Shown here: positions 1 to 64,000 of the stretch, piece after piece
Numbering within the stretch: the first letter of the stretch is position 1
How the letters are laid out: each line of letters begins with the position of its first letter
IMG/VR virus record: IMGVR_UViG_3300021492_000072
Origin: a virus
Length of the DNA stretch: 64,000 bases
Strand: one strand, 5' to 3'
The notes under the pieces: generated by a model
Told to the model about the DNA's origin: nothing
Database searches by the model: none
The model's input: the letters and a program-made list of their open reading frames with translations, nothing else
Program-made: the position numbers and the translations under genes

Positions 1-333
1 AGGACCTACTACGTAAGCAGTATCGTGGTAAATCTCGGGAACGTGAGGAGCAAAGTAATCAACATGAATCGTTTTATCATCAACAACCATCAACTTATCA
101 ACAGGATCAACAGGAACCAACTGACCTTTTGAAACCTCATAACCTCTCATCGCTTCGCTCCGGTCCACTTCTCGGCCGCACGACTCACAGAATAAGCGGT
201 ATTTAAGCTTTCTGTGACACGTAGGACAAATTAAGTGTAGTGGAGTCCCATGATTACTCGGAAACGCTCTATAAAGCCTGACCGGCACTTCAACTGATCG
301 AACCCTTATTATACCCTGCCAAACTGTTCGCAT
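1..333 (-). CDS. ku: Ku (NHEJ DNA end-binding) protein, N-terminal part; runs off the window start
   Basis: Not in ORF track. Manual translation MRTVWQGIIRVRSVEVPVRLYRAF..LHLICPTCHRKLKYRLFCESCGREVDRSEAMRGYEVSKGQLV..KTIHVDYF..EIYHDTAYVVGP follows the bacterial Ku N-terminal pattern; GGAGG upstream of ATG 333. Confidence 0.85.
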   Translation of the reverse strand, partial: MRTVWQGIIRVRSVEVPVRLYRAFPSNHGTPLHLICPTCHRKLKYRLFCESCGREVDRSEAMRGYEVSKGQLVPVDPVDKLMVVDDKTIHVDYFAPHVPEIYHDTAYVVGP

Positions 334-405
334 CTTTCTTCTTACCTCCTTCTGGCCCTAATTAGAATCGGACCATTAAGTTCTTCCCTACTCATGTAAG
401 GTAGG

Positions 406-762
406 CTAGTCAACTTCCGTTTCTATCCCCTCTTCTTTCAACGCTTCTGCAAAGAACCCAGCAAGAGCGCTAATTTTAGCGTTAATCCTTCTGGTTTTCA
501 TTACTATCATCCTCTCAAGTTCAGATTTCAGCTTCATTAACTCCTCAACAGCTTTTTCCGCAGTCTCAGAGTCAGAAATCGGATTACTCACCAACTCTAA
601 CTTCACAAACGGCTTCCCCCCTTCTAGTATCTCCTTGTCGTAACAGTACTTCCCCTGCAGAACCTCTAGTTTAACCCTGTCTTTGAACGCGACTTCCACC
701 TCAAGCTCCACTGTAGCCTCTAGAACCACATACTCCGGCTTTCTGCTAACTTTCACCCTCAT
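406..762 (-). CDS. Hypothetical protein, paralog of 28242..28559 and 28596..28937
   Basis: Shared KLEVLQG / EVxF motifs and C-terminal coiled coil; GGAGGTG SD. Confidence 0.75.
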   Translation of the reverse strand: MRVKVSRKPEYVVLEATVELEVEVAFKDRVKLEVLQGKYCYDKEILEGGKPFVKLELVSNPISDSETAEKAVEELMKLKSELERMIVMKTRRINAKISALAGFFAEALKEEGIETEVD

Positions 763-777
763 CTCTTCTCACCTCCT

Positions 778-978
778 TTATCTAAAACAATCTGCGAGCT
801 CATCCAGTATCGCATCTCTAACAGCACTGTCATATATTTCTCCATGCCCCTCTTTTGCTATCTTTTCAATACCCGCTCGCAGTTCTCTCTTGATATGATT
901 TATCAGTTCTTTCACCTTTTCCTCACCTTCAGAACTGAACATCCCAAACTCTTCAAACTCTTCTTTCTCTCGATTCAT
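778..978 (-). CDS. Hypothetical protein
   Basis: Strong SD, fits the operon tiling. Confidence 0.7.
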   Translation of the reverse strand: MNREKEEFEEFGMFSSEGEEKVKELINHIKRELRAGIEKIAKEGHGEIYDSAVRDAILDELADCFR

Positions 979-1006
979 CCCTCACCTCCTTCTCTTACAA
1001 GCTTCG

Positions 1007-1321
1007 CTAGAATCTTCCTGTTCTTTCAATAGCGTCCTTCAAAGCCTCAGCTCCTGCTACTACTTCCACATTCCACCTACAAACAACTCTAGCAGGAGAG
1101 CCTTCACTAAGAGGTGTACACGACAAATAAAAACTCGGGATTTTTCCTTCAGTATCCTCTATCAGATAAACCGTCACTTCACGCACTACTTCAAAGTTAT
1201 CCACAGCACCACACACTGGGCATGCAAATGAATCCGGCATAAGGGACCCAGGATCATAGGAGAGACCCTCAAGTCGATCTCTCTCAACCACACTCTGACA
1301 GTTCTTGCATCTGACACGCAT
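1007..1321 (-). CDS. Zn-ribbon protein
   Basis: CKNC...CPVC. Confidence 0.7.
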   Translation of the reverse strand: MRVRCKNCQSVVERDRLEGLSYDPGSLMPDSFACPVCGAVDNFEVVREVTVYLIEDTEGKIPSFYLSCTPLSEGSPARVVCRWNVEVVAGAEALKDAIERTGRF

Positions 1322-1371
1322 CTGACCTACCTCTTTGAAAAAAATTATTATTAAATATTAAAAAAGAGACC

Positions 1372-2085
1372 TTACTTCCACCCACGTTGCTCGAGGAGTT
1401 CAAGCAACTGTAAACCCCGCACAACTGACCGGGTCAGTGATACAAGTGGTACATAGACCGCCTCTTTCAATACAATGCTCGCAACTCCTAACTTTCTATC
1501 TGGCGCTACAGTGACTGCCCGAAAAGAACCAAAAGGCCCCAAGACCTTCCACCTCCAGCTACGGAGTTCCATTACAACAAGTTCGTAACCCAACCGCGTG
1601 AGAAACCAAGCCATAAACGACTGGTGTGTAGCAAATTCCACCATATCAAGTATAAAATTCACACCTTTCAACATTAACTCACCTGTGATATCAAGCTCAG
1701 GTATTAGCGTCCGAAACTTCATCAAGCAGGTCACATTCTCACTAGACGTATGTGTGGTTGGCTGTTTCAGAGCGTCCCTCGTCGCATGGCTAATAAAGTC
1801 AAGCATACCTAGTTTCGCCCATTTACAAACATTGTCACTCGCCAAAACTGATCCGAACCGTCGGGTGAGCTCCATCAATTCCCACTTACTGTCAGGCAAA
1901 CCGATTTGAAAGTCCTCCAAGTCAACCTGCTTATGGATGCCTGACGTCATACTTACAGTAATTGAAGTTTTATGTGGATTTATCATTGCTGTAACAGAAA
2001 CCCAACTACGTACAGCCGATCCACTCCGAAACGGGATAGACCCCTGCAGACGGAGCAACTTCAACTGCCAGAACAAACGTTTCAT
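1372..2085 (-). CDS. Hypothetical protein, distant paralog of 11679..12392
   Basis: Both 237 aa; MKRLxWxLK start, RLGY motif, similar C-termini. Confidence 0.7.
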   Translation of the reverse strand: MKRLFWQLKLLRLQGSIPFRSGSAVRSWVSVTAMINPHKTSITVSMTSGIHKQVDLEDFQIGLPDSKWELMELTRRFGSVLASDNVCKWAKLGMLDFISHATRDALKQPTTHTSSENVTCLMKFRTLIPELDITGELMLKGVNFILDMVEFATHQSFMAWFLTRLGYELVVMELRSWRWKVLGPFGSFRAVTVAPDRKLGVASIVLKEAVYVPLVSLTRSVVRGLQLLELLEQRGWK

Positions 2086-2198
2086 GTGTCTTCTCGCTCA
2101 ACAACACATCAACAGTATTAAGATCCATAAAATCAGGCCTATTAAACACCCAAGAAGAATTCCCTTAGCTGCGTTTAAGCCATTGTCGTCCTTCTTCA

Positions 2199-2558
2199 TC
2201 ACCTAACCCACTCTTCTACATCTTGATATGATAAGCATTTCGTGCACTCCAGTAAAAGAAGGCCTTTAATCCCAGGCCGTTTCATTGTGTCTGATAGCCA
2301 ACTAACCAAATCTGACACTGAATAAAACACAGGGGTACAGTGAGTGAGAGGGGCGAACTTATATCGTTTCGCGTGTGCGATCCAGTCAGGAAACTTTAGT
2401 TTAAATATCCTCCAGAACTTAAAAGGGTAAGGTTCAACCCTTATAAAGTACCTAGAAGTAACCCACAATTTATCAACCGAAGCTTTCTGGACGTCACTAC
2501 TTACTTCCCGTAACACACACGTCAATAAAGGCCACTCTGCACGTCTTCCAGCCCGCAT
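2199..2558 (-). CDS. Divergent member of the array family (satellite 1)
   Basis: LTCVLREV..YFIRVEP..FW..FKLKFPDW..PVFYSVSDLVSWLSDT. Confidence 0.8.
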   Translation of the reverse strand: MRAGRRAEWPLLTCVLREVSSDVQKASVDKLWVTSRYFIRVEPYPFKFWRIFKLKFPDWIAHAKRYKFAPLTHCTPVFYSVSDLVSWLSDTMKRPGIKGLLLLECTKCLSYQDVEEWVR

Positions 2559-2564
2559 TACTTT

Positions 2565-2945
2565 TCACCATCTTAACCTATGTTTTACACCCCGATATGC
2601 TAAGTATTTCGTACACTCCAACAAAAGAAGGTTTCTAATCTCAGGACGCTTCATTGTATCTGACAACCAACTAACGAGATCCGTCACTGAATAGAACCAC
2701 GGAGTATAAGGAGCAAAAAGATCGACTTCAAACCGCTTCGCATATACAATCCAATCAGGAAACTTCAGCTTAAACAACTTCCAAAACTCGCGAGAGTGAG
2801 GTTCAACCTTTATATAGTAACGAGAAGGAATCCACCCCCATACATCATCAACCGAAGCTGACTGTACATCACAGCTTACTGAACGCAACACACTTGTTAA
2901 GAAAGGCCACCCAAATAGTCTCTGGTTTGTATTACACTTTCTCAC
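2565..2945 (-). CDS. Divergent member of the array family (satellite 2)
   Basis: Same scaffold; WLSDT..RNLLLL. Confidence 0.8.
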   Translation of the reverse strand: MRKCNTNQRLFGWPFLTSVLRSVSCDVQSASVDDVWGWIPSRYYIKVEPHSREFWKLFKLKFPDWIVYAKRFEVDLFAPYTPWFYSVTDLVSWLSDTMKRPEIRNLLLLECTKYLAYRGVKHRLRW

Positions 2946-3301
2946 CTACTAACCCGCGCTTCTATATTATACTTTGCACACTCTAATAGAAGCAGGCCCC
3001 TAACTCCTGGTCGCCTTATTGTATCTGACAACCATGCGATCAAATCTGACACCGAATAAAACCGGGGGGTGTAAAGAGAGAAAAAGTGATCGAATCTATA
3101 TCGCTTCGCATGAACGATCCAGTCAGGAAACTTTAGTTTAAATATCCTCCAGAACTCGTGAGAGTAAGGCTCGACCTTTACGTAGTAACGAGGAGGGTCC
3201 CATCCCCACAAAACATCAATTGAAGCTGTTTGTACATCTCGGTTTACTGACTGTAACACACACGTTAATAAAGGCCACTTTACACAACCTTTGGCCTGCA
3301 T
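2942..3301 (-). CDS. Divergent member of the array family (satellite 3)
   Basis: Same scaffold. Confidence 0.8.
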   Translation of the reverse strand: MQAKGCVKWPLLTCVLQSVNRDVQTASIDVLWGWDPPRYYVKVEPYSHEFWRIFKLKFPDWIVHAKRYRFDHFFSLYTPRFYSVSDLIAWLSDTIRRPGVRGLLLLECAKYNIEARVSR

Positions 3302-3309
3302 ACACTTTC

Positions 3310-3501
3310 TTACCTCTTTAACTCTCTTGGGTCTTCTAGTTGCTTAACCATTACCTGAGGAGCCCTGCCCAAGAAACATTTATAATTAAAAATCTCCACC
3401 GCTTCCTTTTTGGCTAGCTCGTACGCCTCCTTTACACTAGGAGCATCAATCTCAAAGCTTACCGCATCACCACGATATTTTGCTACTACACTAAACTTCA
3501 T
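3310..3501 (-). CDS. Hypothetical protein
   Basis: Overlaps upstream stop; operon tiling. Confidence 0.65.
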   Translation of the reverse strand: MKFSVVAKYRGDAVSFEIDAPSVKEAYELAKKEAVEIFNYKCFLGRAPQVMVKQLEDPRELKR

Positions 3502-4177
3502 CCTTCTTCACCTCCGAGATTTCTCGTTGTATAACTTCAAGTGCTTTAGCCCAAAACGCCTTACTTCCCGCCTTTAATCGCCACAACCTTCCACTTGGCG
3601 ACTCTAGTGCACATATGACATCTCGTAACACCTTCTTGAACAACTCACCCTTCTGAGGTCCAACTACAGTTTGACCTCTAGCTAATATAAGTCGCATAGA
3701 ACAATAGGTGCAGTTACCAGGTGACGCCCACCCAAAGCTAACGACCACCTCTACATCTACTTCGCCCTTATACCAACCCCGCAAAACAGCAGGCTTGACG
3801 TCTGTGAATTCAACTGACTCTAACTCAAAAGGAGTGCGAAGCGCAGCCCGCCGGATTTGAGCTCGCATCTCCGCACGCCTCTTCCGCTCAAGTGCTAGAT
3901 TTCGCTCGTTTCGCTCGTACGATTCAAGACATTGTCTAATAAATTCACGTCCTTGTTGTGTTAGACTCAGATTTACATATCCACGCCTCACCCACCTACA
4001 AAGTGGTAAGGCTACACTCGTAGTGCAACCCCCACAGTCACGAACAAAGTCCGTATCCATGCATCTCAAATCAGGAGCATAGACTTCCTCTTTTGGGCTT
4101 CCAACTTGTATAAATTTCGACTTCAGTTTATAAATCTCCTCAAAAAGTTCCTCATCTGTTGCCTTCCTAAAATTCAT
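3491..4177 (-). CDS. Hypothetical protein, SPxGRLW family
   Basis: LxCM..GY..GREF..SPSGRLWRLK shared with 4254, 32764, 34391, 36246. Confidence 0.8.
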   Translation of the reverse strand: MNFRKATDEELFEEIYKLKSKFIQVGSPKEEVYAPDLRCMDTDFVRDCGGCTTSVALPLCRWVRRGYVNLSLTQQGREFIRQCLESYERNERNLALERKRRAEMRAQIRRAALRTPFELESVEFTDVKPAVLRGWYKGEVDVEVVVSFGWASPGNCTYCSMRLILARGQTVVGPQKGELFKKVLRDVICALESPSGRLWRLKAGSKAFWAKALEVIQREISEVKKDEV

Positions 4178-4253
4178 CTCTCCTCATCCTCTTAACATGA
4201 TCCTCCACACCTCAACTTTGTCCCTAGTAATTTATATATGCTTTACAGTCCAC

Positions 4254-4742
4254 TTAGTATAAACAATCGTCACCTCCCCCACCCCCCGCTATTTCTCGCA
4301 TAACCTCAAGTGCTTTAGTCCAAAACACCTCACTTCCCGACTTCAGTCGCCACAACCTTCCACTTGGCGACTCCATTGTATGTATGACATCTCGTAACAC
4401 CTTTCTGTATAACTCCCCCACCTGAGGCTCAACTATAACCCGGTCTCCAACTAGTACAAGACGTATAGCGCAAAAAAGCATCGACCACCCAAAACTAACA
4501 ACCGCTTCTACGTCCACTCCACCTTTATACCAACCCCGTAAAGCGGCGGGCTTAGTGCCCGTAAACTCAACCGTTTCCAACTCAAAAGGAGCGCGAAGCA
4601 CGGTACGGTGGATTTGAGCGCGTGCCTCCGCACGCCTCTTCCGCTCATTTCGCTCGTACGATTCAAGACACTGACTAGTGAATTCACGTCCTTGTTGTTT
4701 TAGACTCAAATTTACATATCCTCTTAACATGATCCCCCACAC
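4254..4742 (-). CDS. N-terminally deleted tandem duplicate of 3491..4177 (possible pseudogene)
   Basis: High DNA identity to about 3530-3982; lacks the N-terminal ~65 aa; tail DDCLY derives from the exonuclease 3' end. Confidence 0.6.
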   Translation of the reverse strand: MWGIMLRGYVNLSLKQQGREFTSQCLESYERNERKRRAEARAQIHRTVLRAPFELETVEFTGTKPAALRGWYKGGVDVEAVVSFGWSMLFCAIRLVLVGDRVIVEPQVGELYRKVLRDVIHTMESPSGRLWRLKSGSEVFWTKALEVMREIAGGGGGDDCLY

Positions 4743-5248
4743 CTCAACTTTGTCTCTAGTAACTTATATGCCTTACAACAGTAATTCACTTGGTATAAAC
4801 AATCGTCTAACGCGTTATGTGTTTTTGGGTCTCCGCTCTTCTCCTCCCTCTTAAGTCCCGCCAAAAACACCAAAGTCCTAATATCCCTCCAACGGGTATA
4901 GTGAAATGGGAGTTTTTGCCCGAGTTTTTGACAGACACTCTCAAGAATTTCTATATCGTAAAAATGCGACCAAACGTAGGCTTTTTTATCGATCTTACAG
5001 AAAGCCGTTAGCTCTTCCAGAGCCTTTGTCAAAGGAATAGTATCCTTATCCCAAGTAATCCTGTCTTTATTCTCCAGCCAAAATTTGAGTTCTTTATATT
5101 TGATCTCAAGGCCTTTATCCAAACAGGACTTTATATTAACGTTTACAAGAAAAGTTTCTCCGGTTTTTCCTGCCCAATCAAAGTACACTGCGCCGATCTG
5201 GGTAATAACCGTACCTAGCGTCTCAAGGTCCAACATTATATTACTCAC
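4724..5248 (-). CDS. DEDDh 3'-5' exonuclease (Rv2179c-like)
   Basis: IMLDLETLG, IGAVYFD, RDIRT, HNALDDC..Q motifs. Confidence 0.85.
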   Translation of the reverse strand: MSNIMLDLETLGTVITQIGAVYFDWAGKTGETFLVNVNIKSCLDKGLEIKYKELKFWLENKDRITWDKDTIPLTKALEELTAFCKIDKKAYVWSHFYDIEILESVCQKLGQKLPFHYTRWRDIRTLVFLAGLKREEKSGDPKTHNALDDCLYQVNYCCKAYKLLETKLRCGGSC

Positions 5249-5276
5249 ACCACATCTCCTCCTTCACAAAGGTCAC

Positions 5277-5600
5277 TTACTCCACCCTTGTCAAAATTCG
5301 AAACCTTAAGTCTTCGGGTTTCACACCAAATACTCCTGTCGTGAAACCCTTCACCTCGCGTGACGTGTTCCGCTTCAAAGTCACAACCAAAGCACTCTCA
5401 CCCACTCGTAAGCCGCGAAAGAAAGGACTGCTGCTTCTCACGGCACCTAACCTCTCTAAAAGTTCACGGGTTGACACGTGCCCAACGTAATGAGTAAGCC
5501 CGTGTACTAAAGGTTTTACCTCCTCAAATCTTTTCGTTCTAACTTTATACACGCCATCCTCCGTCGCCACCACAGACGACAAAATAGCTACTAGTCTCAT
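5277..5600 (-). CDS. acrIII-1: DUF1874 / YddF-like protein, candidate AcrIII-1 cA4 ring nuclease
   Basis: AILSSVVATEDGVYKV..EEVK..YVGHVSTRELL..FRILTRVE parallels my recollection of B. subtilis YddF, including the catalytic GH motif. Confidence 0.7.
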   Translation of the reverse strand: MRLVAILSSVVATEDGVYKVRTKRFEEVKPLVHGLTHYVGHVSTRELLERLGAVRSSSPFFRGLRVGESALVVTLKRNTSREVKGFTTGVFGVKPEDLRFRILTRVE

Positions 5601-5842
5601 TCTTCCTCCTCCTTCTCAAGTTGTCGGTAAAATTCAGACCATCCCTTCTCCACATATGTATACGGGGCGTACTTCTCTAGAAGCCCCTTCTTCACTAACC
5701 GATCGCACCTACACCGAACAGCATTAAAAGAAAGCTCTATACCAAGTTCATACCTAATCTGGTCCTTCAAAAAGCCCACATGCGTTGGCATAATAGTATG
5801 AGACACAATAACTTCATTGACCTCTTTACTTCGCACACACAA
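5597..5842 (-). CDS. Small winged-helix-like protein
   Basis: LSFNAVRCRCDRLVKKGLLEK. Confidence 0.55.
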   Translation of the reverse strand: MCVRSKEVNEVIVSHTIMPTHVGFLKDQIRYELGIELSFNAVRCRCDRLVKKGLLEKYAPYTYVEKGWSEFYRQLEKEEEE

Positions 5843-6293
5843 TCTCCCCTATTGTAAGTAATACTCTCCAGACATACTCTTTACTTCGCGCCCCGCAGTA
5901 TCGGTACAAAACACGGACTAGGTCGGGCTCGGTAGCGAACAACTTTCGTAGTATATAACCAACAGCCTGTATGTTCGTCTCAATACCAAATAAGTCCCTT
6001 TGTGTCTTTATAATCCCAGCCTGCTTGAGTTCCGGAACCCAAACAGGCATGATTTGACCCAAGCCAATCGCACCCGTAGGGGACACAGCATATGGGTCAA
6101 AGTGGCTTTCAACTTTACATATAGCTAAAATTAAGATAGGGTGCGCTTCTTGGTGTGCACACTGCACAACCAGCCATGCCTGTGATCTCGTTAACCGACT
6201 GTTCTTTAACACCCAATCTACTTCATCTCCGTAAGCGCAAATAGCAAAACACAAAAGGGCGCCTACTATACAGCTTCTCACTCCTCCAACCAA
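5826..6293 (-). CDS. Lytic transglycosylase (SLT domain) with N-terminal hydrophobic/signal segment
   Basis: ICKVESHFDPYAVSPTGAIGLGQIMP; NI..GYIL; terminal YV motif. Confidence 0.9.
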   Translation of the reverse strand: MVGGVRSCIVGALLCFAICAYGDEVDWVLKNSRLTRSQAWLVVQCAHQEAHPILILAICKVESHFDPYAVSPTGAIGLGQIMPVWVPELKQAGIIKTQRDLFGIETNIQAVGYILRKLFATEPDLVRVLYRYCGARSKEYVWRVLLTIGEIVCAK

Positions 6294-6320
6294 AGCTTCT
6301 CTCTCTTTCAGTTTCTCTTA

Positions 6321-6611
6321 CTACCTTATCTTAATCTCGTACCTACCGCGTCCCTTTGAAACTACCTCTACTGTGTAAGAAGGCGCGACACCGCCCGGAC
6401 GCACCAACTTGAACTTAGGACAATATGCTAAGTACTCTATAGTGTCATTCTCATATTTGTAGCTCGCGTCCAGGATAATAAAGTTAGAGAACACCAACAT
6501 AAGCACCCCAAGCAACTCAGAGTTCTCATTACCTATAGCTAAATCCAACATCCTTTTACTGATTTCAAATTTGCCTAACCTCCGACCTTTAGGTTCTCTC
6601 TGACCTGCCAC
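6321..6611 (-). CDS. Hypothetical phage protein
   Basis: Operon tiling. Confidence 0.7.
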   Translation of the reverse strand: MAGQREPKGRRLGKFEISKRMLDLAIGNENSELLGVLMLVFSNFIILDASYKYENDTIEYLAYCPKFKLVRPGGVAPSYTVEVVSKGRGRYEIKIR

Positions 6612-6646
6612 TATAACACCCCCTATTTTACCACAAACTCAGCTAC

Positions 6647-6844
6647 CTAATAATAAATCTCTACCACTTTCCCATTTTCGTACACGACCGCTGCTTCGCT
6701 ACACCTTACCTCAAACCAAGGCTCGTCTTCATCCTTCCCCTTTAACTTTATTTCCCACCACGGTTCTTCGTCTGTGGGGGTAGACACAAGTACTTCATCT
6801 CCGTCACCCCAATCTCTACCGTAAAAAAGCGCTCTTCCAAGCAT
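6647..6844 (-). CDS. Hypothetical acidic protein
   Basis: SD GAGGAGG. Confidence 0.65.
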   Translation of the reverse strand: MLGRALFYGRDWGDGDEVLVSTPTDEEPWWEIKLKGKDEDEPWFEVRCSEAAVVYENGKVVEIYY

Positions 6845-6859
6845 TGATCTATACCTCCT

Positions 6860-7063
6860 CTATTTTATCCTCCTCACAAATAACACACACCCACGTCCAA
6901 GAGGAATCAACTTCATCTGCCCTGGCTCAAGTGGCAGTATGTCTTTCTCTTCCACCCCCAACGCTCCAAGGTGATCCCGGTCACACATCCGACGGAGACT
7001 AATTCGAGGTTGGTGTGCGATGCACACCCCGCCTGGGGACAGAATCTTTGACTGAAGCAACAC
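6860..7063 (-). CDS. Hypothetical protein
   Basis: SD GGAGG. Confidence 0.55.
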   Translation of the reverse strand: MLLQSKILSPGGVCIAHQPRISLRRMCDRDHLGALGVEEKDILPLEPGQMKLIPLGRGCVLFVRRIK

Positions 7064-7112
7064 TAAAGGTACCTCCTTCTCAAAACCAACTTATCAAAAA
7101 CCGCTAAACATT

Positions 7113-7775
7113 TTAGCGTATCAAGCGCTTCCATGCTGTTACACCAACACGAAGCTTCCACAATCTACCCTTAGGGGAGGTCTTTATAGCACGAATAACA
7201 TCAGTTAACACCTTCTGCCGCAGTCTCCCTTTCCGAGCCGACATCGTAATAACCACCCCACCCCTTGATAGCCTTACGATCGTAGGGATGCCATCAACAA
7301 TCATGACTTCAGCGCGTACGTCTCCATATCTACCACAAACCCCAAAAGCGGGACCAAGGCTAGATTCGGGTCCGCGAACTATGTGAAGGTCGTTAAGTTC
7401 AAAAGAATTATATAACACATCCAAACGCAAAGCCGCCTTTGAATTACAGAGTTGAGAAGCAACTCCTTGAACGAAACCCTCCAATTCAGACGCTACAACG
7501 TCACGGAACGCCTGTAAAACGCGACCGATCCGCTTTCCCTTTATAAAGTTAAGCTCACTCGGTGCGTCAATTATCCGACCATTCTGGTTGAACGGACTTT
7601 TTATCACAAACTCAAAGGGGTGAAAGATCCATCTCGAACCCCTGTTGGACAGGAGTTCCTTCACCTCTTCCACTGTTGAGGCCTCGAAATCGGTCACATA
7701 GTCTCCCTCAAAACTAACCAATAATGCCTGATACACCTCACAAACCCCTTTGCGACAGTTAACGGTGATAATCAA
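7113..7775 (-). CDS. Hypothetical protein; C-terminal half belongs to the SPxGRLW family
   Basis: KVLTDVIRAIKTSPKGRLWKL. Confidence 0.7.
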   Translation of the reverse strand: MIITVNCRKGVCEVYQALLVSFEGDYVTDFEASTVEEVKELLSNRGSRWIFHPFEFVIKSPFNQNGRIIDAPSELNFIKGKRIGRVLQAFRDVVASELEGFVQGVASQLCNSKAALRLDVLYNSFELNDLHIVRGPESSLGPAFGVCGRYGDVRAEVMIVDGIPTIVRLSRGGVVITMSARKGRLRQKVLTDVIRAIKTSPKGRLWKLRVGVTAWKRLIR

Positions 7776-8319
7776 CCGTAACCAAATACCCAGTAGTTAT
7801 ACCCCTCTCCTCTAAAGTCTTCTTCACATAGCCGTCAAAGCCGGTCCTACAAAAGCCGAAACCAGTCCAAATCTCATGGTGAAGAACCTCGTTCGGAAGA
7901 ATTAGTGTATAACACGTCAGTCGCGATGATACCCTCCCAACAGAAACAACATCATCAGCGTAACCATCATCCCTGTACCTATCACGACAAGTCGGTATAA
8001 GCCCCTCGAAACCTGGGAAAAGTTTCAAGAACTCTTCACGCCTCTTGGCCTCCTGAACCTTTTTCGGATTCTTAGCCCCATACCAAAACAATCTCTTCTC
8101 TTCGCAAATCTTGTAAAACTTTTCAATCTTCGACGGATCCAGTGTCGTTACTGTATGAACACCAGACCACTGACCGCCAACAACAAACCAATCCCAAAAA
8201 CCATGGCGCTCACCGGTTGCCTCATCGAACCACAGTTTGTAAGGTTCCATGATCCTCAAAACAGCTTCAAACACATCTTTAGGTAATCCTTCAAGGTAAA
8301 CCTCGCAATGATAATGCAT
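7759..8319 (-). CDS. Hypothetical phage protein (WDWxxxGGxW...VDYH type)
   Basis: WDWFVVGGQWSG and terminal VDYH. Confidence 0.75.
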   Translation of the reverse strand: MHYHCEVYLEGLPKDVFEAVLRIMEPYKLWFDEATGERHGFWDWFVVGGQWSGVHTVTTLDPSKIEKFYKICEEKRLFWYGAKNPKKVQEAKRREEFLKLFPGFEGLIPTCRDRYRDDGYADDVVSVGRVSSRLTCYTLILPNEVLHHEIWTGFGFCRTGFDGYVKKTLEERGITTGYLVTVDYHR

Positions 8320-8375
8320 CCAAAAACCTCTCTCTACAGTTCTTCAACTAAATACACCCTAAAAAGACACCCACC

Positions 8376-8546
8376 TTACGACACATGCTTGTCATCTTTA
8401 AGGTTAGAACACTTACTTAACATGACCCGAAACGCTCGTTCATACTCCCTCAACATCCTCTCTGAAGCAGTATGAGTAATGACAGCTCCAATGAAAACAC
8501 CTAACCCAAAACAACACAGCCCAACTACTAACAATTGTACCCCCAT
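8376..8546 (-). CDS. Small membrane protein (56 aa)
   Basis: Manual translation MGVQLLVVGLCCFGLGVFIGAVIT...; GGAGGTG SD. Confidence 0.55.
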   Translation of the reverse strand: MGVQLLVVGLCCFGLGVFIGAVITHTASERMLREYERAFRVMLSKCSNLKDDKHVS

Positions 8547-8561
8547 AAGATCACCTCCTTA

Positions 8562-8765
8562 CTATTCAGACCCACTTACCTTCAAATCGGGGAAGTCGGT
8601 TATCACTGAATCTACCACTGCTCTCATCTCTTCTTGGTTCAAGATAACTTGTGGGTTGTTCCTCGCCAGGTCCCGCTCTGCCTCATTATCGTCATCATAG
8701 TAGCCACTTTCTACCCATACATGACATTCATACCAATTAATAGCGTAGTACTTCTTCTTCTTCAT
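8562..8765 (-). CDS. Hypothetical protein (start moved to MKKKKYY)
   Basis: GGAGGAGGAG SD before ATG 8765. Confidence 0.65.
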   Translation of the reverse strand: MKKKKYYAINWYECHVWVESGYYDDDNEAERDLARNNPQVILNQEEMRAVVDSVITDFPDLKVSGSE

Positions 8766-8779
8766 CTCTCCTCCTCCTC

Positions 8780-9703
8780 CTACCACACATGATGCGGCCA
8801 CCTTATAACCCAACCATCATGTACGTAGTAATTGAACCTTAATAATAAGTCAAAGAAATCTCGAGCTAAAATATACTTCCAATACGCCGGTAACTCTGTT
8901 GACACAGTTGATTGTACGAGTGAGCGAAGGGGAAAACTCGCGACACGCATCTCTACTAACTCACTCTTAGTCATACCAAAAATCACTCTCATTACACCAC
9001 TTGGATAATGAAGGAGCTTAAAATCGATTGGGCGAAACTGAATCTCTCTAGATAAGTCAACTTGTGGTAGTGATTTAACAAGGCCCTCAAAAGCCTTCAC
9101 CAAATCTTCTTCAACTAGGACCCCCGCGTAAGGGCCAATATGGATTTTACGAACAATCGGATCAGAAATAATCCTAAACTCCCGCGTCTGAACCGCGAGC
9201 CGTAAGTTGAGCGCGGCCTTACCGACTTCAGAGTTCGTAATCACCAACGAAGGGGCAAACGTAACATTCATCTCGCACCGTTGTACCCCCTCAATTCGCA
9301 TAATTGAAAACTCATCGGTCAACATCTCCCAAACAGGGTCTGTCACCTTACCGAAAACCTTACTCAACTTAAGGTGAGGGAGCAACTCGCGACAAACAAC
9401 AATGTTATCAATTGGTTTATAACTCGTCGAAAGAACACCTCTAACTGTCTGCTCACGTAACCTCAACAAAAACTGAGTCTCCTTCAACACCCTATTTATT
9501 ACTTCACATAAGCCCTCTTCCTTTAGAATTTCAAAGAACTTCACAGTACAACCCGCAAAAGAGCACAATTGCGACGTCGCAGTATCATTCAAGGTTAAAG
9601 GTCCATTAGGATACACTATACCTCCACTACTATCCAATTTAAGAGAAGCGGTCACGTCCCTACATCCCTTCGTGAATTCCTCTACTTGACTAAGGAAGTC
9701 CAT
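8780..9703 (-). CDS. DUF932-like protein
   Basis: SQLC, LLRLR..VRGVLSTSYKPIDN, ITNSEVG motifs. Confidence 0.65.
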   Translation of the reverse strand: MDFLSQVEEFTKGCRDVTASLKLDSSGGIVYPNGPLTLNDTATSQLCSFAGCTVKFFEILKEEGLCEVINRVLKETQFLLRLREQTVRGVLSTSYKPIDNIVVCRELLPHLKLSKVFGKVTDPVWEMLTDEFSIMRIEGVQRCEMNVTFAPSLVITNSEVGKAALNLRLAVQTREFRIISDPIVRKIHIGPYAGVLVEEDLVKAFEGLVKSLPQVDLSREIQFRPIDFKLLHYPSGVMRVIFGMTKSELVEMRVASFPLRSLVQSTVSTELPAYWKYILARDFFDLLLRFNYYVHDGWVIRWPHHVW

Positions 9704-9725
9704 AGCCTACCTCCTTCTTGATCCT

Positions 9726-10142
9726 CTACGTATAGTTCAACCATTTGGGTGGCACTGTGTGCAACCCAAACCAGTACACCCACTTACCGTTACACACATG
9801 AGTGTAGTAAACCGTCGCGTACTCACCAACTCTGCCTAGTACTACCCATACATACTCTTGACCATGGTCCTCTGGGGGCCAAACTGGAGGCACAAGATCA
9901 ATGTCACCCCGTGGACATTCGTCCATTAGCCTCCGTACTAGAATAGCCGCTAGCTCCTCCATACCGTTAAACATCAACCGGTTTTCGCTTCCAACAGGGA
10001 TCCCATTCTCAATTGGTATTCCCAACAAGATTGACTTCAAATCCTCCCCATGACTACTCGGGTCTCCATCAAACTGTCTAGAAACACAAACAATCGGTCT
10101 GCGTTTCTCATCAAACACGTAAGTTAAACATTTCGTACCCAT
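9726..10142 (-). CDS. Hypothetical protein, tandem duplicate of 10199..10621 (start at MGTKC)
   Basis: Near-identical protein and DNA to its neighbour. Confidence 0.75.
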   Translation of the reverse strand: MGTKCLTYVFDEKRRPIVCVSRQFDGDPSSHGEDLKSILLGIPIENGIPVGSENRLMFNGMEELAAILVRRLMDECPRGDIDLVPPVWPPEDHGQEYVWVVLGRVGEYATVYYTHVCNGKWVYWFGLHTVPPKWLNYT

Positions 10143-10198
10143 TTCACACTCCTTCAAACCCTCATCACTACATTCATCAAAGTCGTGCACAACGCGCT

Positions 10199-10621
10199 CT
10201 AAATAGTAAATAGGAACCCCCGCCGAGCTAAGTCCACTTGAGGGCCAAACCAGTGATGCCATTTAATGTTACACGCATGAGTATAGTAAACTGTCGCGCA
10301 TTCACCAACCCTACCCAATACCACCCATATGTAATCTTGACCGTAATCCTCTGGAGGCCAGACCGGAGGCACAAGGTAAACATTTCCGCGGGGATTTTGG
10401 TCTTTTAACCTGTACACCAACAGAGCCGCCAGTTCTTCCATACCATTAAACAACAAACGATTCTTTTTTCCTAATGGGAGCCCGTCCACGATCGGGATTC
10501 CCGACAAGATCAACTTCAAGTCTTCTCCATGACCTTCGGGGTATCCATCAAACCGTCTGAGAACGCAAACGATTGGTTTACATTCTTCATCAAACACGTA
10601 AGTCAGGCATTTCGTCCCCAT
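10199..10621 (-). CDS. Hypothetical phage protein (DGYP..G..L / NGM..LAA family)
   Basis: Paralogs at 9726 and 33354. Confidence 0.8.
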   Translation of the reverse strand: MGTKCLTYVFDEECKPIVCVLRRFDGYPEGHGEDLKLILSGIPIVDGLPLGKKNRLLFNGMEELAALLVYRLKDQNPRGNVYLVPPVWPPEDYGQDYIWVVLGRVGECATVYYTHACNIKWHHWFGPQVDLARRGFLFTI

Positions 10622-10659
10622 CTTTCCATACTCCCTCTTCTAAACCTTAAGTGATTCCT

Positions 10660-11232
10660 TTACTTCTGACACTGACGGTAGTAAGTGCAAAATTTTTCCC
10701 ATTGTGAGACGATGGAATCCCCATACCGTATGTTAAAAAGGTACACATGCCATTGCAACTTAGCTCGATACACTACGTCCATCAAAGACAGAAGACGCGC
10801 GCCTCGAATTTTAAACGCGGTATAAGATTCAAACCCACTCCAATGAGCGCAGCGCACCCTAATAGTAACGGGATTCAAGTATGGCGGAGCTAAACGCCAC
10901 GCTTTTAGACAATCTGAGAGCGAGTTACTGAGCTTTAGTAACCGTCGTTGAGGTGTATTTATGCTGCGCAACGCGTCCTTCAACTTCACGAGAGTCATGG
11001 CTCGTGTACCATATCTCTCTAGCCGAATTGAGCCACTCGTTATTGCCAGATAGGGAAACCTCACCTCAACCTCATCATCCCCAAACTTCAATTCAACCAA
11101 CACATCGTTGGGCAACCGTGTTTTAAACTGAACACACGGCGCAACACACAAAATTGTTTCCAACACAACAGCGGGATGAATTTGGGACAGGAGTGACTTT
11201 TCTACTTCGATAAGCTCGTTATGTAAACTCAT
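10660..11232 (-). CDS. Hypothetical protein, paralog of 33750..34376
   Basis: SLLSQIHPAVVLETIL shared. Confidence 0.75.
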   Translation of the reverse strand: MSLHNELIEVEKSLLSQIHPAVVLETILCVAPCVQFKTRLPNDVLVELKFGDDEVEVRFPYLAITSGSIRLERYGTRAMTLVKLKDALRSINTPQRRLLKLSNSLSDCLKAWRLAPPYLNPVTIRVRCAHWSGFESYTAFKIRGARLLSLMDVVYRAKLQWHVYLFNIRYGDSIVSQWEKFCTYYRQCQK

Positions 11233-11256
11233 ATTCTCCTCAAACCCCCACCAAGT

Positions 11257-11679
11257 TTACCAAATATGGGTTAAGAAGTGCTTAAGCCAATCTAAGTTAA
11301 CATACTCAATCGGGTAATGTGCACGAAATAAATCCAACCTCATTCCCGCTTTAGTTATGGTGTACCGCCCCCGCTTCTCTCGCACTATCAACCCAAAAAC
11401 TAATAACTTCTCAAGCGGTCGTGACGTCCACGCAAATCCGGCCCATCCACGGCTCACTAAATACCTATGGATCTCACAATGCCTTGCGGACTTCTTCCTC
11501 TTCAAGAAATGAAGCACCGCCCTAGCACGCAGATCTAGTGTGAAGCGGTTCTCCAAGAATTGCTTCTCCCAAAATTGGCGGCGACTATAACTGCCTTGTA
11601 AAACACGTTGGATGGCTTCCTTGTCGGAAGGAAACACCTGCAACCATTCCATCGCGAAGTATTTAGTAGTTGACTCCAC
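11257..11679 (-). CDS. Winged-helix DNA-binding protein (putative)
   Basis: SRPLEKLLVFGLIVREKRGRYTITKAG. Confidence 0.6.
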   Translation of the reverse strand: MESTTKYFAMEWLQVFPSDKEAIQRVLQGSYSRRQFWEKQFLENRFTLDLRARAVLHFLKRKKSARHCEIHRYLVSRGWAGFAWTSRPLEKLLVFGLIVREKRGRYTITKAGMRLDLFRAHYPIEYVNLDWLKHFLTHIW

Positions 11680-12392
11680 TACACTACCTCCTCAAGTTCA
11701 ATCAAACATCTTAAACCCTCAAGGTTCCTTTTTGTCAGTTGTATAACAGGTGCGTAGCACGGAGTAAAAGTCTCACTCCAGACCCAAAGAACACATCCAG
11801 GAGCGTACTTCAACGTGAACATATCGCTCAACGAGCGAATCACTCCCCACTCACGGTCCCCCAAAGTCACTCTGAAGCAGTAACCCAGCCGTACTAATTG
11901 AAGCGCGGCAACAATGGGTGGAACCGTAAACCAAGTAAATTTGGTCAATCCATACGCAGGGGTGTGATATATAGTCAGCTTACCTTTTATCACACGCTTT
12001 ACGACTTCAAGTTTAGTAATGAACAGCAGTCGGTAGCTAAAACACAAGTCATCACGCACCTCAAGGGGTAGACTAACATTACCAGCCTTAAACAGTGATT
12101 CAGAAAGAGATAAACCCAAACCCTTGGGGTGGTGTACCAACTTGGTCCAAAGTGCGGGTCCATCGACTACAAAAGCCCTAAAGCGATTATACACCTGGAA
12201 AAAGTCCTCCCATGACATAGGAAAGTAGTTATGCTTACATGTTTGCACAAAACGCCCACGACGCGAGGACACTGTGACGTGAGCCCGCCTCCTGAACATC
12301 GTCACCGACGCCTCAAAGTGAGGTACCGTTGATCCAGGACGTGGGCCATAACCCAACGAAACTGTTTTCAACTCCCACTTCAACCGCTTCAC
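11679..12392 (-). CDS. Hypothetical protein, paralog of 1372..2085
   Basis: See 1372..2085. Confidence 0.7.
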   Translation of the reverse strand: MKRLKWELKTVSLGYGPRPGSTVPHFEASVTMFRRRAHVTVSSRRGRFVQTCKHNYFPMSWEDFFQVYNRFRAFVVDGPALWTKLVHHPKGLGLSLSESLFKAGNVSLPLEVRDDLCFSYRLLFITKLEVVKRVIKGKLTIYHTPAYGLTKFTWFTVPPIVAALQLVRLGYCFRVTLGDREWGVIRSLSDMFTLKYAPGCVLWVWSETFTPCYAPVIQLTKRNLEGLRCLIELEEVV

Positions 12393-12406
12393 ATATTCAC
12401 CTCCTC

Positions 12407-13609
12407 TTATATCATTAAGACTCTACCAAATGGAAACTCCATCCCAATAGTGCCTGGTCCTTCAACCACCACCCAAAGTACTGAGTAAGGCGGCACCTTT
12501 TCAGGAAACGCACCGTATCCATCTGTAAAATAAACTAAAATCGCGGGATTTAAACGGCGTTCCTCAACGTTCTCGAAGACAGGACGAAAGTCCGTTCCAC
12601 CACCGCCACTAACTTTAACAGGGAACGCTGGATTATGGTAAAACTCGTGTACCTTCGCATCACAAACGTACACATATAAATCAGTAACTACCCTTTTTAG
12701 CTGTTCTAACTCTGTCATAAATTGTGTCAGCTCAGTTCGACTGATTGACCCACTTGTGTCAATCGCAGCAACAACTTGGGTTGAACACTTTTGTGATCCA
12801 GGAATCCTAATTCCATTCTTAAAACAAGTTCGAGACCATATTGGAATCCTTGTGTAAGTGAAGTATTTACTCCTTCGCCCCACAGCTGAAACTATCTTTG
12901 AACGTACATACAAAGTCCATCTCACTTTTGGAACAGCTCGATCAAACTCCCTCGCCAATCCTGCTGGTAAATCTCCCCGGCTCTTCCTCAAAGCGTCTGC
13001 GAACTCCTCTCTTGCTAACCCAGATCCTTCCAATTTCCTTCCTTCCTCAGGGCGTGAAGCAACTGAAACTCCTTTTGTACCACGTGAACTATCATGCCAT
13101 TCAACATATGAGCCAAAACCATCGTCGGGTCCCTTATCCCCCACCTGAAATGATATTCCATCAACTGTAAATTGCTTTAACCCCTTTGATAGCGCGTCAC
13201 CAATTTGGTCTACTAACCAGCGGTATACAACCTCCACCGGGCCATCGGGTGCGCGCTCAAAGAAAACTAAACCCGAGTTTTGTATTTCGTTTCGATCAGT
13301 GAACCCAATATCGGTAAGGATTTTATGTACCACATGGTCCGCGGCTAGATTCCACAGCACAGGTTGTCTCCCTTGACCTCTCTCAATATGAAGGAATGTG
13401 TGGTGCAACAGTTCATGAGCGTAAGCGATTTCCTTCATCCGCTTTGGTAACGAGGGGCGCAGATAAATATGACCCCCTTTTGTTGCACACGCGGAGGCGA
13501 ATTCTGGTAGCCCGTCTGTGTAAGCCACAGGCGCATACAACGCTATTGACACCTGCAAAGCGTTGTAAACCCGTAGTCGGATACCTGTAAAGTCAGTTGC
13601 TTGTTTCAT
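12407..13609 (-). CDS. DUF2201-type metallopeptidase-vWA protein
   Basis: AHELLHH, WNLAAD; MIDAS DTSGS, GGGGTDF, YFTDGY. Confidence 0.9.
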   Translation of the reverse strand: MKQATDFTGIRLRVYNALQVSIALYAPVAYTDGLPEFASACATKGGHIYLRPSLPKRMKEIAYAHELLHHTFLHIERGQGRQPVLWNLAADHVVHKILTDIGFTDRNEIQNSGLVFFERAPDGPVEVVYRWLVDQIGDALSKGLKQFTVDGISFQVGDKGPDDGFGSYVEWHDSSRGTKGVSVASRPEEGRKLEGSGLAREEFADALRKSRGDLPAGLAREFDRAVPKVRWTLYVRSKIVSAVGRRSKYFTYTRIPIWSRTCFKNGIRIPGSQKCSTQVVAAIDTSGSISRTELTQFMTELEQLKRVVTDLYVYVCDAKVHEFYHNPAFPVKVSGGGGTDFRPVFENVEERRLNPAILVYFTDGYGAFPEKVPPYSVLWVVVEGPGTIGMEFPFGRVLMI

Positions 13610-13632
13610 ACAAAGCCTCCTAACAAGACATT

Positions 13633-13662
13633 AAAGGGCCCTAGATTAGCTAGGGCCCCTTT
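13633..13662 (-). terminator. GC-rich hairpin between the AAA and vWA genes (terminator/processing stem)
   Basis: AAAGGGCCCTAG-ATTAG-CTAGGGCCCCTTTT. Confidence 0.5.
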
Positions 13663-14640
13663 TTACCTCCCCTCCATCTTCTTTATCAGCCCGTCTGTGA
13701 TCTTTGATAGTGTGGGGTGATCAGCCAACTTATAGATATCACCGAAGTTGAACGTCATCTCCCCCATTACATAACACATTTGAGCTTCAGCGGTTAACCT
13801 CTTCGCAACAAAATCCAAAACCTTAACGTTCGGTTTGTGCCGAGACAAAGCAGCTGCAATCACAACCTGATCTTTTACTGACTCTGGCTTCGATTTTAAC
13901 AGGTCGTTTATACTCTTACCTAAAATTGGGTAACTATCAATAAATTTAGCACCTGCGTTGACTCCAACAACCCCCACCGCTATATTAAGGTCAAATCCAG
14001 CACTCAGAACTTTGTGTAGATTAAACCAACTCCTCGGTGAATGAAACTTTTGGGAAGTAGGAGGATCAGGATCATAAAGAAACTCAGGGTATGCAATCAA
14101 GAACGCGGAGATTTTGCTGCTTACATTTCGGCTCGTCGCGTACTGAATAAAATCCTCTACTGTAGGATTAAACTCAATAGCGATGTCGAACCTGTCCATC
14201 ACAGGCGCTAATAGCTCTGACGCACCCGCGCTATGCAGAGATAGATTCCCAGCCGCAACAAATCTCGTTTCGTCGGATGTCTCGTGTCCGTGTAGACGAT
14301 GACACAAGAGCAGCTCAAACAACGGGGATTGAAGTTGTTCAGAAGCGAGATGTATGTCATCGAAGAACAATACACGCTTCCCATCAGCTGGTAACGGCAG
14401 CCAATTAGGTCGAGTCCAGTACGTTGCATCATCCCTAATGTCAGGGAGACCTTTGGCCTCGCCTGGTTCCATCAAATACAGCCGGAGTTCGTCAATAGGC
14501 ATGCCGAGTTCTGCTGCTGCTTGAGCTGTGATTTCTGACTTACCACAACCTGGCGGGCCAGAAATCAACACAGACAGGTTGTGTTCCAACGCTGTCTTCA
14601 AACACTCTTTAAGCTGTTTTCCACCACTGATCTTATACAT
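13663..14640 (-). CDS. MoxR-like AAA+ ATPase
   Basis: Walker A GPPGCGKS, Walker B LFFDD, AAGN, DRF, SPRSW; adjacent to the vWA gene. Confidence 0.9.
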   Translation of the reverse strand: MYKISGGKQLKECLKTALEHNLSVLISGPPGCGKSEITAQAAAELGMPIDELRLYLMEPGEAKGLPDIRDDATYWTRPNWLPLPADGKRVLFFDDIHLASEQLQSPLFELLLCHRLHGHETSDETRFVAAGNLSLHSAGASELLAPVMDRFDIAIEFNPTVEDFIQYATSRNVSSKISAFLIAYPEFLYDPDPPTSQKFHSPRSWFNLHKVLSAGFDLNIAVGVVGVNAGAKFIDSYPILGKSINDLLKSKPESVKDQVVIAAALSRHKPNVKVLDFVAKRLTAEAQMCYVMGEMTFNFGDIYKLADHPTLSKITDGLIKKMEGR

Positions 14641-14725
14641 CTTTTCACCTCCTTCTCTTTTAATTTACCTCAAACAAATAAAACCGTACTAGTCTAAAGC
14701 ACGGTACCTTAGCCACTTATGACTA

Positions 14726-14899
14726 TCACCACTTCTTATAAGGCCAAGAGATCTTTTTATTAGGTTCAGAGTTACTTTTCAACTCTTCCAAATGTCGTGA
14801 TAAAGCCGAGTTTTCCAAAGCAAGCTTCTCAACCTCTAGTTTCAGTTTTTTCCTCTTTAACCTAAAATACGTAACCAACTCAGTCAGGAAACGCCACAT
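14726..14899 (-). CDS. Small coiled-coil protein (57 aa)
   Basis: Manual translation MWRFLTELVTYFRLKRKKLKLEVEKLALEN...; AAGGAG upstream. Confidence 0.5.
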   Translation of the reverse strand: MWRFLTELVTYFRLKRKKLKLEVEKLALENSALSRHLEELKSNSEPNKKISWPYKKW

Positions 14900-14994
14900 T
14901 CACAACACTCCTTGAAAAAATTTAAAATTTAAAAAAATAAAAAATTAGTACTCACATCTGAACTCACTACCTTACAGTTGTGCTCTACCAGGTA

Positions 14995-15687
14995 TTACAT
15001 CCCCCCACTCATCAGTGAAGGCCCCCCTCTACCTATAAAGTATCTCCAAAATAGCGCGACTCGACGACGAGCAAAGTAAGTTGGGATCCAAACAACCCCA
15101 GCTCCTATCGACGATACTGCCCTCTTTAGTCCTTCTATGTCAGTAATTCTGGTCACATTACCCGAACACGTAGAAGTACCTACTGTGGGGTTGACCCTCT
15201 GAATGACCACCTCATATCCAGCGCTTACATACATAGTAGTAGCTGAGACATTCCACACACCCTTAGAAGGATATAGGGTTATACTGCCTGTACCACCACG
15301 TTGGGACAAACAAGCACAACCTCTAACTTGCAGTGACCCATAACGTGTGTTAACCTCGGCCTGTCCTTCGACCTCAACTCGCCCGGTCCAAGAGCGGTAC
15401 ACGCTCCGCACTCTCGAACCTACTATTACCCTCACTGCTAATTGGCGGAAACGGTGCTGGCTCAACCCACTTGCTGATTCTGCTAAAGATAACCAATTCT
15501 GAACCTTGTGCGAGCGGTACAGCTCGGCAACATGACGCACAAGCAATTCTGGATTATCTAAGCTCCACTTATGAGTAACTTCACACTCAAAAGGGTGAGT
15601 GATCCGTAGTTTAGTAGGTCCTAGCCAGAAAGACAGGTGCTCACTTGATGCTACAACCCCTGTAACCTCCAACTTAAGAATCATCAC
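14995..15687 (-). CDS. Hypothetical protein
   Basis: 230-aa ORF on the coding strand. Confidence 0.65.
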   Translation of the reverse strand: MMILKLEVTGVVASSEHLSFWLGPTKLRITHPFECEVTHKWSLDNPELLVRHVAELYRSHKVQNWLSLAESASGLSQHRFRQLAVRVIVGSRVRSVYRSWTGRVEVEGQAEVNTRYGSLQVRGCACLSQRGGTGSITLYPSKGVWNVSATTMYVSAGYEVVIQRVNPTVGTSTCSGNVTRITDIEGLKRAVSSIGAGVVWIPTYFARRRVALFWRYFIGRGGPSLMSGGM

Positions 15688-15732
15688 TAATCAGCAATTC
15701 CTTTCATAAAGATCTCCTCTAGTAGGTGAAGG

Positions 15733-16179
15733 TCAGTCAGTCGTGGACCATACTCTCAAACCAACGTCCAAAAACTCCTTAATGCCATAGTCTCGCACAA
15801 CCCACTTCACTTTCCCCGCCGTTACCTGCTTTTGTATATGCAACAGTGCATGGTAAACAAGGGCTTCCCTAGTTTGATCTGACGATCTGTCCCAAAAAGG
15901 CTTCCACACTTCAACCACATAGTCGTACCCCGTCAGATATGACCACTTTCCTACCGTGCGTGAGCACTTTCCAAAAAACGAGCTCTTCTCAGCCTTGTAA
16001 AACAGGAACTTAATCACAGCCTCTTCTGCGTCACTCAACTGAAACTTCTTAATCAGTTTCTTCGCTAGCGCTTCCACTTCCGGGGCGTCCACGTACTTCT
16101 CGGCTTCCTTCGATGAAATTACCTCCTCAACAACCTCCTCTAATGTCATCTCTTTAGCCATTTTTTTCCTCCTTACCAA
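15733..16179 (-). CDS. Putative phage metallopeptidase-family protein with altered HExxH (HALLH)
   Basis: GKC..W..YDYVVEV...W...REALVYHALLHI pattern. Confidence 0.65.
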   Translation of the reverse strand: MVRRKKMAKEMTLEEVVEEVISSKEAEKYVDAPEVEALAKKLIKKFQLSDAEEAVIKFLFYKAEKSSFFGKCSRTVGKWSYLTGYDYVVEVWKPFWDRSSDQTREALVYHALLHIQKQVTAGKVKWVVRDYGIKEFLDVGLRVWSTTD

Positions 16180-16226
16180 TACTATTCATGATTATTCCAC
16201 CAAGCTTTGTCTCTTACTATAAACGC

Positions 16227-16475
16227 CTATGCGACCTCTACCAACCTGCCACAGTACGGGCAGGTTATTGTGGTATCATAATCGCTTCTTACCATAAACT
16301 CTCTATTACACACCCCACATACTTCTTTCACAAACACTTCCCCATGTTCTCTATCTTCAATTGCAAACTCCACCACATTGTTTTTGAATATTGGGTTCTC
16401 CAGAGTTACTCCTCTATCTCGGGGCTCGATCTCACTATCAAACAATTCCCTAAAGCTTATCCAGTTTCTTCCCAC
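16227..16475 (-). CDS. Zn-ribbon protein
   Basis: CGVC...CPYC. Confidence 0.7.
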   Translation of the reverse strand: MGRNWISFRELFDSEIEPRDRGVTLENPIFKNNVVEFAIEDREHGEVFVKEVCGVCNREFMVRSDYDTTITCPYCGRLVEVA

Positions 16476-16520
16476 CTCTCATCACCTCCTTTCTCATCCG
16501 ACTCCTTTCTACAAAATTCC

Positions 16521-16817
16521 CTAGTTTTTCTTTCTTCCTACCCAAAAGACTGTCCGCGAATTATTCCACCCAGGCTTTTCGCCAAAAATCCTCTCACACA
16601 TAGCTTCCACATCTTTATAGAACTTTTCAGAGAGATACACAAATGCATAGCCTTCACGGTACGGCTCTGGATTGACATAAGGATCCTGAAACTCAAGTAC
16701 CGCCTCAAAGACAGCTAAAGTAGCCTTGACTTCCTTCAACTTCAACTTAACAACCCCTGACCTAGTGTTAAATCCATCTACGAAGTCCTTACAAGTACTT
16801 TCCCATTCTTTCATCAT
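16521..16817 (-). CDS. Hypothetical protein
   Basis: Operon tiling. Confidence 0.65.
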   Translation of the reverse strand: MMKEWESTCKDFVDGFNTRSGVVKLKLKEVKATLAVFEAVLEFQDPYVNPEPYREGYAFVYLSEKFYKDVEAMCERIFGEKPGWNNSRTVFWVGRKKN

Positions 16818-17131
16818 TACCCCCTACTCATCTCTCTTAACTTCTCATCTGGTGTTGTCTTAACCAAGGCTTCACAAACGTCTCGTTCATACGCACCAAT
16901 TAACACAACCATCCATGTTCCCTGTGCACGCTGACGAATTTTCATCATACGTAGCGTACGAGCTTCTGCCTCATACCTCTTAAGTATATGCTTCATCTTG
17001 GCTCGCAAGGCCAACTTTAGGAAGCGAGGGTCAACATACCGAGCTATGAAATGAGAATCGAGATATTTCCGCCCAGTAGCCCAATCATAACCCCATGTAA
17101 AGATCGTTCTCGCGCCTCCTTTACGTTTCAT
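16817..17131 (-). CDS. Hypothetical basic protein
   Basis: Follows an AT tract and SD. Confidence 0.65.
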   Translation of the reverse strand: MKRKGGARTIFTWGYDWATGRKYLDSHFIARYVDPRFLKLALRAKMKHILKRYEAEARTLRMMKIRQRAQGTWMVVLIGAYERDVCEALVKTTPDEKLREMSRG

Positions 17132-17184
17132 CAGACTTCCTTTTTAAAAAATTTTAATTTTAAAAAAATTTTTTTTGACCGCAC

Positions 17185-17520
17185 CTACGCACAAAGACGT
17201 AAGAGCCTTCTCTCACCTTGCGAGAGGTTCAGCACATCTTCTAACCAACTCAACAGATCCTCTTTCGCGATAAATTCAGGGCAAGCAAGAGACACCAACG
17301 TTCCAACTCTATCAATCATAATCCGCGCACCGTACTTAAGCGCGCGCGTGGCAGCCCCAGGATATCTTCTCCTAAAGGCGCTCCAGTACCCCAAATGATT
17401 TGGGCTAACATGAATGTGATAACACCCATTAACACGTACTATAACCGCAGATTCCACAAGCATATGCGGCACTGCGGAGGACATTATGTAAGTCAGCATC
17501 CACACTGTGCCTTCTCGCAA
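17185..17520 (-). CDS. Array family member 1
   Basis: SAVP..CPEF..WLEDVLNLSQGERRLL. Confidence 0.85.
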   Translation of the reverse strand: MREGTVWMLTYIMSSAVPHMLVESAVIVRVNGCYHIHVSPNHLGYWSAFRRRYPGAATRALKYGARIMIDRVGTLVSLACPEFIAKEDLLSWLEDVLNLSQGERRLLRLCA

Positions 17521-17813
17521 ATGTATAGCAACCTTCGCTCTCCTTGTGACAAACCTAGTGTGTCCGCCAACCAGTCTAACAATCCTTTTTGTGTAGAAAA
17601 CTCAGGACAAGTGCCACTCATTTTTGCACCACGCTCTTGCGCCAATCTCACACTATTAGAGTACCTCCTCTTAAACTGTGCCCAATATTCACTATGGTCA
17701 GGGGTGACTAAAATAAAGTACCACCGCCCCTTAACCAAGTCAGTGATCACCGCATAGCTAACTCGCGCGTTAGGTACAGCATGTGATAGTATGTGAGTTA
17801 ACATTTGCATCAA
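17493..17813 (-). CDS. Array family member 2
   Basis: HAVP..CPEF..GERRLL. Confidence 0.85.
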   Translation of the reverse strand: MMQMLTHILSHAVPNARVSYAVITDLVKGRWYFILVTPDHSEYWAQFKRRYSNSVRLAQERGAKMSGTCPEFSTQKGLLDWLADTLGLSQGERRLLYICEKAQCGC

Positions 17814-18145
17814 AGTAAACTAAGCTCCAACAGTTTTCTCTCACCCTGTGACAAACTTAGTGTGTCCGCTAACCAACCCAGCAAATTCTCTTTTGAATGA
17901 AACACCGGGCACTGTCGGCGCCCTAACTCAAGATCAAGTTCTTCAACACCACGTGCGCAAGCTAATCGTTTATAGTGAGGATACTTTTGTCTAAAACATC
18001 CCCAAAAGTCCCTGTGGTGGGGCTCAACTACTATATAATAGTCACTTATGCCCCACTTAGGCAAATCCCAATGTTCTATCCTCGCCGATTCAACATACAC
18101 TTCTGGTACAGCTCGTGCTAATAATTGAGTCAAAAACCGAGACAA
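17810..18145 (-). CDS. Array family member 3
   Basis: RAVP..CPVF..GERKLL. Confidence 0.85.
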   Translation of the reverse strand: MSRFLTQLLARAVPEVYVESARIEHWDLPKWGISDYYIVVEPHHRDFWGCFRQKYPHYKRLACARGVEELDLELGRRQCPVFHSKENLLGWLADTLSLSQGERKLLELSLL

Positions 18146-18465
18146 CCTCCATACCCCTCACACAGAAGTAGAAGTTTTCTTTCACCCTGAGTCAATTTAA
18201 GCACATCAGATAGCCACTCAAACAAATCCCCCAAATCAGCAAATTCTGGGCAAAAGCCACGAGCTATTGATTCCTTTGTTGCTCCCTTTGAGAACGCTAT
18301 TTTCGCCCCATACGGATAAGTTTCCCTAAACCGCTCCCAATACCCGTAGTGATTCGGTCCAACTAAAATCCAATACAACCCTGACGATGCTCTAACCACT
18401 GTTGCTGACTCAACACGTACTTTTGGTACAGCATCCGCTAGTAATTGAGTCAAAACTTGCGGCAC
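18130..18465 (-). CDS. Array family member 4
   Basis: Family scaffold. Confidence 0.85.
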   Translation of the reverse strand: MPQVLTQLLADAVPKVRVESATVVRASSGLYWILVGPNHYGYWERFRETYPYGAKIAFSKGATKESIARGFCPEFADLGDLFEWLSDVLKLTQGERKLLLLCEGYGGCLGF

Positions 18466-18791
18466 CTTTTACACCTCTTACATAGAAGTAATAAAAGATT
18501 TCTTTCACCTTGAGGTAACTCGAGCACCTCAAACAACCAATTAAGCAAATTTTCCAAATCATCAAATTCCGGGCAAAAGCCGCGTAGCCCTAGTGAGTCT
18601 TTCCGTACATGATATGTAAACGCAACTTGCTTCCAGTGAGGATAAATCTCCCCAAACCGCTCCCAATACTTCTCATGATCCGGGTCAACTAAAATCCAGT
18701 ACACATTCGGTAACGCTCTAATCACCGTCGCTGACTTAACGTACACATCTGGCACAGCGTTCGCTAGTAAGCGAGTTAAAAACCGGGGCAT
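18450..18791 (-). CDS. Array family member 5 (start MPRFL)
   Basis: Family scaffold. Confidence 0.85.
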   Translation of the reverse strand: MPRFLTRLLANAVPDVYVKSATVIRALPNVYWILVDPDHEKYWERFGEIYPHWKQVAFTYHVRKDSLGLRGFCPEFDDLENLLNWLFEVLELPQGERNLLLLLCKRCKRCRKF

Positions 18792-19126
18792 CCTCTGCGC
18801 CCTACACATAAAAGCAGTAGTTTTCTTTCACCGTAATCCAGCCCAAGCACATCAAACAACCAGTTAAGTAAATTTTCCAAAACATCAAACTCTGGACAAA
18901 AGCCACACGAGTTTAACGAGTCCTTCCGTGCATGATATGTAAATGCAACTCGTTTCCAGTGAGGATAAATCTCTTTAAACTGCCACCAGTACCTATAATG
19001 ATTTGGCTCAACGCTAATCCAGTACGACCACAACCATGGTGCTCTGAATGTTTTGACCAACGACGCTGACTCAACACGCACATCAGGCACGACACGCGCT
19101 AATAACGAGGTCAATATCTGCGACAT
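18776..19126 (-). CDS. Array family member 6
   Basis: Family scaffold. Confidence 0.85.
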   Translation of the reverse strand: MSQILTSLLARVVPDVRVESASLVKTFRAPWLWSYWISVEPNHYRYWWQFKEIYPHWKRVAFTYHARKDSLNSCGFCPEFDVLENLLNWLFDVLGLDYGERKLLLLCVGRRGCPGF

Positions 19127-19461
19127 TCTCTAACCTTCTCATATAGAAGTAAAAGATTTCTTTCACCTTGAGTCAACTCGAGTACCTCAAACAACCAATT
19201 AAGCAAATTTTCCAAATCAGCAAATTCTGGGCAAAAACCTTCGATCATCAGCGATTTATCCGTCGCCTTATATGTGCGCGCTATCTGTACACAACTTGGA
19301 AAGGTCTTCCTAAACCGTCTCCAGTACTCATAATGACGCGGATCAACCCGAATCCAGCACAAACCCACTGACGATCTAACCAACGCCGCTGATTCAACTT
19401 TTACATTGGGTACAGCTCGCTCTAGCAACCAAGCTAAACATTCTAGAGTGACCTTTGACAT
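19111..19461 (-). CDS. Array family member 7
   Basis: Family scaffold. Confidence 0.85.
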   Translation of the reverse strand: MSKVTLECLAWLLERAVPNVKVESAALVRSSVGLCWIRVDPRHYEYWRRFRKTFPSCVQIARTYKATDKSLMIEGFCPEFADLENLLNWLFEVLELTQGERNLLLLYEKVRECRRY

Positions 19462-19787
19462 GACTGTGCCTCAACACTAAGTTGTATAAACTTCCGTTCA
19501 CCCTGTGATAAACCTAGCGTATCCGCCAACCAATTAATTAAATCTTCTCTCACACGAAATACAGGACAGGATCCAAAAGGTACTAGTGAAGATTCCAATG
19601 CTTTATATTCACACGCGACTCGTTTCCAGTGTGGGTAGGTCCTCTTAAAGCGCTCCCAATAATAGCCATGATTTGGCTCAACCCAAATCCAATAATGGCC
19701 CGTAAACGTGCGAACCACCGCCGAAGTTGGCTCAACTCGTACGTCAGGCACGGCGCGGCGTAATATTGTTGTTAACACTCGAGTCAT
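19443..19787 (-). CDS. Array family member 8 (start MTRVL)
   Basis: Family scaffold. Confidence 0.85.
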   Translation of the reverse strand: MTRVLTTILRRAVPDVRVEPTSAVVRTFTGHYWIWVEPNHGYYWERFKRTYPHWKRVACEYKALESSLVPFGSCPVFRVREDLINWLADTLGLSQGERKFIQLSVEAQSCQRSL

Positions 19788-19789
19788 GA

Positions 19790-20122
19790 TCACACCCCTG
19801 CAGAAAGACGTAGAAGTTTGCGCTCTCCCTGTGTCAGACCCAGTGTGTCTGCTAACCAACCTATCAAGTCCTCTTTTGAAAGAAACTCTGGACAGAGCCA
19901 ACCAGTCATAAGTGAGTACCCAACAGCTCCATATTCATATGCTACCCGGCTAAAGTGAGGGTACATCTCTTGGAAACGAGTCCAGTACACATCATGATAC
20001 GGTTCCACACGGAGCCAATACCTACTCCCTAGGGGCCCAAAATCCCGCTTAACCACTTCCGCCGAGCCAACGTAAACAGTAGGTACAGCGTGAGACAATA
20101 CAAGAGCGACAAACTGCATCAT
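19790..20122 (-). CDS. Array family member 9 (start MMQFV)
   Basis: Family scaffold. Confidence 0.85.
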   Translation of the reverse strand: MMQFVALVLSHAVPTVYVGSAEVVKRDFGPLGSRYWLRVEPYHDVYWTRFQEMYPHFSRVAYEYGAVGYSLMTGWLCPEFLSKEDLIGWLADTLGLTQGERKLLRLSAGV

Positions 20123-20439
20123 TTGACTCCTTTGTACAAGCGTAGGAAGTCTCTCTCCCCCTGTGTTAGGTTCAGTACATCCATCACCCAACCTAACAGA
20201 TCCTCCTGTGTTGGAAACTTAGGACAACAATGCCCTAAAGTAAACCGCTCCGCTCCGTGTTTAAGAGCCAAATGCCTATAATGAGGATACTTTATCCGAA
20301 AGTAACCCCAAAAGTCTACATGATGTGGTTCAACATAAATAAAGTATCCCTCCTTTGATGACCACCGCTTCACCTCTACCGACGCTACATACACCTCAGG
20401 TACGGCGCGAGAAAGTAAAAATGTTAAAAGTTGTGTCAT
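20119..20439 (-). CDS. Array family member 10 (start MTQLL)
   Basis: Family scaffold. Confidence 0.85.
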   Translation of the reverse strand: MTQLLTFLLSRAVPEVYVASVEVKRWSSKEGYFIYVEPHHVDFWGYFRIKYPHYRHLALKHGAERFTLGHCCPKFPTQEDLLGWVMDVLNLTQGERDFLRLYKGVK

Positions 20440-20794
20440 CCGTTGTGCCTCCCCACAGCCGTAGAAGGTTGCGCTCACTATGGGTCAACTCAAGCACATC
20501 AAACAACCAGTTCATCAAGTCTCGCGCTGTAGTAAACTCTGGGCAGAAGCAATGCAAATCAGGTATTGTTCTATGCTTATACGCAATCTGTTTCCAGTTT
20601 GGGTGAGCCTCTTTGAAACACTTCCAGTACGTGTAGTGATCTGGATCAACCCGAATCCAGTATGTGGTTCGACCTGGCACAACCACCTGGATCCTGTGTT
20701 CAGTTTGATCTGTCCCAACAATTTCTGCGGAGACAACTCGTACTCCACTCACAGCACGAGACAAAATATATGTTAAAAACCTAGACCGTTTCAT
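20396..20794 (-). CDS. Array family member 11
   Basis: Family scaffold with loop-1 insertion. Confidence 0.85.
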   Translation of the reverse strand: MKRSRFLTYILSRAVSGVRVVSAEIVGTDQTEHRIQVVVPGRTTYWIRVDPDHYTYWKCFKEAHPNWKQIAYKHRTIPDLHCFCPEFTTARDLMNWLFDVLELTHSERNLLRLWGGTTDDTTFNIFTFSRRT

Positions 20795-21105
20795 AATCCT
20801 ACATCAAGAAGCAAGAGTTTACGCTCACCATCAGTCAAACCTAATATCTCTGATAGCCAATCAGTCAACGCGTCCCGCGAGCAAAACTCTGGGCAAGCAA
20901 CCTCATGGACTCTCGCGTTACGCTTCCGTGCCAAACGTGTACAATCAGGATACCTCTCTCTGAACCGCTTCCAATAACCAGATTGATCGGGTGTAACGTA
21001 AATGTAAAACCATGTTCCACTACGGTATCGAACGCAAGATATCTCCACTGAGTCAATACACGCGCCAGGCACAGCGTGGGAGAGTATAGACATTAACAAA
21101 CTCAT
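20791..21105 (-). CDS. Array family member 12
   Basis: Family scaffold. Confidence 0.85.
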   Translation of the reverse strand: MSLLMSILSHAVPGACIDSVEISCVRYRSGTWFYIYVTPDQSGYWKRFRERYPDCTRLARKRNARVHEVACPEFCSRDALTDWLSEILGLTDGERKLLLLDVGL

Positions 21106-21431
21106 ACCCCTCCTTCGCGAAGTTGCAAAAGATTTCGCTCCCCTTTTGACACATTTAGCACATCAAACAACCAATCTAACAAGTTCTCTAAAGAAGTAAA
21201 CTCAGGGCAGTTCCCAGAAGGTATTAACGAAGCCCCTAACGCTTCATACTTACACACAACCCGCTTCCACTGTGGATAGACTCTTTTAAAGCGTTCCCAA
21301 TAATAACCATGACTCGGCTTAACTAAAAGCCAGTATCGGCCTCTCACTGACTCAACAACTTCCACAGAGTCAACTCGCACTTCACTCACAGCTTGAGATA
21401 AGATATATGCTAAAAACCCAGACCGTTTCAT
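21102..21431 (-). CDS. Array family member 13
   Basis: Family scaffold. Confidence 0.85.
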   Translation of the reverse strand: MKRSGFLAYILSQAVSEVRVDSVEVVESVRGRYWLLVKPSHGYYWERFKRVYPQWKRVVCKYEALGASLIPSGNCPEFTSLENLLDWLFDVLNVSKGERNLLQLREGGV

Positions 21432-21748
21432 AATCCTACATCAAGAAGTAAGAGTTTACGCTCACCACGCGTCAACCCCAGCACCTTAGACAACCACTCC
21501 ACTAAACCTCTTCGCGTGGAAGACGTGGGCCAGCAAACTTCAGCGGCCGATAGTGGTACTACTCTATATTTGCGAACCATCTGCTCCCAATAAGGGTAAG
21601 CTCTTTCAAAACGCTCCCAATAACTGTAGTGATCTGGCTCAACCCAAATCCAATACAGATCCCCTACTTTAGTCAACGTTGCAGAATCAATCGGAACCCC
21701 ACTTACAGCTCGAGTCAAAATATATGTTAAAAACTTAAACCGTCCCAT
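21428..21748 (-). CDS. Array family member 14
   Basis: Family scaffold; CPEF replaced by WPTS. Confidence 0.85.
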   Translation of the reverse strand: MGRFKFLTYILTRAVSGVPIDSATLTKVGDLYWIWVEPDHYSYWERFERAYPYWEQMVRKYRVVPLSAAEVCWPTSSTRRGLVEWLSKVLGLTRGERKLLLLDVGL

Positions 21749-22062
21749 AGTCCTACATCGAGGAGTAAGAGTTTACATTCACCTTGTGTCAACTTCAACG
21801 TATCAGACAACCACCCCACTAAAGCCTTTTGTGTAGGAGACGCTGGCCATCGAATTTCGTCTACCGTTAGAATTGTTAACTCATATTTATAAGCCACTTG
21901 CTCCCAGTGGGGGTAAGTTCTTTCAAACCAATCCCAATATGCATAATGGCTAGGAGCGACTAGGAACCAGTACAAATCTCCTACTCCTTTGATCAACGTC
22001 ACTGAATCGACCTGGATATTAGGTACAGCGCGAGTCATTATCAGGGTTAACAGTTGAGTCAT
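21727..22062 (-). CDS. Array family member 15 (start MTQLL)
   Basis: Family scaffold; WPAS variant. Confidence 0.85.
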   Translation of the reverse strand: MTQLLTLIMTRAVPNIQVDSVTLIKGVGDLYWFLVAPSHYAYWDWFERTYPHWEQVAYKYELTILTVDEIRWPASPTQKALVGWLSDTLKLTQGECKLLLLDVGLWDGLSF

Positions 22063-22406
22063 CCTACTATATTTTCCATGAGGTACAAAAGGTTTCTTTC
22101 TCCCGAGGGTAGGTTTAACACATCTGATAGCCAACTCAACAGCCCTTTCTGAGTAGAAAACACTGGGCACCGGATTCCTGTTACCGATGATAACACCCCA
22201 TACTTACGAGCCAACCGCTTCCAGTGAGGATAAGACTTCTTAAAACGCGTCCAGAACTCATAATGATTTGGGGTAACTAGCAGCCAACACGGACCCCCCA
22301 CCGATCCAACCACCGCCACCGAATCGACCCGCACATCCGGCACAGCTCGCGACAATATAGGCTTCGCCAGTGAAATTTTCCGCAAGTAAGTTAACGACCT
22401 TGACAT
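22059..22406 (-). CDS. Array family member 16
   Basis: Family scaffold. Confidence 0.85.
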   Translation of the reverse strand: MSRSLTYLRKISLAKPILSRAVPDVRVDSVAVVGSVGGPCWLLVTPNHYEFWTRFKKSYPHWKRLARKYGVLSSVTGIRCPVFSTQKGLLSWLSDVLNLPSGERNLLYLMENIVG

Positions 22407-22762
22407 CCTATTTTACCCCCCACAAGGTGTAGGAGCCTTCTCTCTCCTGGGGTCAAGTTCAACACATCTGATAGCCAGTCCAACAACTTCTTCTGTGTAG
22501 GAAACACTGGGCAACAGCCTCTCGTTACTGACTGCGACAAAACTCCATGTCTATAAGCCACTTGCCTCCAGTGAGGGTAAGTGCTTTCAAAACGATCCCA
22601 GTACTTATAATGACTGGGAGCGACCAGAAACCAGTACTGATCCCCTAGTGACTTAACTATCACCACTGAGTCAACCCGCGCATCCGGCACAGCACGTGAC
22701 AACAAAGACTTTATTAACATAACTTCCGTAACTTTCCAGAACCGAGTCAACAACCGCGACAT
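22391..22762 (-). CDS. Array family member 17 (start MSRLL)
   Basis: Family scaffold. Confidence 0.85.
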   Translation of the reverse strand: MSRLLTRFWKVTEVMLIKSLLSRAVPDARVDSVVIVKSLGDQYWFLVAPSHYKYWDRFESTYPHWRQVAYRHGVLSQSVTRGCCPVFPTQKKLLDWLSDVLNLTPGERRLLHLVGGKIGCQGR

Positions 22763-23148
22763 CTTATTTTGCCCTCCATGAGGTACAAAAGGTTTCTTTC
22801 TCCTGGCGACAAACTCAACACATCTGATAACCAATCAATTAACATACCCCGTGAAGAAAATTCTGGGCACAGTTTACGAGTCGTAACCGAGTAAGTTGCC
22901 GACCTATATTTATATGCAACCTGCTTCCAATGAGGATAGATTTCCCTGAAACGTCTCCAATAAATATAGGGTTCTGGCCTAACATCAAATGAATATGCAA
23001 CTCCCAACTTAACAGGATATGGTGTCATCTTTTTAAAATCGAAAGACCACTGTAAGGGCACAAGCGACTCAACTACCTCTACTTTCCAAACACGTACACC
23101 CGGCACGGCACGCGAAAGTAAAGAGGTCAAGAAACGCGACATAGTCAT
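22747..23148 (-). CDS. Array family member 18
   Basis: Family scaffold with long loop-1 insertion. Confidence 0.85.
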   Translation of the reverse strand: MTMSRFLTSLLSRAVPGVRVWKVEVVESLVPLQWSFDFKKMTPYPVKLGVAYSFDVRPEPYIYWRRFREIYPHWKQVAYKYRSATYSVTTRKLCPEFSSRGMLIDWLSDVLSLSPGERNLLYLMEGKIRCRGC

Positions 23149-23200
23149 ACTCTCACAAAGTCGTAGCAGCTCTCTGTAACCTTACCATAGCGACGCCAAG

Positions 23201-23539
23201 CTAAGAACGTAGGACGTGATATCGTCTAACCTTATTTAAGTAAAGACGCAAGAAAGTTTCCTCCCCCTTCGTCAAACTCAACACATCGATTACCCATTCA
23301 ATCAAGTCCTCCTCTGTGTTAAACTCCGGGCAAGGTAAGTTAAGCTCAACCACATTATGACGCAATGCAACTTGATCCCAATCTGGGTACACCTCTTTGA
23401 ACAAAAACCAGTACGCTGTGTGGTCTGGGTTTACTTGTATGTAATACGAATCCTTTGTAGACCAACGGACAACTCTCGCCAATGTCACACATGCTCCAGA
23501 CACAGCTCGACTTAGTATTGTTGTTAACACTCGAGACAC
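23201..23539 (-). CDS. Array family member 19
   Basis: Family scaffold. Confidence 0.85.
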   Translation of the reverse strand: MSRVLTTILSRAVSGACVTLARVVRWSTKDSYYIQVNPDHTAYWFLFKEVYPDWDQVALRHNVVELNLPCPEFNTEEDLIEWVIDVLSLTKGEETFLRLYLNKVRRYHVLRS

Positions 23540-23569
23540 GGTCGCACCCCAACACCGGAGCGAAAGTTA

Positions 23570-23929
23570 TCACTTCATTATACAAAGATGAAGTAAATTT
23601 CTTTCCCCCTGTGACAAACCCAGTACGTCAACCAACCAATTTATCAAATCTCGCCGGGTAGGAAACTCAGGACAGCACTGTGAATTGATGGACTGTTCCT
23701 CTACTCCATATCTCAAAGCAACCCGCTTATACTGAGGATATCTTCTATGAAAACGTAGCCAGTACTCCACATGGTCAGGATATACAGTTAAAAAGTATGC
23801 TTCTATCCCATCTTCAACCCAGCATGAAACTTTTGCCCTTGTGACACAAACTTCTGGTACAGCTTGTGCCATAACAGCAGTAAGTAACTTTACTGTGTTC
23901 GCCTCACACATTTTTACGTTCTCATACAA
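23570..23929 (-). CDS. Array family member 20
   Basis: Family scaffold. Confidence 0.85.
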   Translation of the reverse strand: MYENVKMCEANTVKLLTAVMAQAVPEVCVTRAKVSCWVEDGIEAYFLTVYPDHVEYWLRFHRRYPQYKRVALRYGVEEQSINSQCCPEFPTRRDLINWLVDVLGLSQGERNLLHLCIMK

Positions 23930-24225
23930 AGTCGTAGTAGCTTTCTCTCTCCTCGTGACAAGCTCAATACGTCAACTAACCAATTCACCAAGTCTGCTTT
24001 GTTAAAGAATTTAGGGCAACACCCCGAAATATTGTGCTCACTCACCCCATACCTCAAAGCAATTCGTTTATAATGTGGATACTTCTTATGAAACCGTAAC
24101 CAATACTTCACGTGACTGGGGTAAACAATTATAAAGTACGCCTTAGCCAAGGGGGCGTATGTAATTTCTGCTCTCTCAACAAACACTTCTGGTACAGCTC
24201 GGGCTAGTACACGTGTTAGTGCCAA
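23914..24225 (-). CDS. Array family member 21
   Basis: Family scaffold. Confidence 0.85.
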   Translation of the reverse strand: MALTRVLARAVPEVFVERAEITYAPLAKAYFIIVYPSHVKYWLRFHKKYPHYKRIALRYGVSEHNISGCCPKFFNKADLVNWLVDVLSLSRGERKLLRLCMRT

Positions 24226-24228
24226 CGC

Positions 24229-24555
24229 TTACCTCCTCAACGCGAGACGCAACAAAGATCTTTCACCCCCTGTTACGCTCACTACATCAATCAGCCAGTT
24301 AATTAAGTCCTCCTTCGTGTTAAACTCTGGACAGGGGGTGAGAAGCTTAGCCGCGTTATACTTCATTGCCGCTTGCTTCCAATATGGGTAAGTTTTCTTG
24401 AACGTCATCCAATATTCCATATGGACCGGATATACATTTATGAAGTACAGCCCCTCTGAGGGCCAGCGTGTAATCCTCGCCGCTGTAACACGTACATCTG
24501 GAGTAGCTCGATCTAGTATGTGGGCCAGCATCTTGGATACCTTATCCATTATCAT
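24229..24555 (-). CDS. Array family member 22
   Basis: Family scaffold. Confidence 0.85.
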   Translation of the reverse strand: MIMDKVSKMLAHILDRATPDVRVTAARITRWPSEGLYFINVYPVHMEYWMTFKKTYPYWKQAAMKYNAAKLLTPCPEFNTKEDLINWLIDVVSVTGGERSLLRLALRR

Positions 24556-24869
24556 CTCTCATAGATTCGTAAAAGCTTTTGTACTCCTTTCGACAAACCC
24601 ACAGTATCTGACAGCCATTTGATAAGATCTTCACGCCTAAAAAACTCAGGACACGTTCTATCAAATTCCTGTTTAACCTCCTTTAAAACATACTTATTGA
24701 CTGCTCGACTCCACTGTGGATAAATCTTCTTAAACCAATACCAATATAGAATATGATTAGGAGTAATACGGATCCAATACAATCCCCTTGGTTCTCTAAC
24801 TATCTCTGCGGACTCAACATACATGCTTGGTACGGCCCGCTCCATAACAACAGTAAGTAAAGTCGACAC
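24552..24869 (-). CDS. Array family member 23
   Basis: Family scaffold. Confidence 0.85.
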   Translation of the reverse strand: MSTLLTVVMERAVPSMYVESAEIVREPRGLYWIRITPNHILYWYWFKKIYPQWSRAVNKYVLKEVKQEFDRTCPEFFRREDLIKWLSDTVGLSKGVQKLLRIYER

Positions 24870-24872
24870 AAC

Positions 24873-25256
24873 CTACACCTCACCGCATAGACGCAGAAGC
24901 TTTCTTTCCCCTGGGGATAAGCTTAACACATCTGATAACCAACTAACCAGCGCGTCTTGTGAAGGAAACTCCGGGCACAACCTGCAAACCACAACTGAAT
25001 ACACTGTTGCTCCATATTTAAACGCTAATTGTTCCCAACTAGGAAAGGTCTCCCTGAACCGCCTCCAGTACACATAAGGTCTTGGTCTAACGTCTAAAGT
25101 ATATTTATACTCAGCCTCAATTACACGAAACGCTCCTGTCTCTAAATCCAGACCCCATTGTGGGTTCGTGGGTGATTCAACTACCTGTACTGTCTCAACA
25201 CATACATCAGGTACAGCGTGAGACAAAATGAAAGTTAATAAGTGCGCCACGATCAA
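24873..25256 (-). CDS. Array family member 24
   Basis: Family scaffold; loop-1 insertion like member 18. Confidence 0.85.
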   Translation of the reverse strand: MIVAHLLTFILSHAVPDVCVETVQVVESPTNPQWGLDLETGAFRVIEAEYKYTLDVRPRPYVYWRRFRETFPSWEQLAFKYGATVYSVVVCRLCPEFPSQDALVSWLSDVLSLSPGERKLLRLCGEV

Positions 25257-25552
25257 AACCCCACACTAATCCGTAAAAGATTATTTTCCCCTTGTGTCAG
25301 ATCTAACACATCTGACAACCATTCGATCACCTTAGCTCGTGAAGAAAATATAGGAGTGAGCTTAAAACCCAAAAGACCGTGTCTAAAGCCCACTCGCTTC
25401 CAGTGCGGGTAAAGTTCCATGAACCGCTCCCAGTATCTTTCATGACTCGGTTCAACCTGGATCCAGTACATCTTTGCTGTAAACCATTGTTCAACTCTTG
25501 CCGACTCAACCCGTACATCAGGTACAGCACGTGACAGTATAGTAGCTAGCAC
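25253..25552 (-). CDS. Array family member 25
   Basis: Family scaffold. Confidence 0.85.
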   Translation of the reverse strand: MLATILSRAVPDVRVESARVEQWFTAKMYWIQVEPSHERYWERFMELYPHWKRVGFRHGLLGFKLTPIFSSRAKVIEWLSDVLDLTQGENNLLRISVGF

Positions 25553-25881
25553 TTATACCCCGTTTCAGTAAAAAGATGTAATAAGTTCCTCTCTCCCTGT
25601 GGTAAATTTAACGTATCTATTAACCAACCTAATAGTCCTTTTAGTGTAGGAAACTCAGGGCAGAGGCACTCTAAAGTGTGCTTCTTTGCCCCATACCTAA
25701 GAGCTATGTATTTATAGTGAGGATACCTCACATGAAAGCGCTCCCAGTATCTTTTATGATCTGGTTCAACAAACACAACGTAAACCTCATCTGACGTGTC
25801 CGGCTCATCTGACCACCACTTCACCTCAACCGATTCAACTCGCACTTCCGGGACAGCGCGTGACAATATAGCAGTTAACAC
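25546..25881 (-). CDS. Array family member 26
   Basis: Family scaffold. Confidence 0.85.
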   Translation of the reverse strand: MLTAILSRAVPEVRVESVEVKWWSDEPDTSDEVYVVFVEPDHKRYWERFHVRYPHYKYIALRYGAKKHTLECLCPEFPTLKGLLGWLIDTLNLPQGERNLLHLFTETGYKC

Positions 25882-26204
25882 TTACACTCCTGTTTCATCA
25901 AAAGTTGTAATAGATTTCTTTCTCCTCGCGGCAGGATCAGTACATCAAACAGCCAGTTCATTAAGTTTTCGGCGGAATCAAATTCAGGGCAAGCAGCCTC
26001 GATTGCCTTCGCTCCGTACTTCAAAGCAACTCGCTCCCAATGAGGATACCGCTTCTTAAACTGTAGCCAATAGCCACTATGATCAGGGTCTACGAAGATG
26101 AAATAGAGACGAACATCCCACCACGGAACATGGGACACCCATGCTGATTCGACTCGCGCACCTGGCACGGCACGTGACATCATGAAAGTTAATAATTGTG
26201 ACAT
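25875..26204 (-). CDS. Array family member 27
   Basis: Family scaffold. Confidence 0.85.
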   Translation of the reverse strand: MSQLLTFMMSRAVPGARVESAWVSHVPWWDVRLYFIFVDPDHSGYWLQFKKRYPHWERVALKYGAKAIEAACPEFDSAENLMNWLFDVLILPRGERNLLQLLMKQECKC

Positions 26205-26554
26205 GACTGTGTCCTCATATAGAAACGTAAGAAGTCACGCTTTTTCTGTGTCGCGCACGCTATGCACGCCAACCATCCAAACAAATCCCTCTTCAAAAGA
26301 AACTCAGGACAAAGACACGTGAGGCCTTCCGACCTAGTTAGCGCACCATATCTTTTACACGCCAGAAAAATAAATTCAGGATACCTATCCTGGAACCGAG
26401 ACCAGTACTTGAAGTGCTCAGGAGAAACCTGAAGGTAAAGCCGACTTCCATGGCCGGTTCGTATCTCTACCGAATCAACACATACGTCTGGAACCAACCT
26501 CTGTAACGCTGACCGAATCAATGAATCGCTCCTAATAGCATTAACATATGACAT
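26189..26554 (-). CDS. Array family member 28
   Basis: QRLVPD variant. Confidence 0.8.
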   Translation of the reverse strand: MSYVNAIRSDSLIRSALQRLVPDVCVDSVEIRTGHGSRLYLQVSPEHFKYWSRFQDRYPEFIFLACKRYGALTRSEGLTCLCPEFLLKRDLFGWLACIACATQKKRDFLRFYMRTQSCHNY

Positions 26555-26877
26555 CTCACCACATTACTACAAAAACGCAATAGCTTCCTCTCTCCTTGTG
26601 TTAAACCTAATACATCTGACAACCAATTCAACAAGTCCGATGTTGTGGTAAATTCTGGGCAAGCAACATCATCAACCCTCGCGCCACGGCTTCGCGCTAA
26701 GTAGATGCTATCAGGGTACCGTTCTTTAAACCGACCCCAGTACTCCGCGTGATCTGGAGTAACCGCAATGAAGTACTTTTTACTCTTTGTTGATGTCGCA
26801 ACCGACGCGCGACTGACAGATACATCGGATACCGCGCGTGATAGTATGTCAGTTAATAATTGCATTAAATCATCCAA
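26518..26877 (-). CDS. Array family member 29
   Basis: Family scaffold. Confidence 0.85.
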   Translation of the reverse strand: MDDLMQLLTDILSRAVSDVSVSRASVATSTKSKKYFIAVTPDHAEYWGRFKERYPDSIYLARSRGARVDDVACPEFTTTSDLLNWLSDVLGLTQGERKLLRFCSNVVRCHMLMLLGAIH

Positions 26878-27182
26878 AGTCGTAATAAGTTTTTTTCACC
26901 CTGGGTTAAACGAAATATATCCGCCAACCAACTGAATAAGTCCTCCTTCGAAGCAAACACAGGACAAAGGTACAGACGACCATCTTTTGCCCTCCGTGAA
27001 GCGTTATACCTTCTACACGCTAAAGTTATAAGCTCACGGTGTTCGTGCCGGAATTGAACCCAGTACGCTTGATGATCCGGTTGAACAAATAGGTAGTACC
27101 CCTGATCACGTGCATTTACCACACGTACTGACTCAACACATACATCCGGAATTAACCTCTGAAACAATGACTGCGTCATCAT
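26865..27182 (-). CDS. Array family member 30 (start MMTQS)
   Basis: QRLIPD variant. Confidence 0.8.
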   Translation of the reverse strand: MMTQSLFQRLIPDVCVESVRVVNARDQGYYLFVQPDHQAYWVQFRHEHRELITLACRRYNASRRAKDGRLYLCPVFASKEDLFSWLADIFRLTQGEKNLLRLWMI

Positions 27183-27475
27183 AGCATTAAATGCAGCAAA
27201 TTTCTCTCTCCGTGTGTCAAGCACAAAGTATCCGACAGCCAATTAATCAGGGCCTCTCTTGCACAAAACTCCGGACAAGCAGTGAGTCTAATTTCCGCGC
27301 CGTGCTTTAACGCCAGACGCAAACAATGAGGGTACACCTCTTTGAACCGCCTCCAATACCTGTCATGATTTGGGCTAACTCGGATCCAGCACACTGCTCT
27401 GGCTGGTGATTTAACTATTTCCGCTGACTCAACTTGAACGTCCGGTACAGCCCGACTTAACACCACCGCTAACAT
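27179..27475 (-). CDS. Array family member 31
   Basis: Family scaffold. Confidence 0.85.
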   Translation of the reverse strand: MLAVVLSRAVPDVQVESAEIVKSPARAVCWIRVSPNHDRYWRRFKEVYPHCLRLALKHGAEIRLTACPEFCAREALINWLSDTLCLTHGERNLLHLML

Positions 27476-27482
27476 TGTAACA

Positions 27483-27782
27483 CTACTTTATAGTAAGGTG
27501 TAAAAGATTACGCTCACCTGGTGTCAAATCCAACGTGTCCGACAACCAATCAATTAAGTCCTTCTTTGTATGAAACTCTGGGCAAGCAGTGTGAAAAACT
27601 CTTGCGCCACGATCTTGTGCAAGGCCTAAACTGTAAGAGTACCTTTTTCTGAACCGTCCCCAGTACCTAAAATGGTTAGGAGTAATGTGTATATAAAACC
27701 TGTTATCAACACGAGCTATCTCTACTAACTCGACACGAGCATCAGGCACAGCACGTGCCAGTAAACGAGCTAACAATTCCAA
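27483..27782 (-). CDS. Array family member 32 (first transcribed)
   Basis: Family scaffold. Confidence 0.85.
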   Translation of the reverse strand: MELLARLLARAVPDARVELVEIARVDNRFYIHITPNHFRYWGRFRKRYSYSLGLAQDRGARVFHTACPEFHTKKDLIDWLSDTLDLTPGERNLLHLTIK

Positions 27783-28252
27783 TTAGAAAAGTCCTCCTCA
27801 CTAAGATATAAGTCCGTACCAACCTTAACCGCGGTCACGTCTCTAAAGAAGCATCCATGATTCGTTATATGTACAAATGTAACTGGTTCCACGCCGGAAG
27901 GTTCTATTGACAAGTGATAGTGATCGTCACAATCCACATAACATCCACGTAAATCATCAAGAGCGTAACCTAGTTTATCAACTACATGGTTATAACCACA
28001 CTCTTTAAGATCTTTATACTCCTCAATACGCCGTAACTTCACCCAGCGTTTTTGTGGGTTAACAACCTGACCATCAATCGGTTCTACATCAAAAGTCAGG
28101 CTACCGCAGACATCAGGACCGAAATAGTCCTGAAATATCTGGTACAATTCCTCATAGAGATCTTCAACGGACTGAATAGGGGTCCTAATAGCCCCCTTAA
28201 CCGCGATTCTGTAGCACTTCATAACCTTTCCTCCGGTCCCATTAATCACCAA
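27770..28252 (-). CDS. Hypothetical protein; C-terminal half resembles 39478..39768
   Basis: KLRRI..DL..YV.....VGTDLYLSEE vs KLREI..DLKGKYV..VGNELYIAEE. Confidence 0.7.
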   Translation of the reverse strand: MVINGTGGKVMKCYRIAVKGAIRTPIQSVEDLYEELYQIFQDYFGPDVCGSLTFDVEPIDGQVVNPQKRWVKLRRIEEYKDLKECGYNHVVDKLGYALDDLRGCYVDCDDHYHLSIEPSGVEPVTFVHITNHGCFFRDVTAVKVGTDLYLSEEDFSNWNC

Positions 28253-28559
28253 ACAAGGCTTCCTCTATAGAATTGTCTAATGCCACCACTTCCGACTCTA
28301 AATCTTCTAAGCAGCGTTTGACCCTAGCCAACTCCCCCTTCACCTTCTTCGCGTCTACAACATTTGTGACTGCTCCTGATGTTAAATTAAGCATGCAAAA
28401 ATCAGCTTTACCATTAAGTGCATCCTTATCTACTTCAGTACTCCCCTGTAGAACTTCCAACTTAATTGGCTCTTCAAATCTAACTACTCTATCCATCATA
28501 AACACCACAGAGACCCACACACCCCCTTGATTCCTCTCAATCGTCAAAGTGCGTTTCAT
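28242..28559 (-). CDS. Hypothetical protein (KLEVLQG family)
   Basis: Paralog of 406..762. Confidence 0.75.
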   Translation of the reverse strand: MKRTLTIERNQGGVWVSVVFMMDRVVRFEEPIKLEVLQGSTEVDKDALNGKADFCMLNLTSGAVTNVVDAKKVKGELARVKRCLEDLESEVVALDNSIEEALFGD

Positions 28560-28595
28560 CTTTACCTCCTTCTACGGGATAAGCACTCTTCCCAA

Positions 28596-28937
28596 CTATT
28601 CCGTAACAAGTCCCTCAAACTCCTTCCTTAAATAGTCCTCAACCACACGCAACCATTCTAACCCATTCTGCTCCCTGCGCTTCACTTCATCTAAGATCGC
28701 TTTTATCTCTTGAGCGGCACGCTTCGCCTGGTTCAAATTCCCTAATGCTACTGTCTCAAATCGAAGTACGGTGAAGCTCACCTCGCCCTCCAATTTTCTT
28801 TTATCATCATAGTTAAAACCTGTAACGAGTTCCCGATGCACTAAAATATCAAACCTAACCTCAACCTCAGTGGAAACCTCAACCTTAACAATGACTCCAG
28901 TTACTCCTCGCTCAATTTCAAACCTATTAACTTTCAT
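28596..28937 (-). CDS. Hypothetical protein (same family)
   Basis: Paralog of 406..762. Confidence 0.75.
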   Translation of the reverse strand: MKVNRFEIERGVTGVIVKVEVSTEVEVRFDILVHRELVTGFNYDDKRKLEGEVSFTVLRFETVALGNLNQAKRAAQEIKAILDEVKRREQNGLEWLRVVEDYLRKEFEGLVTE

Positions 28938-28948
28938 CTTCCCCTCCT

Positions 28949-29134
28949 TTAACGGCGATTACGTCTTCGACTTAATCGCGCTAACTTATTTCTTCTTCTT
29001 CTCCTTTTTACCTCTTTTTCAAAATGACCCTCTTTCCCTATACGCTTCCTCTCAAAAGCAGTTAAGGATTTTTCCATAAATTGAGCGGCATGGTACATTG
29101 TAGCTTCATCACTTATTTTACTCATTTCACTCAC
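28949..29134 (-). CDS. Small Arg-rich protein
   Basis: KRRRRRNKLARLSRRRNRR tail. Confidence 0.6.
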   Translation of the reverse strand: MSEMSKISDEATMYHAAQFMEKSLTAFERKRIGKEGHFEKEVKRRRRRNKLARLSRRRNRR

Positions 29135-29136
29135 CT

Positions 29137-29340
29137 CTATACAGGTAAATACAACCTACCATCTTTTCCTACAATAACCGTCACTTTCTCCTCCCACGGC
29201 AACTCAAGTCCTTCTATCTTCACCGCATCCCTCACAATAACCTTTCTCTCACCAACTTTTTCTACTTTAGTAAGCACTTCATCAAGGATGATACAAACTC
29301 CATCTTTAACTTCTTCCAGTAAGAAAAATCTTTCCTCCAT
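29137..29340 (-). CDS. Hypothetical protein
   Basis: SD GGAGGAGG. Confidence 0.65.
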   Translation of the reverse strand: MEERFFLLEEVKDGVCIILDEVLTKVEKVGERKVIVRDAVKIEGLELPWEEKVTVIVGKDGRLYLPV

Positions 29341-29350
29341 TTCCTCCTCC

Positions 29351-30061
29351 CTATGTTCGTAAAACCTGTGAGCTCTTTGATATCAACAAAAGCCTGGCTA
29401 TCTGACGTGCTTCGTCACGCTTCGCCAGCCCTCCTTTATACAAATACCACGCCAGCGCATCAGTTGGTGTGTCAAAAGTGGCTTCAATGATCCAAACTCC
29501 AACGTCGGTCTTCATCCGCCACTCAACGCTCCCTCTAAACAGGTGAAGATCCTCAACACCGCAAAAAGCTACCTTCACCCTTACCTGACGACCATCCACA
29601 ACCGTGAAGTATCTACCTCCATCACGACAAACGTATGCATCCGAGGATCCCCAATCCTCAATCACATCTTTACCAGATCGCCCCTCATACTTATAGAAAC
29701 GATTCACCTCACGAATCAAATCCCCTTTCGCGACATCCGAACTAGGAGCATACGTCACCATACCCGGTCCAAATTCATTGAATAGGACTTCTGCGTAACG
29801 CAACCTACCCTTCTCGTCGCGGAAGAAAAAAGAGACACAAGGGAGGTGGTCATCCTCCCACACACAAGCAAGATGAATATCCGTCATATCAGTCACAGGC
29901 TCAAAAGTCGAGCCTATCTCAAGGTAACCATTGTTTACTAAAGCGCCTAACGTCTCCCAACCGACTCCAAACCGCTTCTTAATTATTTCACGAACACTAG
30001 TTACCCTTGAACCCCCACACCCCATCGTCAACCTTCTCAGACAGAGCCTACGTGACTCCAC
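29351..30061 (-). CDS. Hypothetical protein
   Basis: Long ORF on the coding strand; start uncertain. Confidence 0.7.
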   Translation of the reverse strand: MESRRLCLRRLTMGCGGSRVTSVREIIKKRFGVGWETLGALVNNGYLEIGSTFEPVTDMTDIHLACVWEDDHLPCVSFFFRDEKGRLRYAEVLFNEFGPGMVTYAPSSDVAKGDLIREVNRFYKYEGRSGKDVIEDWGSSDAYVCRDGGRYFTVVDGRQVRVKVAFCGVEDLHLFRGSVEWRMKTDVGVWIIEATFDTPTDALAWYLYKGGLAKRDEARQIARLLLISKSSQVLRT

Positions 30062-30168
30062 AAAATCCTAACCCATCGTTCGTGACCGTACTGACTAAAT
30101 GGTACCCAGTATATTTCACAACCCAATCCACAATAGCTTTGTACCAGGTTTGAATGGAACGCTGCCTT

Positions 30169-30534
30169 CTACAACGTTCGACTCTTTATCCATCCCTCTG
30201 CAGTAATAACGAAACGTCGTAAATAATCCTCTTTCAACAAGTACAGACGCCCTTTGCTCGTCTCCTTTATCGCGCGAAGCACATCCGTCAGTACCTTCCT
30301 ACAACACTCGCCGTAATACGAAGCGGTTGAGACACCACCATGTTGTAGGACAACATGAGCAAAATCATAGTTTGAAACATGTTGATAACTTACAACCGCC
30401 TTAACTTTATTGTAATGGCCACAGATTACTAAATCTCCTTGTACTCCTCTTGTAACCTCATCTAGATTAAATGTAGCCCGTAAAACAACTCTCCGCATCC
30501 ATTGTCTCTTACGTACCCTAAACGACGCTCTCAC
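30169..30534 (-). CDS. Short SPxGRLW-family member
   Basis: KVLTDVLRAIKETSKGRLYLLK. Confidence 0.7.
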   Translation of the reverse strand: MRASFRVRKRQWMRRVVLRATFNLDEVTRGVQGDLVICGHYNKVKAVVSYQHVSNYDFAHVVLQHGGVSTASYYGECCRKVLTDVLRAIKETSKGRLYLLKEDYLRRFVITAEGWIKSRTL

Positions 30535-30793
30535 TGGGCTCCTCTTTTATAATATCAGTAAGGCCCAATACGTCCATAAACCTTTTAATGTCCTCGCCAG
30601 TGCCCTCTACTGTGAGTGGCGCGTCATCCGCAATATACAACATGTCACCATAGATAGCTAATGTACCTGTTTCAACTACTTCAACGCCAAAATTACGTCT
30701 AATCTCGTCTACCCATATCTGCAACACCAAATCCAAGTCCTTTATAGGAATTGCTTTGTGAACATCAATCACTACTCTCTTCCTCATCCTCAA
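30518..30793 (-). CDS. Hypothetical protein
   Basis: Operon tiling. Confidence 0.65.
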   Translation of the reverse strand: MRMRKRVVIDVHKAIPIKDLDLVLQIWVDEIRRNFGVEVVETGTLAIYGDMLYIADDAPLTVEGTGEDIKRFMDVLGLTDIIKEEPSESVV

Positions 30794-30998
30794 TTCTCCT
30801 CATCATCTCATCTATACAATCATTCCATCCGTCTTTAAACGCACATGTAGTAGCAAAGTCTGGGTTCGTCACATCGTCTCTATCATACACCTCCCTATGA
30901 GGAATGATTGACAACACAAGGTTCTCTATCTTGATCGCGACTTCCTCAAGGTCGCCTGCACTCGATTCTAAAATCTTTAAAATCTCCTCCTTCAACAC
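30765..30998 (-). CDS. Hypothetical protein
   Basis: GWNDCIDE motif common in phage small proteins. Confidence 0.65.
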   Translation of the reverse strand: MLKEEILKILESSAGDLEEVAIKIENLVLSIIPHREVYDRDDVTNPDFATTCAFKDGWNDCIDEMMRRIEDEEESSD

Positions 30999-31007
30999 AA
31001 CACACTC

Positions 31008-31199
31008 CTAGTCGTAAGTTCCCGCGTACGTTACTACGACAAACTCCACACTCTCCTTAGTTAAGGAGAAATCGTGGGTCTTCTTATGGAACTTCACAGT
31101 CGCAGGCAAGTAACCACTCGGAGTAGGTACTTTCACCTCTTTATCCTGAAGCTCAGGCTTCAGGTTACTCAACAACTTTGCAAGCTCTTTTACTGTCAT
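31008..31199 (-). CDS. Hypothetical protein
   Basis: MTVKEL..L start typical of phage small proteins. Confidence 0.65.
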   Translation of the reverse strand: MTVKELAKLLSNLKPELQDKEVKVPTPSGYLPATVKFHKKTHDFSLTKESVEFVVVTYAGTYD

Positions 31200-31240
31200 T
31201 CTCCCCTCCTACAAAGGGTTTACATACGTATCAGCAGGAA

Positions 31241-31282
31241 CCCGCGCTTATCGCTAAGATATGGCGCAATGAGCATATGATA
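31241..31282. promoter_or_regulatory. Dispersed ~42-bp intergenic element, copy 1 (copy 2 at 47412-47453)
   Basis: CCCGCGCwTATyGCTAArATATGGCGCAATnnnCATATGATA in both places. Confidence 0.6.
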
Positions 31283-31292
31283 ATCATATAGT

Positions 31293-31643
31293 CTATTCCC
31301 AATGTGAGTGGAGCCAAACCACGTGTGTTCTTTCGTCATCCTTAATGAACGTCAGCAAAATCTCTGTGTCATTTGGGTCAATCCAGCCACTAGGCTGCAC
31401 CAAATCCATCTCTACCATGTGTCTATATTTAACTATTATAAAACCCAAGTCCATACCAGAAACGAGTGTAGATCGCTTTCGTACTAACTTGTTCAATTTA
31501 GGAGTAGGTATATCTCCCAGATCTTCAACTACAACTCTTGGCTGCCCGTTTATAAGTAGTAAGACATTCTGAGGAACTTCTACTTCTACTATATCTCTAC
31601 CAGGACCCACACCGAACTTCCTAAACCCTATTCTCATCTTCAC
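31293..31643 (-). CDS. Hypothetical protein
   Basis: SD; operon tiling. Confidence 0.65.
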   Translation of the reverse strand: MKMRIGFRKFGVGPGRDIVEVEVPQNVLLLINGQPRVVVEDLGDIPTPKLNKLVRKRSTLVSGMDLGFIIVKYRHMVEMDLVQPSGWIDPNDTEILLTFIKDDERTHVVWLHSHWE

Positions 31644-31646
31644 CTC

Positions 31647-31772
31647 CTATTGAATAAGCCCCAACCGTAACATGAAGTTTAACATCTTAAGGTTACAGAA
31701 GAACTGAACACCATCCCAACGCCTTATTAAGTACTTACCAGCACCTGGGTGGTAAGCAACTATCTTGTACAT
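31647..31772 (-). CDS. Small protein (41 aa)
   Basis: Manual translation MYKIVAYHPGAGKYLIRRWDG...; GGAGG SD; stop overlaps the next SD. Confidence 0.55.
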   Translation of the reverse strand: MYKIVAYHPGAGKYLIRRWDGVQFFCNLKMLNFMLRLGLIQ

Positions 31773-31786
31773 ACTTTCCTCCTTAA

Positions 31787-32190
31787 CGCTCCATCACCAA
31801 AATTCGTGGATCATTTTGAACCACCAAGTACCTATATATATTAATTATATTATAGGGGTACTTGATGGTTCAAAATTTTTGTGGAGTGGAGCGCCAGGTT
31901 CTAGCACCAAAATTCTTAACTCCTCCTACTCTTCAGCACTGAAATTCTTGACAAAACTCTATAGAAATCACTTATACTGTCAAACCTTTTCATCTCACTC
32001 CTCAGGAGTCCAGCACTGGTCTTTTCTCGGCCTCGCACGCGCCAGATAAACGCGCCATCACCAAATTTTTGGGACTCATATTCACTCTAACCTCCCTATA
32101 ACTCATCATTATCAAAATAAGCCCTCTTTGGCACTATTTATATAACGCATAGCTTGGAGTAGTCACTAAAATTTTTTAACTCCTCTTGAA
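31787..32190. repeat. Non-coding locus: 20-bp inverted repeat around an AT-rich core plus ~6 iteron-like repeats (candidate replication origin)
   Basis: ATTTTGAACCACCAAGTACC (31813) / GGTACTTGATGGTTCAAAAT (31857); CACYRAAWTTY at 31795, 31905, 31937, 32059, 32164. Confidence 0.6.
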
Positions 32191-32200
32191 TGACTAAGCG

Positions 32201-32518
32201 CTACTTCTCAAATATGTGTCCTAGATTGAGATATAAGAGCTTTCTCTCCCCTTGTGTTAAACCCAACACCTCTGATAACCAACCCATTAACAAAAACCGT
32301 GAAGGAAATGTGGGAGTAGACCTGAGATCCAAATGACCATACTTAAAACCCACTCGCTTCCAGTGTGGGTAAAGTTCCATAAACCGCTCCCAATACTTTT
32401 CATGATCTGGCCTGATCTGGATCCAACACCACGCCCTGATCGTCGATTCAACTATTTCCACTGATTCAACCTGCACATCCGGCACCGCACGTGACAGTAT
32501 AGAAGTTAACACTTGCAT
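32201..32518 (-). CDS. Orphan array-family member (start MQVLT)
   Basis: SRAVPDV..YWERF..GERKLL. Confidence 0.85.
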   Translation of the reverse strand: MQVLTSILSRAVPDVQVESVEIVESTIRAWCWIQIRPDHEKYWERFMELYPHWKRVGFKYGHLDLRSTPTFPSRFLLMGWLSEVLGLTQGERKLLYLNLGHIFEK

Positions 32519-32540
32519 CAAACCAGACTTCCAAGAAGGT

Positions 32541-32753
32541 TCACTTTTTAAACATCTTAATTTTAACTCGTAACCCTTTATCATCTACTTCAACTTCTTC
32601 AATTCTGCCAACCGGCCGACCTTTTTGTGACACTGTCATCCCTTTCAAACTCACCTTTAAATCTTCAAGGACTTCCTTTGCAAGGATATAGTTTCCATGT
32701 CTTCTTGTTATTACATAGCCTTCTATGGTCAAATGTTCCTTACCATCCTTCAT
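32541..32753 (-). CDS. Small protein resembling the N-terminal part of HK97 prohead proteases
   Basis: IEGY....RPVGRIEEVEVDDKGLRV resembles RPIGRVVSSKVDDKGLFI of 57941..59026. Confidence 0.5.
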   Translation of the reverse strand: MKDGKEHLTIEGYVITRRHGNYILAKEVLEDLKVSLKGMTVSQKGRPVGRIEEVEVDDKGLRVKIKMFKK

Positions 32754-32763
32754 CCTACCTCCT

Positions 32764-33357
32764 TTATCTAACAGTCTTATGTGATCTATACCAATTTACG
32801 AACCACTTCAGTTGGCTTACACCAACTTTAAGTAACCACAGCTTTCCCTCGGGCGACATTAGTGCGGTAGAGATGTCAGTTATTATCTTATCATAAAGCT
32901 TCCCTGTGTCTACATACGACACTACGTGTCCCTTCTTGAGCTTAACAAACGCACGTACCGAATTCACCTCAACTACGACATCCCTATAATGTCCACGGAT
33001 AGTTACATTTGGATCATTGGGGGCTTTACTAGGAATGATTTTATCTAAACAAAACGTCCCTCGTAGAGCAGTATGACGCATTTGTCTCCGCACTTTAGTC
33101 GCGTCAGCTAGATTCCTCTCTCGCTGCTCGTACAACTTCATGAACCTGTCTGCAAATTCACGCCCGGCTTGCGTCGGGCGTATTTCAATGTATCCTCTCT
33201 TTATTAGAAATGCTAAGGCACCACTTATAGATGGAGGCATCCCAAATCGGTCAACGTTCCTCCGTACGAACTCAGGGCGCATACACTTCAATACTGTGGG
33301 AGAAACCCATGTTCCATCTTCTACACGTAGGTATACATTCTTCAATTTTTCTTTCAT
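32764..33357 (-). CDS. SPxGRLW-family protein
   Basis: LKCM..GYIEIRPT..SPEGKLW. Confidence 0.8.
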   Translation of the reverse strand: MKEKLKNVYLRVEDGTWVSPTVLKCMRPEFVRRNVDRFGMPPSISGALAFLIKRGYIEIRPTQAGREFADRFMKLYEQRERNLADATKVRRQMRHTALRGTFCLDKIIPSKAPNDPNVTIRGHYRDVVVEVNSVRAFVKLKKGHVVSYVDTGKLYDKIITDISTALMSPEGKLWLLKVGVSQLKWFVNWYRSHKTVR

Positions 33358-33719
33358 GATTCCTCTCCATAATGTGTTTTACGTACCTCCAAGGTTACAG
33401 GATGCCCGTAACCACCAAACCTAATATTGTAAATATATTTCACTCCCATGTTAATCCCTATAGGACTTATATAGACATCACCCACAAACGACTTCTTCTT
33501 GAGTTCACAAATTAGCTGAGCCGCAAGATCACCCATTCCATTCGCTATCTTTAAGCGATCTCTCAGCTCAGGATTTGGGTTACCACGTATAACCGTCCTA
33601 TCCTTTAAGAAACGCCTTAAGAACACACCCAAACCCTCTGGGTGACCTCCGTAGTACTTAAATATAGCTATTAACGGACGCCCCTCCTCATTAAACACAG
33701 TTATCACTGCTTCATTCAC
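33354..33719 (-). CDS. Paralog of 10199..10621
   Basis: GGHPEGLG..NGMGDLAAQL. Confidence 0.75.
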   Translation of the reverse strand: MNEAVITVFNEEGRPLIAIFKYYGGHPEGLGVFLRRFLKDRTVIRGNPNPELRDRLKIANGMGDLAAQLICELKKKSFVGDVYISPIGINMGVKYIYNIRFGGYGHPVTLEVRKTHYGEES

Positions 33720-33749
33720 TCCGTACTACCTCCTATGACATCAGTCAAA

Positions 33750-34376
33750 TTAACGTTCATACCATGGACTAGGATAATGAGCACAGAACTCCTCCCACTT
33801 TTGGATAACGTGGCCTCCATAACATTCGTTGAAAAGACACACACACCACTGTAACTCGGCTTGCTGTACTACATCAAGTGGGAGAAGAATACGTGTTCCT
33901 TGAATTCCAAACGAAGGAGGATTTGAGGCGAGCCTGGGATTCTTACGACAATCCCAGTATGCGCGTTGTACTTCAAAATTAACACGTTTCAAATATGGCG
34001 TGGCCTGGCGCCATGTCTTTAGATACTCAGTCCACAGGCTATTAAGCTTTAGTAAACGACGTTGAGGTGCAGTTATACCACACAACAAGTCCTTTAACTT
34101 AACGAGAGTTACAGACCGTATGTCGCGTCTTTCTAGACATACTGGTGTACCTAGGACTGCTAACCGAGGGAAGTTCACTTTAACCTTATTAGACTCAGCA
34201 AAAAACACCTCAACTAACACATCATCAGGCAATCGTGTTTTAAACTGAACCGAAGGTGCGACAAATAATATTGTTTCTAAAACGACAGCAGGATGAATCT
34301 GTGATAAAAGACTCTCTTCTGCCTTCCTAAGTTCAGTGCATGAATAGTCGATCATCTTTAGACCCTCGGCAACCAC
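33750..34376 (-). CDS. Paralog of 10660..11232
   Basis: SQIHPAVVLETIL. Confidence 0.75.
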   Translation of the reverse strand: MVAEGLKMIDYSCTELRKAEESLLSQIHPAVVLETILFVAPSVQFKTRLPDDVLVEVFFAESNKVKVNFPRLAVLGTPVCLERRDIRSVTLVKLKDLLCGITAPQRRLLKLNSLWTEYLKTWRQATPYLKRVNFEVQRAYWDCRKNPRLASNPPSFGIQGTRILLPLDVVQQAELQWCVCLFNECYGGHVIQKWEEFCAHYPSPWYER

Positions 34377-34390
34377 GTAAGCGAATTATT

Positions 34391-35020
34391 TCATCCAACC
34401 CCCTTCCTGTTTTTACTCTTTGTCACGTGATTGTTAAGGAACCGCTCTATATGTTTCGCGCTAACTCTAACCACCCATAGCCTACCTGCGGGTGACTTAA
34501 GAACATTGGTGATATCTGTTATTATTTTGTTGTAAAGACTGCCTCTTTGTACGTACGTTGTTCTCACACCGTTCCTTCGAAGCTTGATACACTTATACTT
34601 TGTGGACGCTTCTACTATAACGTCCCCGTAGTGACCTTTTACATCAACATGAATTCCATGTGGAGTAATTCCATCCAAACTGAATGATCCTGTTCGCACG
34701 ATTTGACGTACCTGCCTTCGCCCCTCAGCTTCCCTCTTCCACCTCTCATGTGATACTTTATACGATTCAAGAAAGGCTTTCACTAATTCACACCCAGTCT
34801 GTGTCGGGCGTATTTCAGCAAGGCCCTCCTTTAGTAAGTAGGACAGGGTGTGGTTTATTGCCCATGGCATTTCCAACTGTTTATCATCAATTTGCTTTTG
34901 TACATAACTAGTGTACATGCACTTCAAGGTAGAAGCGGAGACCCACATTTTGCCCGGTCCACGATATAGAAAAGGCCCTGCCTCACTCAACTTTTTTAGC
35001 AGGCGAATTCCTTTTGACAT
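34391..35020 (-). CDS. SPxGRLW-family protein
   Basis: LKCM..SPAGRLW. Confidence 0.8.
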   Translation of the reverse strand: MSKGIRLLKKLSEAGPFLYRGPGKMWVSASTLKCMYTSYVQKQIDDKQLEMPWAINHTLSYLLKEGLAEIRPTQTGCELVKAFLESYKVSHERWKREAEGRRQVRQIVRTGSFSLDGITPHGIHVDVKGHYGDVIVEASTKYKCIKLRRNGVRTTYVQRGSLYNKIITDITNVLKSPAGRLWVVRVSAKHIERFLNNHVTKSKNRKGVG

Positions 35021-35048
35021 ATTAGATCAGACTCTCCACACTCAATGT

Positions 35049-35234
35049 TTACTCTTTGTCACCCTCTACTGTAAGTTTAACTCGCACTTCTCTGGGCAGT
35101 TCAGCATTCCTTTTTACGTATACTACACCTGTTACCTCTTCAGACTCGATGTTAAACCTGTGGTACCTTTTTGTATCCCTCTCATATACCGCTTTTACTT
35201 CTACAAAGTCTTTTCTACCCATCTTCTTGTTCAC
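35049..35234 (-). CDS. Hypothetical protein
   Basis: Operon tiling. Confidence 0.65.
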   Translation of the reverse strand: MNKKMGRKDFVEVKAVYERDTKRYHRFNIESEEVTGVVYVKRNAELPREVRVKLTVEGDKE

Positions 35235-35403
35235 CTCCTATTTTTTCCTTCTTTGTTGTTATAGTTACTTTAAACGCACAACCACACCTTTCGCATTTGT
35301 AGGTATGAATCTCAACCTGTTCATAACCCTGACCATCATCTATTACCTCAGGTGAGAACTCGTCCTCTCTTGCCCTCGCCCCACATTCAGGACAATGTTC
35401 CAT
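35215..35403 (-). CDS. Zn-ribbon protein (start MEHCPEC)
   Basis: CPEC...CERC; GGGGGTG SD. Confidence 0.65.
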   Translation of the reverse strand: MEHCPECGARAREDEFSPEVIDDGQGYEQVEIHTYKCERCGCAFKVTITTKKEKIGGEQEDG

Positions 35404-35573
35404 TTTCTCACCCCCTATCGACTTTCTCTTTCTCCTCTTTATAGCACTCATAACACCACGCGTAGATGACGTCCTCTTTTCCTGTAAGTCCTTACTCCCA
35501 CAATCGCTGTATATCTCGGGCATCACCTATAGTAACTATACCAGGAGCTTCCTCTGACATCGTGCTTCACCTT

Positions 35574-35780
35574 TCATTTCTTTAGTGCGTGTTGGTTGCA
35601 TATATGTCGGATCAAGGTCACATTACCAAATGGTGTTACTACCTCACATACCAAACACCCACATGGAGCTACCCTTAAACGTGCAGGGAACTCAACTACA
35701 TATTCAGCGTCCTTAAAGATAGCTCTCAGCTCCTCACTATGCTTTACATCATCTCTGTCCCAAACAGTAAACGTTGGCAT
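35574..35780 (-). CDS. Hypothetical protein
   Basis: Follows an AT tract and SD. Confidence 0.6.
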   Translation of the reverse strand: MPTFTVWDRDDVKHSEELRAIFKDAEYVVEFPARLRVAPCGCLVCEVVTPFGNVTLIRHICNQHALKK

Positions 35781-35856
35781 TTCCTCTTACCTCCTAACAT
35801 TTTAAAATTAAATTTTTTTAAATTAAAAAATTAGCCCACACGCACTTCATGTGCTC

Positions 35857-36171
35857 CTACCCATACTTCTCCTCATAGTATTCATATAAATCTTGCATAG
35901 CACTACAAATCCCTTCTGGTAAGTAATCATCCGGAAATTCATCCCTCTCAATAACCTCGTCATACAGTTTTGTTAAACTATCCCTGTCCTTTACCCACTC
36001 ATCTCTTAGTCTCTTAACTAACCTCATCATATGTGGATCTTTTACAGACTCCTTCTTCAGTTCTTCATATATTGTGTCGATTTCATCATACCTAGCTAGC
36101 GTATAAAAGCGGCTATCCTTGTCTAGGTTACATATGAAGCTTTCTAACCTTTCCCAACCTTTACCCATCAA
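35857..36171 (-). CDS. Hypothetical acidic protein
   Basis: SD GGAGGTG. Confidence 0.7.
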   Translation of the reverse strand: MMGKGWERLESFICNLDKDSRFYTLARYDEIDTIYEELKKESVKDPHMMRLVKRLRDEWVKDRDSLTKLYDEVIERDEFPDDYLPEGICSAMQDLYEYYEEKYG

Positions 36172-36245
36172 CCACCTCCTACATCTGGAAATAACAGGAT
36201 GGAGTTATTTCAATTTTCTTCCTTAACTTGAACAACTCGCTTATT

Positions 36246-36887
36246 TTAGGGGCCGCCGCCCTTTAACGTATCCTTCGGTCTGAGGTAACGTTCTAAACAC
36301 CCAACTCCAGTTCTTACCAGCCACAACCTTCCTTTGGGCGACCTAAGAGTATTGTTGATATCGTTTATCAACTTATTGTAGAGCTTTCCCGCTCCCACGA
36401 ACGACACCACGTTTCCTCTTTGTAACTTCACATAACGCCCGAATTCGAACGCTGTAACCTTTACATAACGCCCGTGTGTAAGCGTTGTAGCCTTCACATC
36501 TTCGTTATAGTAACCGAAAATAACGATGTTATACTTACGTTTAGTAATCTTATCCAACTCAAACTTACTTCTTTGCACAATGGACCGCATTCGCCTCCGT
36601 TCCTTAGTTATCTCACGTCTCCTCATTTCTTCCATTTCATACGCTCCTAGCACACGACTCGCAAATTCATACCCCGCGTGTGTCGGTTTGAGTTGAACGT
36701 AACCGTTCTTTATTAAATATATCAGTGCTGCTCCAATAGACTCCGGCATTTTTCTTCTCCCGTTCACGCTTCCAAACAGAAAGTCATGATCCATGCACTT
36801 CAAGTGTAGTGTGGAGACCTTGTTTGACCCCACACGCACAATCTTGTTATTCTTCAACTTTCGAATTTCCTTAAGGAGTTCTTTCAT
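36246..36887 (-). CDS. SPxGRLW-family protein
   Basis: LKCM..SPKGRLW; short internal repeat GRYVK x2. Confidence 0.8.
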   Translation of the reverse strand: MKELLKEIRKLKNNKIVRVGSNKVSTLHLKCMDHDFLFGSVNGRRKMPESIGAALIYLIKNGYVQLKPTHAGYEFASRVLGAYEMEEMRRREITKERRRMRSIVQRSKFELDKITKRKYNIVIFGYYNEDVKATTLTHGRYVKVTAFEFGRYVKLQRGNVVSFVGAGKLYNKLINDINNTLRSPKGRLWLVRTGVGCLERYLRPKDTLKGGGP

Positions 36888-36932
36888 TCCTGCCCCCTGT
36901 ATTTTAAACCTAAAAGCATAGTTCCACTGAGT

Positions 36933-37163
36933 TCACGTGTCAGCTTCATCCAAAATTTGGTACAACCTATAAATGAAATTCCTGATCACCTCATCCTCTT
37001 TAGTTTCCAACGTGTCCATTAGATCCTTCATGTAGAACCGACAGACCAAATCCACTCTCCCCTCCCGAAAGCTCTCCTTTCTGACTTTATACCTAGCTGA
37101 ATTCAGATCAGTGGAGAACCGCGATACTTCCTCTACTACTTTGTTTTTTATCTGAGCGTTCAC
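36933..37163 (-). CDS. Hypothetical protein
   Basis: GTGA overlap with upstream gene. Confidence 0.6.
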   Translation of the reverse strand: MNAQIKNKVVEEVSRFSTDLNSARYKVRKESFREGRVDLVCRFYMKDLMDTLETKEDEVIRNFIYRLYQILDEADT

Positions 37164-37360
37164 TTACTACCCCCATTAGTTCGTGTCTCAACGTAGCTTT
37201 CATAAGGAGGCGTAGCTGGGGCTTCTCTAACCCTAAAGCCAGCCTCTTCAAAAACCTTATACAACTCCTGCCGGTTCAGTATCACATCGTCCAAATCCGA
37301 GTCAGCAAACAAATGGATTTGGACGTCACCTTTCTCAAGTATGAAGTATTTCTCACTCAT
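37160..37360 (-). CDS. Hypothetical protein
   Basis: Operon tiling. Confidence 0.6.
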   Translation of the reverse strand: MSEKYFILEKGDVQIHLFADSDLDDVILNRQELYKVFEEAGFRVREAPATPPYESYVETRTNGGSK

Positions 37361-37362
37361 CT

Positions 37363-37560
37363 TTACCCCTCTTTTTTATATATTCCATCTTTGCACGACC
37401 CTTCTTCCTTTTGGTCCACGACCACTACTGAACAACACGGGCACGTCCACGCCGTCCATGGCTGATGTTCATCTACCTCAACCACGCCACCTTCTTGACA
37501 GATGACGCAGTCAGGATTATCGCACTCAATCCTAATCACTTTTTTATCTCCTTCCTCCAT
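37363..37560 (-). CDS. Small Cys-rich protein
   Basis: CDNPDCVIC..CPCC. Confidence 0.6.
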   Translation of the reverse strand: MEEGDKKVIRIECDNPDCVICQEGGVVEVDEHQPWTAWTCPCCSVVVVDQKEEGSCKDGIYKKEG

Positions 37561-37591
37561 CTTTCCTTACATCATTGACCCAGAATGAACT

Positions 37592-37939
37592 TCATATATG
37601 TAAACGCCCACGCGTTGATTTCCTTTTCATCGATAATTCATGCCCATTCTCATCTAACAGGCTGATCACATCACCTAAATGAAACTTCACCTCATCCCCC
37701 CGCTTTACGCCTAACGTGATGGGATCTAAAGGTTCATTATCTAGATACCCATACCCATAAGTGCCATCTACCTTTGTCACACGAACCCACATCCTTTCCC
37801 CATTGTCACCTTTTTCATCCGTGAAAATCAGCTTCACCCAGTATCCCGGCTTCACTTTCAACAACTCTTTCCTCGTAGGGAGGTCGAACGTCTGTAAAAT
37901 CGGGGGTCGCCGGATGAAGTACTTCTTTGCGGTCGACAT
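37592..37939 (-). CDS. DUF2314 (YegJ-like) protein
   Basis: VKLIF..ERMWVRVT..GYLDNEP..GDEVKF. Confidence 0.7.
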   Translation of the reverse strand: MSTAKKYFIRRPPILQTFDLPTRKELLKVKPGYWVKLIFTDEKGDNGERMWVRVTKVDGTYGYGYLDNEPLDPITLGVKRGDEVKFHLGDVISLLDENGHELSMKRKSTRGRLHI

Positions 37940-37950
37940 AATTACACCTC

Positions 37951-38292
37951 CTAAGGGATCTGGTATTCAATTTTTGCTCCACAAACACGGCAGTATTTCC
38001 CACCTTCGTCGACTAAGACCTTACACTTAGGGCAGTACGTGTAGAGGTCGCCATATATACGATACTTCACCCAAGTAGTATCTTCATACCCAACTGCTAG
38101 AAACACAGCACAACTACCAGTGCGGTTATCTCTTACGTTAAAAGCCTTAACTATCACATCCAGCCCTGGTACCTGTAACTCACCTTCTGCTGGTGTTACC
38201 GCCGCGTCGACGTTATATACAGACTTCAGCCCTCCAGTTATTTCGTCAGAGAGGGCATTCTTTCTGACCCTAAGCTTAAGCAAATACTTCAT
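37951..38292 (-). CDS. Protein with C-terminal zinc ribbon
   Basis: YCPKC..YCRVCGAKI. Confidence 0.7.
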   Translation of the reverse strand: MKYLLKLRVRKNALSDEITGGLKSVYNVDAAVTPAEGELQVPGLDVIVKAFNVRDNRTGSCAVFLAVGYEDTTWVKYRIYGDLYTYCPKCKVLVDEGGKYCRVCGAKIEYQIP

Positions 38293-38325
38293 TGCTGTCT
38301 CCTTTACGCACCCTTGCTTTCTTAG

Positions 38326-38399
38326 CTGTGCGTCGCTTTTTGACTGTGCGTCGCTTTTTGACTGTGCGTCGCTTTTAACCCTTACTTTTGACTATGCGT
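38326..38399. repeat. 18-bp tandem repeat CTGTGCGTCGCTTTTTGA (2.8 copies plus one degenerate copy)
   Basis: Read directly; intergenic, no spacers. Confidence 0.9.
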
Positions 38400-38466
38400 T
38401 ACTAAGGGCCTAGGCATTTTCAACCCCACCCTGGGGGCAAAAACCAGGGGGGCCTGGCGCCTGTGT

Positions 38467-38784
38467 TCAGCCACGTGACACCTCATCAGGTTTGACCCGC
38501 GTGATTTGCTTGAAGACCCCTGTCCACGGTTTATCTCCTGCCTGCGAATAGCGTGCAGGCATCAAGCTCAAAGTCAGGTTCTTGACAAGCAGCTCTGCTT
38601 CCTTCTTCGGCCCTTCAAGTGAGAGCCCGAGGTTGAGACATCCCGGTCCTTCTACCAACTTGAGGCCTTTTACTTTGATGTCCTTGAAGTGTGTTTGGTT
38701 CATGATTGTCTCAGCAATCTCATGCCAGCGTGGTCTTAGGTCCTTCAACGTCGCGATCACATAAACATGTTGCTCTTCGCCCAT
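38467..38784 (-). CDS. Hypothetical early protein
   Basis: AAAGGAGG SD preceded by a perfect 11-bp hairpin. Confidence 0.7.
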   Translation of the reverse strand: MGEEQHVYVIATLKDLRPRWHEIAETIMNQTHFKDIKVKGLKLVEGPGCLNLGLSLEGPKKEAELLVKNLTLSLMPARYSQAGDKPWTGVFKQITRVKPDEVSRG

Positions 38785-38841
38785 TTGTTCCTCCTTTGGC
38801 AGACAGGGCAGTCTGTTTAGACTGCCCTGGACAGAAGGCTA

Positions 38842-39183
38842 CTACTCTTGTGCATCGTAGTAAGCCTTCTGCATTTCCGCCTTTAATGTGGACATCTTTA
38901 CTTTCTCTTGTACTCTCTTCCACAACTCAGGCTTCTCCGCTTTGAACATGAGTATGCAGACCTTTCTGAACCCAGTGGGCCCCAGTTTCTTGAAGACCTC
39001 AGGACCTTTGTCCTTGATGATACGAGCTGCCAGATCTCTCATATAAGTCGTGTGGCCCAACTGAGACTGTCCGTTCTTCTTCTCAAGCGCTGCGTCCACA
39101 AGAGACTTCAAATCCACAGTAGCTTCCTTCTCAGATTCTTTTACGTTCACAATAGATTTCTTTGCCTCCGCCATCTTCTTCAC
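38842..39183 (-). CDS. Hypothetical early protein, paralog of 43534..43842
   Basis: LK.L...AL....GQ...GH...MR.L.A.I....G.E....L.P.GF. Confidence 0.75.
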   Translation of the reverse strand: MKKMAEAKKSIVNVKESEKEATVDLKSLVDAALEKKNGQSQLGHTTYMRDLAARIIKDKGPEVFKKLGPTGFRKVCILMFKAEKPELWKRVQEKVKMSTLKAEMQKAYYDAQE

Positions 39184-39477
39184 CTCCTTTCACAGCCTTG
39201 ATTTGGACTGAAAGTCCAAGCTGTTCCAAACGTTTTAAAAAATAAAATTTTATATAAAAATAAAATTATGCCTGACTACAGGTAGTAAGAACCCCAACCG
39301 TCCAAGTACTTGTTAATCCAATAAGCTAACTCCTTATCCAGTTCTTCTACACACTCTGACATCTTATCATGCCCAAGCTCTTCCAACTTTTTACACAATA
39401 ACTTCTCTAGTGCCTGATATACCTCTTCCATCTCTTCTTCCTTTATATGCACTCTTCTTCACCTCCTCTTAGTTTGA

Positions 39478-39768
39478 CTAGATTATCCGGTCGATCTCTT
39501 CCTCAGCGATATACAGCTCATTACCTACTATGTCCACTTCTGCTTCTACATCATAAATCACATTATAGGCCCCTTTGTTGACGCTTAACACTACATTAAC
39601 TATCTTGGATCCCTCTGGTTCGTAAGTGGTCACTTGTCGATCGTCAATCACATACTTGCCTTTGAGATCCTTAAACTCATGCAACTCCAACCACCTGATG
39701 TTTCCAGTTTCACCCAGATCATCAACTGTCTTTATCTCCCTTAGTTTGTACCCTGTCACAAACGACAC
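39478..39768 (-). CDS. Hypothetical protein
   Basis: Similar to the C-terminus of 27770..28252. Confidence 0.65.
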   Translation of the reverse strand: MSFVTGYKLREIKTVDDLGETGNIRWLELHEFKDLKGKYVIDDRQVTTYEPEGSKIVNVVLSVNKGAYNVIYDVEAEVDIVGNELYIAEEEIDRII

Positions 39769-40026
39769 CTCCTAACGTTTTAAAAAATAAAAATTTATAT
39801 AAAATAAAATTAAACCTTCACAAACAAACCAGCTCTGCTTTTCCTTTCATTACCCTGCCTGGCCTCGCCAAAGCGAGACCTAGGGCAGGGTTTTGCCAAA
39901 GTAGAATTCCGGTGCTTAACTGCTTCTACTCGAAAGTTGCTCAGCTAAGTGGGCACCCCCGAGCTCAACCCCTTGATTTTATTACAGGTGTATTTTCACA
40001 TCAACCAGAAATTTCGTGCCAACCAC

Positions 40027-40371
40027 TTACTCATCTTGTCGCTGGAACAACACTTTATTAACCACTTCCACTTCAATCCGGGTGTACCGCGCTTCCGTAA
40101 TCTGATACGCTTTCTTCCGTGGGTCTAACTTACCCCACGACTGTTCCTTATCCTTCGCCGGTTTCGGTTCGTAAGTAATCCGATGCCTCAACCAACTATA
40201 CACCTGTCGGTACAGTTTCACTCGAGGAGTTTCCGTTAGCTCTTTCAGCTCAGCGTAGTCACAAATCACTCTAGTCCAAACACAGACTGGTTTCCCTTTC
40301 AACTTCTCTAGTAACCCAGGCTCCGCTCTCACTTCCTGCATGAACTGGTTGATGATGTCCCTGTAGTCCAC
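40027..40371 (-). CDS. Hypothetical early protein
   Basis: Hairpin plus SD upstream. Confidence 0.7.
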   Translation of the reverse strand: MDYRDIINQFMQEVRAEPGLLEKLKGKPVCVWTRVICDYAELKELTETPRVKLYRQVYSWLRHRITYEPKPAKDKEQSWGKLDPRKKAYQITEARYTRIEVEVVNKVLFQRQDE

Positions 40372-40434
40372 TTTCTCTCACCTCCTTTCCAGCCCCTGAT
40401 TAGGGACCAAATGGTTCCCGAGCTGAATGGTATC

Positions 40435-40674
40435 CTACCAACTTCCATACCTAATAAGTCCTCGATTATACAGCGACACTATTCTTTCTTTCAGTATTGG
40501 ACGTATCTTTTCCCACTGTTCATCTGGCACCTCAGAATAATCCCAACACCAGCATCCGAAAACGCGACTTTTCGCTTCCTTGAGAGGTAGACCTGTACCT
40601 TTGATGACGTCCGCAATTAAGTCTCCTGGTCTAGGATGACCTGGTGGGCAGTCCAGCTCTATCGTTTTCGGCAT
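40435..40674 (-). CDS. Hypothetical early protein
   Basis: Hairpin plus SD; ELDCPPG..RP..IRYGSW. Confidence 0.7.
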   Translation of the reverse strand: MPKTIELDCPPGHPRPGDLIADVIKGTGLPLKEAKSRVFGCWCWDYSEVPDEQWEKIRPILKERIVSLYNRGLIRYGSW

Positions 40675-40773
40675 CTCCTCTCACCTCCTTTCTGGGCCCA
40701 AATTGGAACCTCTTGGGTCCTAGGCCCATTGTATATAGTTCCTTATAGGAACTATAACGTTGCTCAATCCCCT

Positions 40774-41178
40774 CTAAGCGGGTCTCTTTATTAGTTTGAT
40801 CATATAGGTATAACCTCTTTCCCATTTGTTAACCGGTTCCTCCTTTACTAATGTCCATCCTCTGCACTCTAGTAAATCGAAGAACTCTCTCCATACTCCA
40901 ACTCCGCTCCTCTCATCACCATAGCAGTGAACCTGTAAAACCGCGCCAACCTTACATACTCTATCCACCTCACGCGCCAACTTCACACGCGCGATTTTGT
41001 CTAACACTATCAATAGTTGCCCTATGTAAACCTCATCAGTAGATTCATCCTCAACCGGAATCCGATCAGGACACCTCCACTCCACGACTCCGTCATACTT
41101 CTCGCAGTCCAAATGAATCCAGTCTGGAGTGTCCTCTACCCAATATTCTTTTGGTCCCGAACCTAGATCGAGCTTCAT
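40774..41178 (-). CDS. Class I SAM-methyltransferase-like protein (short)
   Basis: LDLGSG motif I; IPVEDESTDEV; EVDRVCKVGAVL. Confidence 0.6.
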   Translation of the reverse strand: MKLDLGSGPKEYWVEDTPDWIHLDCEKYDGVVEWRCPDRIPVEDESTDEVYIGQLLIVLDKIARVKLAREVDRVCKVGAVLQVHCYGDERSGVGVWREFFDLLECRGWTLVKEEPVNKWERGYTYMIKLIKRPA

Positions 41179-41219
41179 TCCCTCACCTCCTTTCCAGCCT
41201 TAGATTAGGACCTTTGGTC

Positions 41220-41651
41220 CTAGGCTGTTAAGTCCATTCTAATATGTGTTGTACTCAAATCCGAATCCAAATGTAACTGAAACGTCACTCTCTTCACCTG
41301 TTCCGGTTTTACACGTTTGACATACAGCCCATAACCAGTACGTATTTCAATACTATACCTGTCAAGTACTGCTGCTAACGGTTTATCACTCCAGTCAATC
41401 TTTTGCTCCTCAGGCGGAAGTTGTTCTAGTATTTCACTACCATCGTCGCAATCGAAGTAGACTTCTGTAGGCTCAACCTCAAACTCTACTACCCAAGAAG
41501 GTTCATTTAGTAGTGGGAACTCAATTGCTGAAACGAGTACAGCATCATGTCCGTTAGCAGTATCAGAACTAGGCGATACCCCATCTTTCAGGATCTGTTG
41601 TAGGCTCATCATAGAACATGGTACAGTTGTGAACAACCTCACATTACTCAC
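41220..41651 (-). CDS. Possible ADP-ribosyltransferase-fold protein (degenerate)
   Basis: RLFTT..LQQILKDGVSP..VLVS..VVEFEV..VKPEQV resembles KptA/ART-like spacing but lacks the first His. Confidence 0.35.
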   Translation of the reverse strand: MSNVRLFTTVPCSMMSLQQILKDGVSPSSDTANGHDAVLVSAIEFPLLNEPSWVVEFEVEPTEVYFDCDDGSEILEQLPPEEQKIDWSDKPLAAVLDRYSIEIRTGYGLYVKRVKPEQVKRVTFQLHLDSDLSTTHIRMDLTA

Positions 41652-41793
41652 CTCCTCTCTGACCTCTTTAAGAACGTGACCGTTATTACCCTACGATCTC
41701 TGAAGAACCAAACCATGAAGTAATGCACGTTCTTAATGCCTACAACTACCGGACCGATTTCTTGGTATTTCTCTAACATCTTTTCACCTCCTT

Positions 41794-42051
41794 TCAAATC
41801 GGCATTACTCCAACCTTTATGATCCTTTTAGGCCGGAGCAGGACCGCTCTTACCTTCACAAAATTATTGTTATCCAACCAGTACCTCTCTTCGAAACTCT
41901 TCACTACGTGCCCATGAACCTCATAGAGGTCCACGTCCTCGCCATACCACTGCTCCTGTACCACCCTCGCTTCCTCTAATGTACTGGTACAGAGCAAGGT
42001 ACCGTTATAGGCTCGTAGTGGCGAGCCCGATTCTTGCACCCTAAACGGCAT
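41794..42051 (-). CDS. Hypothetical early protein
   Basis: SD GGAGG. Confidence 0.6.
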   Translation of the reverse strand: MPFRVQESGSPLRAYNGTLLCTSTLEEARVVQEQWYGEDVDLYEVHGHVVKSFEERYWLDNNNFVKVRAVLLRPKRIIKVGVMPI

Positions 42052-42061
42052 ACTTCCTCCT

Positions 42062-42319
42062 TCACTTCTCCTTTACTCGTCTCCATGATTCAATCGGGTC
42101 CTTTACTACCAACCTGGCCCTCCCTGGGCACTGCTCGAAGAACTTTACTGCTTCTTCCAACCCATCTTCGCTTCCATCCGTGAAGTTCTCTACTTTCTGG
42201 ACCCCGTCTTTAATGTAGAAAACCGACGCGACCACTTCCTCAATCCGGATTGGAGCGCATTCGGGGCATATCTCCGCCCAATCCGGAACCGGTTTTCCAC
42301 ATTTCTTACACTTCTTCAT
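42062..42319 (-). CDS. Zn-ribbon early protein
   Basis: CKKC..CPEC. Confidence 0.65.
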   Translation of the reverse strand: MKKCKKCGKPVPDWAEICPECAPIRIEEVVASVFYIKDGVQKVENFTDGSEDGLEEAVKFFEQCPGRARLVVKDPIESWRRVKEK

Positions 42320-42369
42320 CTCCTCACCCCCTTTCGTGGCTCAGATTCTTTTACCGGAGCCACAACGGT

Positions 42370-42894
42370 TTATTCATTTCCATACAATAGACTCTCTATT
42401 ACCTCTAGTGTTCCAACGTCCACTTCAGAATCAGGTTTATCTTTCCAGTCGCAAGTGAATTCACCCCATCTCTGATACATATCCCCGATTCTAGTTCCCG
42501 GTAGTACTCTCGGTTCCTCTTTCCTCCTTGGACGCCCTCTTTTCTTTCCTTTGAGGGCTTCCACGATCAGCTTTCCTAACGGGTCTTTCATGTCGATGTT
42601 CAACTCTTCCTTCGGTGTCTCTTTCGGTCTCATGTTCAATACTTCCAACGCGCCCCAGATACCGAAGTTCTGTATGAACTGCAACCTCATCATCCGCTTC
42701 GTCCTTCCTCTGAACCGAATCCTTTGAACCGGTCCCAATGGCCACCTCGACTTGGAAGCCTTCGTTTCTAAGGCCTCCTCAATCAGGTCAGCAAGGTCAG
42801 GTTCCATTGTAGGTGCAGGCTCAGGTTCCAGCTCGACGATTACTTTGAATTCTCTGCCGTCTTTCTTTCGAATTAAGTATTCCTGGCGCTCCAT
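42370..42894 (-). CDS. Hypothetical early protein with AT-hook-like KRGRPR
   Basis: KKRGRPRRK; internal repeat L..LI.EAL. Confidence 0.65.
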   Translation of the reverse strand: MERQEYLIRKKDGREFKVIVELEPEPAPTMEPDLADLIEEALETKASKSRWPLGPVQRIRFRGRTKRMMRLQFIQNFGIWGALEVLNMRPKETPKEELNIDMKDPLGKLIVEALKGKKRGRPRRKEEPRVLPGTRIGDMYQRWGEFTCDWKDKPDSEVDVGTLEVIESLLYGNE

Positions 42895-43116
42895 CCTTCT
42901 TTCACCTCCTTTCTGGCCCTAGATTAGACCTCAATAGTCCTGGGCCAGTTTCAGTCCTCTTTAGACTTTAACCAATCCAGTCTCAGTTCATAGACTGTAG
43001 TATCATTCTCCACTAGACAAGAACCTCCGTGAATGAACACGATTTCTCCTTCCACCCCATTATAATGGTCATCAGGGTGGCCTACAACAATAACCCTATC
43101 ACCTACTTTAAAGCCT

Positions 43117-43410
43117 TCATTCATCTTCCTCCATCTCCTCCTCTTCTTCTATACCAGTCTCGATCCCGAACATTGACACAACCCAATCACGTGCTTCCAA
43201 GGACGCGCAGTCGAGATCACTAAGGCTCTTGACGCAAACTTTTGATGACTCAGTGGTTCTCTGATAGATCAGGTTGTCGATTACGAAACCCTTCTTACCG
43301 AAGAAGAGCCGCGCGCTGATTCGCTCCCCTCGTGTGGTCTCAACACCTATATCTACGGCGTGAGTACCCTCGAAGGGGCCATCACCCGCTTCTATGAACC
43401 TTAACATCAT
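43117..43410 (-). CDS. Hypothetical early protein with acidic tail
   Basis: Hairpin plus SD upstream. Confidence 0.65.
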   Translation of the reverse strand: MMLRFIEAGDGPFEGTHAVDIGVETTRGERISARLFFGKKGFVIDNLIYQRTTESSKVCVKSLSDLDCASLEARDWVVSMFGIETGIEEEEEMEEDE

Positions 43411-43533
43411 CTTCCTCCACCTCCTTTCTGACCCTAGATTGGCCTGGATGGGCCTGGGCCAGTCGCAATCCCCTTTAACGGGTCATTCTTTGTTGGGCCC
43501 CTTTACCTTTCCCCACCGGGGCCCGAGGTGGGG

Positions 43534-43842
43534 TTATTTGGCTCTAGTGTCTATCCAGATCTTGTTGACCTTGTCGTACTGGAAGCCGTGGGAGTTCTTG
43601 TAGGCGTTTAACTGGCAGGCAAACTCATGAGAGTTGCCTACCTTCCCCACTAGGTCAGGGTGGACCGCCGCGAAGATCATCTTAAACCCCGCGGGGCGGA
43701 GTTGTCGGATGATCTCTCTGCCGTGCTCGCGCTCGATCTTAGCCAACAAGGCCCGCATGGCCGAAATGTGGCCTCCGCCTTGGCCTTGTTGCTGGTCGAG
43801 AGCCTGACTGATGAGTTCTTTCAGGTTTGACATCTTCTTCAC
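43534..43842 (-). CDS. First gene of the leftward block, paralog of 38842..39183
   Basis: See 38842..39183. Confidence 0.75.
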   Translation of the reverse strand: MKKMSNLKELISQALDQQQGQGGGHISAMRALLAKIEREHGREIIRQLRPAGFKMIFAAVHPDLVGKVGNSHEFACQLNAYKNSHGFQYDKVNKIWIDTRAK

Positions 43843-43894
43843 CTCCTTCCTGCCCTGATTGGCCTAGACTGAGATCCAGGCCTGGGCTAGTCTG

Positions 43895-44290
43895 TCTCTT
43901 ATCTGACTTCTTACTTTTATATTTATTTTTATTTAATTTAATTTTAATATATTTTCGCTTAGTACGCGTTAACCGAGCTGTTAGAAAAAGTCACGTTAAG
44001 GAACCAATACGCGTTAACCGATACGCGCTAAGAGAGCCGTTAGTCACGTTCGCGCATGAGCCTGTTACGTTCTATCAGCTAAGTCACGCCCAAATAGTAC
44101 GCCTACAAATAACAAATTGGTACGCTTAGAAACTACCAGTCACACAATTCCGTAACTAGGCAAAAAGCACGTTCACAATAAAATCAAGGGTTTGAGGTCG
44201 AATGGCGTCTATAAGGTTGGCCAACTTTTGAGTAGAAAGGGTTAGTCACGCAAAAATTCCATAAGGAGTAAGACTTGACATTGGGTATGA
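43895..44290. other. Non-coding divergence region with AT tract and short repeats
   Basis: TACGCGTTAACCGA x2 (43963, 44008); AGTCAC x5 (43989, 44042, 44082, 44138, 44244). Confidence 0.6.
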
Positions 44291-44294
44291 GTAA

Positions 44295-45317
44295 ATGGAA
44301 AAGTGTGGTATGGTTGTAAAGGTAAAGAACGAAGATAGGTTCTTCGATTCTCTAGCTAAATACCTGTTCTTCAAAGAGTTAAAAAGAGCATACGAGATCA
44401 AGGTTGATGAAAAAGGACGTCCTATTACATTTATTACTAAAAGAGTCAAAGGTAGGCTTAGACACATCCCAATCCCGTTAGAAAGGTTAAGAGAGGAAAA
44501 GCTAAGTGATGCTGGTAAAAGATTGATTGAGATGAATACTATGAGATTGGTAGGACAAAGTGCTAAGATAAACGAGGGTGGGAAGAGCTTTCTCAGGATT
44601 GGAATGAAAGATTTAATAGGTGCGTTGAGTTTTGAAGGAAAGATAGGATCCAGGTTGAGTGAGGTCTGTAAAGCACCGGGAGCGATGGCGTGTGCTGCTA
44701 ATATGATAGGACTGGATTCGTATGATGTGCGTAAGGTGGAATTAAAGAAGGGAGGTAATATAGATTTAGATGCCAAGATATGGAAAGGTGACGTTTCATT
44801 AGGTTTTGTAGGAAGTATTGAGAAAGAAAAAGATAAGTTGGTGATGTATCCTAGGAGGTTGGAGAAGGTTAAAGGTGGTGATGTGGATTGGGCTAAAAGA
44901 GTAGCGCGGGTGTTTAAGAGGAGTGGAGTAGATGAGGTTAAGGTAGCTGCTAGGGGAAAGGCGGATCATGTGTTATTTAGCATGCTGGGGGCGGAGTTTG
45001 AGAATCCAAGAGAGGCGAAGTTATTCACTGCGCTGGCTGTTAGTAAGTTAAAGGGAATGAAATTAGCCCGTGAGTGGCAAGTAAAGAAAATCATGATAAC
45101 TCTAGCGAAAGAACAAACGCAAAGTTTACCCAGGATTTTGGAAATATTTAGAGATACAATGTTCCCTAGAAGGCCGGGGTTCCCCACTACTGGAGAGGCG
45201 CCAGGTACTTATAAAGACTTCAAAAGGCTGTTAGAGTTAATATTCGGCAAGGGAGTCAGCAAGTACAGAATCCCTATGAAGGGAAATAAGCTATTAGACC
45301 TTTTGGTGAGAGGTTAA
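44295..45317 (+). CDS. Basic protein with tag-like FITKRVKGRLRHIPI and a possible degenerate GNAT domain
   Basis: 340-aa ORF; ARVFKRSGVDEVKVAA..FSMLGAEF resembles the GNAT C-terminal pattern. Confidence 0.7.
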   Translation: MEKCGMVVKVKNEDRFFDSLAKYLFFKELKRAYEIKVDEKGRPITFITKRVKGRLRHIPIPLERLREEKLSDAGKRLIEMNTMRLVGQSAKINEGGKSFLRIGMKDLIGALSFEGKIGSRLSEVCKAPGAMACAANMIGLDSYDVRKVELKKGGNIDLDAKIWKGDVSLGFVGSIEKEKDKLVMYPRRLEKVKGGDVDWAKRVARVFKRSGVDEVKVAARGKADHVLFSMLGAEFENPREAKLFTALAVSKLKGMKLAREWQVKKIMITLAKEQTQSLPRILEIFRDTMFPRRPGFPTTGEAPGTYKDFKRLLELIFGKGVSKYRIPMKGNKLLDLLVRG

Positions 45318-45318
45318 G

Positions 45319-46284
45319 GTGTTAGAGTTTATACCACTTAGGAATAGGCAAGGTAAACTATTCTGGATACATGTATCGGAGTTTGAGCCGTGGAGGATTA
45401 AAGATCCCAAGACGTTACAACATATTCTGAACTTATACTTTGGATCCATTACGGTGGATAAGCTGGGAAGGTCTATGCTCACCAGTGATGGTTACGTCTT
45501 TCTGAAAGAAACCTTACCTGATTACCTCTGGAACGAAATAAAGCGTAAGAAGTACAAAAATACTATTGAGGTCTTTAGAGAGGCATCTCATCATCCAAAG
45601 GCTATACACCAGCTTGCTAATGCAATGGGTGATGTTTCCTACTTATCCGACTTCGCGATTAGGAAGGACTACATATTTGCCGAAGGTGGGATGCGTAGGT
45701 TATATAAGGCGGGGATTAGAATCCCATTTGAACCTTTATCCCCAAAATGGATGGTGAGTTCACAGGTTCCAAGAGTTCCAGTGGTCTTTGGGCCCAAGCT
45801 ATTTGGCAGAGAGATGTCAGGAAAGCACCTACAAAAGATATATCACAATTTACTGGTTGAGAGTGGACAAAAGGCTTTTATTGTCAGGCCAGGTCCGAGT
45901 AGTTTCATCACATATGCGAAGCTGGGTGCGAATTATCCAACTAAGAGCGGTAGGAAGTCGCTTGTAAAAGAGATGCAGAGATTAATCCCATACATACGTA
46001 AGTCCGGGCAAGAAAGGGAAACTGATATGCTCATGCATGTTTTAGAAAGATGGAGTGAGGGGGCGGATAATCTACAAAAGCTATATAGGGACACCTTGGA
46101 GTTGGTCAAAAAGAAGGAAATACCAGTTAGTTTGTTCCAGAGGTTTTGGTACCGAATGAGCGCCTTCGAACGTGAACTAAAGTTAGAGATAACCCCCGCT
46201 GTAAAACGTATGTTAAAAGAGGGTACTGTTTCATTCAGTGTAAAACGTTGGTTACGCGCGCCATCTAGTACGCGGTTTCAATAG
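45319..46284 (+). CDS. Hypothetical protein with possible degenerate GNAT domain
   Basis: ESGQKAFIVRPGPSSFITYAKLGANY; start uncertain. Confidence 0.65.
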   Translation: MLEFIPLRNRQGKLFWIHVSEFEPWRIKDPKTLQHILNLYFGSITVDKLGRSMLTSDGYVFLKETLPDYLWNEIKRKKYKNTIEVFREASHHPKAIHQLANAMGDVSYLSDFAIRKDYIFAEGGMRRLYKAGIRIPFEPLSPKWMVSSQVPRVPVVFGPKLFGREMSGKHLQKIYHNLLVESGQKAFIVRPGPSSFITYAKLGANYPTKSGRKSLVKEMQRLIPYIRKSGQERETDMLMHVLERWSEGADNLQKLYRDTLELVKKKEIPVSLFQRFWYRMSAFERELKLEITPAVKRMLKEGTVSFSVKRWLRAPSSTRFQ

Positions 46285-47388
46285 CTTTCTAGGAATCCTC
46301 TTACGATATTTTATACAAATTTCAATAGTGTTCTTGATTTCTTCTTCAAGAGTAATTGAAGGCTTGTAACCAAGGCTGTCTAAGATTCCTTTCTCTACTT
46401 TGTATAAGTCAATGTCTTCTCTTTCAACTCTTGGATTGGGATAGTACTTCATCTTTGTAAAAATACCAAATTCCTCCATTGAGATTCTTTTAACAGTTCT
46501 AGCCAAGTCTTCCAGCCTATAGACTTCCATTAACTGATTAACTAGCCTATACTCTCCACGTTTGGGTGGGTTCTCTAATAACAAACGAAGGCATTGAATG
46601 GAGTCTCTTAAAGGTAGGAAGCCTCTCTTTTGATTCCCCGAACCATAGACGGTTAATGAGACATCTTTAGTCGCAGCTTCGGCGCATAGACGATTGAGAT
46701 AAGTCCCAAACAGTTCATCTGCGTCAAAGCGTGTGAATAAGAGTTCGTCTTTCCCATCTATTTCCTCGGTTAATACACCAAAGACTACACCTTGCATCAC
46801 GTCAGTTACTGTTAATCCCCAGCAGTTGCACGCTAACTCTAGATAAAGAGAGCCTAAGATTTTTGTATCGTGGTAGAAAGAGATTCCTCTACGGGGGTAT
46901 GGTAGGACTTCCTTAAACGGTCCGTAGCTGATTTCCAATCCTTTTTCTGAAATAGGGATGTTAGACGCCGCGTACTCTCCCAAAGTTCCGATTACTATTA
47001 CATGCACATCCATTTTTAATTCTCGTAGAGCCCAAACAAGGTTTAAAGGTCCAATAGTGTTGGTGAACGTAGTTTCAAAGCAGCTATCACGGTCCTTCAT
47101 TGAGTACGGCGCACTAGGTTGATGTGCTAAGTATACAATAGCGTCTGGATCGACTCTACGGAGTACGTCTAAGAAGTGAGGCCAATCAGTTACGTCACAG
47201 ACTTCGAAGCCAATTGATAAGGCGTGAACCCTGTCTTCTACTGACGCAATTGGGGTTATAGACGTTGCGACCTTCCTTCTGAAGAGGTTGTCGATACCAT
47301 AAACCTCGAACCCGCGCGCTACTAAATTCTGCGCTAATGCAAATCCTATAAAACCATCTATACCTGCGATTAGAACCTTACCACGCAT
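46252..47388 (-). CDS. sqdB: UDP-sulfoquinovose synthase (SqdB/SQD1/Agl3 family)
   Basis: GIDGFIG, DNLFRR, QPSAPYSM, GTLGEY, SFYHDTK, QGVVFG, TRFD..FGTYLNR, LTVYGSGNQKRGF. Confidence 0.9.
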   Translation of the reverse strand: MRGKVLIAGIDGFIGFALAQNLVARGFEVYGIDNLFRRKVATSITPIASVEDRVHALSIGFEVCDVTDWPHFLDVLRRVDPDAIVYLAHQPSAPYSMKDRDSCFETTFTNTIGPLNLVWALRELKMDVHVIVIGTLGEYAASNIPISEKGLEISYGPFKEVLPYPRRGISFYHDTKILGSLYLELACNCWGLTVTDVMQGVVFGVLTEEIDGKDELLFTRFDADELFGTYLNRLCAEAATKDVSLTVYGSGNQKRGFLPLRDSIQCLRLLLENPPKRGEYRLVNQLMEVYRLEDLARTVKRISMEEFGIFTKMKYYPNPRVEREDIDLYKVEKGILDSLGYKPSITLEEEIKNTIEICIKYRKRIPRKLLKPRTRWRA

Positions 47389-47411
47389 TTTCCTATACCT
47401 CCTAGCGGGAT

Positions 47412-47453
47412 CCCGCGCATATTGCTAAAATATGGCGCAATAACCATATGATA
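47412..47453. promoter_or_regulatory. Dispersed ~42-bp intergenic element, copy 2
   Basis: Matches 31241-31282. Confidence 0.6.
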
Positions 47454-47462
47454 TGAAGCATG

Positions 47463-48866
47463 TTATAGCTCAATCACGGCGTATCCACCCCTCCCCATGC
47501 CCTCAAAGTAGAGTCGAATCGCTTCCCTTGTGAACCACCAGGCCATTACGCAGTCATCATAGGTGCTATAGGGATAACTTAGCACTTCACGTTTCCATGC
47601 GCAAAAAGAACACTCACAACCAGGGTCATGGCTCCAATAGGGGATGTGCCACATATTATTATCTAATTCAACTCTTAAAGACGGGATGCCAACATTGACA
47701 TAGTGCTTTTGCGTACCTGTGTAATAAGACTTTATGGGGAGCTTCCTTAGTTCACCCACCCAATCAAATAGCATTTGCTGGGTAGCGTTGGACTCAACTA
47801 GGATCACTTCTGGTTTATACTTCTCGTACTCCCTGATCAGTAATCTCGCGACTTCAGGTGCGGCTGCTTTGACTCTTATTATGTTAATCGGCCACCGCAT
47901 ACGTGTTTCTGCGTGGACGCCCGTCGTGAATAAAACTGAGTAGTCCTTACCATGACCACCAGAGATATCAACTCCCATGTATTTTCTGACATATGGTTCC
48001 GTAAGGCTTGTATACTCGGGTGGGTTGGAACCGGGAGTGAGAGGCCAATCATGTCTCTGTTTGAAGCACTCTCTAGAGAATAACACAGTCTCCACCCGAA
48101 TGGGCTGCATCCGGAAACCTTTTTCAAACGCCAGTGGATCATCCTTCCACTTGTCGTACAGCTTCTCTCGTGGCCATACTTGAGGCCATAAAGGATCAAA
48201 GTTCTCATTTATCTTCCATATCTTACGACACCAACCTTTCTTTCTTAGAAGGTCAGCGTATACATCTTCCTCTGCCCATGTAGTGCCGATGACCACAACT
48301 TGGTGACCTTGTGGTTCTAGTGTGTTCATCCAGACGTCAAAGAACGCTTCTTTTACCTTTCTTATCATACCTTTTGTAGCTGCTGTCCTGTTGTCACATA
48401 TGTCATCGCAAATAAGGAGGTCACTTCTTCCTCCAGTACCAGTCGCAATTATCCCTTTACCTTCTACTGTTGCGTCTCTGAGCGCCAAGCTTCTCTCCAC
48501 AAAGATTCTTTCTTTAGTCCAGTACCTAGCTTTAGATGGTCTTACATGAGGGAAAATAGCACGGTACTTTGGTGAAAAAAGCAGTGTTTGAGTGATTGCT
48601 GATAAAAGTTCCTTCGCCTTTTCGTTTGAGTTCGCAACTATCTTGATCCTGATATTAGTGTTGAGTCCGATCCTCCAGCATGGGTAGGCTATGGAGACAA
48701 CCGAACTTTTCCCGTGTGCTCTTGGAGAAAGGATGAGAATTTTCCGTTTAGTTTCCAAGAGTGTACACCATTGTTTATGGAGGTCCGCTAGGGGGAAGTC
48801 GAAGACGAAGGTTAGGAATGATGCGAAACTTTCGCGGCACAATCTCCGGAGTGTTTTGATGTTCAC
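47463..48866 (-). CDS. terL: Terminase large subunit
   Basis: Walker A PRAHGKS, Walker B LLICDD, IGT; RNase H-like MGVD..D and YDDCVMA. Confidence 0.92.
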   Translation of the reverse strand: MNIKTLRRLCRESFASFLTFVFDFPLADLHKQWCTLLETKRKILILSPRAHGKSSVVSIAYPCWRIGLNTNIRIKIVANSNEKAKELLSAITQTLLFSPKYRAIFPHVRPSKARYWTKERIFVERSLALRDATVEGKGIIATGTGGRSDLLICDDICDNRTAATKGMIRKVKEAFFDVWMNTLEPQGHQVVVIGTTWAEEDVYADLLRKKGWCRKIWKINENFDPLWPQVWPREKLYDKWKDDPLAFEKGFRMQPIRVETVLFSRECFKQRHDWPLTPGSNPPEYTSLTEPYVRKYMGVDISGGHGKDYSVLFTTGVHAETRMRWPINIIRVKAAAPEVARLLIREYEKYKPEVILVESNATQQMLFDWVGELRKLPIKSYYTGTQKHYVNVGIPSLRVELDNNMWHIPYWSHDPGCECSFCAWKREVLSYPYSTYDDCVMAWWFTREAIRLYFEGMGRGGYAVIEL

Positions 48867-49132
48867 TTTTCAAAATCCTTCAACTTCTCCTCAAATAGTT
48901 CGATCACATCGTCGGGGTCGCCTTCGCCTTTATACTTGAGTAGAAGCTCCAGTCCTTTGACTACTTCCATCCACGTTTGTGGTTTCAAATTAGGGTTATT
49001 TAAGAGCGCTTCTTTTATTCTAGTAGCGACCACATCGACGGTGCTGCCAGTACTACTTTCTTCATCGTTTGTCGACTTCTTATGTGGTGCTGACGCTAAA
49101 CCTAATTCTAAGACTTTCTTTTTTCTGCCCAT
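48863..49132 (-). CDS. Small protein immediately upstream of TerL (possible small terminase)
   Basis: Position and GTGA coupling only. Confidence 0.4.
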   Translation of the reverse strand: MGRKKKVLELGLASAPHKKSTNDEESSTGSTVDVVATRIKEALLNNPNLKPQTWMEVVKGLELLLKYKGEGDPDDVIELFEEKLKDFEK

Positions 49133-49689
49133 TTAAAGTACCTCATTGGTAAAAATGCATATGGTGTTGCTAGAGAAATTTCACCTAAACTTACAGGTTC
49201 TGACTTCTTTGCGCGCTCGGTTCTTGTTACACACCTAAGATTCCCAGCACTGGTTTCCGACACTTCAACTTCATTCGTCTCTATTGAGCCCTTAGGACGA
49301 ACGCGTGATTTTATTTCACCTCCGGCATAGCACCATACATCTACAACCTTGTTATCTTTTGTAACAAGACCAACTAGGTTGTTTGAGGTAAGTTTAGCTT
49401 CTTGAGGTGGGAACTTTATAGCACCTTCTTCCATGTCCTCTTCCGCTACACACACGTAGTCAGGTGAAAGGGCTTCTGTCAGTTCAGCTAACGTTGCATT
49501 TGCTGGCTGAATGTAATCAGGTTCAGTGAACAACTTTCCACGGTATATAGTAGGTTTGGACCGCAGGATGCCCTTGCTTATTCGTCTCTTAACCGTGTCG
49601 TCAGGCGTCGACACGAATAAGCTGCCAAAGGTAATAGTCCATATTCCAACTACTCGGTTGGATTTTACTTCAATAATGAAACCTCTCAT
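49108..49689 (-). CDS. Hypothetical protein with two internally similar halves
   Basis: NRVVGIW..TLAEL vs NKVVDVW..SLGEI. Confidence 0.65.
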   Translation of the reverse strand: MRGFIIEVKSNRVVGIWTITFGSLFVSTPDDTVKRRISKGILRSKPTIYRGKLFTEPDYIQPANATLAELTEALSPDYVCVAEEDMEEGAIKFPPQEAKLTSNNLVGLVTKDNKVVDVWCYAGGEIKSRVRPKGSIETNEVEVSETSAGNLRCVTRTERAKKSEPVSLGEISLATPYAFLPMRYFKWAEKRKS

Positions 49690-52600
49690 TATTCACCCTC
49701 CTTCTTTAGGAGTTTGAGGAGGTATTGTTCTTCAGGACGGCGTTTTGGCGCCACCCAGACAATCCCCACCTCCTTCTTAAACCATTCAAACGCGGCTTCC
49801 CTCCATTTACCACCTAACACGATGCCTCTTAAGTGGCGCCACACGTTAAATTTTGCGTCTTCGCTCCACCCGTGCTTATTTAGGTAAGCAAAGATTTTGT
49901 TCGCAACCGGCACCTGCTGTTCTTCCGATGTCAGTTTTGTCACAAACTTGGCGACTAACTTACGAAAGTCTTTACCCTTTGCCGCTTCTTGGAATTTGAT
50001 AAACCACTTTTCACGCTTAGCAGCTTCGATGACTTTCTTTTTCTTCTCCCATGGCCTTTTCAAAGTCCATTTGACTTTCATTTCTTCTTCGAACCATTTA
50101 TACGCATCTTGTCTTGGTTTACCACCAGACTGAATGTTTTTCAGCCGCCGCCATACGTTGTACATTGCATCCTTACTCCAGCCTTGTCTGTCCAAGTAGG
50201 CGAAGATTTTGTTCACTATGAGCTCACACTGTTCCTCAGGCGCAAGTCTCGCTACGAACTCAACAACTACGTTGTGAAAGTCCTTACCTTTAGTGTCCGC
50301 CAAGAACTCGAATAACCTCTTATATTTTTCTCTTTCGCGTTTTAGAATTGCTGCAGTAACGGGCCTCTTCCGTGCTTCCTCTAATGCTTTTAGCCTCGAA
50401 AACTCCGTCATTTTATTCAGTTGCTTACTAAATCCTTGCACGTCAATTACTCCCTCTTTCTCTAACTCCAGTAATAAACCCTTGTCACTCCTAGACGCGG
50501 CTATAATCCTACGAATCATCATGCCAACCGTATCCCAGTTCTGTGCTTCTGTGGATGCCATAACGGTCAAAGTGGCTTCTATTGCTTCCCTTATTTGATC
50601 AGGGTTGAGCTTCAGCTTTTTCATCGCTTCAACAAACTCTTTCCACATCCCTTCGGTCTTGAGCTTAGCGAGGGGTTTTACCGCTACTGCCTTCATTAAA
50701 GATAAGAAGTAATCGTAAAGTTCGGGTGAACTGTACCGCAAGATTGTGGGCTTGGTTACAAATGTCGCGAATAATTCAGCGAAGGATTCTGCTGGGTCTG
50801 AGATAGCGTACACCCGAAGAGGGATAGATAAGTTTTTCGTAATCTCAGGTAACCTGTCTTGGAGCGGTTTGATGAGAGTTTCGCGTATATACGACGAACT
50901 AGCCAGTAAAGCTGCTTGAAGCTGGCCCTTCTGTTCCTTCTCTACTAAGTACTCAAGAAAACCAATTAATTTTGCTACTTCTTTTTCACTCTTTGCATAT
51001 AAAGTAGCCCTTTCTACAAAGGGATACAGGATCCCATAGAGGTAGACCTGTCCGTAGGTGGACCCCAGTAATGTGTTGTACATAACGTGGCGTTCGAAGA
51101 TGTGGTGACCTAACTCATGAAGTATTTGGTAGAGGTTGGGAGTAGCCACAATAGACGAGTTGAATGATTCCATAAACTTCTCATACCCGCGTCCCAAGAT
51201 GTACGACGCGTTAAATGTTGAAGTAGTCTTACTAAATCCAATATAGTTGAGTCCTTCCCATATAGCTGGGACTCTTAAGAAGGGGTAGGTTTCTAACAGG
51301 GACCGGATGTATGGTTCGATCTTTTCGTCGACGTAGGGAATTCTTTTCATAATCGCATCAACACTTGTTACAGCGGGCCAAGGCCGCCCCAGTCTCTCAA
51401 GTGACTTGCCAACCCATTTTTTGTAAGAACTTGGTGTCCAAAGTGTTGATGCTAGGAAGTCTTCAAACGCTACTTTACCAGGTATTTCCCTATGAGGTGT
51501 GAAGATAACCGCGCGAAACATGTGTTTAAAGAACAACATCGGATCCACATACGCTTCTTTAGGAAAGTCGAGTGGTAAGGTGAACTTCTCAAAAGGCGCC
51601 AAGTTCCCAAACTTCCACGCCTCTTCCAATTTAATGTACGGTTCTTTGCCGAGTTCTATACCAACCTTTCTGAACACTTTCCACAAGCGAGTTTCCCACA
51701 CATCCTCACGAGCCTTTTGCATTATAGCTGCGAGCTGGGCTGTAATGGGTGAGTATGGGTCGAGAAAGTTGTTCCTAAACATTAGGTTCTCAACAACTGC
51801 GTCAACAAACGCACTTCTTACTGTTGAATGTGTTGCTTTTGCAGGGATGTACAGCGTGTTTTCCAGCGGGTTATAATATGGTGTCTCAGCCGCCGTGGTT
51901 GTTATTTTGTCAAACAAAGCAAAGTAAGCAGGTTCACGTAATCGAGGTTCTTTTAGTAAAATATCCCGGATTTTCTTATCGACATGATCAAGCGCGCCTA
52001 TTGCCAGCAGCTCGGACTTGGGTAAGTGCAGGCCTCTTACTGGGATGACTTTTTGGAGCCAATCTACTTCAAACCTGGTCTCCTCTATATCGACAGGAAT
52101 TAACACGCACCGACATTTACCGTTACATCTTACTCCCCTAGCTTTGTAAGGCTCACCGCAGCCCGGCCACCTACCTATAAACTCAAGTTCAGTTTGCGAG
52201 AAGACTTTACCGTGCATCTCCCGACAGTCTTGGCACATGTTCTCATCGCCAGTGCCAACCCATTTGTAATAGATGGTTTTGCCTTTTAGGGTAAAAAATC
52301 GAGTTACAGCCTGGAGGGGTAAGTGTGTAAGGTAACCAACGAACGCACCCGCCGCCAGGAAGCTTAGGAGTAACTTATGTAAATCATCTCTTACTTTGTC
52401 CCAATCTCTCTTTTCTGCGTCTTTCTTGACTTCTTGATATTTTGAAGTCCACTGACGAGTCATATAGTCGTTAATCTTCTTTAATGAACGTACAGTTTCA
52501 GCGTCGACATAATCTTTGTCATAAGAAGGCCAGTACCTATCTACCCAGTAGTACCCTGTCTGAAGAGCGTCAGGGGTCACATCTTTCAAGGCGTTCTGAA

Positions 52601-54014
52601 TTTGCGTGTAGAACCATTTGTCCAATGGATCGAGTGTAGGGGTAACGTCTGCTCTGACTAGCATGAACTTTTCGCACAGTTTCTCTGTGAGCTCCTCATG
52701 TACTTTCCTGAGCTTTTTGGTTAGCTTCATTGAAAGAGTCATCCGCTTGGATACAAAGTCAGCTGTCTTAGGGTCACTAATCAGGTTCAAGTTACGTACG
52801 CTTTCTAGATATTCTAACTCGGCAGCTCTTTTTATCTCTTGAAACGGGTCCTCTGATTCAGCTCGAGCTGGGGTCACAACTATAGGTTCTTGGGTAGGGG
52901 GTTTTGCTTCCCCACCAGGAGGCTTCGTCCCACCAACAGGTGTGAGACCTTGTGGTTGCAAGATAGTGAGTGTGTCACCACCTTGAGCGGGTGGTAAGTG
53001 CAGGAATGCCCTTGCTTCGTTAGGTGAAATAAGCCCAGACCTCGCAGCTAGTAGCAACTCTGATATAGTATGAGCGGGGGGTATTTTGAATCTTATATTG
53101 ATACCGTAAGGGCGGAGAAAGTGATTGAGTTGATCTTGGATAGCTGTTACAATATGAGGTGTGTAGGTCGAATACAATAAAGGTCGCGCGGTTTGCCTAC
53201 CTAAACTATCTCCAGGATTGGAAAAACCAAACGCTGAACGTACCAGCCAATCCATTCGGTCTAAGAAGGAGGTTATGAGTTGAACGTCTAGTTGTTTTAC
53301 TATGTCAATCCACTCGCCTCTACCAGCACCCCAAAGAATTGGCACTTTAGTTGACTGTTCTTGAACTAAGTTGGTTAAGTCTGCCTGTAGTTTTTCTATT
53401 ACCTCCTTTCCTACGTCCTCTTGCACTACGAAAACACCAATTGGTGGCCTTCCTTTCTTGTGCATTCGCTGGAGTGAGTAAACCAAATTAGTGATCTCGT
53501 AAGTTAGAGACTCAATGATAGATAAGGATCCAATAGTGTAGGTCCTCTTAACCCCAGCTATAACAATAACCTCGTCTGGTTTGAATTCAAATTTTTTACC
53601 GTTGACCTCCTGAATGTATCCTAAGAGAACCCCATCTTTTCTAAACACAGGAGCGAACGTGCCCGCGTCTCTTGCGGTAAAACTTTTTAGCTGAGATCCA
53701 AGCGTGAATACAGGTAATATAACACCTTTGTTGACGACAAGCATGTCAACAACACATGCTTGGAGAACTTCCTTAAATGTCTCACCTGTGGGACCTACTC
53801 CCTCAAAAAGAGCGGAGATTACTCCCTTCTTAAATGGATGAGACACTTTCACTTCAAAAGGGAGCCCAGCGATCGTTGTCGCAATTTGATCAACACACCT
53901 TCTTATTGTGTTAGTGTCCCTATATATCTGTCTCAAGACCGAAGCTTGTAAAGAAGTTGTGTATGACCACTGGATTGATGTGTCAAAAGACGTCACTCCC
54001 TTCAACTTATCCAT
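49689..54014 (-). CDS. Portal protein fused to a MuF-like domain, zincin metallopeptidase domain(s) and a duplicated C-terminal domain
   Basis: Portal: CVDQIATTIAGLP, FKPDEVI, SPNEAR..L.P..GGD. MuF: KW..GD..MCQDC..HGK..CRC. Zincin: HELGH..YA..DPAESFAE..PELYDYF. Two ~75-aa KGKDF..NKIFAYL..GWS repeats. Confidence 0.88.
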   Translation of the reverse strand: MDKLKGVTSFDTSIQWSYTTSLQASVLRQIYRDTNTIRRCVDQIATTIAGLPFEVKVSHPFKKGVISALFEGVGPTGETFKEVLQACVVDMLVVNKGVILPVFTLGSQLKSFTARDAGTFAPVFRKDGVLLGYIQEVNGKKFEFKPDEVIVIAGVKRTYTIGSLSIIESLTYEITNLVYSLQRMHKKGRPPIGVFVVQEDVGKEVIEKLQADLTNLVQEQSTKVPILWGAGRGEWIDIVKQLDVQLITSFLDRMDWLVRSAFGFSNPGDSLGRQTARPLLYSTYTPHIVTAIQDQLNHFLRPYGINIRFKIPPAHTISELLLAARSGLISPNEARAFLHLPPAQGGDTLTILQPQGLTPVGGTKPPGGEAKPPTQEPIVVTPARAESEDPFQEIKRAAELEYLESVRNLNLISDPKTADFVSKRMTLSMKLTKKLRKVHEELTEKLCEKFMLVRADVTPTLDPLDKWFYTQIQNALKDVTPDALQTGYYWVDRYWPSYDKDYVDAETVRSLKKINDYMTRQWTSKYQEVKKDAEKRDWDKVRDDLHKLLLSFLAAGAFVGYLTHLPLQAVTRFFTLKGKTIYYKWVGTGDENMCQDCREMHGKVFSQTELEFIGRWPGCGEPYKARGVRCNGKCRCVLIPVDIEETRFEVDWLQKVIPVRGLHLPKSELLAIGALDHVDKKIRDILLKEPRLREPAYFALFDKITTTAAETPYYNPLENTLYIPAKATHSTVRSAFVDAVVENLMFRNNFLDPYSPITAQLAAIMQKAREDVWETRLWKVFRKVGIELGKEPYIKLEEAWKFGNLAPFEKFTLPLDFPKEAYVDPMLFFKHMFRAVIFTPHREIPGKVAFEDFLASTLWTPSSYKKWVGKSLERLGRPWPAVTSVDAIMKRIPYVDEKIEPYIRSLLETYPFLRVPAIWEGLNYIGFSKTTSTFNASYILGRGYEKFMESFNSSIVATPNLYQILHELGHHIFERHVMYNTLLGSTYGQVYLYGILYPFVERATLYAKSEKEVAKLIGFLEYLVEKEQKGQLQAALLASSSYIRETLIKPLQDRLPEITKNLSIPLRVYAISDPAESFAELFATFVTKPTILRYSSPELYDYFLSLMKAVAVKPLAKLKTEGMWKEFVEAMKKLKLNPDQIREAIEATLTVMASTEAQNWDTVGMMIRRIIAASRSDKGLLLELEKEGVIDVQGFSKQLNKMTEFSRLKALEEARKRPVTAAILKREREKYKRLFEFLADTKGKDFHNVVVEFVARLAPEEQCELIVNKIFAYLDRQGWSKDAMYNVWRRLKNIQSGGKPRQDAYKWFEEEMKVKWTLKRPWEKKKKVIEAAKREKWFIKFQEAAKGKDFRKLVAKFVTKLTSEEQQVPVANKIFAYLNKHGWSEDAKFNVWRHLRGIVLGGKWREAAFEWFKKEVGIVWVAPKRRPEEQYLLKLLKKEGE

Positions 54015-54029
54015 ATAAATCTCCTGAAA

Positions 54030-54116
54030 AGTGTTTTCTTCTATCTACATGTGTAAGGGGGGTTAAGTCAAGGTCGCACCTTGACCTATTAAGTTAAGCG
54101 CTGTATAAGCGAACAA
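54030..54116. promoter_or_regulatory. Back-to-back sigma70-like promoters
   Basis: GTCAAGGT-CGC-ACCTTGAC; + strand TTGACC-17-TATAAG-7-ATG; - strand TTGACT-18-TAGATA. Confidence 0.6.
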
Positions 54117-54686
54117 ATGTTGCCCTTCAAGATTAAGCGACCATACATAGCTTTTGTGGGGTCAGCAGTGACCTCGCTTGTCAGTCACGATCTAGATGTC
54201 ATGTTTTTTACACTACAGCTTAAAGATGATGTGGTAGCACAAAAGTGCATCAAAATGCTATCACGCTATCTTCCAACCCGAACTCATTACATCGAGGCTA
54301 GCTATATCACTCCTTTTTCGCCTTACGTCCCACTGTACGACCTTGTCGCTATGCCTTACGAATGGACACATAAACGTTACGCACCCCTCTACCCAAAGAG
54401 TGCAAAGGGCCCGTACATCTCTATCAGTACGCGTCATCTTCACCAAAAAGCACCTCGGCGGCTTGTAGTTTGGTTAGGGTGTGTGCGCTACTTGAAACCT
54501 AAGCATACTTTTTACGTACCAAAAGAGTTTAACATGTACTACTATGTCCCTCTGTACATCCGTCTAACACGAATGTTTCCCATCAATAAAAGACCAGTTG
54601 TTTCAAAAGCAGATCCGCCCCAAGGAGCGCTTGCAGTGTACAATTTAGTGCTGGAAAAACAACCTTACCGCAAGGTAGAAATGTGA
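54117..54686 (+). CDS. Pol-beta-superfamily nucleotidyltransferase-like protein
   Basis: IAFVGSAV......DLDV (hGS..DhD); second half is a degenerate repeat (PLYDLV / AVYNLV). Confidence 0.5.
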   Translation: MLPFKIKRPYIAFVGSAVTSLVSHDLDVMFFTLQLKDDVVAQKCIKMLSRYLPTRTHYIEASYITPFSPYVPLYDLVAMPYEWTHKRYAPLYPKSAKGPYISISTRHLHQKAPRRLVVWLGCVRYLKPKHTFYVPKEFNMYYYVPLYIRLTRMFPINKRPVVSKADPPQGALAVYNLVLEKQPYRKVEM

Positions 54687-56005
54687 TGAGTAGTGTCGTA
54701 GACGAACTCTTTGGTTCACTCCCACCGGGCTGGAGAGTTGCCCACTTATGTTCGGCATGTAAGTACTTTAAACCCAAAACTTTCACATGCTCAGCATTCC
54801 CTGAGGGGATCCCAAGTGACATAATAGAAGGCTTTATGCCGCACACTAATGTGTTTCGGGGTCAAGTAGGGGACTACGTGTTTGAGCCAAAAACGGACTT
54901 TAAACTGTCAGAGCTCTTTGGGGTAACTGAAGACTTAACCCGCCGAGTTTTCAGACCAAAAGAGGACATCATAAAGTGGATAACATATAAAGGACGTAGA
55001 ATTCCTATTTTCAAAAAACGCCCGCCTACCAAGTCATACAAAGCCCTGGGCCAGCTTTTAACGGCTGTAAGCGGAGTTACACTTGAAGCATCCTTCCAAG
55101 CCATAAAAAGGTTCGCCAGGTTTCTAGAGAAGAAAGGCGCGGAGTGGATAACCGTAGACGATCCTATTTGGAGAAGACATGTGAAAAGAATTGAGGATTA
55201 CTTCCCCCTCCGTGATGTGGGGTATTATAAAACTAATGGTGATATGTACCTACCCCAAATAATGCGCGTTCATAGGACGTTACGGAAGCTCGAAAAGCGG
55301 TTCCCAGGGATATTATCCGGTGTGCGTATAACATGCGTCCCTCAAGGTAGAACTCCTAGAACGAAAGCCTTTGCTACTATAGACAGAGCGCACTTGGAAG
55401 GCGGGGCCCTTCTCAAAAGTCCTAAGTTTGACGATCTTTATTTTGGCAAAATCTTTAAGCACGCCGGGATTGTAAAAGAACACACAACTTACAGCCAGAT
55501 ACGGTCTGCGTATTGGATTCCTGAAACGCATTTAAGCGACCTAGAAAACTTGAGCCTTTATACTGAATATTTTAAGCGTCGCTTTGGAGGTATAGAGCCT
55601 CCCTTGGTGGCTTTTGTATCCTCAAAATACACAGCTACCTGTTACCCTTCCATGAATCACATTGTTCACGAATTTGGTCACATATTTCACAACAAACACA
55701 ACAAGCTTAGAGAGTTTATGCTTGACGTATACGCACCCTACTTAGGGAGGTGCATTAAAGCGGGTTTTGACAAATTCCCGCTCCAGCCGATGTCTGGACG
55801 TGCAAAATTACCGCGTCTCACAGCACTATTCCAAGTAGATACCAAATTCAGAAGCGCGGTTTACACTCCTTATTCGTTAGTCGACCCATTCGAAGGCTAC
55901 GCTGAGGCATTTAAAGGGTACATCATCCATCCACAGATTCTAAAGCGCAAGTGGCCCGAAGCGTATGAGTTCTTTCGAAAAATAGAAGAACAAGGTTTAA
56001 GTTAA
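54683..56005 (+). CDS. Cys-rich N-domain + WIT tag + zincin metallopeptidase
   Basis: CSAC..CSAFPEGIP..H; KWITYKGRRIPI; HEFGH..YS..DPFEGYAEAF..PEAYEFF. Confidence 0.75.
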   Translation: MMSSVVDELFGSLPPGWRVAHLCSACKYFKPKTFTCSAFPEGIPSDIIEGFMPHTNVFRGQVGDYVFEPKTDFKLSELFGVTEDLTRRVFRPKEDIIKWITYKGRRIPIFKKRPPTKSYKALGQLLTAVSGVTLEASFQAIKRFARFLEKKGAEWITVDDPIWRRHVKRIEDYFPLRDVGYYKTNGDMYLPQIMRVHRTLRKLEKRFPGILSGVRITCVPQGRTPRTKAFATIDRAHLEGGALLKSPKFDDLYFGKIFKHAGIVKEHTTYSQIRSAYWIPETHLSDLENLSLYTEYFKRRFGGIEPPLVAFVSSKYTATCYPSMNHIVHEFGHIFHNKHNKLREFMLDVYAPYLGRCIKAGFDKFPLQPMSGRAKLPRLTALFQVDTKFRSAVYTPYSLVDPFEGYAEAFKGYIIHPQILKRKWPEAYEFFRKIEEQGLS

Positions 56006-56046
56006 TGTACTTGACACTTCAAGCGGTGAGTACTAGTTAACCAGTA

Positions 56047-57021
56047 ATGGAACGTGTTGTCTTCTTCGTGACGCGAAAGCCCAAGTTCGCCCCCAGTCCT
56101 TTCTACCTAGAAGGACGCAGGCCAACCGACAAGTATTTATGGGATCCAATTATTGACCTACTTGAGCGTAAAGTCGTAACTTGCCCAGACGGAAAACCAG
56201 GTCATTGGGTGACATTACCTGGAGGCCGTAAGGTTTGTATCCCAGAGTCGTATTGGCGGAAGAAAGCACTTACTGCGGGTGTAACTGCGGGTACGGTTAC
56301 TGCTGCTGTTACAGCTGCTACGCTCGCAGCGTCAGCGCGGGTTCGGGCTTTTGTTCGTGGTCTTCATTTCACCCCCGAAGGTGCGATACAGCCGCTATTG
56401 GGGCGACGCGGTCTGAACTTTATACTAAAAAGCCCCGATGTTGTGAGTCGATCTTTTCGCGCCGCTGCTCTGACTGGATTTAAAGTGCGACGTTTTGGGT
56501 ATTATGAGTATAGGGGTGTGAGGGGTTTGATGATCGATGGGTCGCTAAAGAATTTTCCAGAGTCCAAGTTCTTGTACGCCACAACGAAAGATCCAGATGT
56601 GCTATGGGCCGGATTGATTTCTATTCCAAAGGCATCGCGTAAGGCATCACGTGACCTCTTTAGAGGTGTCTTTGACTTAACGCGCGCGAGCGGTGCGTCA
56701 AAAATACGATTCATAGCAGGACTTGAAAATGGATCATCAATGTGGGCACGTTTAGGTGGTAAGTGGGTCGACAAGGGTGCTGAAAATGCGTGTAAGCGAG
56801 CAATCTTAGAGCGGCGTAGAAGCATTGGCTACCCCGCTGACTTAGACAGACTCATCACCGAAGCACGAACCCCAAAAGAGTTAGTACAAAAATTGGATGA
56901 GAGGTTGGGTAAATCAGGCACACGCAGACTTCTAAGAAATGTTGAATGGTGGGGGGAACTCGACTTGAAAGATCCTCAAGTCAGGTCCTTTTTATTAAAG
57001 TTAACAGGACAGAAGTTGTGA
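56047..57021 (+). CDS. Tagged GNAT-like protein
   Basis: CPDGKPGHWVTLPGGRKVC, Ala/Thr hydrophobic run, then RASGASKIRFIAGLENGSSMWARLG. Confidence 0.6.
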   Translation: MERVVFFVTRKPKFAPSPFYLEGRRPTDKYLWDPIIDLLERKVVTCPDGKPGHWVTLPGGRKVCIPESYWRKKALTAGVTAGTVTAAVTAATLAASARVRAFVRGLHFTPEGAIQPLLGRRGLNFILKSPDVVSRSFRAAALTGFKVRRFGYYEYRGVRGLMIDGSLKNFPESKFLYATTKDPDVLWAGLISIPKASRKASRDLFRGVFDLTRASGASKIRFIAGLENGSSMWARLGGKWVDKGAENACKRAILERRRSIGYPADLDRLITEARTPKELVQKLDERLGKSGTRRLLRNVEWWGELDLKDPQVRSFLLKLTGQKL

Positions 57022-57899
57022 ATGTACCAGAAGCACTGAAGAAATATGCGAGACCTTTCTTGGTTTGGTGTGAGGGGTCCTATCCTTACTGTCTGCACAT
57101 ACACCTCGCGAGTGTTTTTCATGGTGACCTTCGTATGAGGTGGTGTGGGCGTGACCTTATTGGTGTAACTTTATTCCTCTACCGCTCGGGGTCTGTGAAG
57201 CATAGACCAAATGGAAGAGAGGGTTGGGATGACTTCCTTAAGATTGTGAAGTACCCACGAAGATACTTTAAGCTGGACTATACAACAGGAGAGATTATTG
57301 GTCAGAGGAGCCTTCAAGCGACGATGAAGCTTCCGGAGGCTAATGCGTGGATCAATGTTCGGAAGTTTATATCACCACCCGGTTATATCGGAGCGCGTTA
57401 TCTTAAGGACAAGTGGGGCTACATGACGCGTGTGGACACTGGGTTAGTGGAGCACCTTACACGCAAGCTAGATATGTTTGAGTTTTACTTTACTAAAGGG
57501 AAGGCCTTTCGTGGTAGATACATCCTTCGACCCTTTGGGCGTGGTTTCCATTTTTACACTGCATCTGCTGACAAACCACACGTAGTGGGTACAAAGTATG
57601 AGAAGTTAAAAGAGGGTAAGGAGTTAGGGGGTTTCCTGTGGATCAGAGCAAAGGATCAGACACCATACATTCTTTCATTGCGTGCGGTTGAAAAGCGTTT
57701 CGTTGCCCCTTTTGGCTACTCAGGTCTACCTACACAATTAAAGAAGTTGATCCCTTCAAGGTTTCAATACTGGAAGTTAAGGAGCGAGAAGGATCGTATA
57801 AAGGTGCGGGATGAGTTAAGGGATGCGCTTAAAAGGAAAGGACTGATGAAGTACCTAGAATCTGGTGCGTGGTCTTACGTGAAAAGTTTAGAGGCTTGA
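57018..57899 (+). CDS. LigD 3'-phosphoesterase-like protein (probable GTG start overlapping the upstream stop)
   Basis: HIHLASVFHGDLRM; VDTG..FEFYFTKGKAFRGRYILR. Confidence 0.55.
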   Translation: MNVPEALKKYARPFLVWCEGSYPYCLHIHLASVFHGDLRMRWCGRDLIGVTLFLYRSGSVKHRPNGREGWDDFLKIVKYPRRYFKLDYTTGEIIGQRSLQATMKLPEANAWINVRKFISPPGYIGARYLKDKWGYMTRVDTGLVEHLTRKLDMFEFYFTKGKAFRGRYILRPFGRGFHFYTASADKPHVVGTKYEKLKEGKELGGFLWIRAKDQTPYILSLRAVEKRFVAPFGYSGLPTQLKKLIPSRFQYWKLRSEKDRIKVRDELRDALKRKGLMKYLESGAWSYVKSLEA

Positions 57900-57940
57900 C
57901 CTTTTTTGGTAGACCCTAGTTTAAATTTGGAACAAAGGAG

Positions 57941-59026
57941 GTGAGAGCTATGTCGTTTTCGCGGTTTGAAAATGGGTTATTCCAAGCAACAGGTCAGTTT
58001 ATTGCATCGGCTGACACTAAACCGTTTAAGGACTTCGCGAAGCAAGGTGAGTTAATAGTTGCGGGTTACGCTACAACTTTCGACGTTGGGCTGGAAGGAG
58101 CTGTCATCGCGAGGGACGCGTTAAATGAAGAGGATTTGAAGCAACGCCCGACTTTGCTGTTCAACCACGACCAGAATCGCCCCATCGGACGTGTTGTAAG
58201 CTCTAAGGTTGATGATAAGGGCCTTTTCATAGTTGGTGTTATTGATAGTACTGAAAAGGAACTTCAACAGAAAATCATGTCTGGTACGCTTTCTCGTTTC
58301 TCAATCAGGGGCCGGATAATGCGCTCACATGCTGAATGGAGGAAGGACCTTCAGAAGAATATAGACGTAATTGATGAGTTAAAGACTTTAGAAGTATCTG
58401 TTGTTTCGGTACCCGCTGTTGCAGAGGCCGAAATTCAAAAATGGTATCTGCAACGTAATTTTAACGAAGGAGGTGATAGTATGAGTGAACAAAGAGACGT
58501 TGAGGCAAAGGACATCACGCGCGACACTGAACTCCCAGAAGAGGATGAGTTTGTGCTTGAAGACGATGGAACAATTGAGTTATTGCTGGGGCTAGATGAG
58601 CGAGTTAATGACTTGGTTGACAAGATTAGTACTTTTGAAGCGGCTGCTAATGACCTTAAGGCAGTCATGGAGAAGTTGAGCGCAATCGATAAGAAGATTG
58701 ATGAGGTACTCAAAAAGTTGGAGAAGTATCCATATCCATATCCAGCTAAGAGAGACGCTGAAGAGTCAGCTGACCAATCAGAGCAGGGAGAAGGAGATCA
58801 GGAGAGACAGGAGTCCACTAATCCACTTGAGGAGATTCAGAAGTCTATCCAACGCTTGGCTGACGAAGTAAAGTCGATAAAGGAATCTCCTACTATAAAG
58901 GGGGAGAAGGAGGCTGGAAAGGAAGACGAACTAAAGAGATTTATAGAATCAGAAGAGTACAAGAGCGCACCCCCAACTGACAAGCTGAGGATGTTATACG
59001 ACTTTTTGCAAAAAGGAGGTGAGTAG
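57941..59026 (+). CDS. HK97-type prohead protease fused to scaffold
   Basis: GYA, LFNHD..PIG, FSIRG, EVSVVSVPA; acidic coiled-coil C-terminus with YPYP. Confidence 0.92.
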   Translation: MRAMSFSRFENGLFQATGQFIASADTKPFKDFAKQGELIVAGYATTFDVGLEGAVIARDALNEEDLKQRPTLLFNHDQNRPIGRVVSSKVDDKGLFIVGVIDSTEKELQQKIMSGTLSRFSIRGRIMRSHAEWRKDLQKNIDVIDELKTLEVSVVSVPAVAEAEIQKWYLQRNFNEGGDSMSEQRDVEAKDITRDTELPEEDEFVLEDDGTIELLLGLDERVNDLVDKISTFEAAANDLKAVMEKLSAIDKKIDEVLKKLEKYPYPYPAKRDAEESADQSEQGEGDQERQESTNPLEEIQKSIQRLADEVKSIKESPTIKGEKEAGKEDELKRFIESEEYKSAPPTDKLRMLYDFLQKGGE

Positions 59027-59957
59027 GATGCTAGATTTAAAGCGCGAATTAGTTAGAAGCTTAACCGAAAGTGATATTGCTTCGATCATCCCCAAGGAAG
59101 TAGATAAGATCATCGAGTCCATGGTTGAGCATAAGAATCCTCTTCGTCAGAATCTTCCTCGTAAACCAGGCTCTGGCGCGGGAGTTCCCGTTAACCGGAG
59201 AGACGGCGCTTCAACAGAGCCCAAGTTCTACGGTGACACCGACTCATTCGATGAAAGCACAGGCAGTTACTCTCAGGTTGTGTTTACATACAAGACCATT
59301 GGATGTCAGGGGAAGGTCACTCGTAAGGCACGCGCAATCGGAGCTAACTACGCTGACTTACTGGCCAATGAAATGGAGGAACGGTCCCAAGAGTTCCGTG
59401 ACAAAGAAGAATGGGGATACTTTTGGGGCGATGCAACAGCAAATCCAAAACAGTTTGATGGGTTAGATAAGTTAACCCACAGTGACAATAGATTTGCAGT
59501 CGGTGGAAGTGGTGGTGGCAACTTAACACTTGAGTTAATGGACCAAGCAATTGACGCAGTTCGCGGGACACCTGACATGATCGTGTGCAGTAAAAGAACA
59601 CGTAGGAGAATACGTGCCTTACTTCAAACTCAACAAAGGTTCGTAAATACCACAAAAGTGAAGGGTGGCTTCGAACTCATGAGCTATAATGATATTCCTA
59701 TCTACGTGTCTAACCAAATTCCTGACACTCTTAAGGTTGATACGGACGGGAAGACCATCACTAGCTTAACCGCTGGTACATTGTCAGCTCTCTTTATTTT
59801 GGACACTGAGAAAGTGTATGTGTCCGAGTTAACCCCCCTTACTATTAAACCTCTCGCCAAAACTAGCTCGCAGTTTGACCTCTTTGACATCTACGCTGAC
59901 GAGGTTTTAGTAGTTCGTAATCCATACGCGTGTGCTGAGATTGTAGGAATTGTATAA
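59019..59957 (+). CDS. Major capsid protein (HK97 fold; likely ATG 59028)
   Basis: Follows the protease; IPKEVD..I, EE..F.GD....QFDGLDKL, YNDIPI. Confidence 0.88.
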   Translation: MSRMLDLKRELVRSLTESDIASIIPKEVDKIIESMVEHKNPLRQNLPRKPGSGAGVPVNRRDGASTEPKFYGDTDSFDESTGSYSQVVFTYKTIGCQGKVTRKARAIGANYADLLANEMEERSQEFRDKEEWGYFWGDATANPKQFDGLDKLTHSDNRFAVGGSGGGNLTLELMDQAIDAVRGTPDMIVCSKRTRRRIRALLQTQQRFVNTTKVKGGFELMSYNDIPIYVSNQIPDTLKVDTDGKTITSLTAGTLSALFILDTEKVYVSELTPLTIKPLAKTSSQFDLFDIYADEVLVVRNPYACAEIVGIV

Positions 59958-59969
59958 TAAATCGGAGAG

Positions 59970-59988
59970 GGGGACTGTAAGGTCCCCC
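59970..59988 (+). terminator. Stem-loop after the capsid gene
   Basis: GGGGAC-TGTAAG-GTCCCC; weak U tail. Confidence 0.45.
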
Positions 59989-60013
59989 GTAATGTTAGTG
60001 GGGGAGGTTACTT

Positions 60014-60415
60014 ATGTATAAAATGAAGTACTGTGGGCCGTTTAGTGGTCCAGAATGGACTCTTGCTACTTATCGTGAGGTCATAACTGTAAAAAACGGG
60101 TACTGCACAGTTAAGTACCCGGAAACAGTTCAAACGCTACAACTGCAAGGCTTCAAATTAGTAGAGCAAGACGACACCCCAAAGCCACCACCTCGTCAGA
60201 AGGAATCTATTAAACCAGTAGCAACGCCTCCACCGAGACAAAAGCCGGAGCTGTCTCAAGCTGAAACGAAGATCCTTGAATTGCTTAAAAAAGGTGCAAA
60301 CCTAGGTGCCATAGCGGTTGCTATTAAGTGGAAAAAGTCAAAGATAGAGAATTGGATACGAACTCACAGCAAGCTAGTAGCTGAGGTAGTAAATGCGCCA
60401 AGTTCTGCCAAATAG
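60014..60415 (+). CDS. Hypothetical head-associated protein
   Basis: Position; PPPRQK x2 linker; HTH-like C-terminus. Confidence 0.6.
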   Translation: MYKMKYCGPFSGPEWTLATYREVITVKNGYCTVKYPETVQTLQLQGFKLVEQDDTPKPPPRQKESIKPVATPPPRQKPELSQAETKILELLKKGANLGAIAVAIKWKKSKIENWIRTHSKLVAEVVNAPSSAK

Positions 60416-61211
60416 CCCAATTTCGTTAGCATTCGATTTTGTTTACGCGGGTGTAACGGTTAGCGATGTTGAGGACCCTGTGGTTGAAGTGTACTCCTTC
60501 GCTCAGGCGTTGATGACCGCCGCTGCCTTAACATGGGGTGGGGCTCATTATGAAGCACGTGTTCAAGCACCACAGGAGTTGGGTGTTTACGTAGCAGTAG
60601 CTCACGGTAAGTATAATGGTGACTATATAACAGCCGCTTCACACGAAGCTCTTGAAGTAGTTTCATACGGGGCAGAAGCGCACCACGCGCTTATAACCCT
60701 CAATGAGGTTAAAGAGTACTTGGAATTGACAGACTTTAGCGAAGACGCGTTTCTGCGACTTCTTACCGAGGCGTGCATTAGCAGTGTATTGAACTACCTT
60801 CACATTACAATCGGGCCGCAAACAACAAAAGAGACCTTTCCTGTGTCTGATTGTGCCTCTTGGAGCTTAAACTATTACCCCGTCATTTCAGTGGAACATA
60901 TTAGTGTAGATGGTGTTGAGTTAAGTAGTACAGATTACACATTAAACGCTAATACGGGTACGATTTGGTTCAATGAGTTAGTAAGTGGGGTGCTAGAAGT
61001 TGAGTATACATACGGGCTCACATCTATACCATATGATATGAAGCTCGCGTGCCTCAAGCTAGCAGCTGTGCTTTATAACCTACGAAACACAGAAGGCTAT
61101 TCATCTCGAAGGTTGTTAAGCGTCGCTGAAACATATTTAGCGAGCAGCAAGGCTGATGTCTTTCACGAGATACGTTCTTTACTCGCTCCCTATAAACGGG
61201 TATCACGTTAG
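60393..61211 (+). CDS. Head-tail connector/adaptor with an extra N-terminal beta domain
   Basis: LITLNEVKEYL..D..L, YPVISV, VEYTYG..IPYDMKLA. Confidence 0.8.
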   Translation: MRQVLPNSPISLAFDFVYAGVTVSDVEDPVVEVYSFAQALMTAAALTWGGAHYEARVQAPQELGVYVAVAHGKYNGDYITAASHEALEVVSYGAEAHHALITLNEVKEYLELTDFSEDAFLRLLTEACISSVLNYLHITIGPQTTKETFPVSDCASWSLNYYPVISVEHISVDGVELSSTDYTLNANTGTIWFNELVSGVLEVEYTYGLTSIPYDMKLACLKLAAVLYNLRNTEGYSSRRLLSVAETYLASSKADVFHEIRSLLAPYKRVSR

Positions 61212-61961
61212 AAGTTGGTTTTGGTCAACATATCCCCAATTACGTTGATACATTCTCCACTTTTCTCTCGGCCATCGAAGCATGTCATGAACAATAAGTC
61301 TCTTGGGGTTGACGAAAGTACTAATGTTTGGGTGATATAAGTGGTGAAGTGTTATATCTGCGGCTCCGACCCGGTACCCAAACGCTTCTAGTTTTATCCA
61401 AAACGCGTTATCTTCACCATACTTACCGTAAAAATCTTTCTCTGGCATCCCGCCCACGTGGTTCATTATAGTCTTAGTGATCCACATAGCACCGCCAGCT
61501 GCACCCATTTTCTCTGGTGTGGTGCTACGTATGTAAGGGCCCCCAAGTGACTCTGATTTAAGAAATCGTTCTGTTGCCTCCTTTGACATGTACAAAATAC
61601 GATTCCACGCTGCAGCTGGAGGCCGCGTCTGGGCCAATATGCTTTGATAATTGGGTGGGTAAATGAGATCAGCGTCGGTAAGTAACACGTGTTCAAACGT
61701 GGCCAACTCTTTCACACCTACGTTAAAGGCCCAAGCTCTGTTAAAGGGGTGAAAAGTGAAAACCTTTAGGTACCGAAAGGGTTTGCGGATCCATTCACGG
61801 AAGGCGTTAATGTGGTCATGAATGTACGCTGTGGGGCCTGTCTCAACGATACATATCTCACACCGAGCTGAGCGGGCTAGGGATTTCACACAGAAAGTTA
61901 GGAGTGGAAGTCGTAGTGGGTGGTGTTCATATGGTATAACAATAGAGATTGGGATTGACAC
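61203..61961 (-). CDS. Glycosyltransferase (GT-A; GT2/GT7-C-like), GTG start 61961
   Basis: SIVIPY, FNRAWAFNVG, DAD, GGM.E.F.G.YGED; GGAGG SD; TTGCGA-17-TAGTCT promoter. Confidence 0.85.
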   Translation of the reverse strand: MSIPISIVIPYEHHPLRLPLLTFCVKSLARSARCEICIVETGPTAYIHDHINAFREWIRKPFRYLKVFTFHPFNRAWAFNVGVKELATFEHVLLTDADLIYPPNYQSILAQTRPPAAAWNRILYMSKEATERFLKSESLGGPYIRSTTPEKMGAAGGAMWITKTIMNHVGGMPEKDFYGKYGEDNAFWIKLEAFGYRVGAADITLHHLYHPNISTFVNPKRLIVHDMLRWPREKWRMYQRNWGYVDQNQLLT

Positions 61962-62036
61962 GCTTCCTCCTTTGATATAGACTACACTTATGATACCAAA
62001 CTCGCAAGACATTGACAAGTTTGAAAGACAAGGTTA

Positions 62037-62444
62037 ATGGCAACCACACAAGCTTTATTAAGTGAAACAGACTTTCCACAGGCAACGGTTGATGTCTTTT
62101 ATAACAGTGAAGTGCTTGAGAGATGGATATTTGTGGGTGTACAGCAGCAAGGGATCGCGTCTGTTTTGTGGTGGATTACAAGAGGTTACCATCAATTTAC
62201 TGTACTTCTTCCCCTTGCGCAATTGTACCTCCTACATCATATCAGAACGCTGCGAATCAGAGTACCTGCCCGACAAATCTGGACAATAAAGCGCGAACAT
62301 GGTATCACTATTTACCCCACTCTTCAGTTCTACACAAGCGCGGGCAAAGTTGCTGAATTACGCGGCTGTGGATTTAACTTCCAAGAGTTGAAGAGTGTGG
62401 TAGTCAACCACTTGACCCCGGGGGTGAGCTATGGGAACTACTAG
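62037..62444 (+). CDS. Hypothetical protein
   Basis: ORF between the glycosyltransferase and holin. Confidence 0.5.
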   Translation: MATTQALLSETDFPQATVDVFYNSEVLERWIFVGVQQQGIASVLWWITRGYHQFTVLLPLAQLYLLHHIRTLRIRVPARQIWTIKREHGITIYPTLQFYTSAGKVAELRGCGFNFQELKSVVVNHLTPGVSYGNY

Positions 62445-62919
62445 TAGTGTTTTCAAAAAAAGGAGGTTCCCATTGTACAGTGTACTTTATTACAGAGGCC
62501 AGCTTACTACAGATTTCACATTTAAGTCAGTCGCTTCAGGGCTTTTATATGCTCTTTTATGGCTGTTTGGTGATGTCAACGACGCTGTCATTGCTCTACT
62601 AGCATTAATGACTCTTGACGTTATATTAGGTTTGTCAGCCGCTATTAAATACCATGATGTCTCTTCAGACAAACTACGGCAAGGTGCGGTAAAGTTTTTA
62701 TTGTATTTTGTGTTGATCATAGCCGCCAACTGTGTTGACAAGGTTGTAGCTCTTATACCGCTTATGAGCCAAATAGTACAGATCAGGAGTTTCACTATGA
62801 TTTATCTAGCGGTATCTGAAGGGATTAGTGTCCTTGAGAATCTTTCATCACTTGGTGTGGCTGTGCCTAAAGTGATGCTCAAAAGACTCCGCCGGTTCAA
62901 GCAAAGCATGGAGAGGTAA
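62431..62919 (+). CDS. Phage holin (holin_4_1-like)
   Basis: Three hydrophobic segments; D..LG..AA..SS....G..K; E.ISVLENL..LGV.VP. Confidence 0.85.
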   Translation: MGTTSSVFKKRRFPLYSVLYYRGQLTTDFTFKSVASGLLYALLWLFGDVNDAVIALLALMTLDVILGLSAAIKYHDVSSDKLRQGAVKFLLYFVLIIAANCVDKVVALIPLMSQIVQIRSFTMIYLAVSEGISVLENLSSLGVAVPKVMLKRLRRFKQSMER

Positions 62920-64000
62920 ATGGCACGGATTATAATGTGTCCTGACAACAAACCAGGGACATGGATTACGCTAAAAGAAACAGGAAGACGCGTTTGTGTT
63001 CATTACATCAAAAAGAATGGTAGGTGGGAGAGGATCTCAGCAGCTATACCGTCAGCGAAAGTGTTAGGTGGTGTTACATTAGCAGCTATAGCCGCCGCGA
63101 TACTACGAAGGAAGCCACCGTTGATTAAGGACATCCGAAAAGTTGCCGTGATTCACGGAAAAGCTGAGTACGCGACTGATAAGTGGTACCAAGCTATAAT
63201 GAGTGCGTGGATGGGGATGAAATCGATCCCTCCTGTAACTCCTAGTGCAAAACCACCTAAGTTACTGAAAACCGCTGCTTTAATATACACACCACATCCA
63301 GGAGCAACTGCAGTGAAGGCCGAGAAGATTATTGGTCATAGAGAAATGATGAAGTTGATCAGCGACAAGTTTGAATTCTCGTTTCTCTTCCACAAACACC
63401 CAGAGTATCACCTGGACACCTATCTGGCGTCCAACTTCAAGAACGTAGATGAAATGAGGAATTACTTCGCTTCGGTAGGTAAATCCTTTATATTGAAACC
63501 GAGGTTTGGGTCGCTTGGGACTCTTAAAGACTTTCCTAACGGTGAATGGTCAAACAAAGCAATCGAAAAATATATCAAGTCTTATGGTGCTGATGATGTA
63601 GTTGTACAGGAGCTAGTACCCGTTGCAAACGAGTTTCGGGTACATGTGGTGAATGGAAAAGTTTACGCTGTAATGCACAGATGGGGCCCACCAGGAGGAC
63701 TCGGAAAAGTTTGGCGTGAACATATTCCGTTTGGGCATATTGTGTTTCCAGTCTGGCGTAAGGGTGATATTGTAAAATTCACAGAGAAGGCAATTCAACC
63801 TTGGGGGAAGAACCTTCATGCTGGGTTGGACGTGATCCAACTTCCCGATGGGAGCTATAAGATCTTAGAAGCAAATCCCCTTCCTGCTTCCTTTTTACAT
63901 CCTTACGTATCTAGAAAGTTCCACAGAGCAGTTACTGGCGTGTGGACTGCAGATATACAAGCACTAGCTGTGGTAGGAGGTGCGGTTGGTGCTTGGACTA
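62920..64000 (+). CDS. Tagged RimK-like ATP-grasp ligase (runs off the window end)
   Basis: Not in ORF track. Manual translation: MARIIMCPDNKPGTWITLKETGRRVC..; SDK, FILKPRFGSLG, VVQE, EFRVHVVNGKV, GLDVI, ILEANPLP. Confidence 0.8.
   Translation, partial: MARIIMCPDNKPGTWITLKETGRRVCVHYIKKNGRWERISAAIPSAKVLGGVTLAAIAAAILRRKPPLIKDIRKVAVIHGKAEYATDKWYQAIMSAWMGMKSIPPVTPSAKPPKLLKTAALIYTPHPGATAVKAEKIIGHREMMKLISDKFEFSFLFHKHPEYHLDTYLASNFKNVDEMRNYFASVGKSFILKPRFGSLGTLKDFPNGEWSNKAIEKYIKSYGADDVVVQELVPVANEFRVHVVNGKVYAVMHRWGPPGGLGKVWREHIPFGHIVFPVWRKGDIVKFTEKAIQPWGKNLHAGLDVIQLPDGSYKILEANPLPASFLHPYVSRKFHRAVTGVWTADIQALAVVGGAVGAWT

What the first reader, a model, noticed from the sequence alone, without database searches (positions are those of the whole stretch)
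17185..27782. A 32-gene tandem repertoire of one unknown small-protein family (36 copies in the window)
Seen: 32 consecutive, abutting or overlapping minus-strand ORFs share the scaffold L..IL.RAVP.V.V.SA - loop1 - Y.I.V.P.H..YW.RF...YP.W...A..Y - loop2 - CPEF.....L..WL.DVL.L..GER.LL. No member is obviously frameshifted, although pairwise divergence is high. Established: phages rarely keep more than a few paralogs; long diversified arrays are typical of arms-race loci (poly-immunity arrays, poxvirus accordions). Inference: a selected repertoire of specificity variants, such as inhibitors, decoys or sponges against host defence proteins, or immunity proteins against competing elements. I do not recognise the family.
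Basis: partly seen in the sequence, partly recalled or inferred. Interest (0 to 1): 0.92.

Follow-up and report, generated by a model that had tools for sequence, protein, structure and literature searches.

The report
32-gene orphan protein array, vent phage
A large uncultured phage from hydrothermal-vent sediments spends about 7% of its DNA on 32 back-to-back genes for different versions of one small protein with no known relative or fold; it is probably a panel of binding proteins used against its host, and it joins a few similar, still unexplained gene arrays in other large phages.

Summary
There are 32 consecutive minus-strand genes (17185-27782), one isolated copy (32201-32584) and three divergent copies (2199-3301), 36 in all, every one full-length. 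Two other assemblies and contigs from four further metagenomes carry the same array, so it is not a misassembly.

The family has no Pfam, PHROG, NCBIfam, PADLOC or PDB-sequence match. Only 100 of 1.84 billion cluster representatives match its profile. Two confident AlphaFold models (pLDDT 94 and 87) match no solved or predicted fold (best Z 4.1).

Paralogues are old (median 41% identity), yet each is conserved between strains. ω is about 0.22-0.25 along the whole protein, loops included. Strains differ by loss or gain of whole copies and by occasional frameshifts.

Only hydrophobic or structural residues are invariant, and pI ranges from 4.9 to 10.1. This points to a non-enzymatic scaffold. 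Tight or overlapping junctions suggest one coupled operon in the non-structural arm.

My best reading (about 0.4) is a panel of individually maintained binder proteins for host interaction or counter-defence. The function is untested.

Arrays of more than 30 genes are already published for phages G and 121Q, and this scan noted several others on other DNA. I therefore class it as a new member of a known kind.

The parts
17185..27782 (-). Tandem array of 32 paralogous genes (98-131 aa from the conserved start). The stop-to-stop period averages 332 nt. Genes are co-oriented and mostly overlap or lie <=7 nt apart.
32201..32584 (-). Isolated 33rd close member (127 aa with an N-terminal extension). 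It is sister to array copy 25253-25552; both lack the Cys of CPEF. It is 100% identical in G002 and 92% identical in G001.
2199..3301 (-). Three adjacent divergent members (119, 126 and 119 aa, 25-32% identical to the array reference). This subfamily is present as 1-3 copies in all relatives examined.
24552..24869 (-). Array copy 10 is intact here but has the longest branch in the tree and GVQ in place of GER. It carries a 1-nt deletion or frameshift in G002 and run X7, internal deletions in runs X3 and X17, and survives only as a remnant in G001. It looks like a copy in decay.
22747..23148 (-). Long-loop-1 variant. It forms a clade with 24873-25256. Its ~17-residue insertion is modelled as an extra beta-hairpin extending the sheet.
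27770..28252 (-). ORFan gene immediately upstream. Its stop overlaps the start of the first array gene, so the array continues an upstream transcription unit.
12407..16179 (-). Downstream context in the non-structural arm: a VWA/DUF2201 protein (12407-13609), a MoxR-like AAA+ ATPase (13663-14640), a 230-aa ORFan (14995-15687) and a 148-aa ORFan (15733-16179). In the relative L029 a PF18894 PhageMetallopep gene occupies the 148-aa position, but the homology was not checked.
47463..59957 (.). Virion module that identifies the element as a tailed phage: TerL 47463-48866(-), portal-MuF fusion 49689-54014(-), prohead protease 57941-59026(+), major head protein 59019-59957(+).

Best explanation
The array is one long, translationally coupled operon in the non-structural (leftward) arm of a tailed phage of at least 150 kb from hydrothermal-vent sediment. 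It encodes about 32 different versions of a small (~105 aa), non-enzymatic, single-domain protein. The predicted fold is an N-terminal helix, a beta-hairpin and five helices, and it has no detectable relative. A hydrophobic or aromatic core is fixed (P, W, F, P, W, plus the RAVP, YP.W, CPEF and GER.LL.L motifs). The hairpin tip (loop 1), the loop before CPEF (loop 2) and the surface charge differ from copy to copy. Each copy keeps its own version under purifying selection. I infer that the products form a panel of intracellular binding proteins, each with its own target or target variant, most probably host defence or other host proteins met across different host strains. The panel changes between phage strains mainly by recombinational loss or gain of whole genes. 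Shown: the anatomy, the selection regime, strain polymorphism, orphan status and the lack of any catalytic signature. Inferred: binding function, the targets, early or middle co-expression.
For: Operon signs: 26 of 31 junctions overlap or are <=7 nt apart (8 are 4-nt overlaps, 5 are 16-nt overlaps); SD-like purine runs precede 19 of 32 starts; there is no excess of promoter- or terminator-like sites (17 vs 27 expected, 14 vs 12). Scaffold-plus-loops design: only P, W, F, P, W are invariant, and no polar residue is invariant. Insertions fall after HMM column 30 and columns 69-72. The AF2 model has pLDDT 94.3, the long loop-1 insertion folds as an extra hairpin, and loop 2 is low-confidence and probably flexible. 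pI runs from 4.9 to 10.1 and net charge from -4 to +11. Individual maintenance: paralogue identity is 23-62% (median 41%) with terminal branches around 0.65 substitutions per site. Orthologues are 84-100% identical, with omega 0.22-0.25 overall and 0.17-0.33 in every region. Accessory, strain-variable character: G002 has 34 copies, two of them extra divergent paralogues and one frameshifted. G001 lacks orthologues of six window copies and has three broken ones. Contigs from other samples show whole-copy insertions and multi-copy deletions or replacements. Restricted distribution: 100 hits among 1.84e9 representatives; 1 of 61 and 1 of 401 genomes; none in five related IMG/VR phages, including a complete 137-kb one. 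The array sits among ORFans between small upstream genes and the DNA-metabolism genes.
Against: No target, partner or phenotype is known. No known anti-defence or defence family matches (PADLOC and Pfam). Nothing indicates positive selection in the loops between orthologues, which a fast sequence-level arms race would predict. Omega is about twice that of other phage genes (0.21-0.24 vs 0.12-0.13), so some relaxation of constraint is possible. Expression is unproven. Both structure models rest on alignments made only of family members, mostly paralogues from this one phage, and have no experimental support. The host is unknown, so no defence repertoire can be compared.
Confidence: 0.4

Rival explanations
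1. The proteins are a repertoire of nucleic-acid-binding proteins, either specific transcription factors or DNA/RNA-coating proteins. This is what Iyer et al. proposed for the ~35-copy zinc-ribbon expansion of Bacillus phage G.
For: Language-model features put the reference member nearest to Cro/C1-type HTH clusters (score 0.90, 139 shared features). The C-terminal 'L..WL.DVLgLtqGER.LL.L' resembles the start of an HTH. 22 of 36 members have pI >=9.0. Precedent: PMC7824862.
Against: The ESM score and shared-feature count fall below the tool's own reliability marks. No HTH or other DNA-binding Pfam model matches any of the 8 members scanned at E<=1. No HTH or winged-helix structure scores above background (best Z 4.1 and 3.6). 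Several members are neutral or acidic (pI 4.9-6.8). No basic residue is invariant.
Confidence: 0.15
2. The array is mostly genome filler. Tandem duplications were kept because a larger capsid must be filled (the ratchet suggested by Hua et al. 2017), with little copy-specific function.
For: Hua et al. interpret the >30-gene arrays of phages G and 121Q as tandem duplication that enlarged the genome (PMC5646251). Copies are dispensable between strains. Omega is higher than in other genes. This phage has several other paralogue families.
Against: All 32 copies are intact despite divergence to ~41% identity, which implies long retention under selection. Omega is ~0.2 in every region of the protein. 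Orthologues persist across three diverged assemblies. Filler DNA would accumulate stops and frameshifts at a much higher rate than the 1-3 broken copies seen per relative.
Confidence: 0.1
3. The copies are immunity or exclusion proteins against toxins or competing mobile elements, a viral counterpart of bacterial poly-immunity loci, rather than inhibitors of host defence.
For: The layout matches: homogeneous tandem arrays of small, diverged, non-enzymatic proteins whose content varies between strains. The analogy with SUKH/Imm poly-immunity loci is from my own knowledge and scan note e1-5363711.
Against: No toxin gene or toxin-like domain was seen near the array; the neighbours are ORFans. No immunity family in Pfam matched the 8 members scanned, and none in NCBIfam matched the 36. 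The family was not found in any cellular genome searched apart from the MAG that carries the phage contigs.
Confidence: 0.1
4. The array is a store of silent cassettes that are copied by gene conversion into an expression site (the isolated copy at 32201-32584), as in antigenic-variation systems.
For: One copy lies apart, 4.4 kb upstream, with a longer N-terminus. The array gains and loses units by recombination.
Against: Every array copy has its own start codon, most with an SD-like site. Every copy is constrained over its full length. The isolated copy is 100% identical in G002 and 92% in G001, so it is not hypervariable. Paralogues show no mosaic near-identity; the maximum is 62%.
Confidence: 0.02

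Closest known systems
Tandem arrays of more than 30 similar small genes in jumbo phages G and 121Q (Hua et al. 2017, PMC5646251), and the ~35-copy zinc-ribbon expansion of Bacillus phage G (Iyer et al. 2021, PMC7824862)
   Same: A single lineage-specific family of small proteins is expanded to 30 or more co-oriented tandem copies in a large tailed-phage genome. The function is unknown. Both papers were read here.
   Different: The family is different: it lacks the 4-Cys pattern of a zinc ribbon, and no zinc-ribbon model in Pfam matched the 8 members scanned. The genome is smaller (about 150 kb, below the 200-kb jumbo limit). The setting is a thermal vent. The copies here are highly diverged (median 41%) rather than 'very similar'.
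Multigene families of large eukaryotic DNA viruses (ASFV MGF110/360/505; poxvirus host-range and Bcl-2-like families). From my own knowledge, not tested here.
   Same: Tandem paralogues of small non-enzymatic proteins, with copy content varying between isolates through whole-gene gain and loss, each copy individually conserved.
   Different: This is a prokaryotic virus. There is no sequence or fold relationship. The array is internal rather than at the genome ends. In those viruses the role in modulating host immunity is demonstrated; here it is only inferred.
Homogeneous poly-immunity loci of bacteria (tandem SUKH/Imm paralogues; Zhang et al. 2012). From my own knowledge and scan note e1-5363711.
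   Same: Arrays of diverged paralogues of one small binding scaffold, each presumed to neutralise one variant of a partner.
   Different: No matching profile. The array is carried by a phage, not by a cell. No associated toxin genes were seen.
Other orphan small-paralogue arrays noted by this scan in uncultured jumbo phages (e1-275091, e1-307566, e1-5374369, e1-5389879, e1-5363711)
   Same: The same architecture (25-48 translationally coupled small paralogues), orphan status and strain-level gain and loss.
   Different: By their reported motifs those are different, unrelated families, though I did not compare sequences. They are AI notes that I did not check, apart from the two papers they cite.

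Membership tests
Lineage-specific tandem paralogue expansion of a large phage (phage G / 121Q type) | 30 or more co-oriented, adjacent copies of one small-protein family in a tailed-phage genome | tested here: met
   32 adjacent copies. TerL, portal, protease and MCP identified. The contig carrying G002 is 151,812 nt.
Lineage-specific tandem paralogue expansion of a large phage (phage G / 121Q type) | The family is confined to one phage lineage | tested here: met
   100 hits in 1.84e9 representatives. None in 5 related IMG/VR phages. 1 of 401 genomes.
Phage G zinc-ribbon expansion | Zinc-ribbon fold with two CxxC-type knuckles | tested here: not met
   No invariant Cys or His. The only common Cys (in CPEF) is missing in 7 of 36 copies. 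The model is an alpha/beta domain.
Cro/C1-type HTH (Pfam HTH_3 / HTH_31 / HTH_26) | A match to the Pfam profile at or above the gathering score | tested here: not met
   No HTH family appears even at E<=1 for the 8 members scanned. The only hint is an ESM feature score of 0.90 with 139 shared features.
Cro/C1-type HTH (Pfam HTH_3 / HTH_31 / HTH_26) | Five-helix HTH fold | tested here: inconclusive
   No HTH structure scores above background in Foldseek or VIA searches. Weak matches cannot exclude a distant relation.
Known anti-phage defence or candidate defence proteins (PADLOC-DB) | A profile match | tested here: not met
   0 of 36 members match at E<=0.1.
Bacterial immunity-protein families (SUKH/SMI1_KNR4 and Imm families in Pfam) | A profile match | tested here: not met
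   No such family matches in Pfam for the 8 members scanned (E<=1) or in NCBIfam for the 36 members (E<=0.1).
Arms-race repertoire under diversifying selection | dN/dS above 1, or clearly raised, in the variable loops between orthologues | tested here: not met
   Omega is 0.18-0.29 for the loop-1 region and 0.17-0.29 for the loop-2 region, the same as the scaffold, in 79 orthologue pairs. The pooled NG86 method cannot detect single-site selection.
Arms-race repertoire (accessory gene content) | Presence or absence polymorphism of copies among close strains | tested here: met

The most novel reading that the evidence does not exclude
The family is a previously unseen protein fold that nature uses as a loop-diversified binder scaffold. 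Under this reading a phage carries an inherited library of about 30 or more individually conserved specificities, and edits it by whole-gene gain and loss, to neutralise the varied defence or surface-independent host factors of its hydrothermal host population. It would be a prokaryotic-virus counterpart of the ASFV and poxvirus multigene families, and a natural monobody-like scaffold from a thermophilic setting.
Probability: 0.3. Interest if true: 0.8.

Novelty: new member of a known kind. Interest (0 to 1): 0.6.

Why it matters
Large tandem arrays of small orphan paralogues keep turning up in big phage genomes, and none has an established function. This one has several features that make it a good test case.

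- The fold prediction is very confident, and it appears to have no precedent.
- The fixed scaffold and the two variable loops are clearly separated.
- Every copy is individually conserved.
- Natural strains from many vent samples differ by whole copies.

Together these make the question "what does each copy bind?" directly testable. If the binder-panel reading is right, the array would show how a phage copes with host diversity without changing its sequence quickly. It would also supply a compact scaffold, possibly thermostable given the vent setting, for protein engineering.

Tried and rejected
- **Homodimer prediction**: no verdict (score 0.01). It counts neither for nor against oligomerisation.
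- **RNA evidence:** no RNA holder is listed among the 24 runs that hold the array, so expression is untested.
- **Profile-based locus search:** The search for related loci with the family alignment failed because no stretch was conserved enough. A single member found nothing in IMG/VR by pattern.
- **GenBank phages:** no DNA or protein match.
- **Contexts of distant homologues:** P0048, P0062, P0071, P0072 and P0086 all lie on contigs of 0.5-1.4 kb. They show adjacent members at best and no informative neighbours.
- **Fused relative P0093** (222 aa, in a related phage): its N-terminal domain has no Pfam match and no counterpart in the window.
- **The two long repeat proteins among the representative hits** (P0063, P0083) matched only short repeated stretches of the profile and carry unrelated Pfam domains, so I set them aside as spurious.
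- **Host assignment by spacer-like matches:** 79 genomes of G001's order gave nothing. No tRNAs or Rfam families were found. TerL homologues carry no organism names.
- **Archaeal host:** I first read the element as an archaeal virus, because G001 is an archaeal MAG and one relative is binned as Bathyarchaeota. I withdrew this after finding family-A DNA polymerase, bacterial-type RecA and a gp32-like SSB on the same contig.
- **Synteny with a complete 137-kb relative:** it failed because the relative lacks the MoxR anchor gene.
- **Rejected outright:** cassette/expression-site model, misassembly and non-coding repeat (see rivals and the observation check).
Full report
**1. Observation**

The ORF list and a six-frame hmmsearch with an HMM built from the members show 32 consecutive minus-strand genes from 17185 to 27782. 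All match the profile almost end to end (E 1e-34 to 1e-43). A 33rd close member lies at 32201-32584. Three adjacent divergent members lie at 2199-3301 (E 1e-16 to 1e-18). No other frame in the window matches.

Alignment A1 has only five invariant columns: P, W, F, P, W. Near-invariant positions are V, P, F, L, L, G, L. The consensus is ..LT..LSRAVP.V.V.SA – loop 1 – Y.I.V.P.H..YW.RF...YP.W...A..YGA – loop 2 – CPEF....DL..WL.DVL.LT.GER.LL.L. Insertions cluster after HMM column 30 (68 inserted residues over the window copies) and after columns 69-72 (19 residues).

**2. It is real DNA and a real coding array**

- A 131-kb IMG/VR record (G002) is about 97% identical to the window and co-linear with it (window = G002 22606-87028). 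Its array has 34 units.
- A more distant assembly (G001) carries the array split over two contig ends.
- 24 runs hold part of the array, mostly labelled hydrothermal vent, marine or sediment metagenome. Fourteen hold at least half of its k-mers.
- Contigs from four non-source runs bridge several copies.
- In the minus-strand frames, pooled orthologue dN/dS is 0.21 (window vs G002) and 0.24 (window vs G001). Other genes of the same genomes give 0.12 and 0.13.
- A stricter reciprocal-best-hit set of 79 pairs gives 0.22-0.25.

**3. The element**

- The window encodes TerL (47463-48866), a portal-MuF fusion (49689-54014), an S78 prohead protease (57941-59026) and an HK97-type major head protein (59019-59957).
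- G002 adds a helicase, an SMC/Rad50-like ATPase, an Mre11-like phosphoesterase, NrdD, RNase HII and QueD carrying a LAGLIDADG insertion.
- IMG/VR calls G002 a provirus. However, the 13.7 kb beyond its left boundary on the 151,812-nt parent contig (L053) is still viral. It encodes a UDG-PolA fusion, a gp32-like SSB, a bacterial-type RecA (PF00154, 146 bits), QueC and FolE2.
- The genome is therefore at least about 150 kb, and the array takes up about 7% of it.

*Host.* G001 is an MCR-negative archaeal MAG, and a relative's contig is binned as Bathyarchaeota. A 1.5-kb fragment is binned as Ca. Desulfofervidus. PolA, bacterial RecA, gp32, SD-led genes and frequent GTG/TTG starts favour a bacterial host, so I treat the archaeal bins as probable mis-binning. 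G001's two largest contigs are the phage. The host is unresolved.

**4. Orphan status**

- No member scanned matches Pfam or PHROGs (8 members each), and none of the 36 matches NCBIfam or PADLOC.
- The family profile finds nothing among PDB sequences.
- Against 1.84 billion cluster representatives the profile finds 100 proteins (18 below 1e-30). Apart from two spurious repeat proteins, these are small unnamed metagenomic proteins with the same motifs.
- The word-indexed search adds only 'hypothetical protein' names.
- The family occurs in 1 of 61 relatives and 1 of 401 phylum-level genomes around G001.
- It is absent from five IMG/VR phages found with a TerL about 59% identical to the window's, including a CheckV-complete 137-kb genome.
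- Short contigs of other relatives show two to five adjacent members, so arrays are a trait of the lineage.

**5. Structure**

- AlphaFold2 with the family alignment gives a very confident model of 23570-23929 (pLDDT 94.3, pTM 0.84). The order of elements is: N-terminal helix, a two-stranded hairpin whose tip is loop 1, then five helices, with loop 2 and CPEF between helices 4 and 5.
- The long-loop variant 22747-23148 (pLDDT 86.6) places its insertion as a second small hairpin that extends the sheet. Its loop 2 is low-confidence.
- Neither model matches anything. Foldseek against PDB gives a best E of 0.24. VIA-align against 48,161 representatives gives a best Z of 4.1 and 3.6, below the usual background for unmatched models. 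ESM Atlas gives TM <=0.45. BFVD gives a best E of 0.015 at TM 0.38.
- ESM features lean to Cro/C1 HTH clusters, but below the tool's reliability marks.
- Caveat: both alignments consist only of family members, mostly paralogues from this one phage.

**6. Evolution**

- Among the 32 copies, amino-acid identity is 23-62% (median 41%).
- Neighbours are only slightly more alike than distant copies (0.45 at lag 1 against 0.40).
- There are local clades (copies 26-29, 16-19, 12-13) and also non-adjacent sister pairs (9+15, 7+23). The duplications are therefore old and there is no recent homogenisation.
- Orthologues are 84-100% identical between assemblies.
- Omega is about 0.2 in every segment, including the loop regions (0.17-0.29). 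Each copy thus preserves its own loops.
- Strain differences are structural. Both extra copies in G002 are divergent paralogues (<=61% to any other copy). One has an 84% orthologue in G001, so the window lineage lost it.
- G001 lacks orthologues of six window copies.
- G002 has one frameshifted copy, and G001 has two frameshifted copies and one remnant.
- Run X7 shows the same two insertions as G002 and the same 1-nt deletion in copy 10. Run X17 shows a 2,367-nt deletion and several one-copy deletions or replacements.

**7. Expression logic**

- Using the start nearest the conserved N-terminus, 26 of 31 junctions overlap or are <=7 nt apart (8 overlap by 4 nt, 5 by 16 nt).
- 19 of 32 starts have an SD-like purine run.
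- Promoter- and terminator-like sites are not enriched.
- The first array gene overlaps the stop of the upstream ORFan.
- The whole 1-44 kb arm is minus-strand, with a strand switch near 44.2 kb.
- I infer one long transcript with translational coupling, lying between small upstream ORFans and the DNA-metabolism genes. No RNA data exist.

**8. Interpretation**

No polar residue is invariant. Surface charge varies widely (pI 4.9-10.1). Two loops tolerate indels on a rigid core. Each copy is individually constrained. Copy content varies between strains. These facts fit a panel of non-enzymatic binding proteins engaged in virus-host interaction better than they fit an enzyme, a virion component or filler DNA.

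The data do not show a sequence-level arms race, and they do not reveal any target. The rivals are:

| Rival | Confidence |
|---|---|
| Nucleic-acid-binding repertoire | 0.15 |
| Filler from a capsid-size ratchet | 0.1 |
| Immunity/exclusion panel | 0.1 |
| Silent cassettes | 0.02 |

**9. Comparison with what is known**

- Hua et al. [quoted passage not shown]
- Iyer et al. 2021 describe an 'unprecedented' ~35-copy zinc-ribbon expansion in phage G (PMC7824862).
- This scan's notes list at least eight comparable arrays in other large phages. I checked only the two papers.
- The kind is therefore known, while the family, the apparent fold and the vent setting are new.

Verdict: new member of a known kind, interest 0.6.

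Noticed in passing
window 3491-4177, 4254-4742, 7113-7775, 30169-30534, 32764-33357, 34391-35020, 36246-36887 (all minus): A second, dispersed paralogue family of seven ORFan proteins (121-228 aa) links up by BLASTP at E<1e-4. Smaller families also exist: 406-762 / 28242-28559 / 28596-28937; 9726-10262 / 10199-10621 / 33354-33719; 10660-11232 / 33750-34376. Gene duplication is widespread in this phage.
   Followed up: partly
L053 (contig Ga0209410_1000002, 151,812 nt), 1-13760: The DNA beyond G002's 'provirus' boundary is still phage: a UDG-PolA fusion, a gp32-like SSB, bacterial-type RecA, QueC, FolE2 and a DHH protein. The IMG/VR provirus call and boundary look wrong, and the gene set points to a bacterial host.
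   Followed up: partly
G001 contigs C1 (29,892 nt) and C2 (26,494 nt): The two largest contigs of this archaeal MAG (540 contigs) are the two halves of a relative of this phage, broken inside the array. This is likely mis-binning, and it shows that such arrays fragment short-read assemblies.
   Followed up: partly
L053:1201-1926 and 11393-12211; L015:18449-19771 and 10043-10681: The phage carries a 7-deazaguanine (queuosine/archaeosine-type) pathway: QueC, FolE2, QueD interrupted by a LAGLIDADG endonuclease domain, and a radical-SAM protein that may be QueE (not confirmed). This suggests DNA modification as an anti-restriction measure. Intein-like insertions also appear in other genes of relatives.
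   Followed up: no
window 49689-54014 (-) and 54683-56005 (+): A 1441-aa portal-MuF fusion shares a zincin-like region with the divergently transcribed 440-aa protein (BLASTP link; weak ATLF/Peptidase_M90 hits).
   Followed up: no
window 17185-20478: Nine successive stop-to-stop periods (308-347 nt) are all congruent to 2 mod 3, so the reading frame rotates by one at each gene. The duplication unit evidently included the gene overlap.
   Followed up: no
L029:9965-10666 (P0093, 222 aa) in a related phage: This is a fused form: an unknown ~155-aa N-terminal domain joined to the C-terminal two-thirds of the family domain (from YW..F to the end). It has no counterpart at the syntenic position of the window.
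   Followed up: partly
window 12407-16179 (-): A VWA/DUF2201 protein and a MoxR-like AAA+ ATPase lie just downstream of the array, followed by two ORFans. In the relative L029 these two genes (AAA+ and VWA) carry intein-sized insertions, and a PF18894 PhageMetallopep gene sits at the position of the 148-aa ORFan.
   Followed up: no

Follow-up and report, generated by a model that had tools for sequence, protein, structure and literature searches.

A covarying bulged hairpin joined to the Shine-Dalgarno sequence heads exchangeable gene cassettes in an uncultured phage

Classical RNase III substrates comprise about two helical turns. In T7 (R0.3-R1.3) and SP82/SPO1, RNase III sites are repeated between the cistrons of a single transcription arm, the first copy lying ahead of the first gene and behind the promoter region. 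In T7 and SP82 each site is a stem interrupted by an internal loop and receives a single cut on the downstream side (PMC1935012). In SP82 a strong Shine-Dalgarno sequence (SD) lies close behind, and the ribosome-binding site stabilises its own mRNA, as recounted in a passage of PMC7509114 that cites Hue 1995. A second kind of module, the PeSL of T4-type phages, combines a sigma-70-like promoter with a transcription-terminating stem-loop, runs into the SD of the gene that follows, and occurs mainly among small orphan genes, where its repeats bound insertions, deletions and replacements between relatives (PMC2839356, PMC4122927). A third precedent comes from the RegA operators and RegB GGAG sites of T4, signals shared by the translation-initiation regions of numerous genes of the early type, which make joint control possible; such examples of coordinated early-mRNA control have been reviewed (PMC3014915).

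The element described here comes from an uncultured 131-kb phage of hydrothermal sediment and was studied in a 64-kb stretch of its DNA (64,000 nucleotides, hereafter the window). The initial annotation had pointed to eight bulged hairpins beside ribosome-binding sites, and all eight are present between 39181 and 43892, in mRNA sense for minus-strand transcription (E1-E8; Table 1). Each copy folds alone into the bulged-hairpin shape, and the common plan is an outer stem enclosing an inner hairpin, with an AAUC(N)(R) bulge on the 3' side and then 1-3 nt leading to AGGAGGUG. Two copies depart from it: E5 (42336-42364) has no inner stem, its AAUC lying within a 14-nt loop, and E3 carries AAUU in place of AAUC. 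Both correct the initial annotation, whose label of early genes was likewise assumed and not observed. Outer stems measure 3-9 bp, usually 6-7, and inner stems 4-9 bp, usually 5-6; in a typical copy the helices total 11-15 bp, interrupted by a one-sided 6-nt bulge (0-1 versus 6 nt).

Table 1. Elements and adjoining AT-rich blocks in the window, with covariance-model scores, z-scores against dinucleotide shuffles and the genes headed
Feature	Coordinates	Strand	Description	Bits	z	Genes headed	Remarks
E8	43840..43892	-	hairpin 43850-43890 + GGAAGGAGGUG; outer CU.GCCC/GGGC.AG, inner stem 9 bp, bulge AAUCA	38.5	-3.8	f0 (43534-43842)	just 3' of AT-rich block
E7	43418..43464	-	hairpin 43428-43462 + AAAGGAGGUG; CUGGCCC/GGGUCAG, inner GGCC/GGCC, bulge AAUCUA	57.9		f13 (43117-43410), f16 (42951-43124)	
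E6	42903..42950	-	hairpin 42913-42948 + SD; CUGGCCC/GGGCCAG, inner GGACU/GGUCU (two G.U), bulge AAUCUA	60.7		f4 (42370-42894)	
E5	42325..42368	-	reduced: one 7-9 bp stem GUGGCUC/GAGCCAC, 14-nt loop ending GAAUCU, then GAAAGGGGGUG	29	-4.6	f2-f5-f9-f7 (41220-42319)	reduced form conserved in relatives
E4	41184..41230	-	hairpin 41195-41227 + GGAAAGGAGGUG; CAGCCU/AGGCUG, inner AGGACC/GGUCCU, bulge AAUCUA	57.6	-4.2	f6 (40774-41178)	5' half contains UAG stop of preceding gene
E3	40682..40730	-	hairpin 40693-40728 + SD; UGGGCCUA/UGGGCCCA, bulge AAUU	53.9		f19 (40435-40674)	f19 cassette missing from several relatives
E2	40379..40428	-	hairpin 40390-40426 + SD; CAGCUC/GGGCUG, inner GGGA.CC/GGUCCC, bulge UAAUCAG	55.1		f1 (40027-40371)	ortholog in 131-kb relative G002: 3 stem positions changed, all 3 keeping or improving pairing
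E1	39181..39226	-	hairpin 39192-39224 + GAAAGGAGGUG; ACAGCU/GGCUGU, inner UGGACU/AGUCCA, bulge AAUCAA	45	-3.1	f0' (38842-39183), paralog of f0	directly 3' of AT-rich block
AT-rich promoter-like block	43900..43960	-	head of leftward arm, in divergent intergenic region 43893-44294				
AT-rich block	39230..39275	-	AAUUUUAUUUUUAUAUAAAAUUUUAUUUUUUAAAACGUU				immediately 5' of E1
AT-rich block, second copy	39775..39815	-	near-identical to 39230..39275 block				joins AGGAGGUG of f3 (39478-39768) directly, no hairpin between

Single-sequence minimum free energies of the eight copies range from -12 to -21 kcal/mol, and their z-scores, negative in every case, from -1.8 to -4.6. The 45 nt 5' of the element SDs have a mean fold energy of -17.0 kcal/mol, compared with -7.3 +/- 5.0 for the window's other 51 GGAGG-led genes (Mann-Whitney p = 4e-5). 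The stem of the window copies ends 1-3 nt before AGGAGG, with one scored SD match reading 8 nt. The spacer is also distinctive: GAA at -4 to -2 of the SD is specific to the element, while the other 51 SDs keep the A at -1 alone. A descriptor scan that did not require an SD found no credible free-standing copies.

A covariance model of the element returned eight hits in the window, at 29-61 bits and all within the minus-strand cluster; below them came a hit of 17 bits that was an SD alone. The 131-kb relative G002 contains eight hits of at least 22 bits in one cluster at 63.5-68.2 kb and a weak ninth (20 bits, 22947-22982), and the metagenome-assembled genome (MAG) G001 has nine, all on one contig. 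The window and its related contigs, including 11 related-virus metagenome contigs, give a total of 95 copies, 51 of them distinct, a total of hits that includes overlapping loci of one contig. Across this alignment 81% of paired cells are complementary versus 73% in shuffles, and 68 cells are changed on both sides versus 27.5 +/- 6.6; neither value was reached in any of 500 shuffles, and sliding the partner column lowers pairing to 57% or less. A separate parse yielded 40 two-stem copies, in which 30 distinct outer-stem and 26 distinct inner-stem sequences occur while the bulge AAUC[UCA][AG] is constant and the loops vary. The parsed stems contain 39 G.U pairs and no A.C pairs, which indicates that the fold belongs to the mRNA-sense RNA. 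Alignment tests and SD placement support the earlier proposal of a covarying RNA structure held beside the SD, and the structure is strand-specific.

Some copies are less complete. A hybrid copy with no more than 3 outer pairs accounts for five of the 95 model hits, so the outer stem is not absolutely constrained; one relative's copy before f4 (L042:4612-4658) has no AAUC, and a more distant relative has a similar two-stem hairpin 23 nt from the SD. No Rfam family matched anywhere in the window at gathering thresholds. The best sub-threshold matches in 38700-44300 were CRISPR-DR8 (25 bits against a threshold of 39), which is offset and on the opposite strand, and the L31-Firmicutes leader (22 bits against 33). 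The element is an uncatalogued, lineage-specific covarying RNA family.

As the initial annotation had supposed, the elements partition the leftward small-gene arm, over its first 4.7 kb, into cassettes, each consisting of one element and 1-4 genes; the genes internal to a cassette have no element and overlap or abut the preceding gene. Comparison with relatives bears out the prediction of gene swaps at these boundaries, since whole cassettes bounded by elements are gained, lost or replaced, the units present, absent or replaced being E-f13-f16, E-f31(-f38), E-f19, E-f17 and E-f7. In G001, which does not have the f19 cassette, the deletion junction falls within an element: it is a hybrid with the left flank of E3 (score 144) and the right flank of E2 (147).

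The two kinds of system to which the hairpins had been likened each share part of this arrangement. Like the T7 and SP82 sites, the element occurs in several copies between cistrons of one arm, with the first between a promoter-like region and the first gene, and it has two helices with an asymmetric unpaired 3' side, the position of the single cut in T7 and SP82 (PMC1935012). A strong SD follows closely, as in SP82, where the account in PMC7509114 credits the ribosome-binding site with stabilising the message. Unlike the ~20-bp helices of those sites, however, the element's helices of 11-15 bp fall short of a two-turn stem, its bulge is one-sided with a conserved AAUC, and its stem is fused to the SD. 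SPO1 early leaders have a different architecture, a simple 5' hairpin and ~20 conserved nt before the SD, and positions 1-14000 of SPO1 (the host-takeover module) gave no model hit at E <= 1. No RNase III domain was found in G002. Membership in the T7/SP82 class is accordingly not supported.

The likeness to PeSL lies in the stem-loop that runs into an SD, the setting among small orphan genes and the bounding of indels. In contrast to PeSL, six of the eight copies are intercistronic, with co-oriented genes on both sides, and have no promoter-like sequence, AT-rich blocks adjoining E1 and E8 only, and none of the eight has a U-tract; the stem-loop itself is of a specific bulged design and shows covariation. 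No consensus sigma-70-like promoter occurs at any of the eight elements, the total found being below shuffle expectation, and the block at 43900..43960 does not match the sigma-70 consensus. With no promoter in six of eight copies, assignment to PeSL is likewise not supported.

The most likely reading is that the element is a cis-acting leader module on the mRNA, one for each cassette translated independently within the arm's first 4.7 kb. By analogy with T7 and SP82, the module may punctuate the arm, processing, stabilising and insulating each cassette's message, a reading to which we give a probability of roughly 0.4. The AAUCNR bulge and its flanking G-C pairs would form a specific recognition surface, with the strong SD 2-3 nt further on, and host RNase III or another structure-specific endoribonuclease would cut the 3' side, in or beside the bulge. 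Such a cut would leave a protective 3' hairpin on the upstream message, and the downstream message, presumably early, would begin ~10 nt or less 5' of the SD, where bound ribosomes could shield the new 5' end; RNase J1 is known to be blocked by ribosomes at a strong SD (PMC5737220). Because of the cut and its two protected ends, each cassette would be expressed independently of its upstream context. As a side effect, the conserved ~45-nt module may act as a joint for homologous recombination, through which cassettes would be gained, lost and replaced.

The host that would supply such an enzyme is probably a bacterium. An archaeal MAG that encodes a 161-aa ORF carrying only an RNase III domain includes one related contig, but the binning is doubtful and probably wrong. 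Several observations run against punctuation: the helices are shorter than classical RNase III substrates and G002 has no such domain, copies of the E5 type and the L042 copy are without the inner stem and AAUC, respectively, the hybrid copy keeps few outer pairs, the hairpin of the more distant relative stands well away from its SD, and the fixed SD adjacency suits a translational operator equally well.

An operator of that kind is possible though unlikely. A trans-acting RNA-binding protein of phage or host would bind AAUC and the G-C pairs and block the 30S subunit at the SD, so that all cassettes are turned off or tuned jointly and the later genes of each follow by translational coupling, with a logic analogous to that of T4 RegA, MS2 coat protein or Aca2. 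Conservation of a single-stranded AAUC amid covarying stems and freely varying loops is consistent with such a target, as is the fixed SD spacing, and every translation unit has an element at its head, even the two whose elements (E1 and E8) come directly after AT-rich blocks, where no processing to separate cistrons would be needed. The known T4 sites differ in form, since RegA sites are unstructured, A/U-rich and placed over the AUG and RegB cuts within GGAG, whereas the element is a structured hairpin 5' of the SD. No cognate protein was found: the 11 of 17 cluster proteins scanned are orphans with no Pfam or PHROGs family above threshold, apart from a sub-threshold zinc-ribbon match in f2, and a model of f0 (pLDDT 83) gave weak and mixed winged-helix and FF-like matches (Foldseek E >= 0.76, VIA Z <= 5.8). 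The copies with AAUC or the inner stem missing also sit poorly with an operator. The AAUC bulge, held between two G-C-rich helices at a set distance from the SD, could, tentatively, serve as an address tag read by a dedicated factor, either an RNA-binding protein or an endoribonuclease, that recognises both sequence and structure.

It is unlikely that the hairpin acts alone as a passive insulator or 5' stabiliser, with no dedicated enzyme, preventing variable upstream sequence from pairing with the SD and stopping 5'-to-3' exonucleolytic decay at its base, so that portable cassettes gain context-independent expression. The most universal feature, a stem of 5-9 bp whose end lies 2-3 nt 5' of the SD even where AAUC or the inner stem is missing, argues for this role, and E1 and E8 would sit at or near primary 5' ends because AT-rich blocks lie within a few nt of them; 5' structures and strong SDs do stabilise Bacillus mRNA (PMC5737220, PMC7509114). 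A passive hairpin, however, leaves the near-invariant AAUC, the conserved G-C pairs flanking it and the element-specific GAA spacer unexplained.

A DNA-level recombination site, at which a recombinase reads the folded strand as in integron attC, or a mere patch of homology, with the RNA fold incidental, is highly improbable: the imperfect hairpin with extra-helical bases and the junctions at or inside elements would suit it, but the 40 parsed copies have no attC-type R''/R' cores (RYYYAAC / GTTRRRY), no integrase is evident because the two divergent neighbour genes (44295-46284) match no PHROG family, the tight SD fusion and the preponderance of G.U over A.C pairs fit selection on mRNA, and the junctions lie within the core that the elements share, as expected of plain homologous recombination.

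Host-takeover and anti-defence functions evolve fastest among the small orphan genes at the heads of phage genomes, and outside T7, T4 and SP82/SPO1 little is understood of how such genes are expressed independently of neighbours that change. In its 51 distinct copies, the element ties one particular fold to the ribosome-binding site, and it is exactly at the element that cassettes are exchanged. At ~45 nt, it offers a test case for connectors as cleavage sites, operators or insulators, and for the bulge versus the stems as determinants, and it could be tried as a portable expression insulator. If the bulge is an address tag, one factor would switch or cut all the plug-in cassettes of the arm together, and factor and tag would constitute a new phage RNA-protein regulatory pair in which the tag doubles as the joint where cassettes recombine.

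On the minus strand, the coding strand for genes across 36-44 kb, eight sites (E1 to E8, numbered from the lowest coordinate) share a common plan in the mRNA sense. An outer stem of 5-8 bp surrounds an inner hairpin with a 4-9 bp stem and a 3-6 nt loop, the 5' side carries 0-1 unpaired nt, and the 3' side runs from a bulge, AAUC(U/A)(A/G), through the 3' strand of the outer stem and 1-3 nt to AGGAGGUG and the start codon. The initial annotation had proposed such bulged hairpins next to the Shine-Dalgarno sequence (SD), and each of the eight copies, folded individually, takes the planned shape, with minimum free energies (MFE) of -12 to -21 kcal/mol and z-scores of -1.8 to -4.6. The 45 nt upstream of the element SDs have a mean folding energy of -17.0 kcal/mol, compared to -7.3 +/- 5.0 for 51 other GGAGG-led genes in the window (p = 4e-5). 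G/A-A-A at -4 to -2 relative to AGGAGG distinguishes the element from other SDs, where conservation is limited to the A at -1.

A covariance model of the element, R1, was built from 16 copies, and on the window it finds exactly the eight sites (29-61 bits), the next match (17 bits) being an SD only. The 131-kb related IMG/VR record G002 (96% identical) has eight matches of at least 22 bits, all in one region, and a weak ninth of 20 bits, and in a 2.5-Mb metagenome-assembled genome (MAG), G001, every R1 match lies on one 29.9-kb contig. Copies in relatives were recovered by exact-pattern scans together with R1, and come from the G001 contig and from 11 metagenome contigs (L042, L049, L054, L083, L085, L111, L124, L134, L139, L146 and L153), giving 95 matches and 51 distinct sequences overall. 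The exact-pattern scan of IMG/VR returned a near-identical contig and one chance match within a gene, and that of genome contigs one true match, the G001 contig, among 75 stretches; a Parasphingorhabdus MAG with many exact-pattern matches was rejected, as none scored with R1. A descriptor scan that ignored the SD found no credible free-standing copies, with three weak non-SD matches against 4.3 expected by chance. Nor could the element be placed in a known Rfam family: none reached its gathering threshold, and at E <= 1 no match was credible. With the 5-kb region as query, megablast matched none of 50,697 phage records. The TerL-flanking loci of relatives of 58-59% identity (L029, L031, L033 and L034) gave SD-level R1 matches only, their small-gene arms lying outside the loci searched because gene order differs. 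Two further hairpins were seen in the window. One, 39 kb away, is a possible degenerate single-stem copy (GGUCC, an 11-nt A/U-rich loop, GGGCC, then AGAAGGAGGUAAG) that scores just 13 bits with R1 (E 0.15); the other, in the small-gene array at 17-28 kb, is a stable hairpin of another kind that stops 4 nt short of an SD and does not match R1; the 45 nt upstream of that SD have an MFE of -21 kcal/mol.

Coordinates of the elements and of other features discussed
Feature	Record	Coordinates	Strand
Elements E1-E8 with SD	window	39181-43892	minus
Possible degenerate copy	window	343-411	minus
Different stable hairpin	window	~24236	minus
f0	window	43534-43842	minus
f0'	window	38842-39183	minus
AT-rich block before E1	window	39230-39275	minus
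AT-rich block before SD of f3	window	39775-39815	minus
Further AT-rich block	window	43900-43960	minus
Non-coding gap with nested hairpin	window	39816-40026	minus
Eight R1 matches	G002	63.5-68.2 kb	
Weak ninth R1 match	G002	22947-22982	
Record ends (L239, L240)	G002	1-15000, 116001-131001	
Hairpins upstream of SDs	L241	423-470, 1-40	
Hairpins upstream of SDs	L244	800-900, 1660-1740	

Covariation was measured on the model-based alignment against 500 shuffles, none of which reached the observed value in any of three measures: 81% of cells pair (73% in shuffles), 68 cells have both sides changed (27.5 +/- 6.6) and the covariation score is 0.299 (0.198). The earlier claim that the stems vary with pairing preserved is thereby upheld. 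With the 3' partner displaced by one column, pairing falls to 56-57%, and RNAalifold predicted no structure on a plain MAFFT alignment because of register shifts in the latter. Parsed sequence by sequence, 40 two-stem copies show 30 distinct outer-stem and 26 distinct inner-stem sequences, and despite this variety the bulge is constant as AAUC[UCA][AG]. The bulge had been described as fixed, which is true of these copies and not of all: E3 has AAUU, E5 is a reduced form with one stem and AAUC within a 14-nt loop, and some copies have no AAUC. Compensatory change is seen between orthologs, E2 of G002 departing from the window copy at three stem positions with pairing kept or improved at each. 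The parsed stems hold 39 G.U pairs and no A.C pairs, and on this sequence evidence the selected fold is that of the mRNA-sense RNA, not of a duplex-DNA operator.

When genes are grouped into families (f0, f1 and so on) across relatives, the elements are seen to divide the small-gene arm into cassettes, which in the window run E8-f0; E7-f13-f16; E6-f4; E5-f2-f5-f9-f7; E4-f6; E3-f19; E2-f1; AT block-f3-f10; and AT block-E1-f0'. Genes within one cassette abut or overlap the preceding gene. Among relatives, whole units are gained, lost or replaced (E-f13-f16, E-f31(-f38), E-f19, E-f17 and E-f7), f7 and f17 carry a separate element only when no gene upstream is chained to them, and in L153 the element stands upstream of two unrelated genes. 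G001 lacks the f19 cassette and has a hybrid element at the junction: its left flank aligns with sequence upstream of E3 (score 144), its right flank with sequence downstream of E2 (147), so the crossover fell inside the element. The gene swaps anticipated at these boundaries take the form of whole-cassette exchange. In another hybrid copy the outer pairs are reduced to three.

Both cassettes located after AT-rich blocks with an element are headed by paralogous basic proteins, f0 and f0' (32% identity). This family has seven representatives among 1.8 billion proteins, and the AlphaFold model of f0 (pLDDT 83) shows a helical fold plus a C-terminal beta-hairpin; its fold matches, winged-helix and FF-like, are all weak. 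Distant relatives with f0 homologs carry varied hairpins upstream of SDs. In L241 a similar two-stem hairpin (CAGCC / AGGUCC...GGACCU / UAA / GGCUG) has a UAA bulge and an SD 23 nt downstream, and a 3' half, ...UCUAAGGCUG, lies 14 nt upstream of the f0 SD, while L244 has instead perfect hairpins of 15-18 bp, 15-25 nt upstream of SDs. The 210-nt gap between f1 and an AT-rich block contains a strong nested hairpin, ACCCUGCCCUAGGUCUCGCUUUGGCGAGGCCAGGCAGGGU, that may be a terminator or processing structure; the whole-gap fold has a z-score of just -1.8 and no Rfam match.

We infer the early status of the cluster only from its position beside a divergent AT-rich region, and none of the cluster proteins scanned, 11 of 17, had an above-threshold match in Pfam or PHROGs. 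A 40-nt AT-rich block, AAUUUUAUUUU(U)AUAUAAA(A)UUUU(U)AUUUUUUAAAACGUU, occurs in two near-identical copies that resemble TATA boxes, and similar blocks stand immediately before SDs in the distant relatives L241, L242 and L243. Neither the repeated blocks nor the divergent region matches the sigma-70 consensus; the blocks are probably promoters. An archaeal host was considered on the basis of these TATA-like blocks and of the 29.9-kb contig of a related virus (CBDUMJ010000001.1; G001 C1; L237), the largest of a MAG labelled 'uncultured archaeon'. That MAG encodes an archaeal EndA (108 bits) and, beside a DNA methylase, a 161-aa ORF with an RNase III domain only; no 16S rRNA was found in it. At its two ends, G002 carries genes for a helicase, SbcC/SbcD-like proteins, the anaerobic ribonucleotide reductase NrdD, RNase HII, a 667-aa protein with an intein and a 121-aa Peptidase_M15_3 (cell-wall hydrolase); it has no RNase III domain. 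An archaeal host was set aside because the element occurs in only one of 79 genomes of the MAG's order and because of the Peptidase_M15_3, NrdD, SbcCD-like and RNase HII genes, whose presence makes an anaerobic bacterial host more likely. The archaeal assignment of the contig is probably a binning error. Neither the window nor the G002 ends contain tRNAs, and a TerL look-up in Atlas gave no host information.

The conserved single-stranded tetranucleotide amid covarying G-C-rich helices, with loops that vary freely and a fixed spacing to a strong SD, argues that a specific factor recognises the element where translation is initiated. By analogy with T7/SP82 punctuation, the first-ranked reading (probability about 0.4) is that the element would process, stabilise and insulate the message of each cassette. 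The T7/SP82 sites are stems with internal loops that receive a single, downstream-side cut (PMC1935012); the SP82 processing product is stabilised by a strong ribosome-binding site (PMC7509114), and RNase J1 is blocked by ribosomes at a strong SD (PMC5737220). Against a canonical RNase III site are helices that total just 11-15 bp, a one-sided bulge of 6 nt, the absence of AAUC or the inner stem from some copies, and the 23-nt distance from the SD of the similar hairpin with a UAA bulge in a distant relative. Second comes a translational operator bound by a protein, which we regard as rather unlikely, and third, with somewhat less credence, a passive insulator or 5' stabiliser. A DNA-level recombination site comes last and is very improbable. 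Inspection by eye also rejected bulge-helix-bulge, K-turn and hammerhead/pistol cores and an SD-sequestering switch, each of which lacks defining nucleotides or geometry.

The analogues named in the initial annotation hold in part. The element's placement and overall shape resemble those of T7/SP82 sites, but the tests of helix length and similarity set it apart; the SPO1 host-takeover module has no R1 match, and SPO1 leaders are built on a different plan. Like the PeSLs, it bounds cassette exchange (PMC2839356), but it is without the promoter and terminator that define them. The element represents a new RNA family, and would be a novel form of phage intercistronic punctuation.

Follow-up and report, generated by a model that had tools for sequence, protein, structure and literature searches.

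A portable WVT-hairpin mini-domain on unrelated enzymes of an uncultured archaeal virus, a possible docking tag for virion-delivered proteins

Why should two unrelated enzymes of one archaeal virus carry the same short element? The source is an uncultured 131-kb archaeal virus, of which a 64,000-nucleotide stretch (the window) was analyzed; a first-pass annotation of this DNA had proposed that a shared N-terminal tag loads enzymes into the viral head. The head module includes a portal-MuF-zincin polyvalent protein of 1441 aa (49689..54014, minus strand; Pfam matches to Phage_portal and Phage_Mu_F, both below cut-off), the only one of the candidate effector proteins considered here with at least two effector/enzyme domains in one polypeptide. 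A prohead protease-scaffold fusion (S78) and an SU10-type major capsid protein (57941..59957, plus strand) lie directly 3' of the tagged genes and in the same orientation, so that the genes for a GNAT-like protein and a stand-alone zincin stand between the portal-MuF and the protease-scaffold/capsid genes and are oriented like the latter. Further downstream, a holin gene (Phage_holin_4_1; 62431..62919, plus strand; Pfam E of 1e-25) immediately precedes the gene for an ATP-grasp protein.

The GNAT-like protein (324 aa; 56047..57021, plus strand) was delineated from its open reading frame, an AF2 model, and VIA comparisons as a leader of 45 aa followed by the tag, a helix rich in Ala, Gly, and Thr, and a C-terminal domain with the GNAT fold, with pLDDT of 80 to 90 at residues 120 to 320. 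The top 50 VIA matches were almost all GNAT-fold acyltransferases, yet with Z scores of just 5.3 to 7.0, and Foldseek returned weak GNAT matches (E of ∼0.04). The protein had no Pfam match and no significant GNAT-profile alignment, and inspection by eye found no clear acyl-CoA-binding motif (R/Q-x-x-G-x-G/A); its homologues formed only five clusters among 5.8 billion proteins. Tag copy 1 (56170..56265, plus strand; 60 to 71 bits), which begins at residue 42, is composed of beta1 (VVTC), a turn (PDGKPG), beta2 (HWVTL), another turn, beta3 (RKVCIP), and a short helix, and the AF2 model places strands at residues 51 to 56 and 62 to 66 and the helix at 67 to 71. The Ala/Gly/Thr-rich run behind it (56266..56340, plus strand) is weakly hydrophobic, with a maximal Kyte-Doolittle 19-mer mean of 1.39, below the usual transmembrane thresholds.

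The ATP-grasp protein (62920..64000, plus strand) extends past the end of the window, which falls at residue 360 of 416. Its assignment as R2K-like is based on Pfam matches (E of 3e-4) below the gathering cut-offs (R2K_3, 21.4 bits versus 26.3; R2K_2, 20.9 versus 26.2) and on visible ATP-grasp-type motifs (ILKP..GS.G, QE, and E-A-N); the AF2 model (pLDDT of 36) was too poor for use. The full protein is laid out as tag, helix, ATP-grasp domain, helix, and tag, in which tag copy 2 (62920..63021, plus strand; 55 to 61 bits) forms the extreme N terminus and the second, C-terminal tag, seen in the full-length form in L004 and G002, is FWVTLETGKKIFIP. The hydrophobic helix after tag copy 2 (63046..63108, plus strand) is borderline transmembrane, with a 19-mer mean of 1.72 against a criterion of a ∼19-residue hydrophobic stretch averaging at least about 1.6. 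Near the tags, these means were 1.72 and 1.42 in the ATP-grasp protein, 0.96 in the zincin, and 1.5 to 1.7 in the small carriers described below, while the holin, used as a control, reached 2.1 to 2.3. Hence, of the Ala-rich hydrophobic run previously described after each strong tag, the Ala/Gly-rich composition holds, but the hydrophobicity is weak. Hydrophobic helices beside a tag would be odd for soluble cargo, which counts against docking or loading.

The first-pass annotation was correct in all of its coordinates and sequences, and its two strong copies, at 56182 and 62938, are indeed homologous (BLASTP E of 3e-7; 55 to 71 bits). As it had also held, the domains behind these tags are unrelated, the tag being the only significant similarity between the GNAT-fold and ATP-grasp proteins, so that a modular element on unrelated enzymes is borne out. 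The tag spans ∼30 residues with the consensus x[VI]T[FYC]xGxxGxW[VI]T[LT]xxG[RK][RK][VI][FC]I[PE], and membership was defined as a significant match to the profile G-x-W-[VI]-T-[LT]-x-x-G-[RK]-x-[VI]-[FC]-I with flanking strands, against which the best background frame in the window scored 3 bits. Orthologues from five clusters, with identities as low as 69%, all kept C46, P47, P51, G52, W54, T56, G60, R61, C64, I65, and P66. Both enzymes bear the same Cys sub-variant, and the DNA of their tags is only ∼60% identical with many synonymous differences, indicating conservation at the protein level rather than recent gene conversion. The tag is thus a real, portable mini-domain, modeled as a basic (net charge of +4 to +9) three-stranded beta-meander with a short helix. 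Judged by profile matches, it is part of a larger motif family that has so far gone undescribed, G-x-W-V-T-[LI]-x-x-G-x-x-V-F-I (the WVT hairpin); neither Pfam or PHROG families nor solved structures or publications were found to cover this motif.

The stand-alone zincin (54683..56005, plus strand), which contains HEFGH and a downstream Glu-containing helix (EGYAEAF), had a weak ATLF Pfam match, and over its last 65 aa it shows homology to the zincin domain within the portal-MuF protein (E of 7e-6), making the two paralogues. Its cassette is missing at the same site in the sister provirus G002, which encodes a 39% identical paralogue at 16895-18235. A looser tag copy had been claimed in this zincin, where a possible degenerate half-tag, KWITYKGRRIPIF (54974..55012, plus strand), scored about 0 bits (-0.7 and +0.6) and ranked 6 of 134 long frames. 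A zincin copy is nevertheless plausible from its context, considering that tagged zincins occur elsewhere (P0020 and P0053) and that the paralogue in G002 keeps the half-tag motif. Two other proposed copies were not supported and resembled background: TFITKRVKGRLRHIPIP (44427..44477, plus strand) ranked 55 of 134 frames at -4.5 bits, and EFIPLRNRQGKLFWIHV (45325..45375, plus strand), put forward as the weakest, was outscored by another site within its own protein. None of the sites in the zincin, the 44295 protein, and the 45319 protein gave a significant profile match. A regular expression for the motif gave 4 observed versus 0.09 expected occurrences, but it had been derived from these very four sites, which makes the enrichment circular.

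Tagged proteins are not confined to the head module, as had been supposed. The fibre module encodes two further small carriers, each resembling a two-pass membrane protein with two helices and a basic tail, and the replication module encodes one of 86 to 121 aa, a family with the tag at the C terminus, among genes for RNase HII, NrdD, SbcCD, and a helicase. One carrier in the replication module and two membrane-like carriers in the fibre module count against docking or loading. Within this virus alone, head-module enrichment was not significant (two of four tagged proteins in ∼12% of the genome), and the portal-MuF-zincin protein itself had no tag by profile search. The tag was not found in any of 200 other genomes of the host's archaeal class and turned up only in the MAG that carries provirus pieces.

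To follow the tag beyond this virus, a profile built only from its own tag copies was run against 1.84 billion proteins and gave 31 matches. These included head-module giants with three copies each, namely, P0010 with an ART domain (E of 2e-9) and P0027 with MuF (E of 1e-5), and four others with two to six copies each (P0014, P0015, P0029, and P0030); copies in the giants were spaced 240 to 470 residues apart and flanked the ART domain of P0010. In MuF-containing giants, an extra loading tag looks redundant, a further observation against docking or loading. The tag position was found to vary (internal, C-terminal, or at both ends), which contradicts an N-terminal location as a general rule. 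Runs of adjacent genes beside portal or MuF that have only the tag in common were seen in at least four other phage lineages. For instance, a portal fusion with two copies adjoins a MuF protein with three in L017, L023 has tags on a portal-MuF protein and on three genes in a row, one of them encoding a Zeta toxin, and L030 runs terminase, portal, ART giant, MuF, two tagged genes, scaffold, and capsid, with a 115-residue leader-plus-tag module common to different bodies; the tag context in L031 is a Mu-type portal, PBECR3, and then a 2H-phosphoesterase giant. Neighboring proteins in L023, L030, and L039 are alike solely in the tag region, indicating that the pattern of unrelated bodies with a shared tag recurs in independent lineages. 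Thus, the head-gene association that the first-pass annotation suggested looking for emerges in the portal/MuF neighborhoods of other phages, and the WVT-hairpin family, as far as profile matches indicate, marks portal/MuF head-module proteins in tailed viruses of bacteria and archaea. Tag flavors were genome-specific (KGWVTLHDGRHVFI, EGRWVTLAGGTKVFI, GWWV..GRRIFI, and the Cys variant in this virus), which fits coevolution with a same-genome partner better than a universal target. No tag carrier was found among cultured phages; PB1 was without the tag, and tblastn against 50,697 phage records gave no usable match.

The occurrence of one tag on two unrelated enzymes and its recurrence in portal-, MuF-, and toxin-bearing head proteins suggest that it may be an undescribed docking tag for virion-delivered proteins, to which we assign a rough probability of 40% and which is the most likely of the roles considered. 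The tag would dock onto a partner from the same virus during procapsid assembly, for which the portal-MuF protein is the best candidate. We infer that tagged enzymes could be built into the head and then exit with the DNA; in this virus, these would be the GNAT-fold acyltransferase, the R2K-like ATP-grasp ligase with a tag at either end, and perhaps the zincin. Capsid loading in this sense is possible, and the virus would keep as separate tagged genes what other phages join in one polyvalent protein. It is more doubtful that tailed viruses of bacteria and archaea generally use the WVT hairpin as a portable loading tag, one that docks on portal/MuF and selects the proteins that are built into the head and ejected.

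Docking in the head has to be weighed against a role at the cell membrane, where the ATP-grasp ligase and the GNAT-fold transferase would be kept together by tag and Ala/Gly-rich helix, near the holin and the two-helix proteins, for envelope remodeling or egress control; the tag, facing the cytoplasm, would bind a shared partner or the head groups of lipids. Most tags in this lineage do adjoin hydrophobic helices, the holin gene is directly 5' of the ATP-grasp gene, the small carriers are holin-like (two helices with means of 1.5 to 1.7 and a basic tail), and both enzymes share the Cys sub-variant; moreover, R2K ligases share operons with GNAT genes and are frequently annotated as membrane proteins (PMC4431377). 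Such a role is nonetheless unlikely, given that the helices are weakly hydrophobic (1.39 to 1.72 versus 2.1 to 2.3 in the holin), that tags in bacterial phages are followed by Gly/Pro/Lys linkers instead of helices, and that basic tags at both ends of the ATP-grasp protein would, by the positive-inside rule, place the ATP-using domain outside the cell. The same charge of +4 to +9 would suit a small basic beta-sheet that, through an exposed Trp or Phe, tethers enzymes and small proteins to DNA or RNA, such as the viral genome, with no role in packaging. The three-strand-plus-helix layout presumably resembles that of small DNA-binding sheets, one carrier sits among the replication genes named above, and DNA binding would be sensible in any head because all heads hold DNA. 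However, the tag had no significant similarity to DNA-binding domains among solved structures, the only PDB matches being a chemokine beta2-turn-beta3 stretch (E of ∼0.5), and the genome-specific flavors suggest a partner that differs between viruses, which leaves nucleic-acid tethering quite improbable.

Equally improbable is that the motif marks junctions of effector modules, either as a site where a zincin or prohead protease cuts polyvalent proteins or as a cassette-exchange junction like the pre-toxin motifs of polymorphic toxins. The spacing of copies in the giants, their position on either side of the ART domain of P0010, the leader-plus-tag module of L030, and the swapping of the zincin gene as a cassette between sister viruses are consistent with such a signal, and zincins accompany proteins of this kind, with processing by them having been proposed (PMC5512222); tags at the very N or C terminus of the ATP-grasp and small proteins would, however, leave nothing useful to cleave, and the DNA of the window's two tags is too diverged for homologous exchange. 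Lastly, a stable hairpin arising by chance or convergence with no common function is very improbable. The motif is short, the chemokine stretch matches it, and partial look-alikes occur in non-phage HlyD-type and phosphatase-type proteins (P0019 and P0026) and in PPC-repeat proteins, suggesting that the core hairpin may arise by convergence, a point that also counts against docking; against chance or convergence stand tag scores of 55 to 71 bits over a 3-bit background, significant E-values against 1.84 billion proteins, and the repeated link of the motif to portal and MuF neighborhoods.

To our knowledge, head-carried, injected proteins are known for few model phages and for no archaeal virus, and they have no general sequence signature. 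The motif described here is conserved across lineages with different portal and capsid families, and it is found on the very kinds of enzyme presumed to be injected (zincins, ADP-ribosyltransferases, Zeta toxins, GNAT enzymes, and ligases). Should the motif serve in loading, virion-delivered effectors would be predictable from sequence alone, including those of archaeal viruses and viromes, foreign capsid cargo could be loaded by adding ∼30 residues, and a handle on MuF function would be gained. Even with another role, it would be an unannotated mini-domain linking many orphan phage proteins.

Among known systems, T4 internal proteins carry a 10- to 20-residue N-terminal capsid targeting sequence that is removed by the prohead protease, and phage P1 DarB has an N-terminal packaging determinant. 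The tag is likewise a short transferable element on unrelated proteins, and the head destination of the T4 and P1 proteins would be shared under the docking reading. In contrast to the T4 peptide, it is a folded ∼30-residue hairpin conserved across many virus lineages, lying N-terminally, C-terminally, internally, or in repeats instead of at the extreme N terminus (residue 42 in the GNAT-like protein, the C terminus in the second ATP-grasp copy and the 86- to 121-aa family, and internal repeats in the giants), and we know of no cleavage of it. In encapsulins, the cargo-loading peptides lie at the C terminus, are unstructured, and fit into a known binding pocket. They resemble the tag as short conserved elements with lineage-specific variants on unrelated enzymes, and the tag is proposed to bind inside an HK97-fold shell or to its assembly partners; they differ in having no sequence similarity to the tag, whose own binding site would be hypothetical.

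Another known system is that of R2K-clade ATP-grasp ligases with linked GNAT genes (Burroughs, Zhang, and Aravind 2015, PMC4431377). Here, too, one viral genome encodes an R2K-like ligase along with a GNAT-fold enzyme, and for both the predicted role is the modification of proteins or peptides during virus-host conflict. In this virus, however, the Pfam scores are below cut-off, the genes are 6 kb apart rather than in one operon, and both enzymes bear a tag and a hydrophobic helix, a combination undescribed in that work. Phages and conjugative elements also encode polyvalent proteins, among them effector giants fused to portal or MuF (Iyer, Burroughs, Anand, de Souza, and Aravind 2017, PMC5512222). 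Their domain repertoire is the same (zincin, GNAT, ATP-grasp or ligase, ART, Zeta toxin, and 2H phosphoesterase); a term search of that paper found no description of this motif. They share with our locus the head-module place beside portal/MuF, and giants of this type contain the tag in several copies. What sets the GNAT-like, ATP-grasp, and zincin proteins apart is that they are separate genes with one recognizable catalytic domain each. The earlier phrase "a polyvalent protein split into separate genes" is thus a fair description, considering the motif in portal, MuF, and ART giants, the stand-alone neighbors that share only the tag, and the paralogy of the two zincins.

All five peptides that the first-pass annotation had proposed as copies of an N-terminal tag were present where claimed (56182, 62938, 54974, 44427, and 45325), and the homology assigned to the two strong copies, in the 324-aa GNAT-like protein (56170-56265) and the ATP-grasp protein (62920-63021), was confirmed, the tag being the sole significant similarity between these proteins (E = 3e-7). 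The strong copies scored 55 to 71 bits against tag profiles, compared with 3 bits for the highest-scoring background frame, and their key residues did not vary across orthologues with identities as low as 69%. At the DNA level, the two tags differ at many synonymous sites, which speaks against recent gene conversion between them and indicates that selection acts on the peptide. None of the three remaining assignments was sustained by the profiles: the looser zincin copy (54974) obtained ∼0 bits and ranked 6th of 134 frames, that at 44427 ranked 55th of 134, and the weakest (45325) was outscored by another site within its own protein. An enrichment computed with a regular expression (4 observed versus 0.09 expected) is circular and was given no weight. 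The runs following the tags, described earlier as Ala-rich and hydrophobic, are indeed Ala/Gly-rich, but their hydrophobicity is only weak (Kyte-Doolittle means of 1.39, 1.72, and 1.42, versus 2.1 to 2.3 for the holin).

When eight copies belonging to this virus lineage were aligned, the tag unit proved longer than the first-pass annotation had recognized: beta1 (VVTC or IVTF) leads through a Gly-rich basic turn into beta2 (xW[VI]TL), and a further turn connects to beta3 (G[RK][RK][VI][CF]I[PE]), which is followed by a short helix. AF2 models placed strands and a helix at the corresponding positions with low confidence, while the model of the full ATP-grasp protein, obtained from a 4-sequence alignment, was too poor for use (pLDDT 36). 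Net charges of +4 to +9 make the tags strongly basic, and a Cys pair is confined to the GNAT-like and ATP-grasp copies, being replaced by Thr and Phe in the others. No Pfam or PHROG family was found to cover the motif when the tag segments and 19 tag-bearing proteins were scanned, and the sole match from a PDB profile search, to the CXC-chemokine beta2-turn-beta3, was non-significant and is regarded as structural analogy rather than homology. An AbrB- or AP2-like DNA-binding origin gained no support from any tool used and was dropped. Searches of the ESM Atlas with the protein at 44295 and an 86-aa carrier returned nothing above chance, and literature searches with motif strings and related concepts found no paper describing the motif.

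The eight-copy profile was compared with 1.84 billion representative proteins, resulting in 31 matches at E ≤0.001, among them P0020, a tagged zincin, and small proteins of the tag-helix type. The tag was also repeated within large proteins, with three copies in P0010, which has an ADP-ribosyltransferase domain, three in P0027, which has a MuF domain, and two to six in each of P0014, P0015, P0029, and P0030. With a broader profile, the tag was also recovered on a Zeta toxin (P0051), a 2H-phosphoesterase giant (P0052), and another zincin (P0053), with some matches annotated to Bathyarchaeota or Thorarchaeota MAGs; below significance, it reached proteins with Mu-type-portal-plus-ART, InPase, and CHAP Pfam families. 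Three different portal families and three capsid families were represented in the surrounding head modules, and every context had a MuF-type gene close by. In L023, L030, and L039, from other phage lineages, consecutive proteins have only the tag region in common, the common part in L030 being a 115-residue leader-plus-tag module, and the flavor of the motif differs from genome to genome, with one flavor per genome. Two additional copies of the tag were confirmed in L027. Partial look-alikes were also observed in non-phage proteins. None of 17 IMG/VR pattern matches to the bacterial-phage form of the motif was confirmed, and when 50,697 phage records were searched by tblastn with the tagged proteins, no usable match emerged, a weak one to phage Touem01 proving to be chance on inspection. 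No tag was found in phage PB1, a relative of Pa193, the phage from which Pfam families detected in the L030 head module derive.

The same virus has further copies. At its full length of 416 aa, the ATP-grasp protein carries a second tag at its C terminus, preceded by a second hydrophobic helix; in a related 8.2-kb contig (L002, 7211-7373), this C-terminal tag is split over two frames, GTWIMLKETGKK and then KIFIPLKYTADY, owing to a frameshift or to faulty assembly. The fiber module contains one or two genes for proteins of 118 to 122 aa, in which a tag is followed by two Gly/Ala-rich helices and then a basic tail; in other viruses, a 180-aa domain, encoded here by a separate neighboring gene, is fused in front of this tag-helix unit. 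The replication module encodes, between a sigma-like gene and SbcD/SbcC, an 86- to 121-aa protein whose tag is C-terminal.

Regarding the tagged enzymes, residues 134 to 323 of the 324-aa protein matched almost exclusively GNAT-fold acyltransferases with modest scores (Z 5.3 to 7.0; Foldseek E ∼0.04), and the ATP-grasp protein showed Pfam matches to R2K_3 and R2K_2 below the cutoff, with ATP-grasp motifs visible by eye. Linkage between R2K ligases and GNAT genes is known, and a role in protein modification during phage-host conflict has been proposed for these ligases (PMC4431377). Both enzyme families are very narrow, with five clusters (GNAT-like) and two clusters (ATP-grasp) among 5.8 billion proteins. 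The zincin has the HEFGH motif, and in its C-terminal part it shows homology to the zincin domain within the portal-MuF protein (E = 7e-6). Its gene (54683-56005) is wholly absent at the matching site (79019-79037) of the ∼97% identical sister provirus G002, which harbors a 39%-identical paralogue ∼60 kb away from that site that keeps the KWITYQGRRIPI motif, pointing to cassette-like movement of this effector gene. Both paralogues also share an N-terminal Cys cluster (54740-54810, residues 20 to 45; C-x2-C-x10-C) followed by AFP[ED]GIPSD; this cluster weakly matches phrog_33375 and may be a small metal-binding domain.

As read from the sequences compared, the overall pattern is that expected from a docking or address module, because unrelated bodies carry one small common element with genome-specific variants, and because the tag is repeated in portal- or MuF-fused giants and adjoins assembly genes. 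We tentatively favor a docking and loading module, to which we assign a probability of roughly 40%. Since MuF, and not any single portal or capsid family, is the common denominator across lineages, it is our preferred candidate for the docking partner. Neither packaged polyvalent effectors nor short capsid-targeting peptides are new as concepts. Against a pure cargo tag stand the carriers outside the head module, the hydrophobic helices adjoining the tag in this lineage, the holin-like layout of the small carriers, and the partial look-alikes outside phages.

Membrane co-localization, with which such helices and layouts would fit, is rather unlikely and has a difficulty of its own: because the tags at the two ends of the ATP-grasp protein are basic, its ATP-using domain would lie outside the cell under the positive-inside rule. 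Binding of the basic hairpin to nucleic acid is improbable, and equally so is a processing or recombination junction, at which the tag would mark the boundary between effector modules. Mere chance resemblance seems very remote, given the scores of the strong copies, and so does any explanation outside those considered here.

The window belongs to a provirus of ∼131 kb and aligns with positions 22.6 to 87.0 kb of G002 at ∼97% identity. The nearest cellular genome (G001) encodes ribosomal protein L21e and lacks L32p, so the host is taken to be an archaeon. This archaeal MAG holds five tag copies on two contigs (C10 and C34), both matching provirus pieces, suggesting that this archaeon is infected by the virus or carries it in integrated form; of the 201 genomes analyzed from the host's class, no other had the tag. 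From 44.3 kb on, two orphan genes (44295 and 45319, plus strand) are followed on the minus strand by an SQD1-like epimerase (46252-47388), a terminase-like gene, and the 1441-aa portal-MuF-zincin protein (49689-54014). At the C terminus of the latter (49689-50400, minus strand), two tandem helical repeats of ∼70 residues each (GKDF...NKIFAYL..GWS.DA..NVWR.L) could be candidate docking sites. The plus strand then carries a 189-aa gene just before the zincin, the zincin, the GNAT-like gene (56047-57021), and a 317-aa open reading frame from 56946, whose first 76 bases lie within the 3' end of the GNAT-like gene and which probably starts further downstream. An S78 protease-scaffold fusion (57941-59026), an SU10-type capsid protein (59019-59957), and a connector follow in that order, and then a GT2 gene (minus strand), the holin (62431-62919), and, directly after it, the ATP-grasp protein, cut by the window end at residue 360. 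Phage_holin_4_1 is a family typical of bacterial phages, yet it is present in this apparently archaeal virus (62431-64000 region), where the next gene encodes the helix-flanked ATP-grasp enzyme and no recognizable lysin. In the related virus contig L020 (9106-11250), an intein-containing NAD-dependent epimerase/dehydratase adjoins two tagged paralogues, paralleling the epimerase at 46252-47388.
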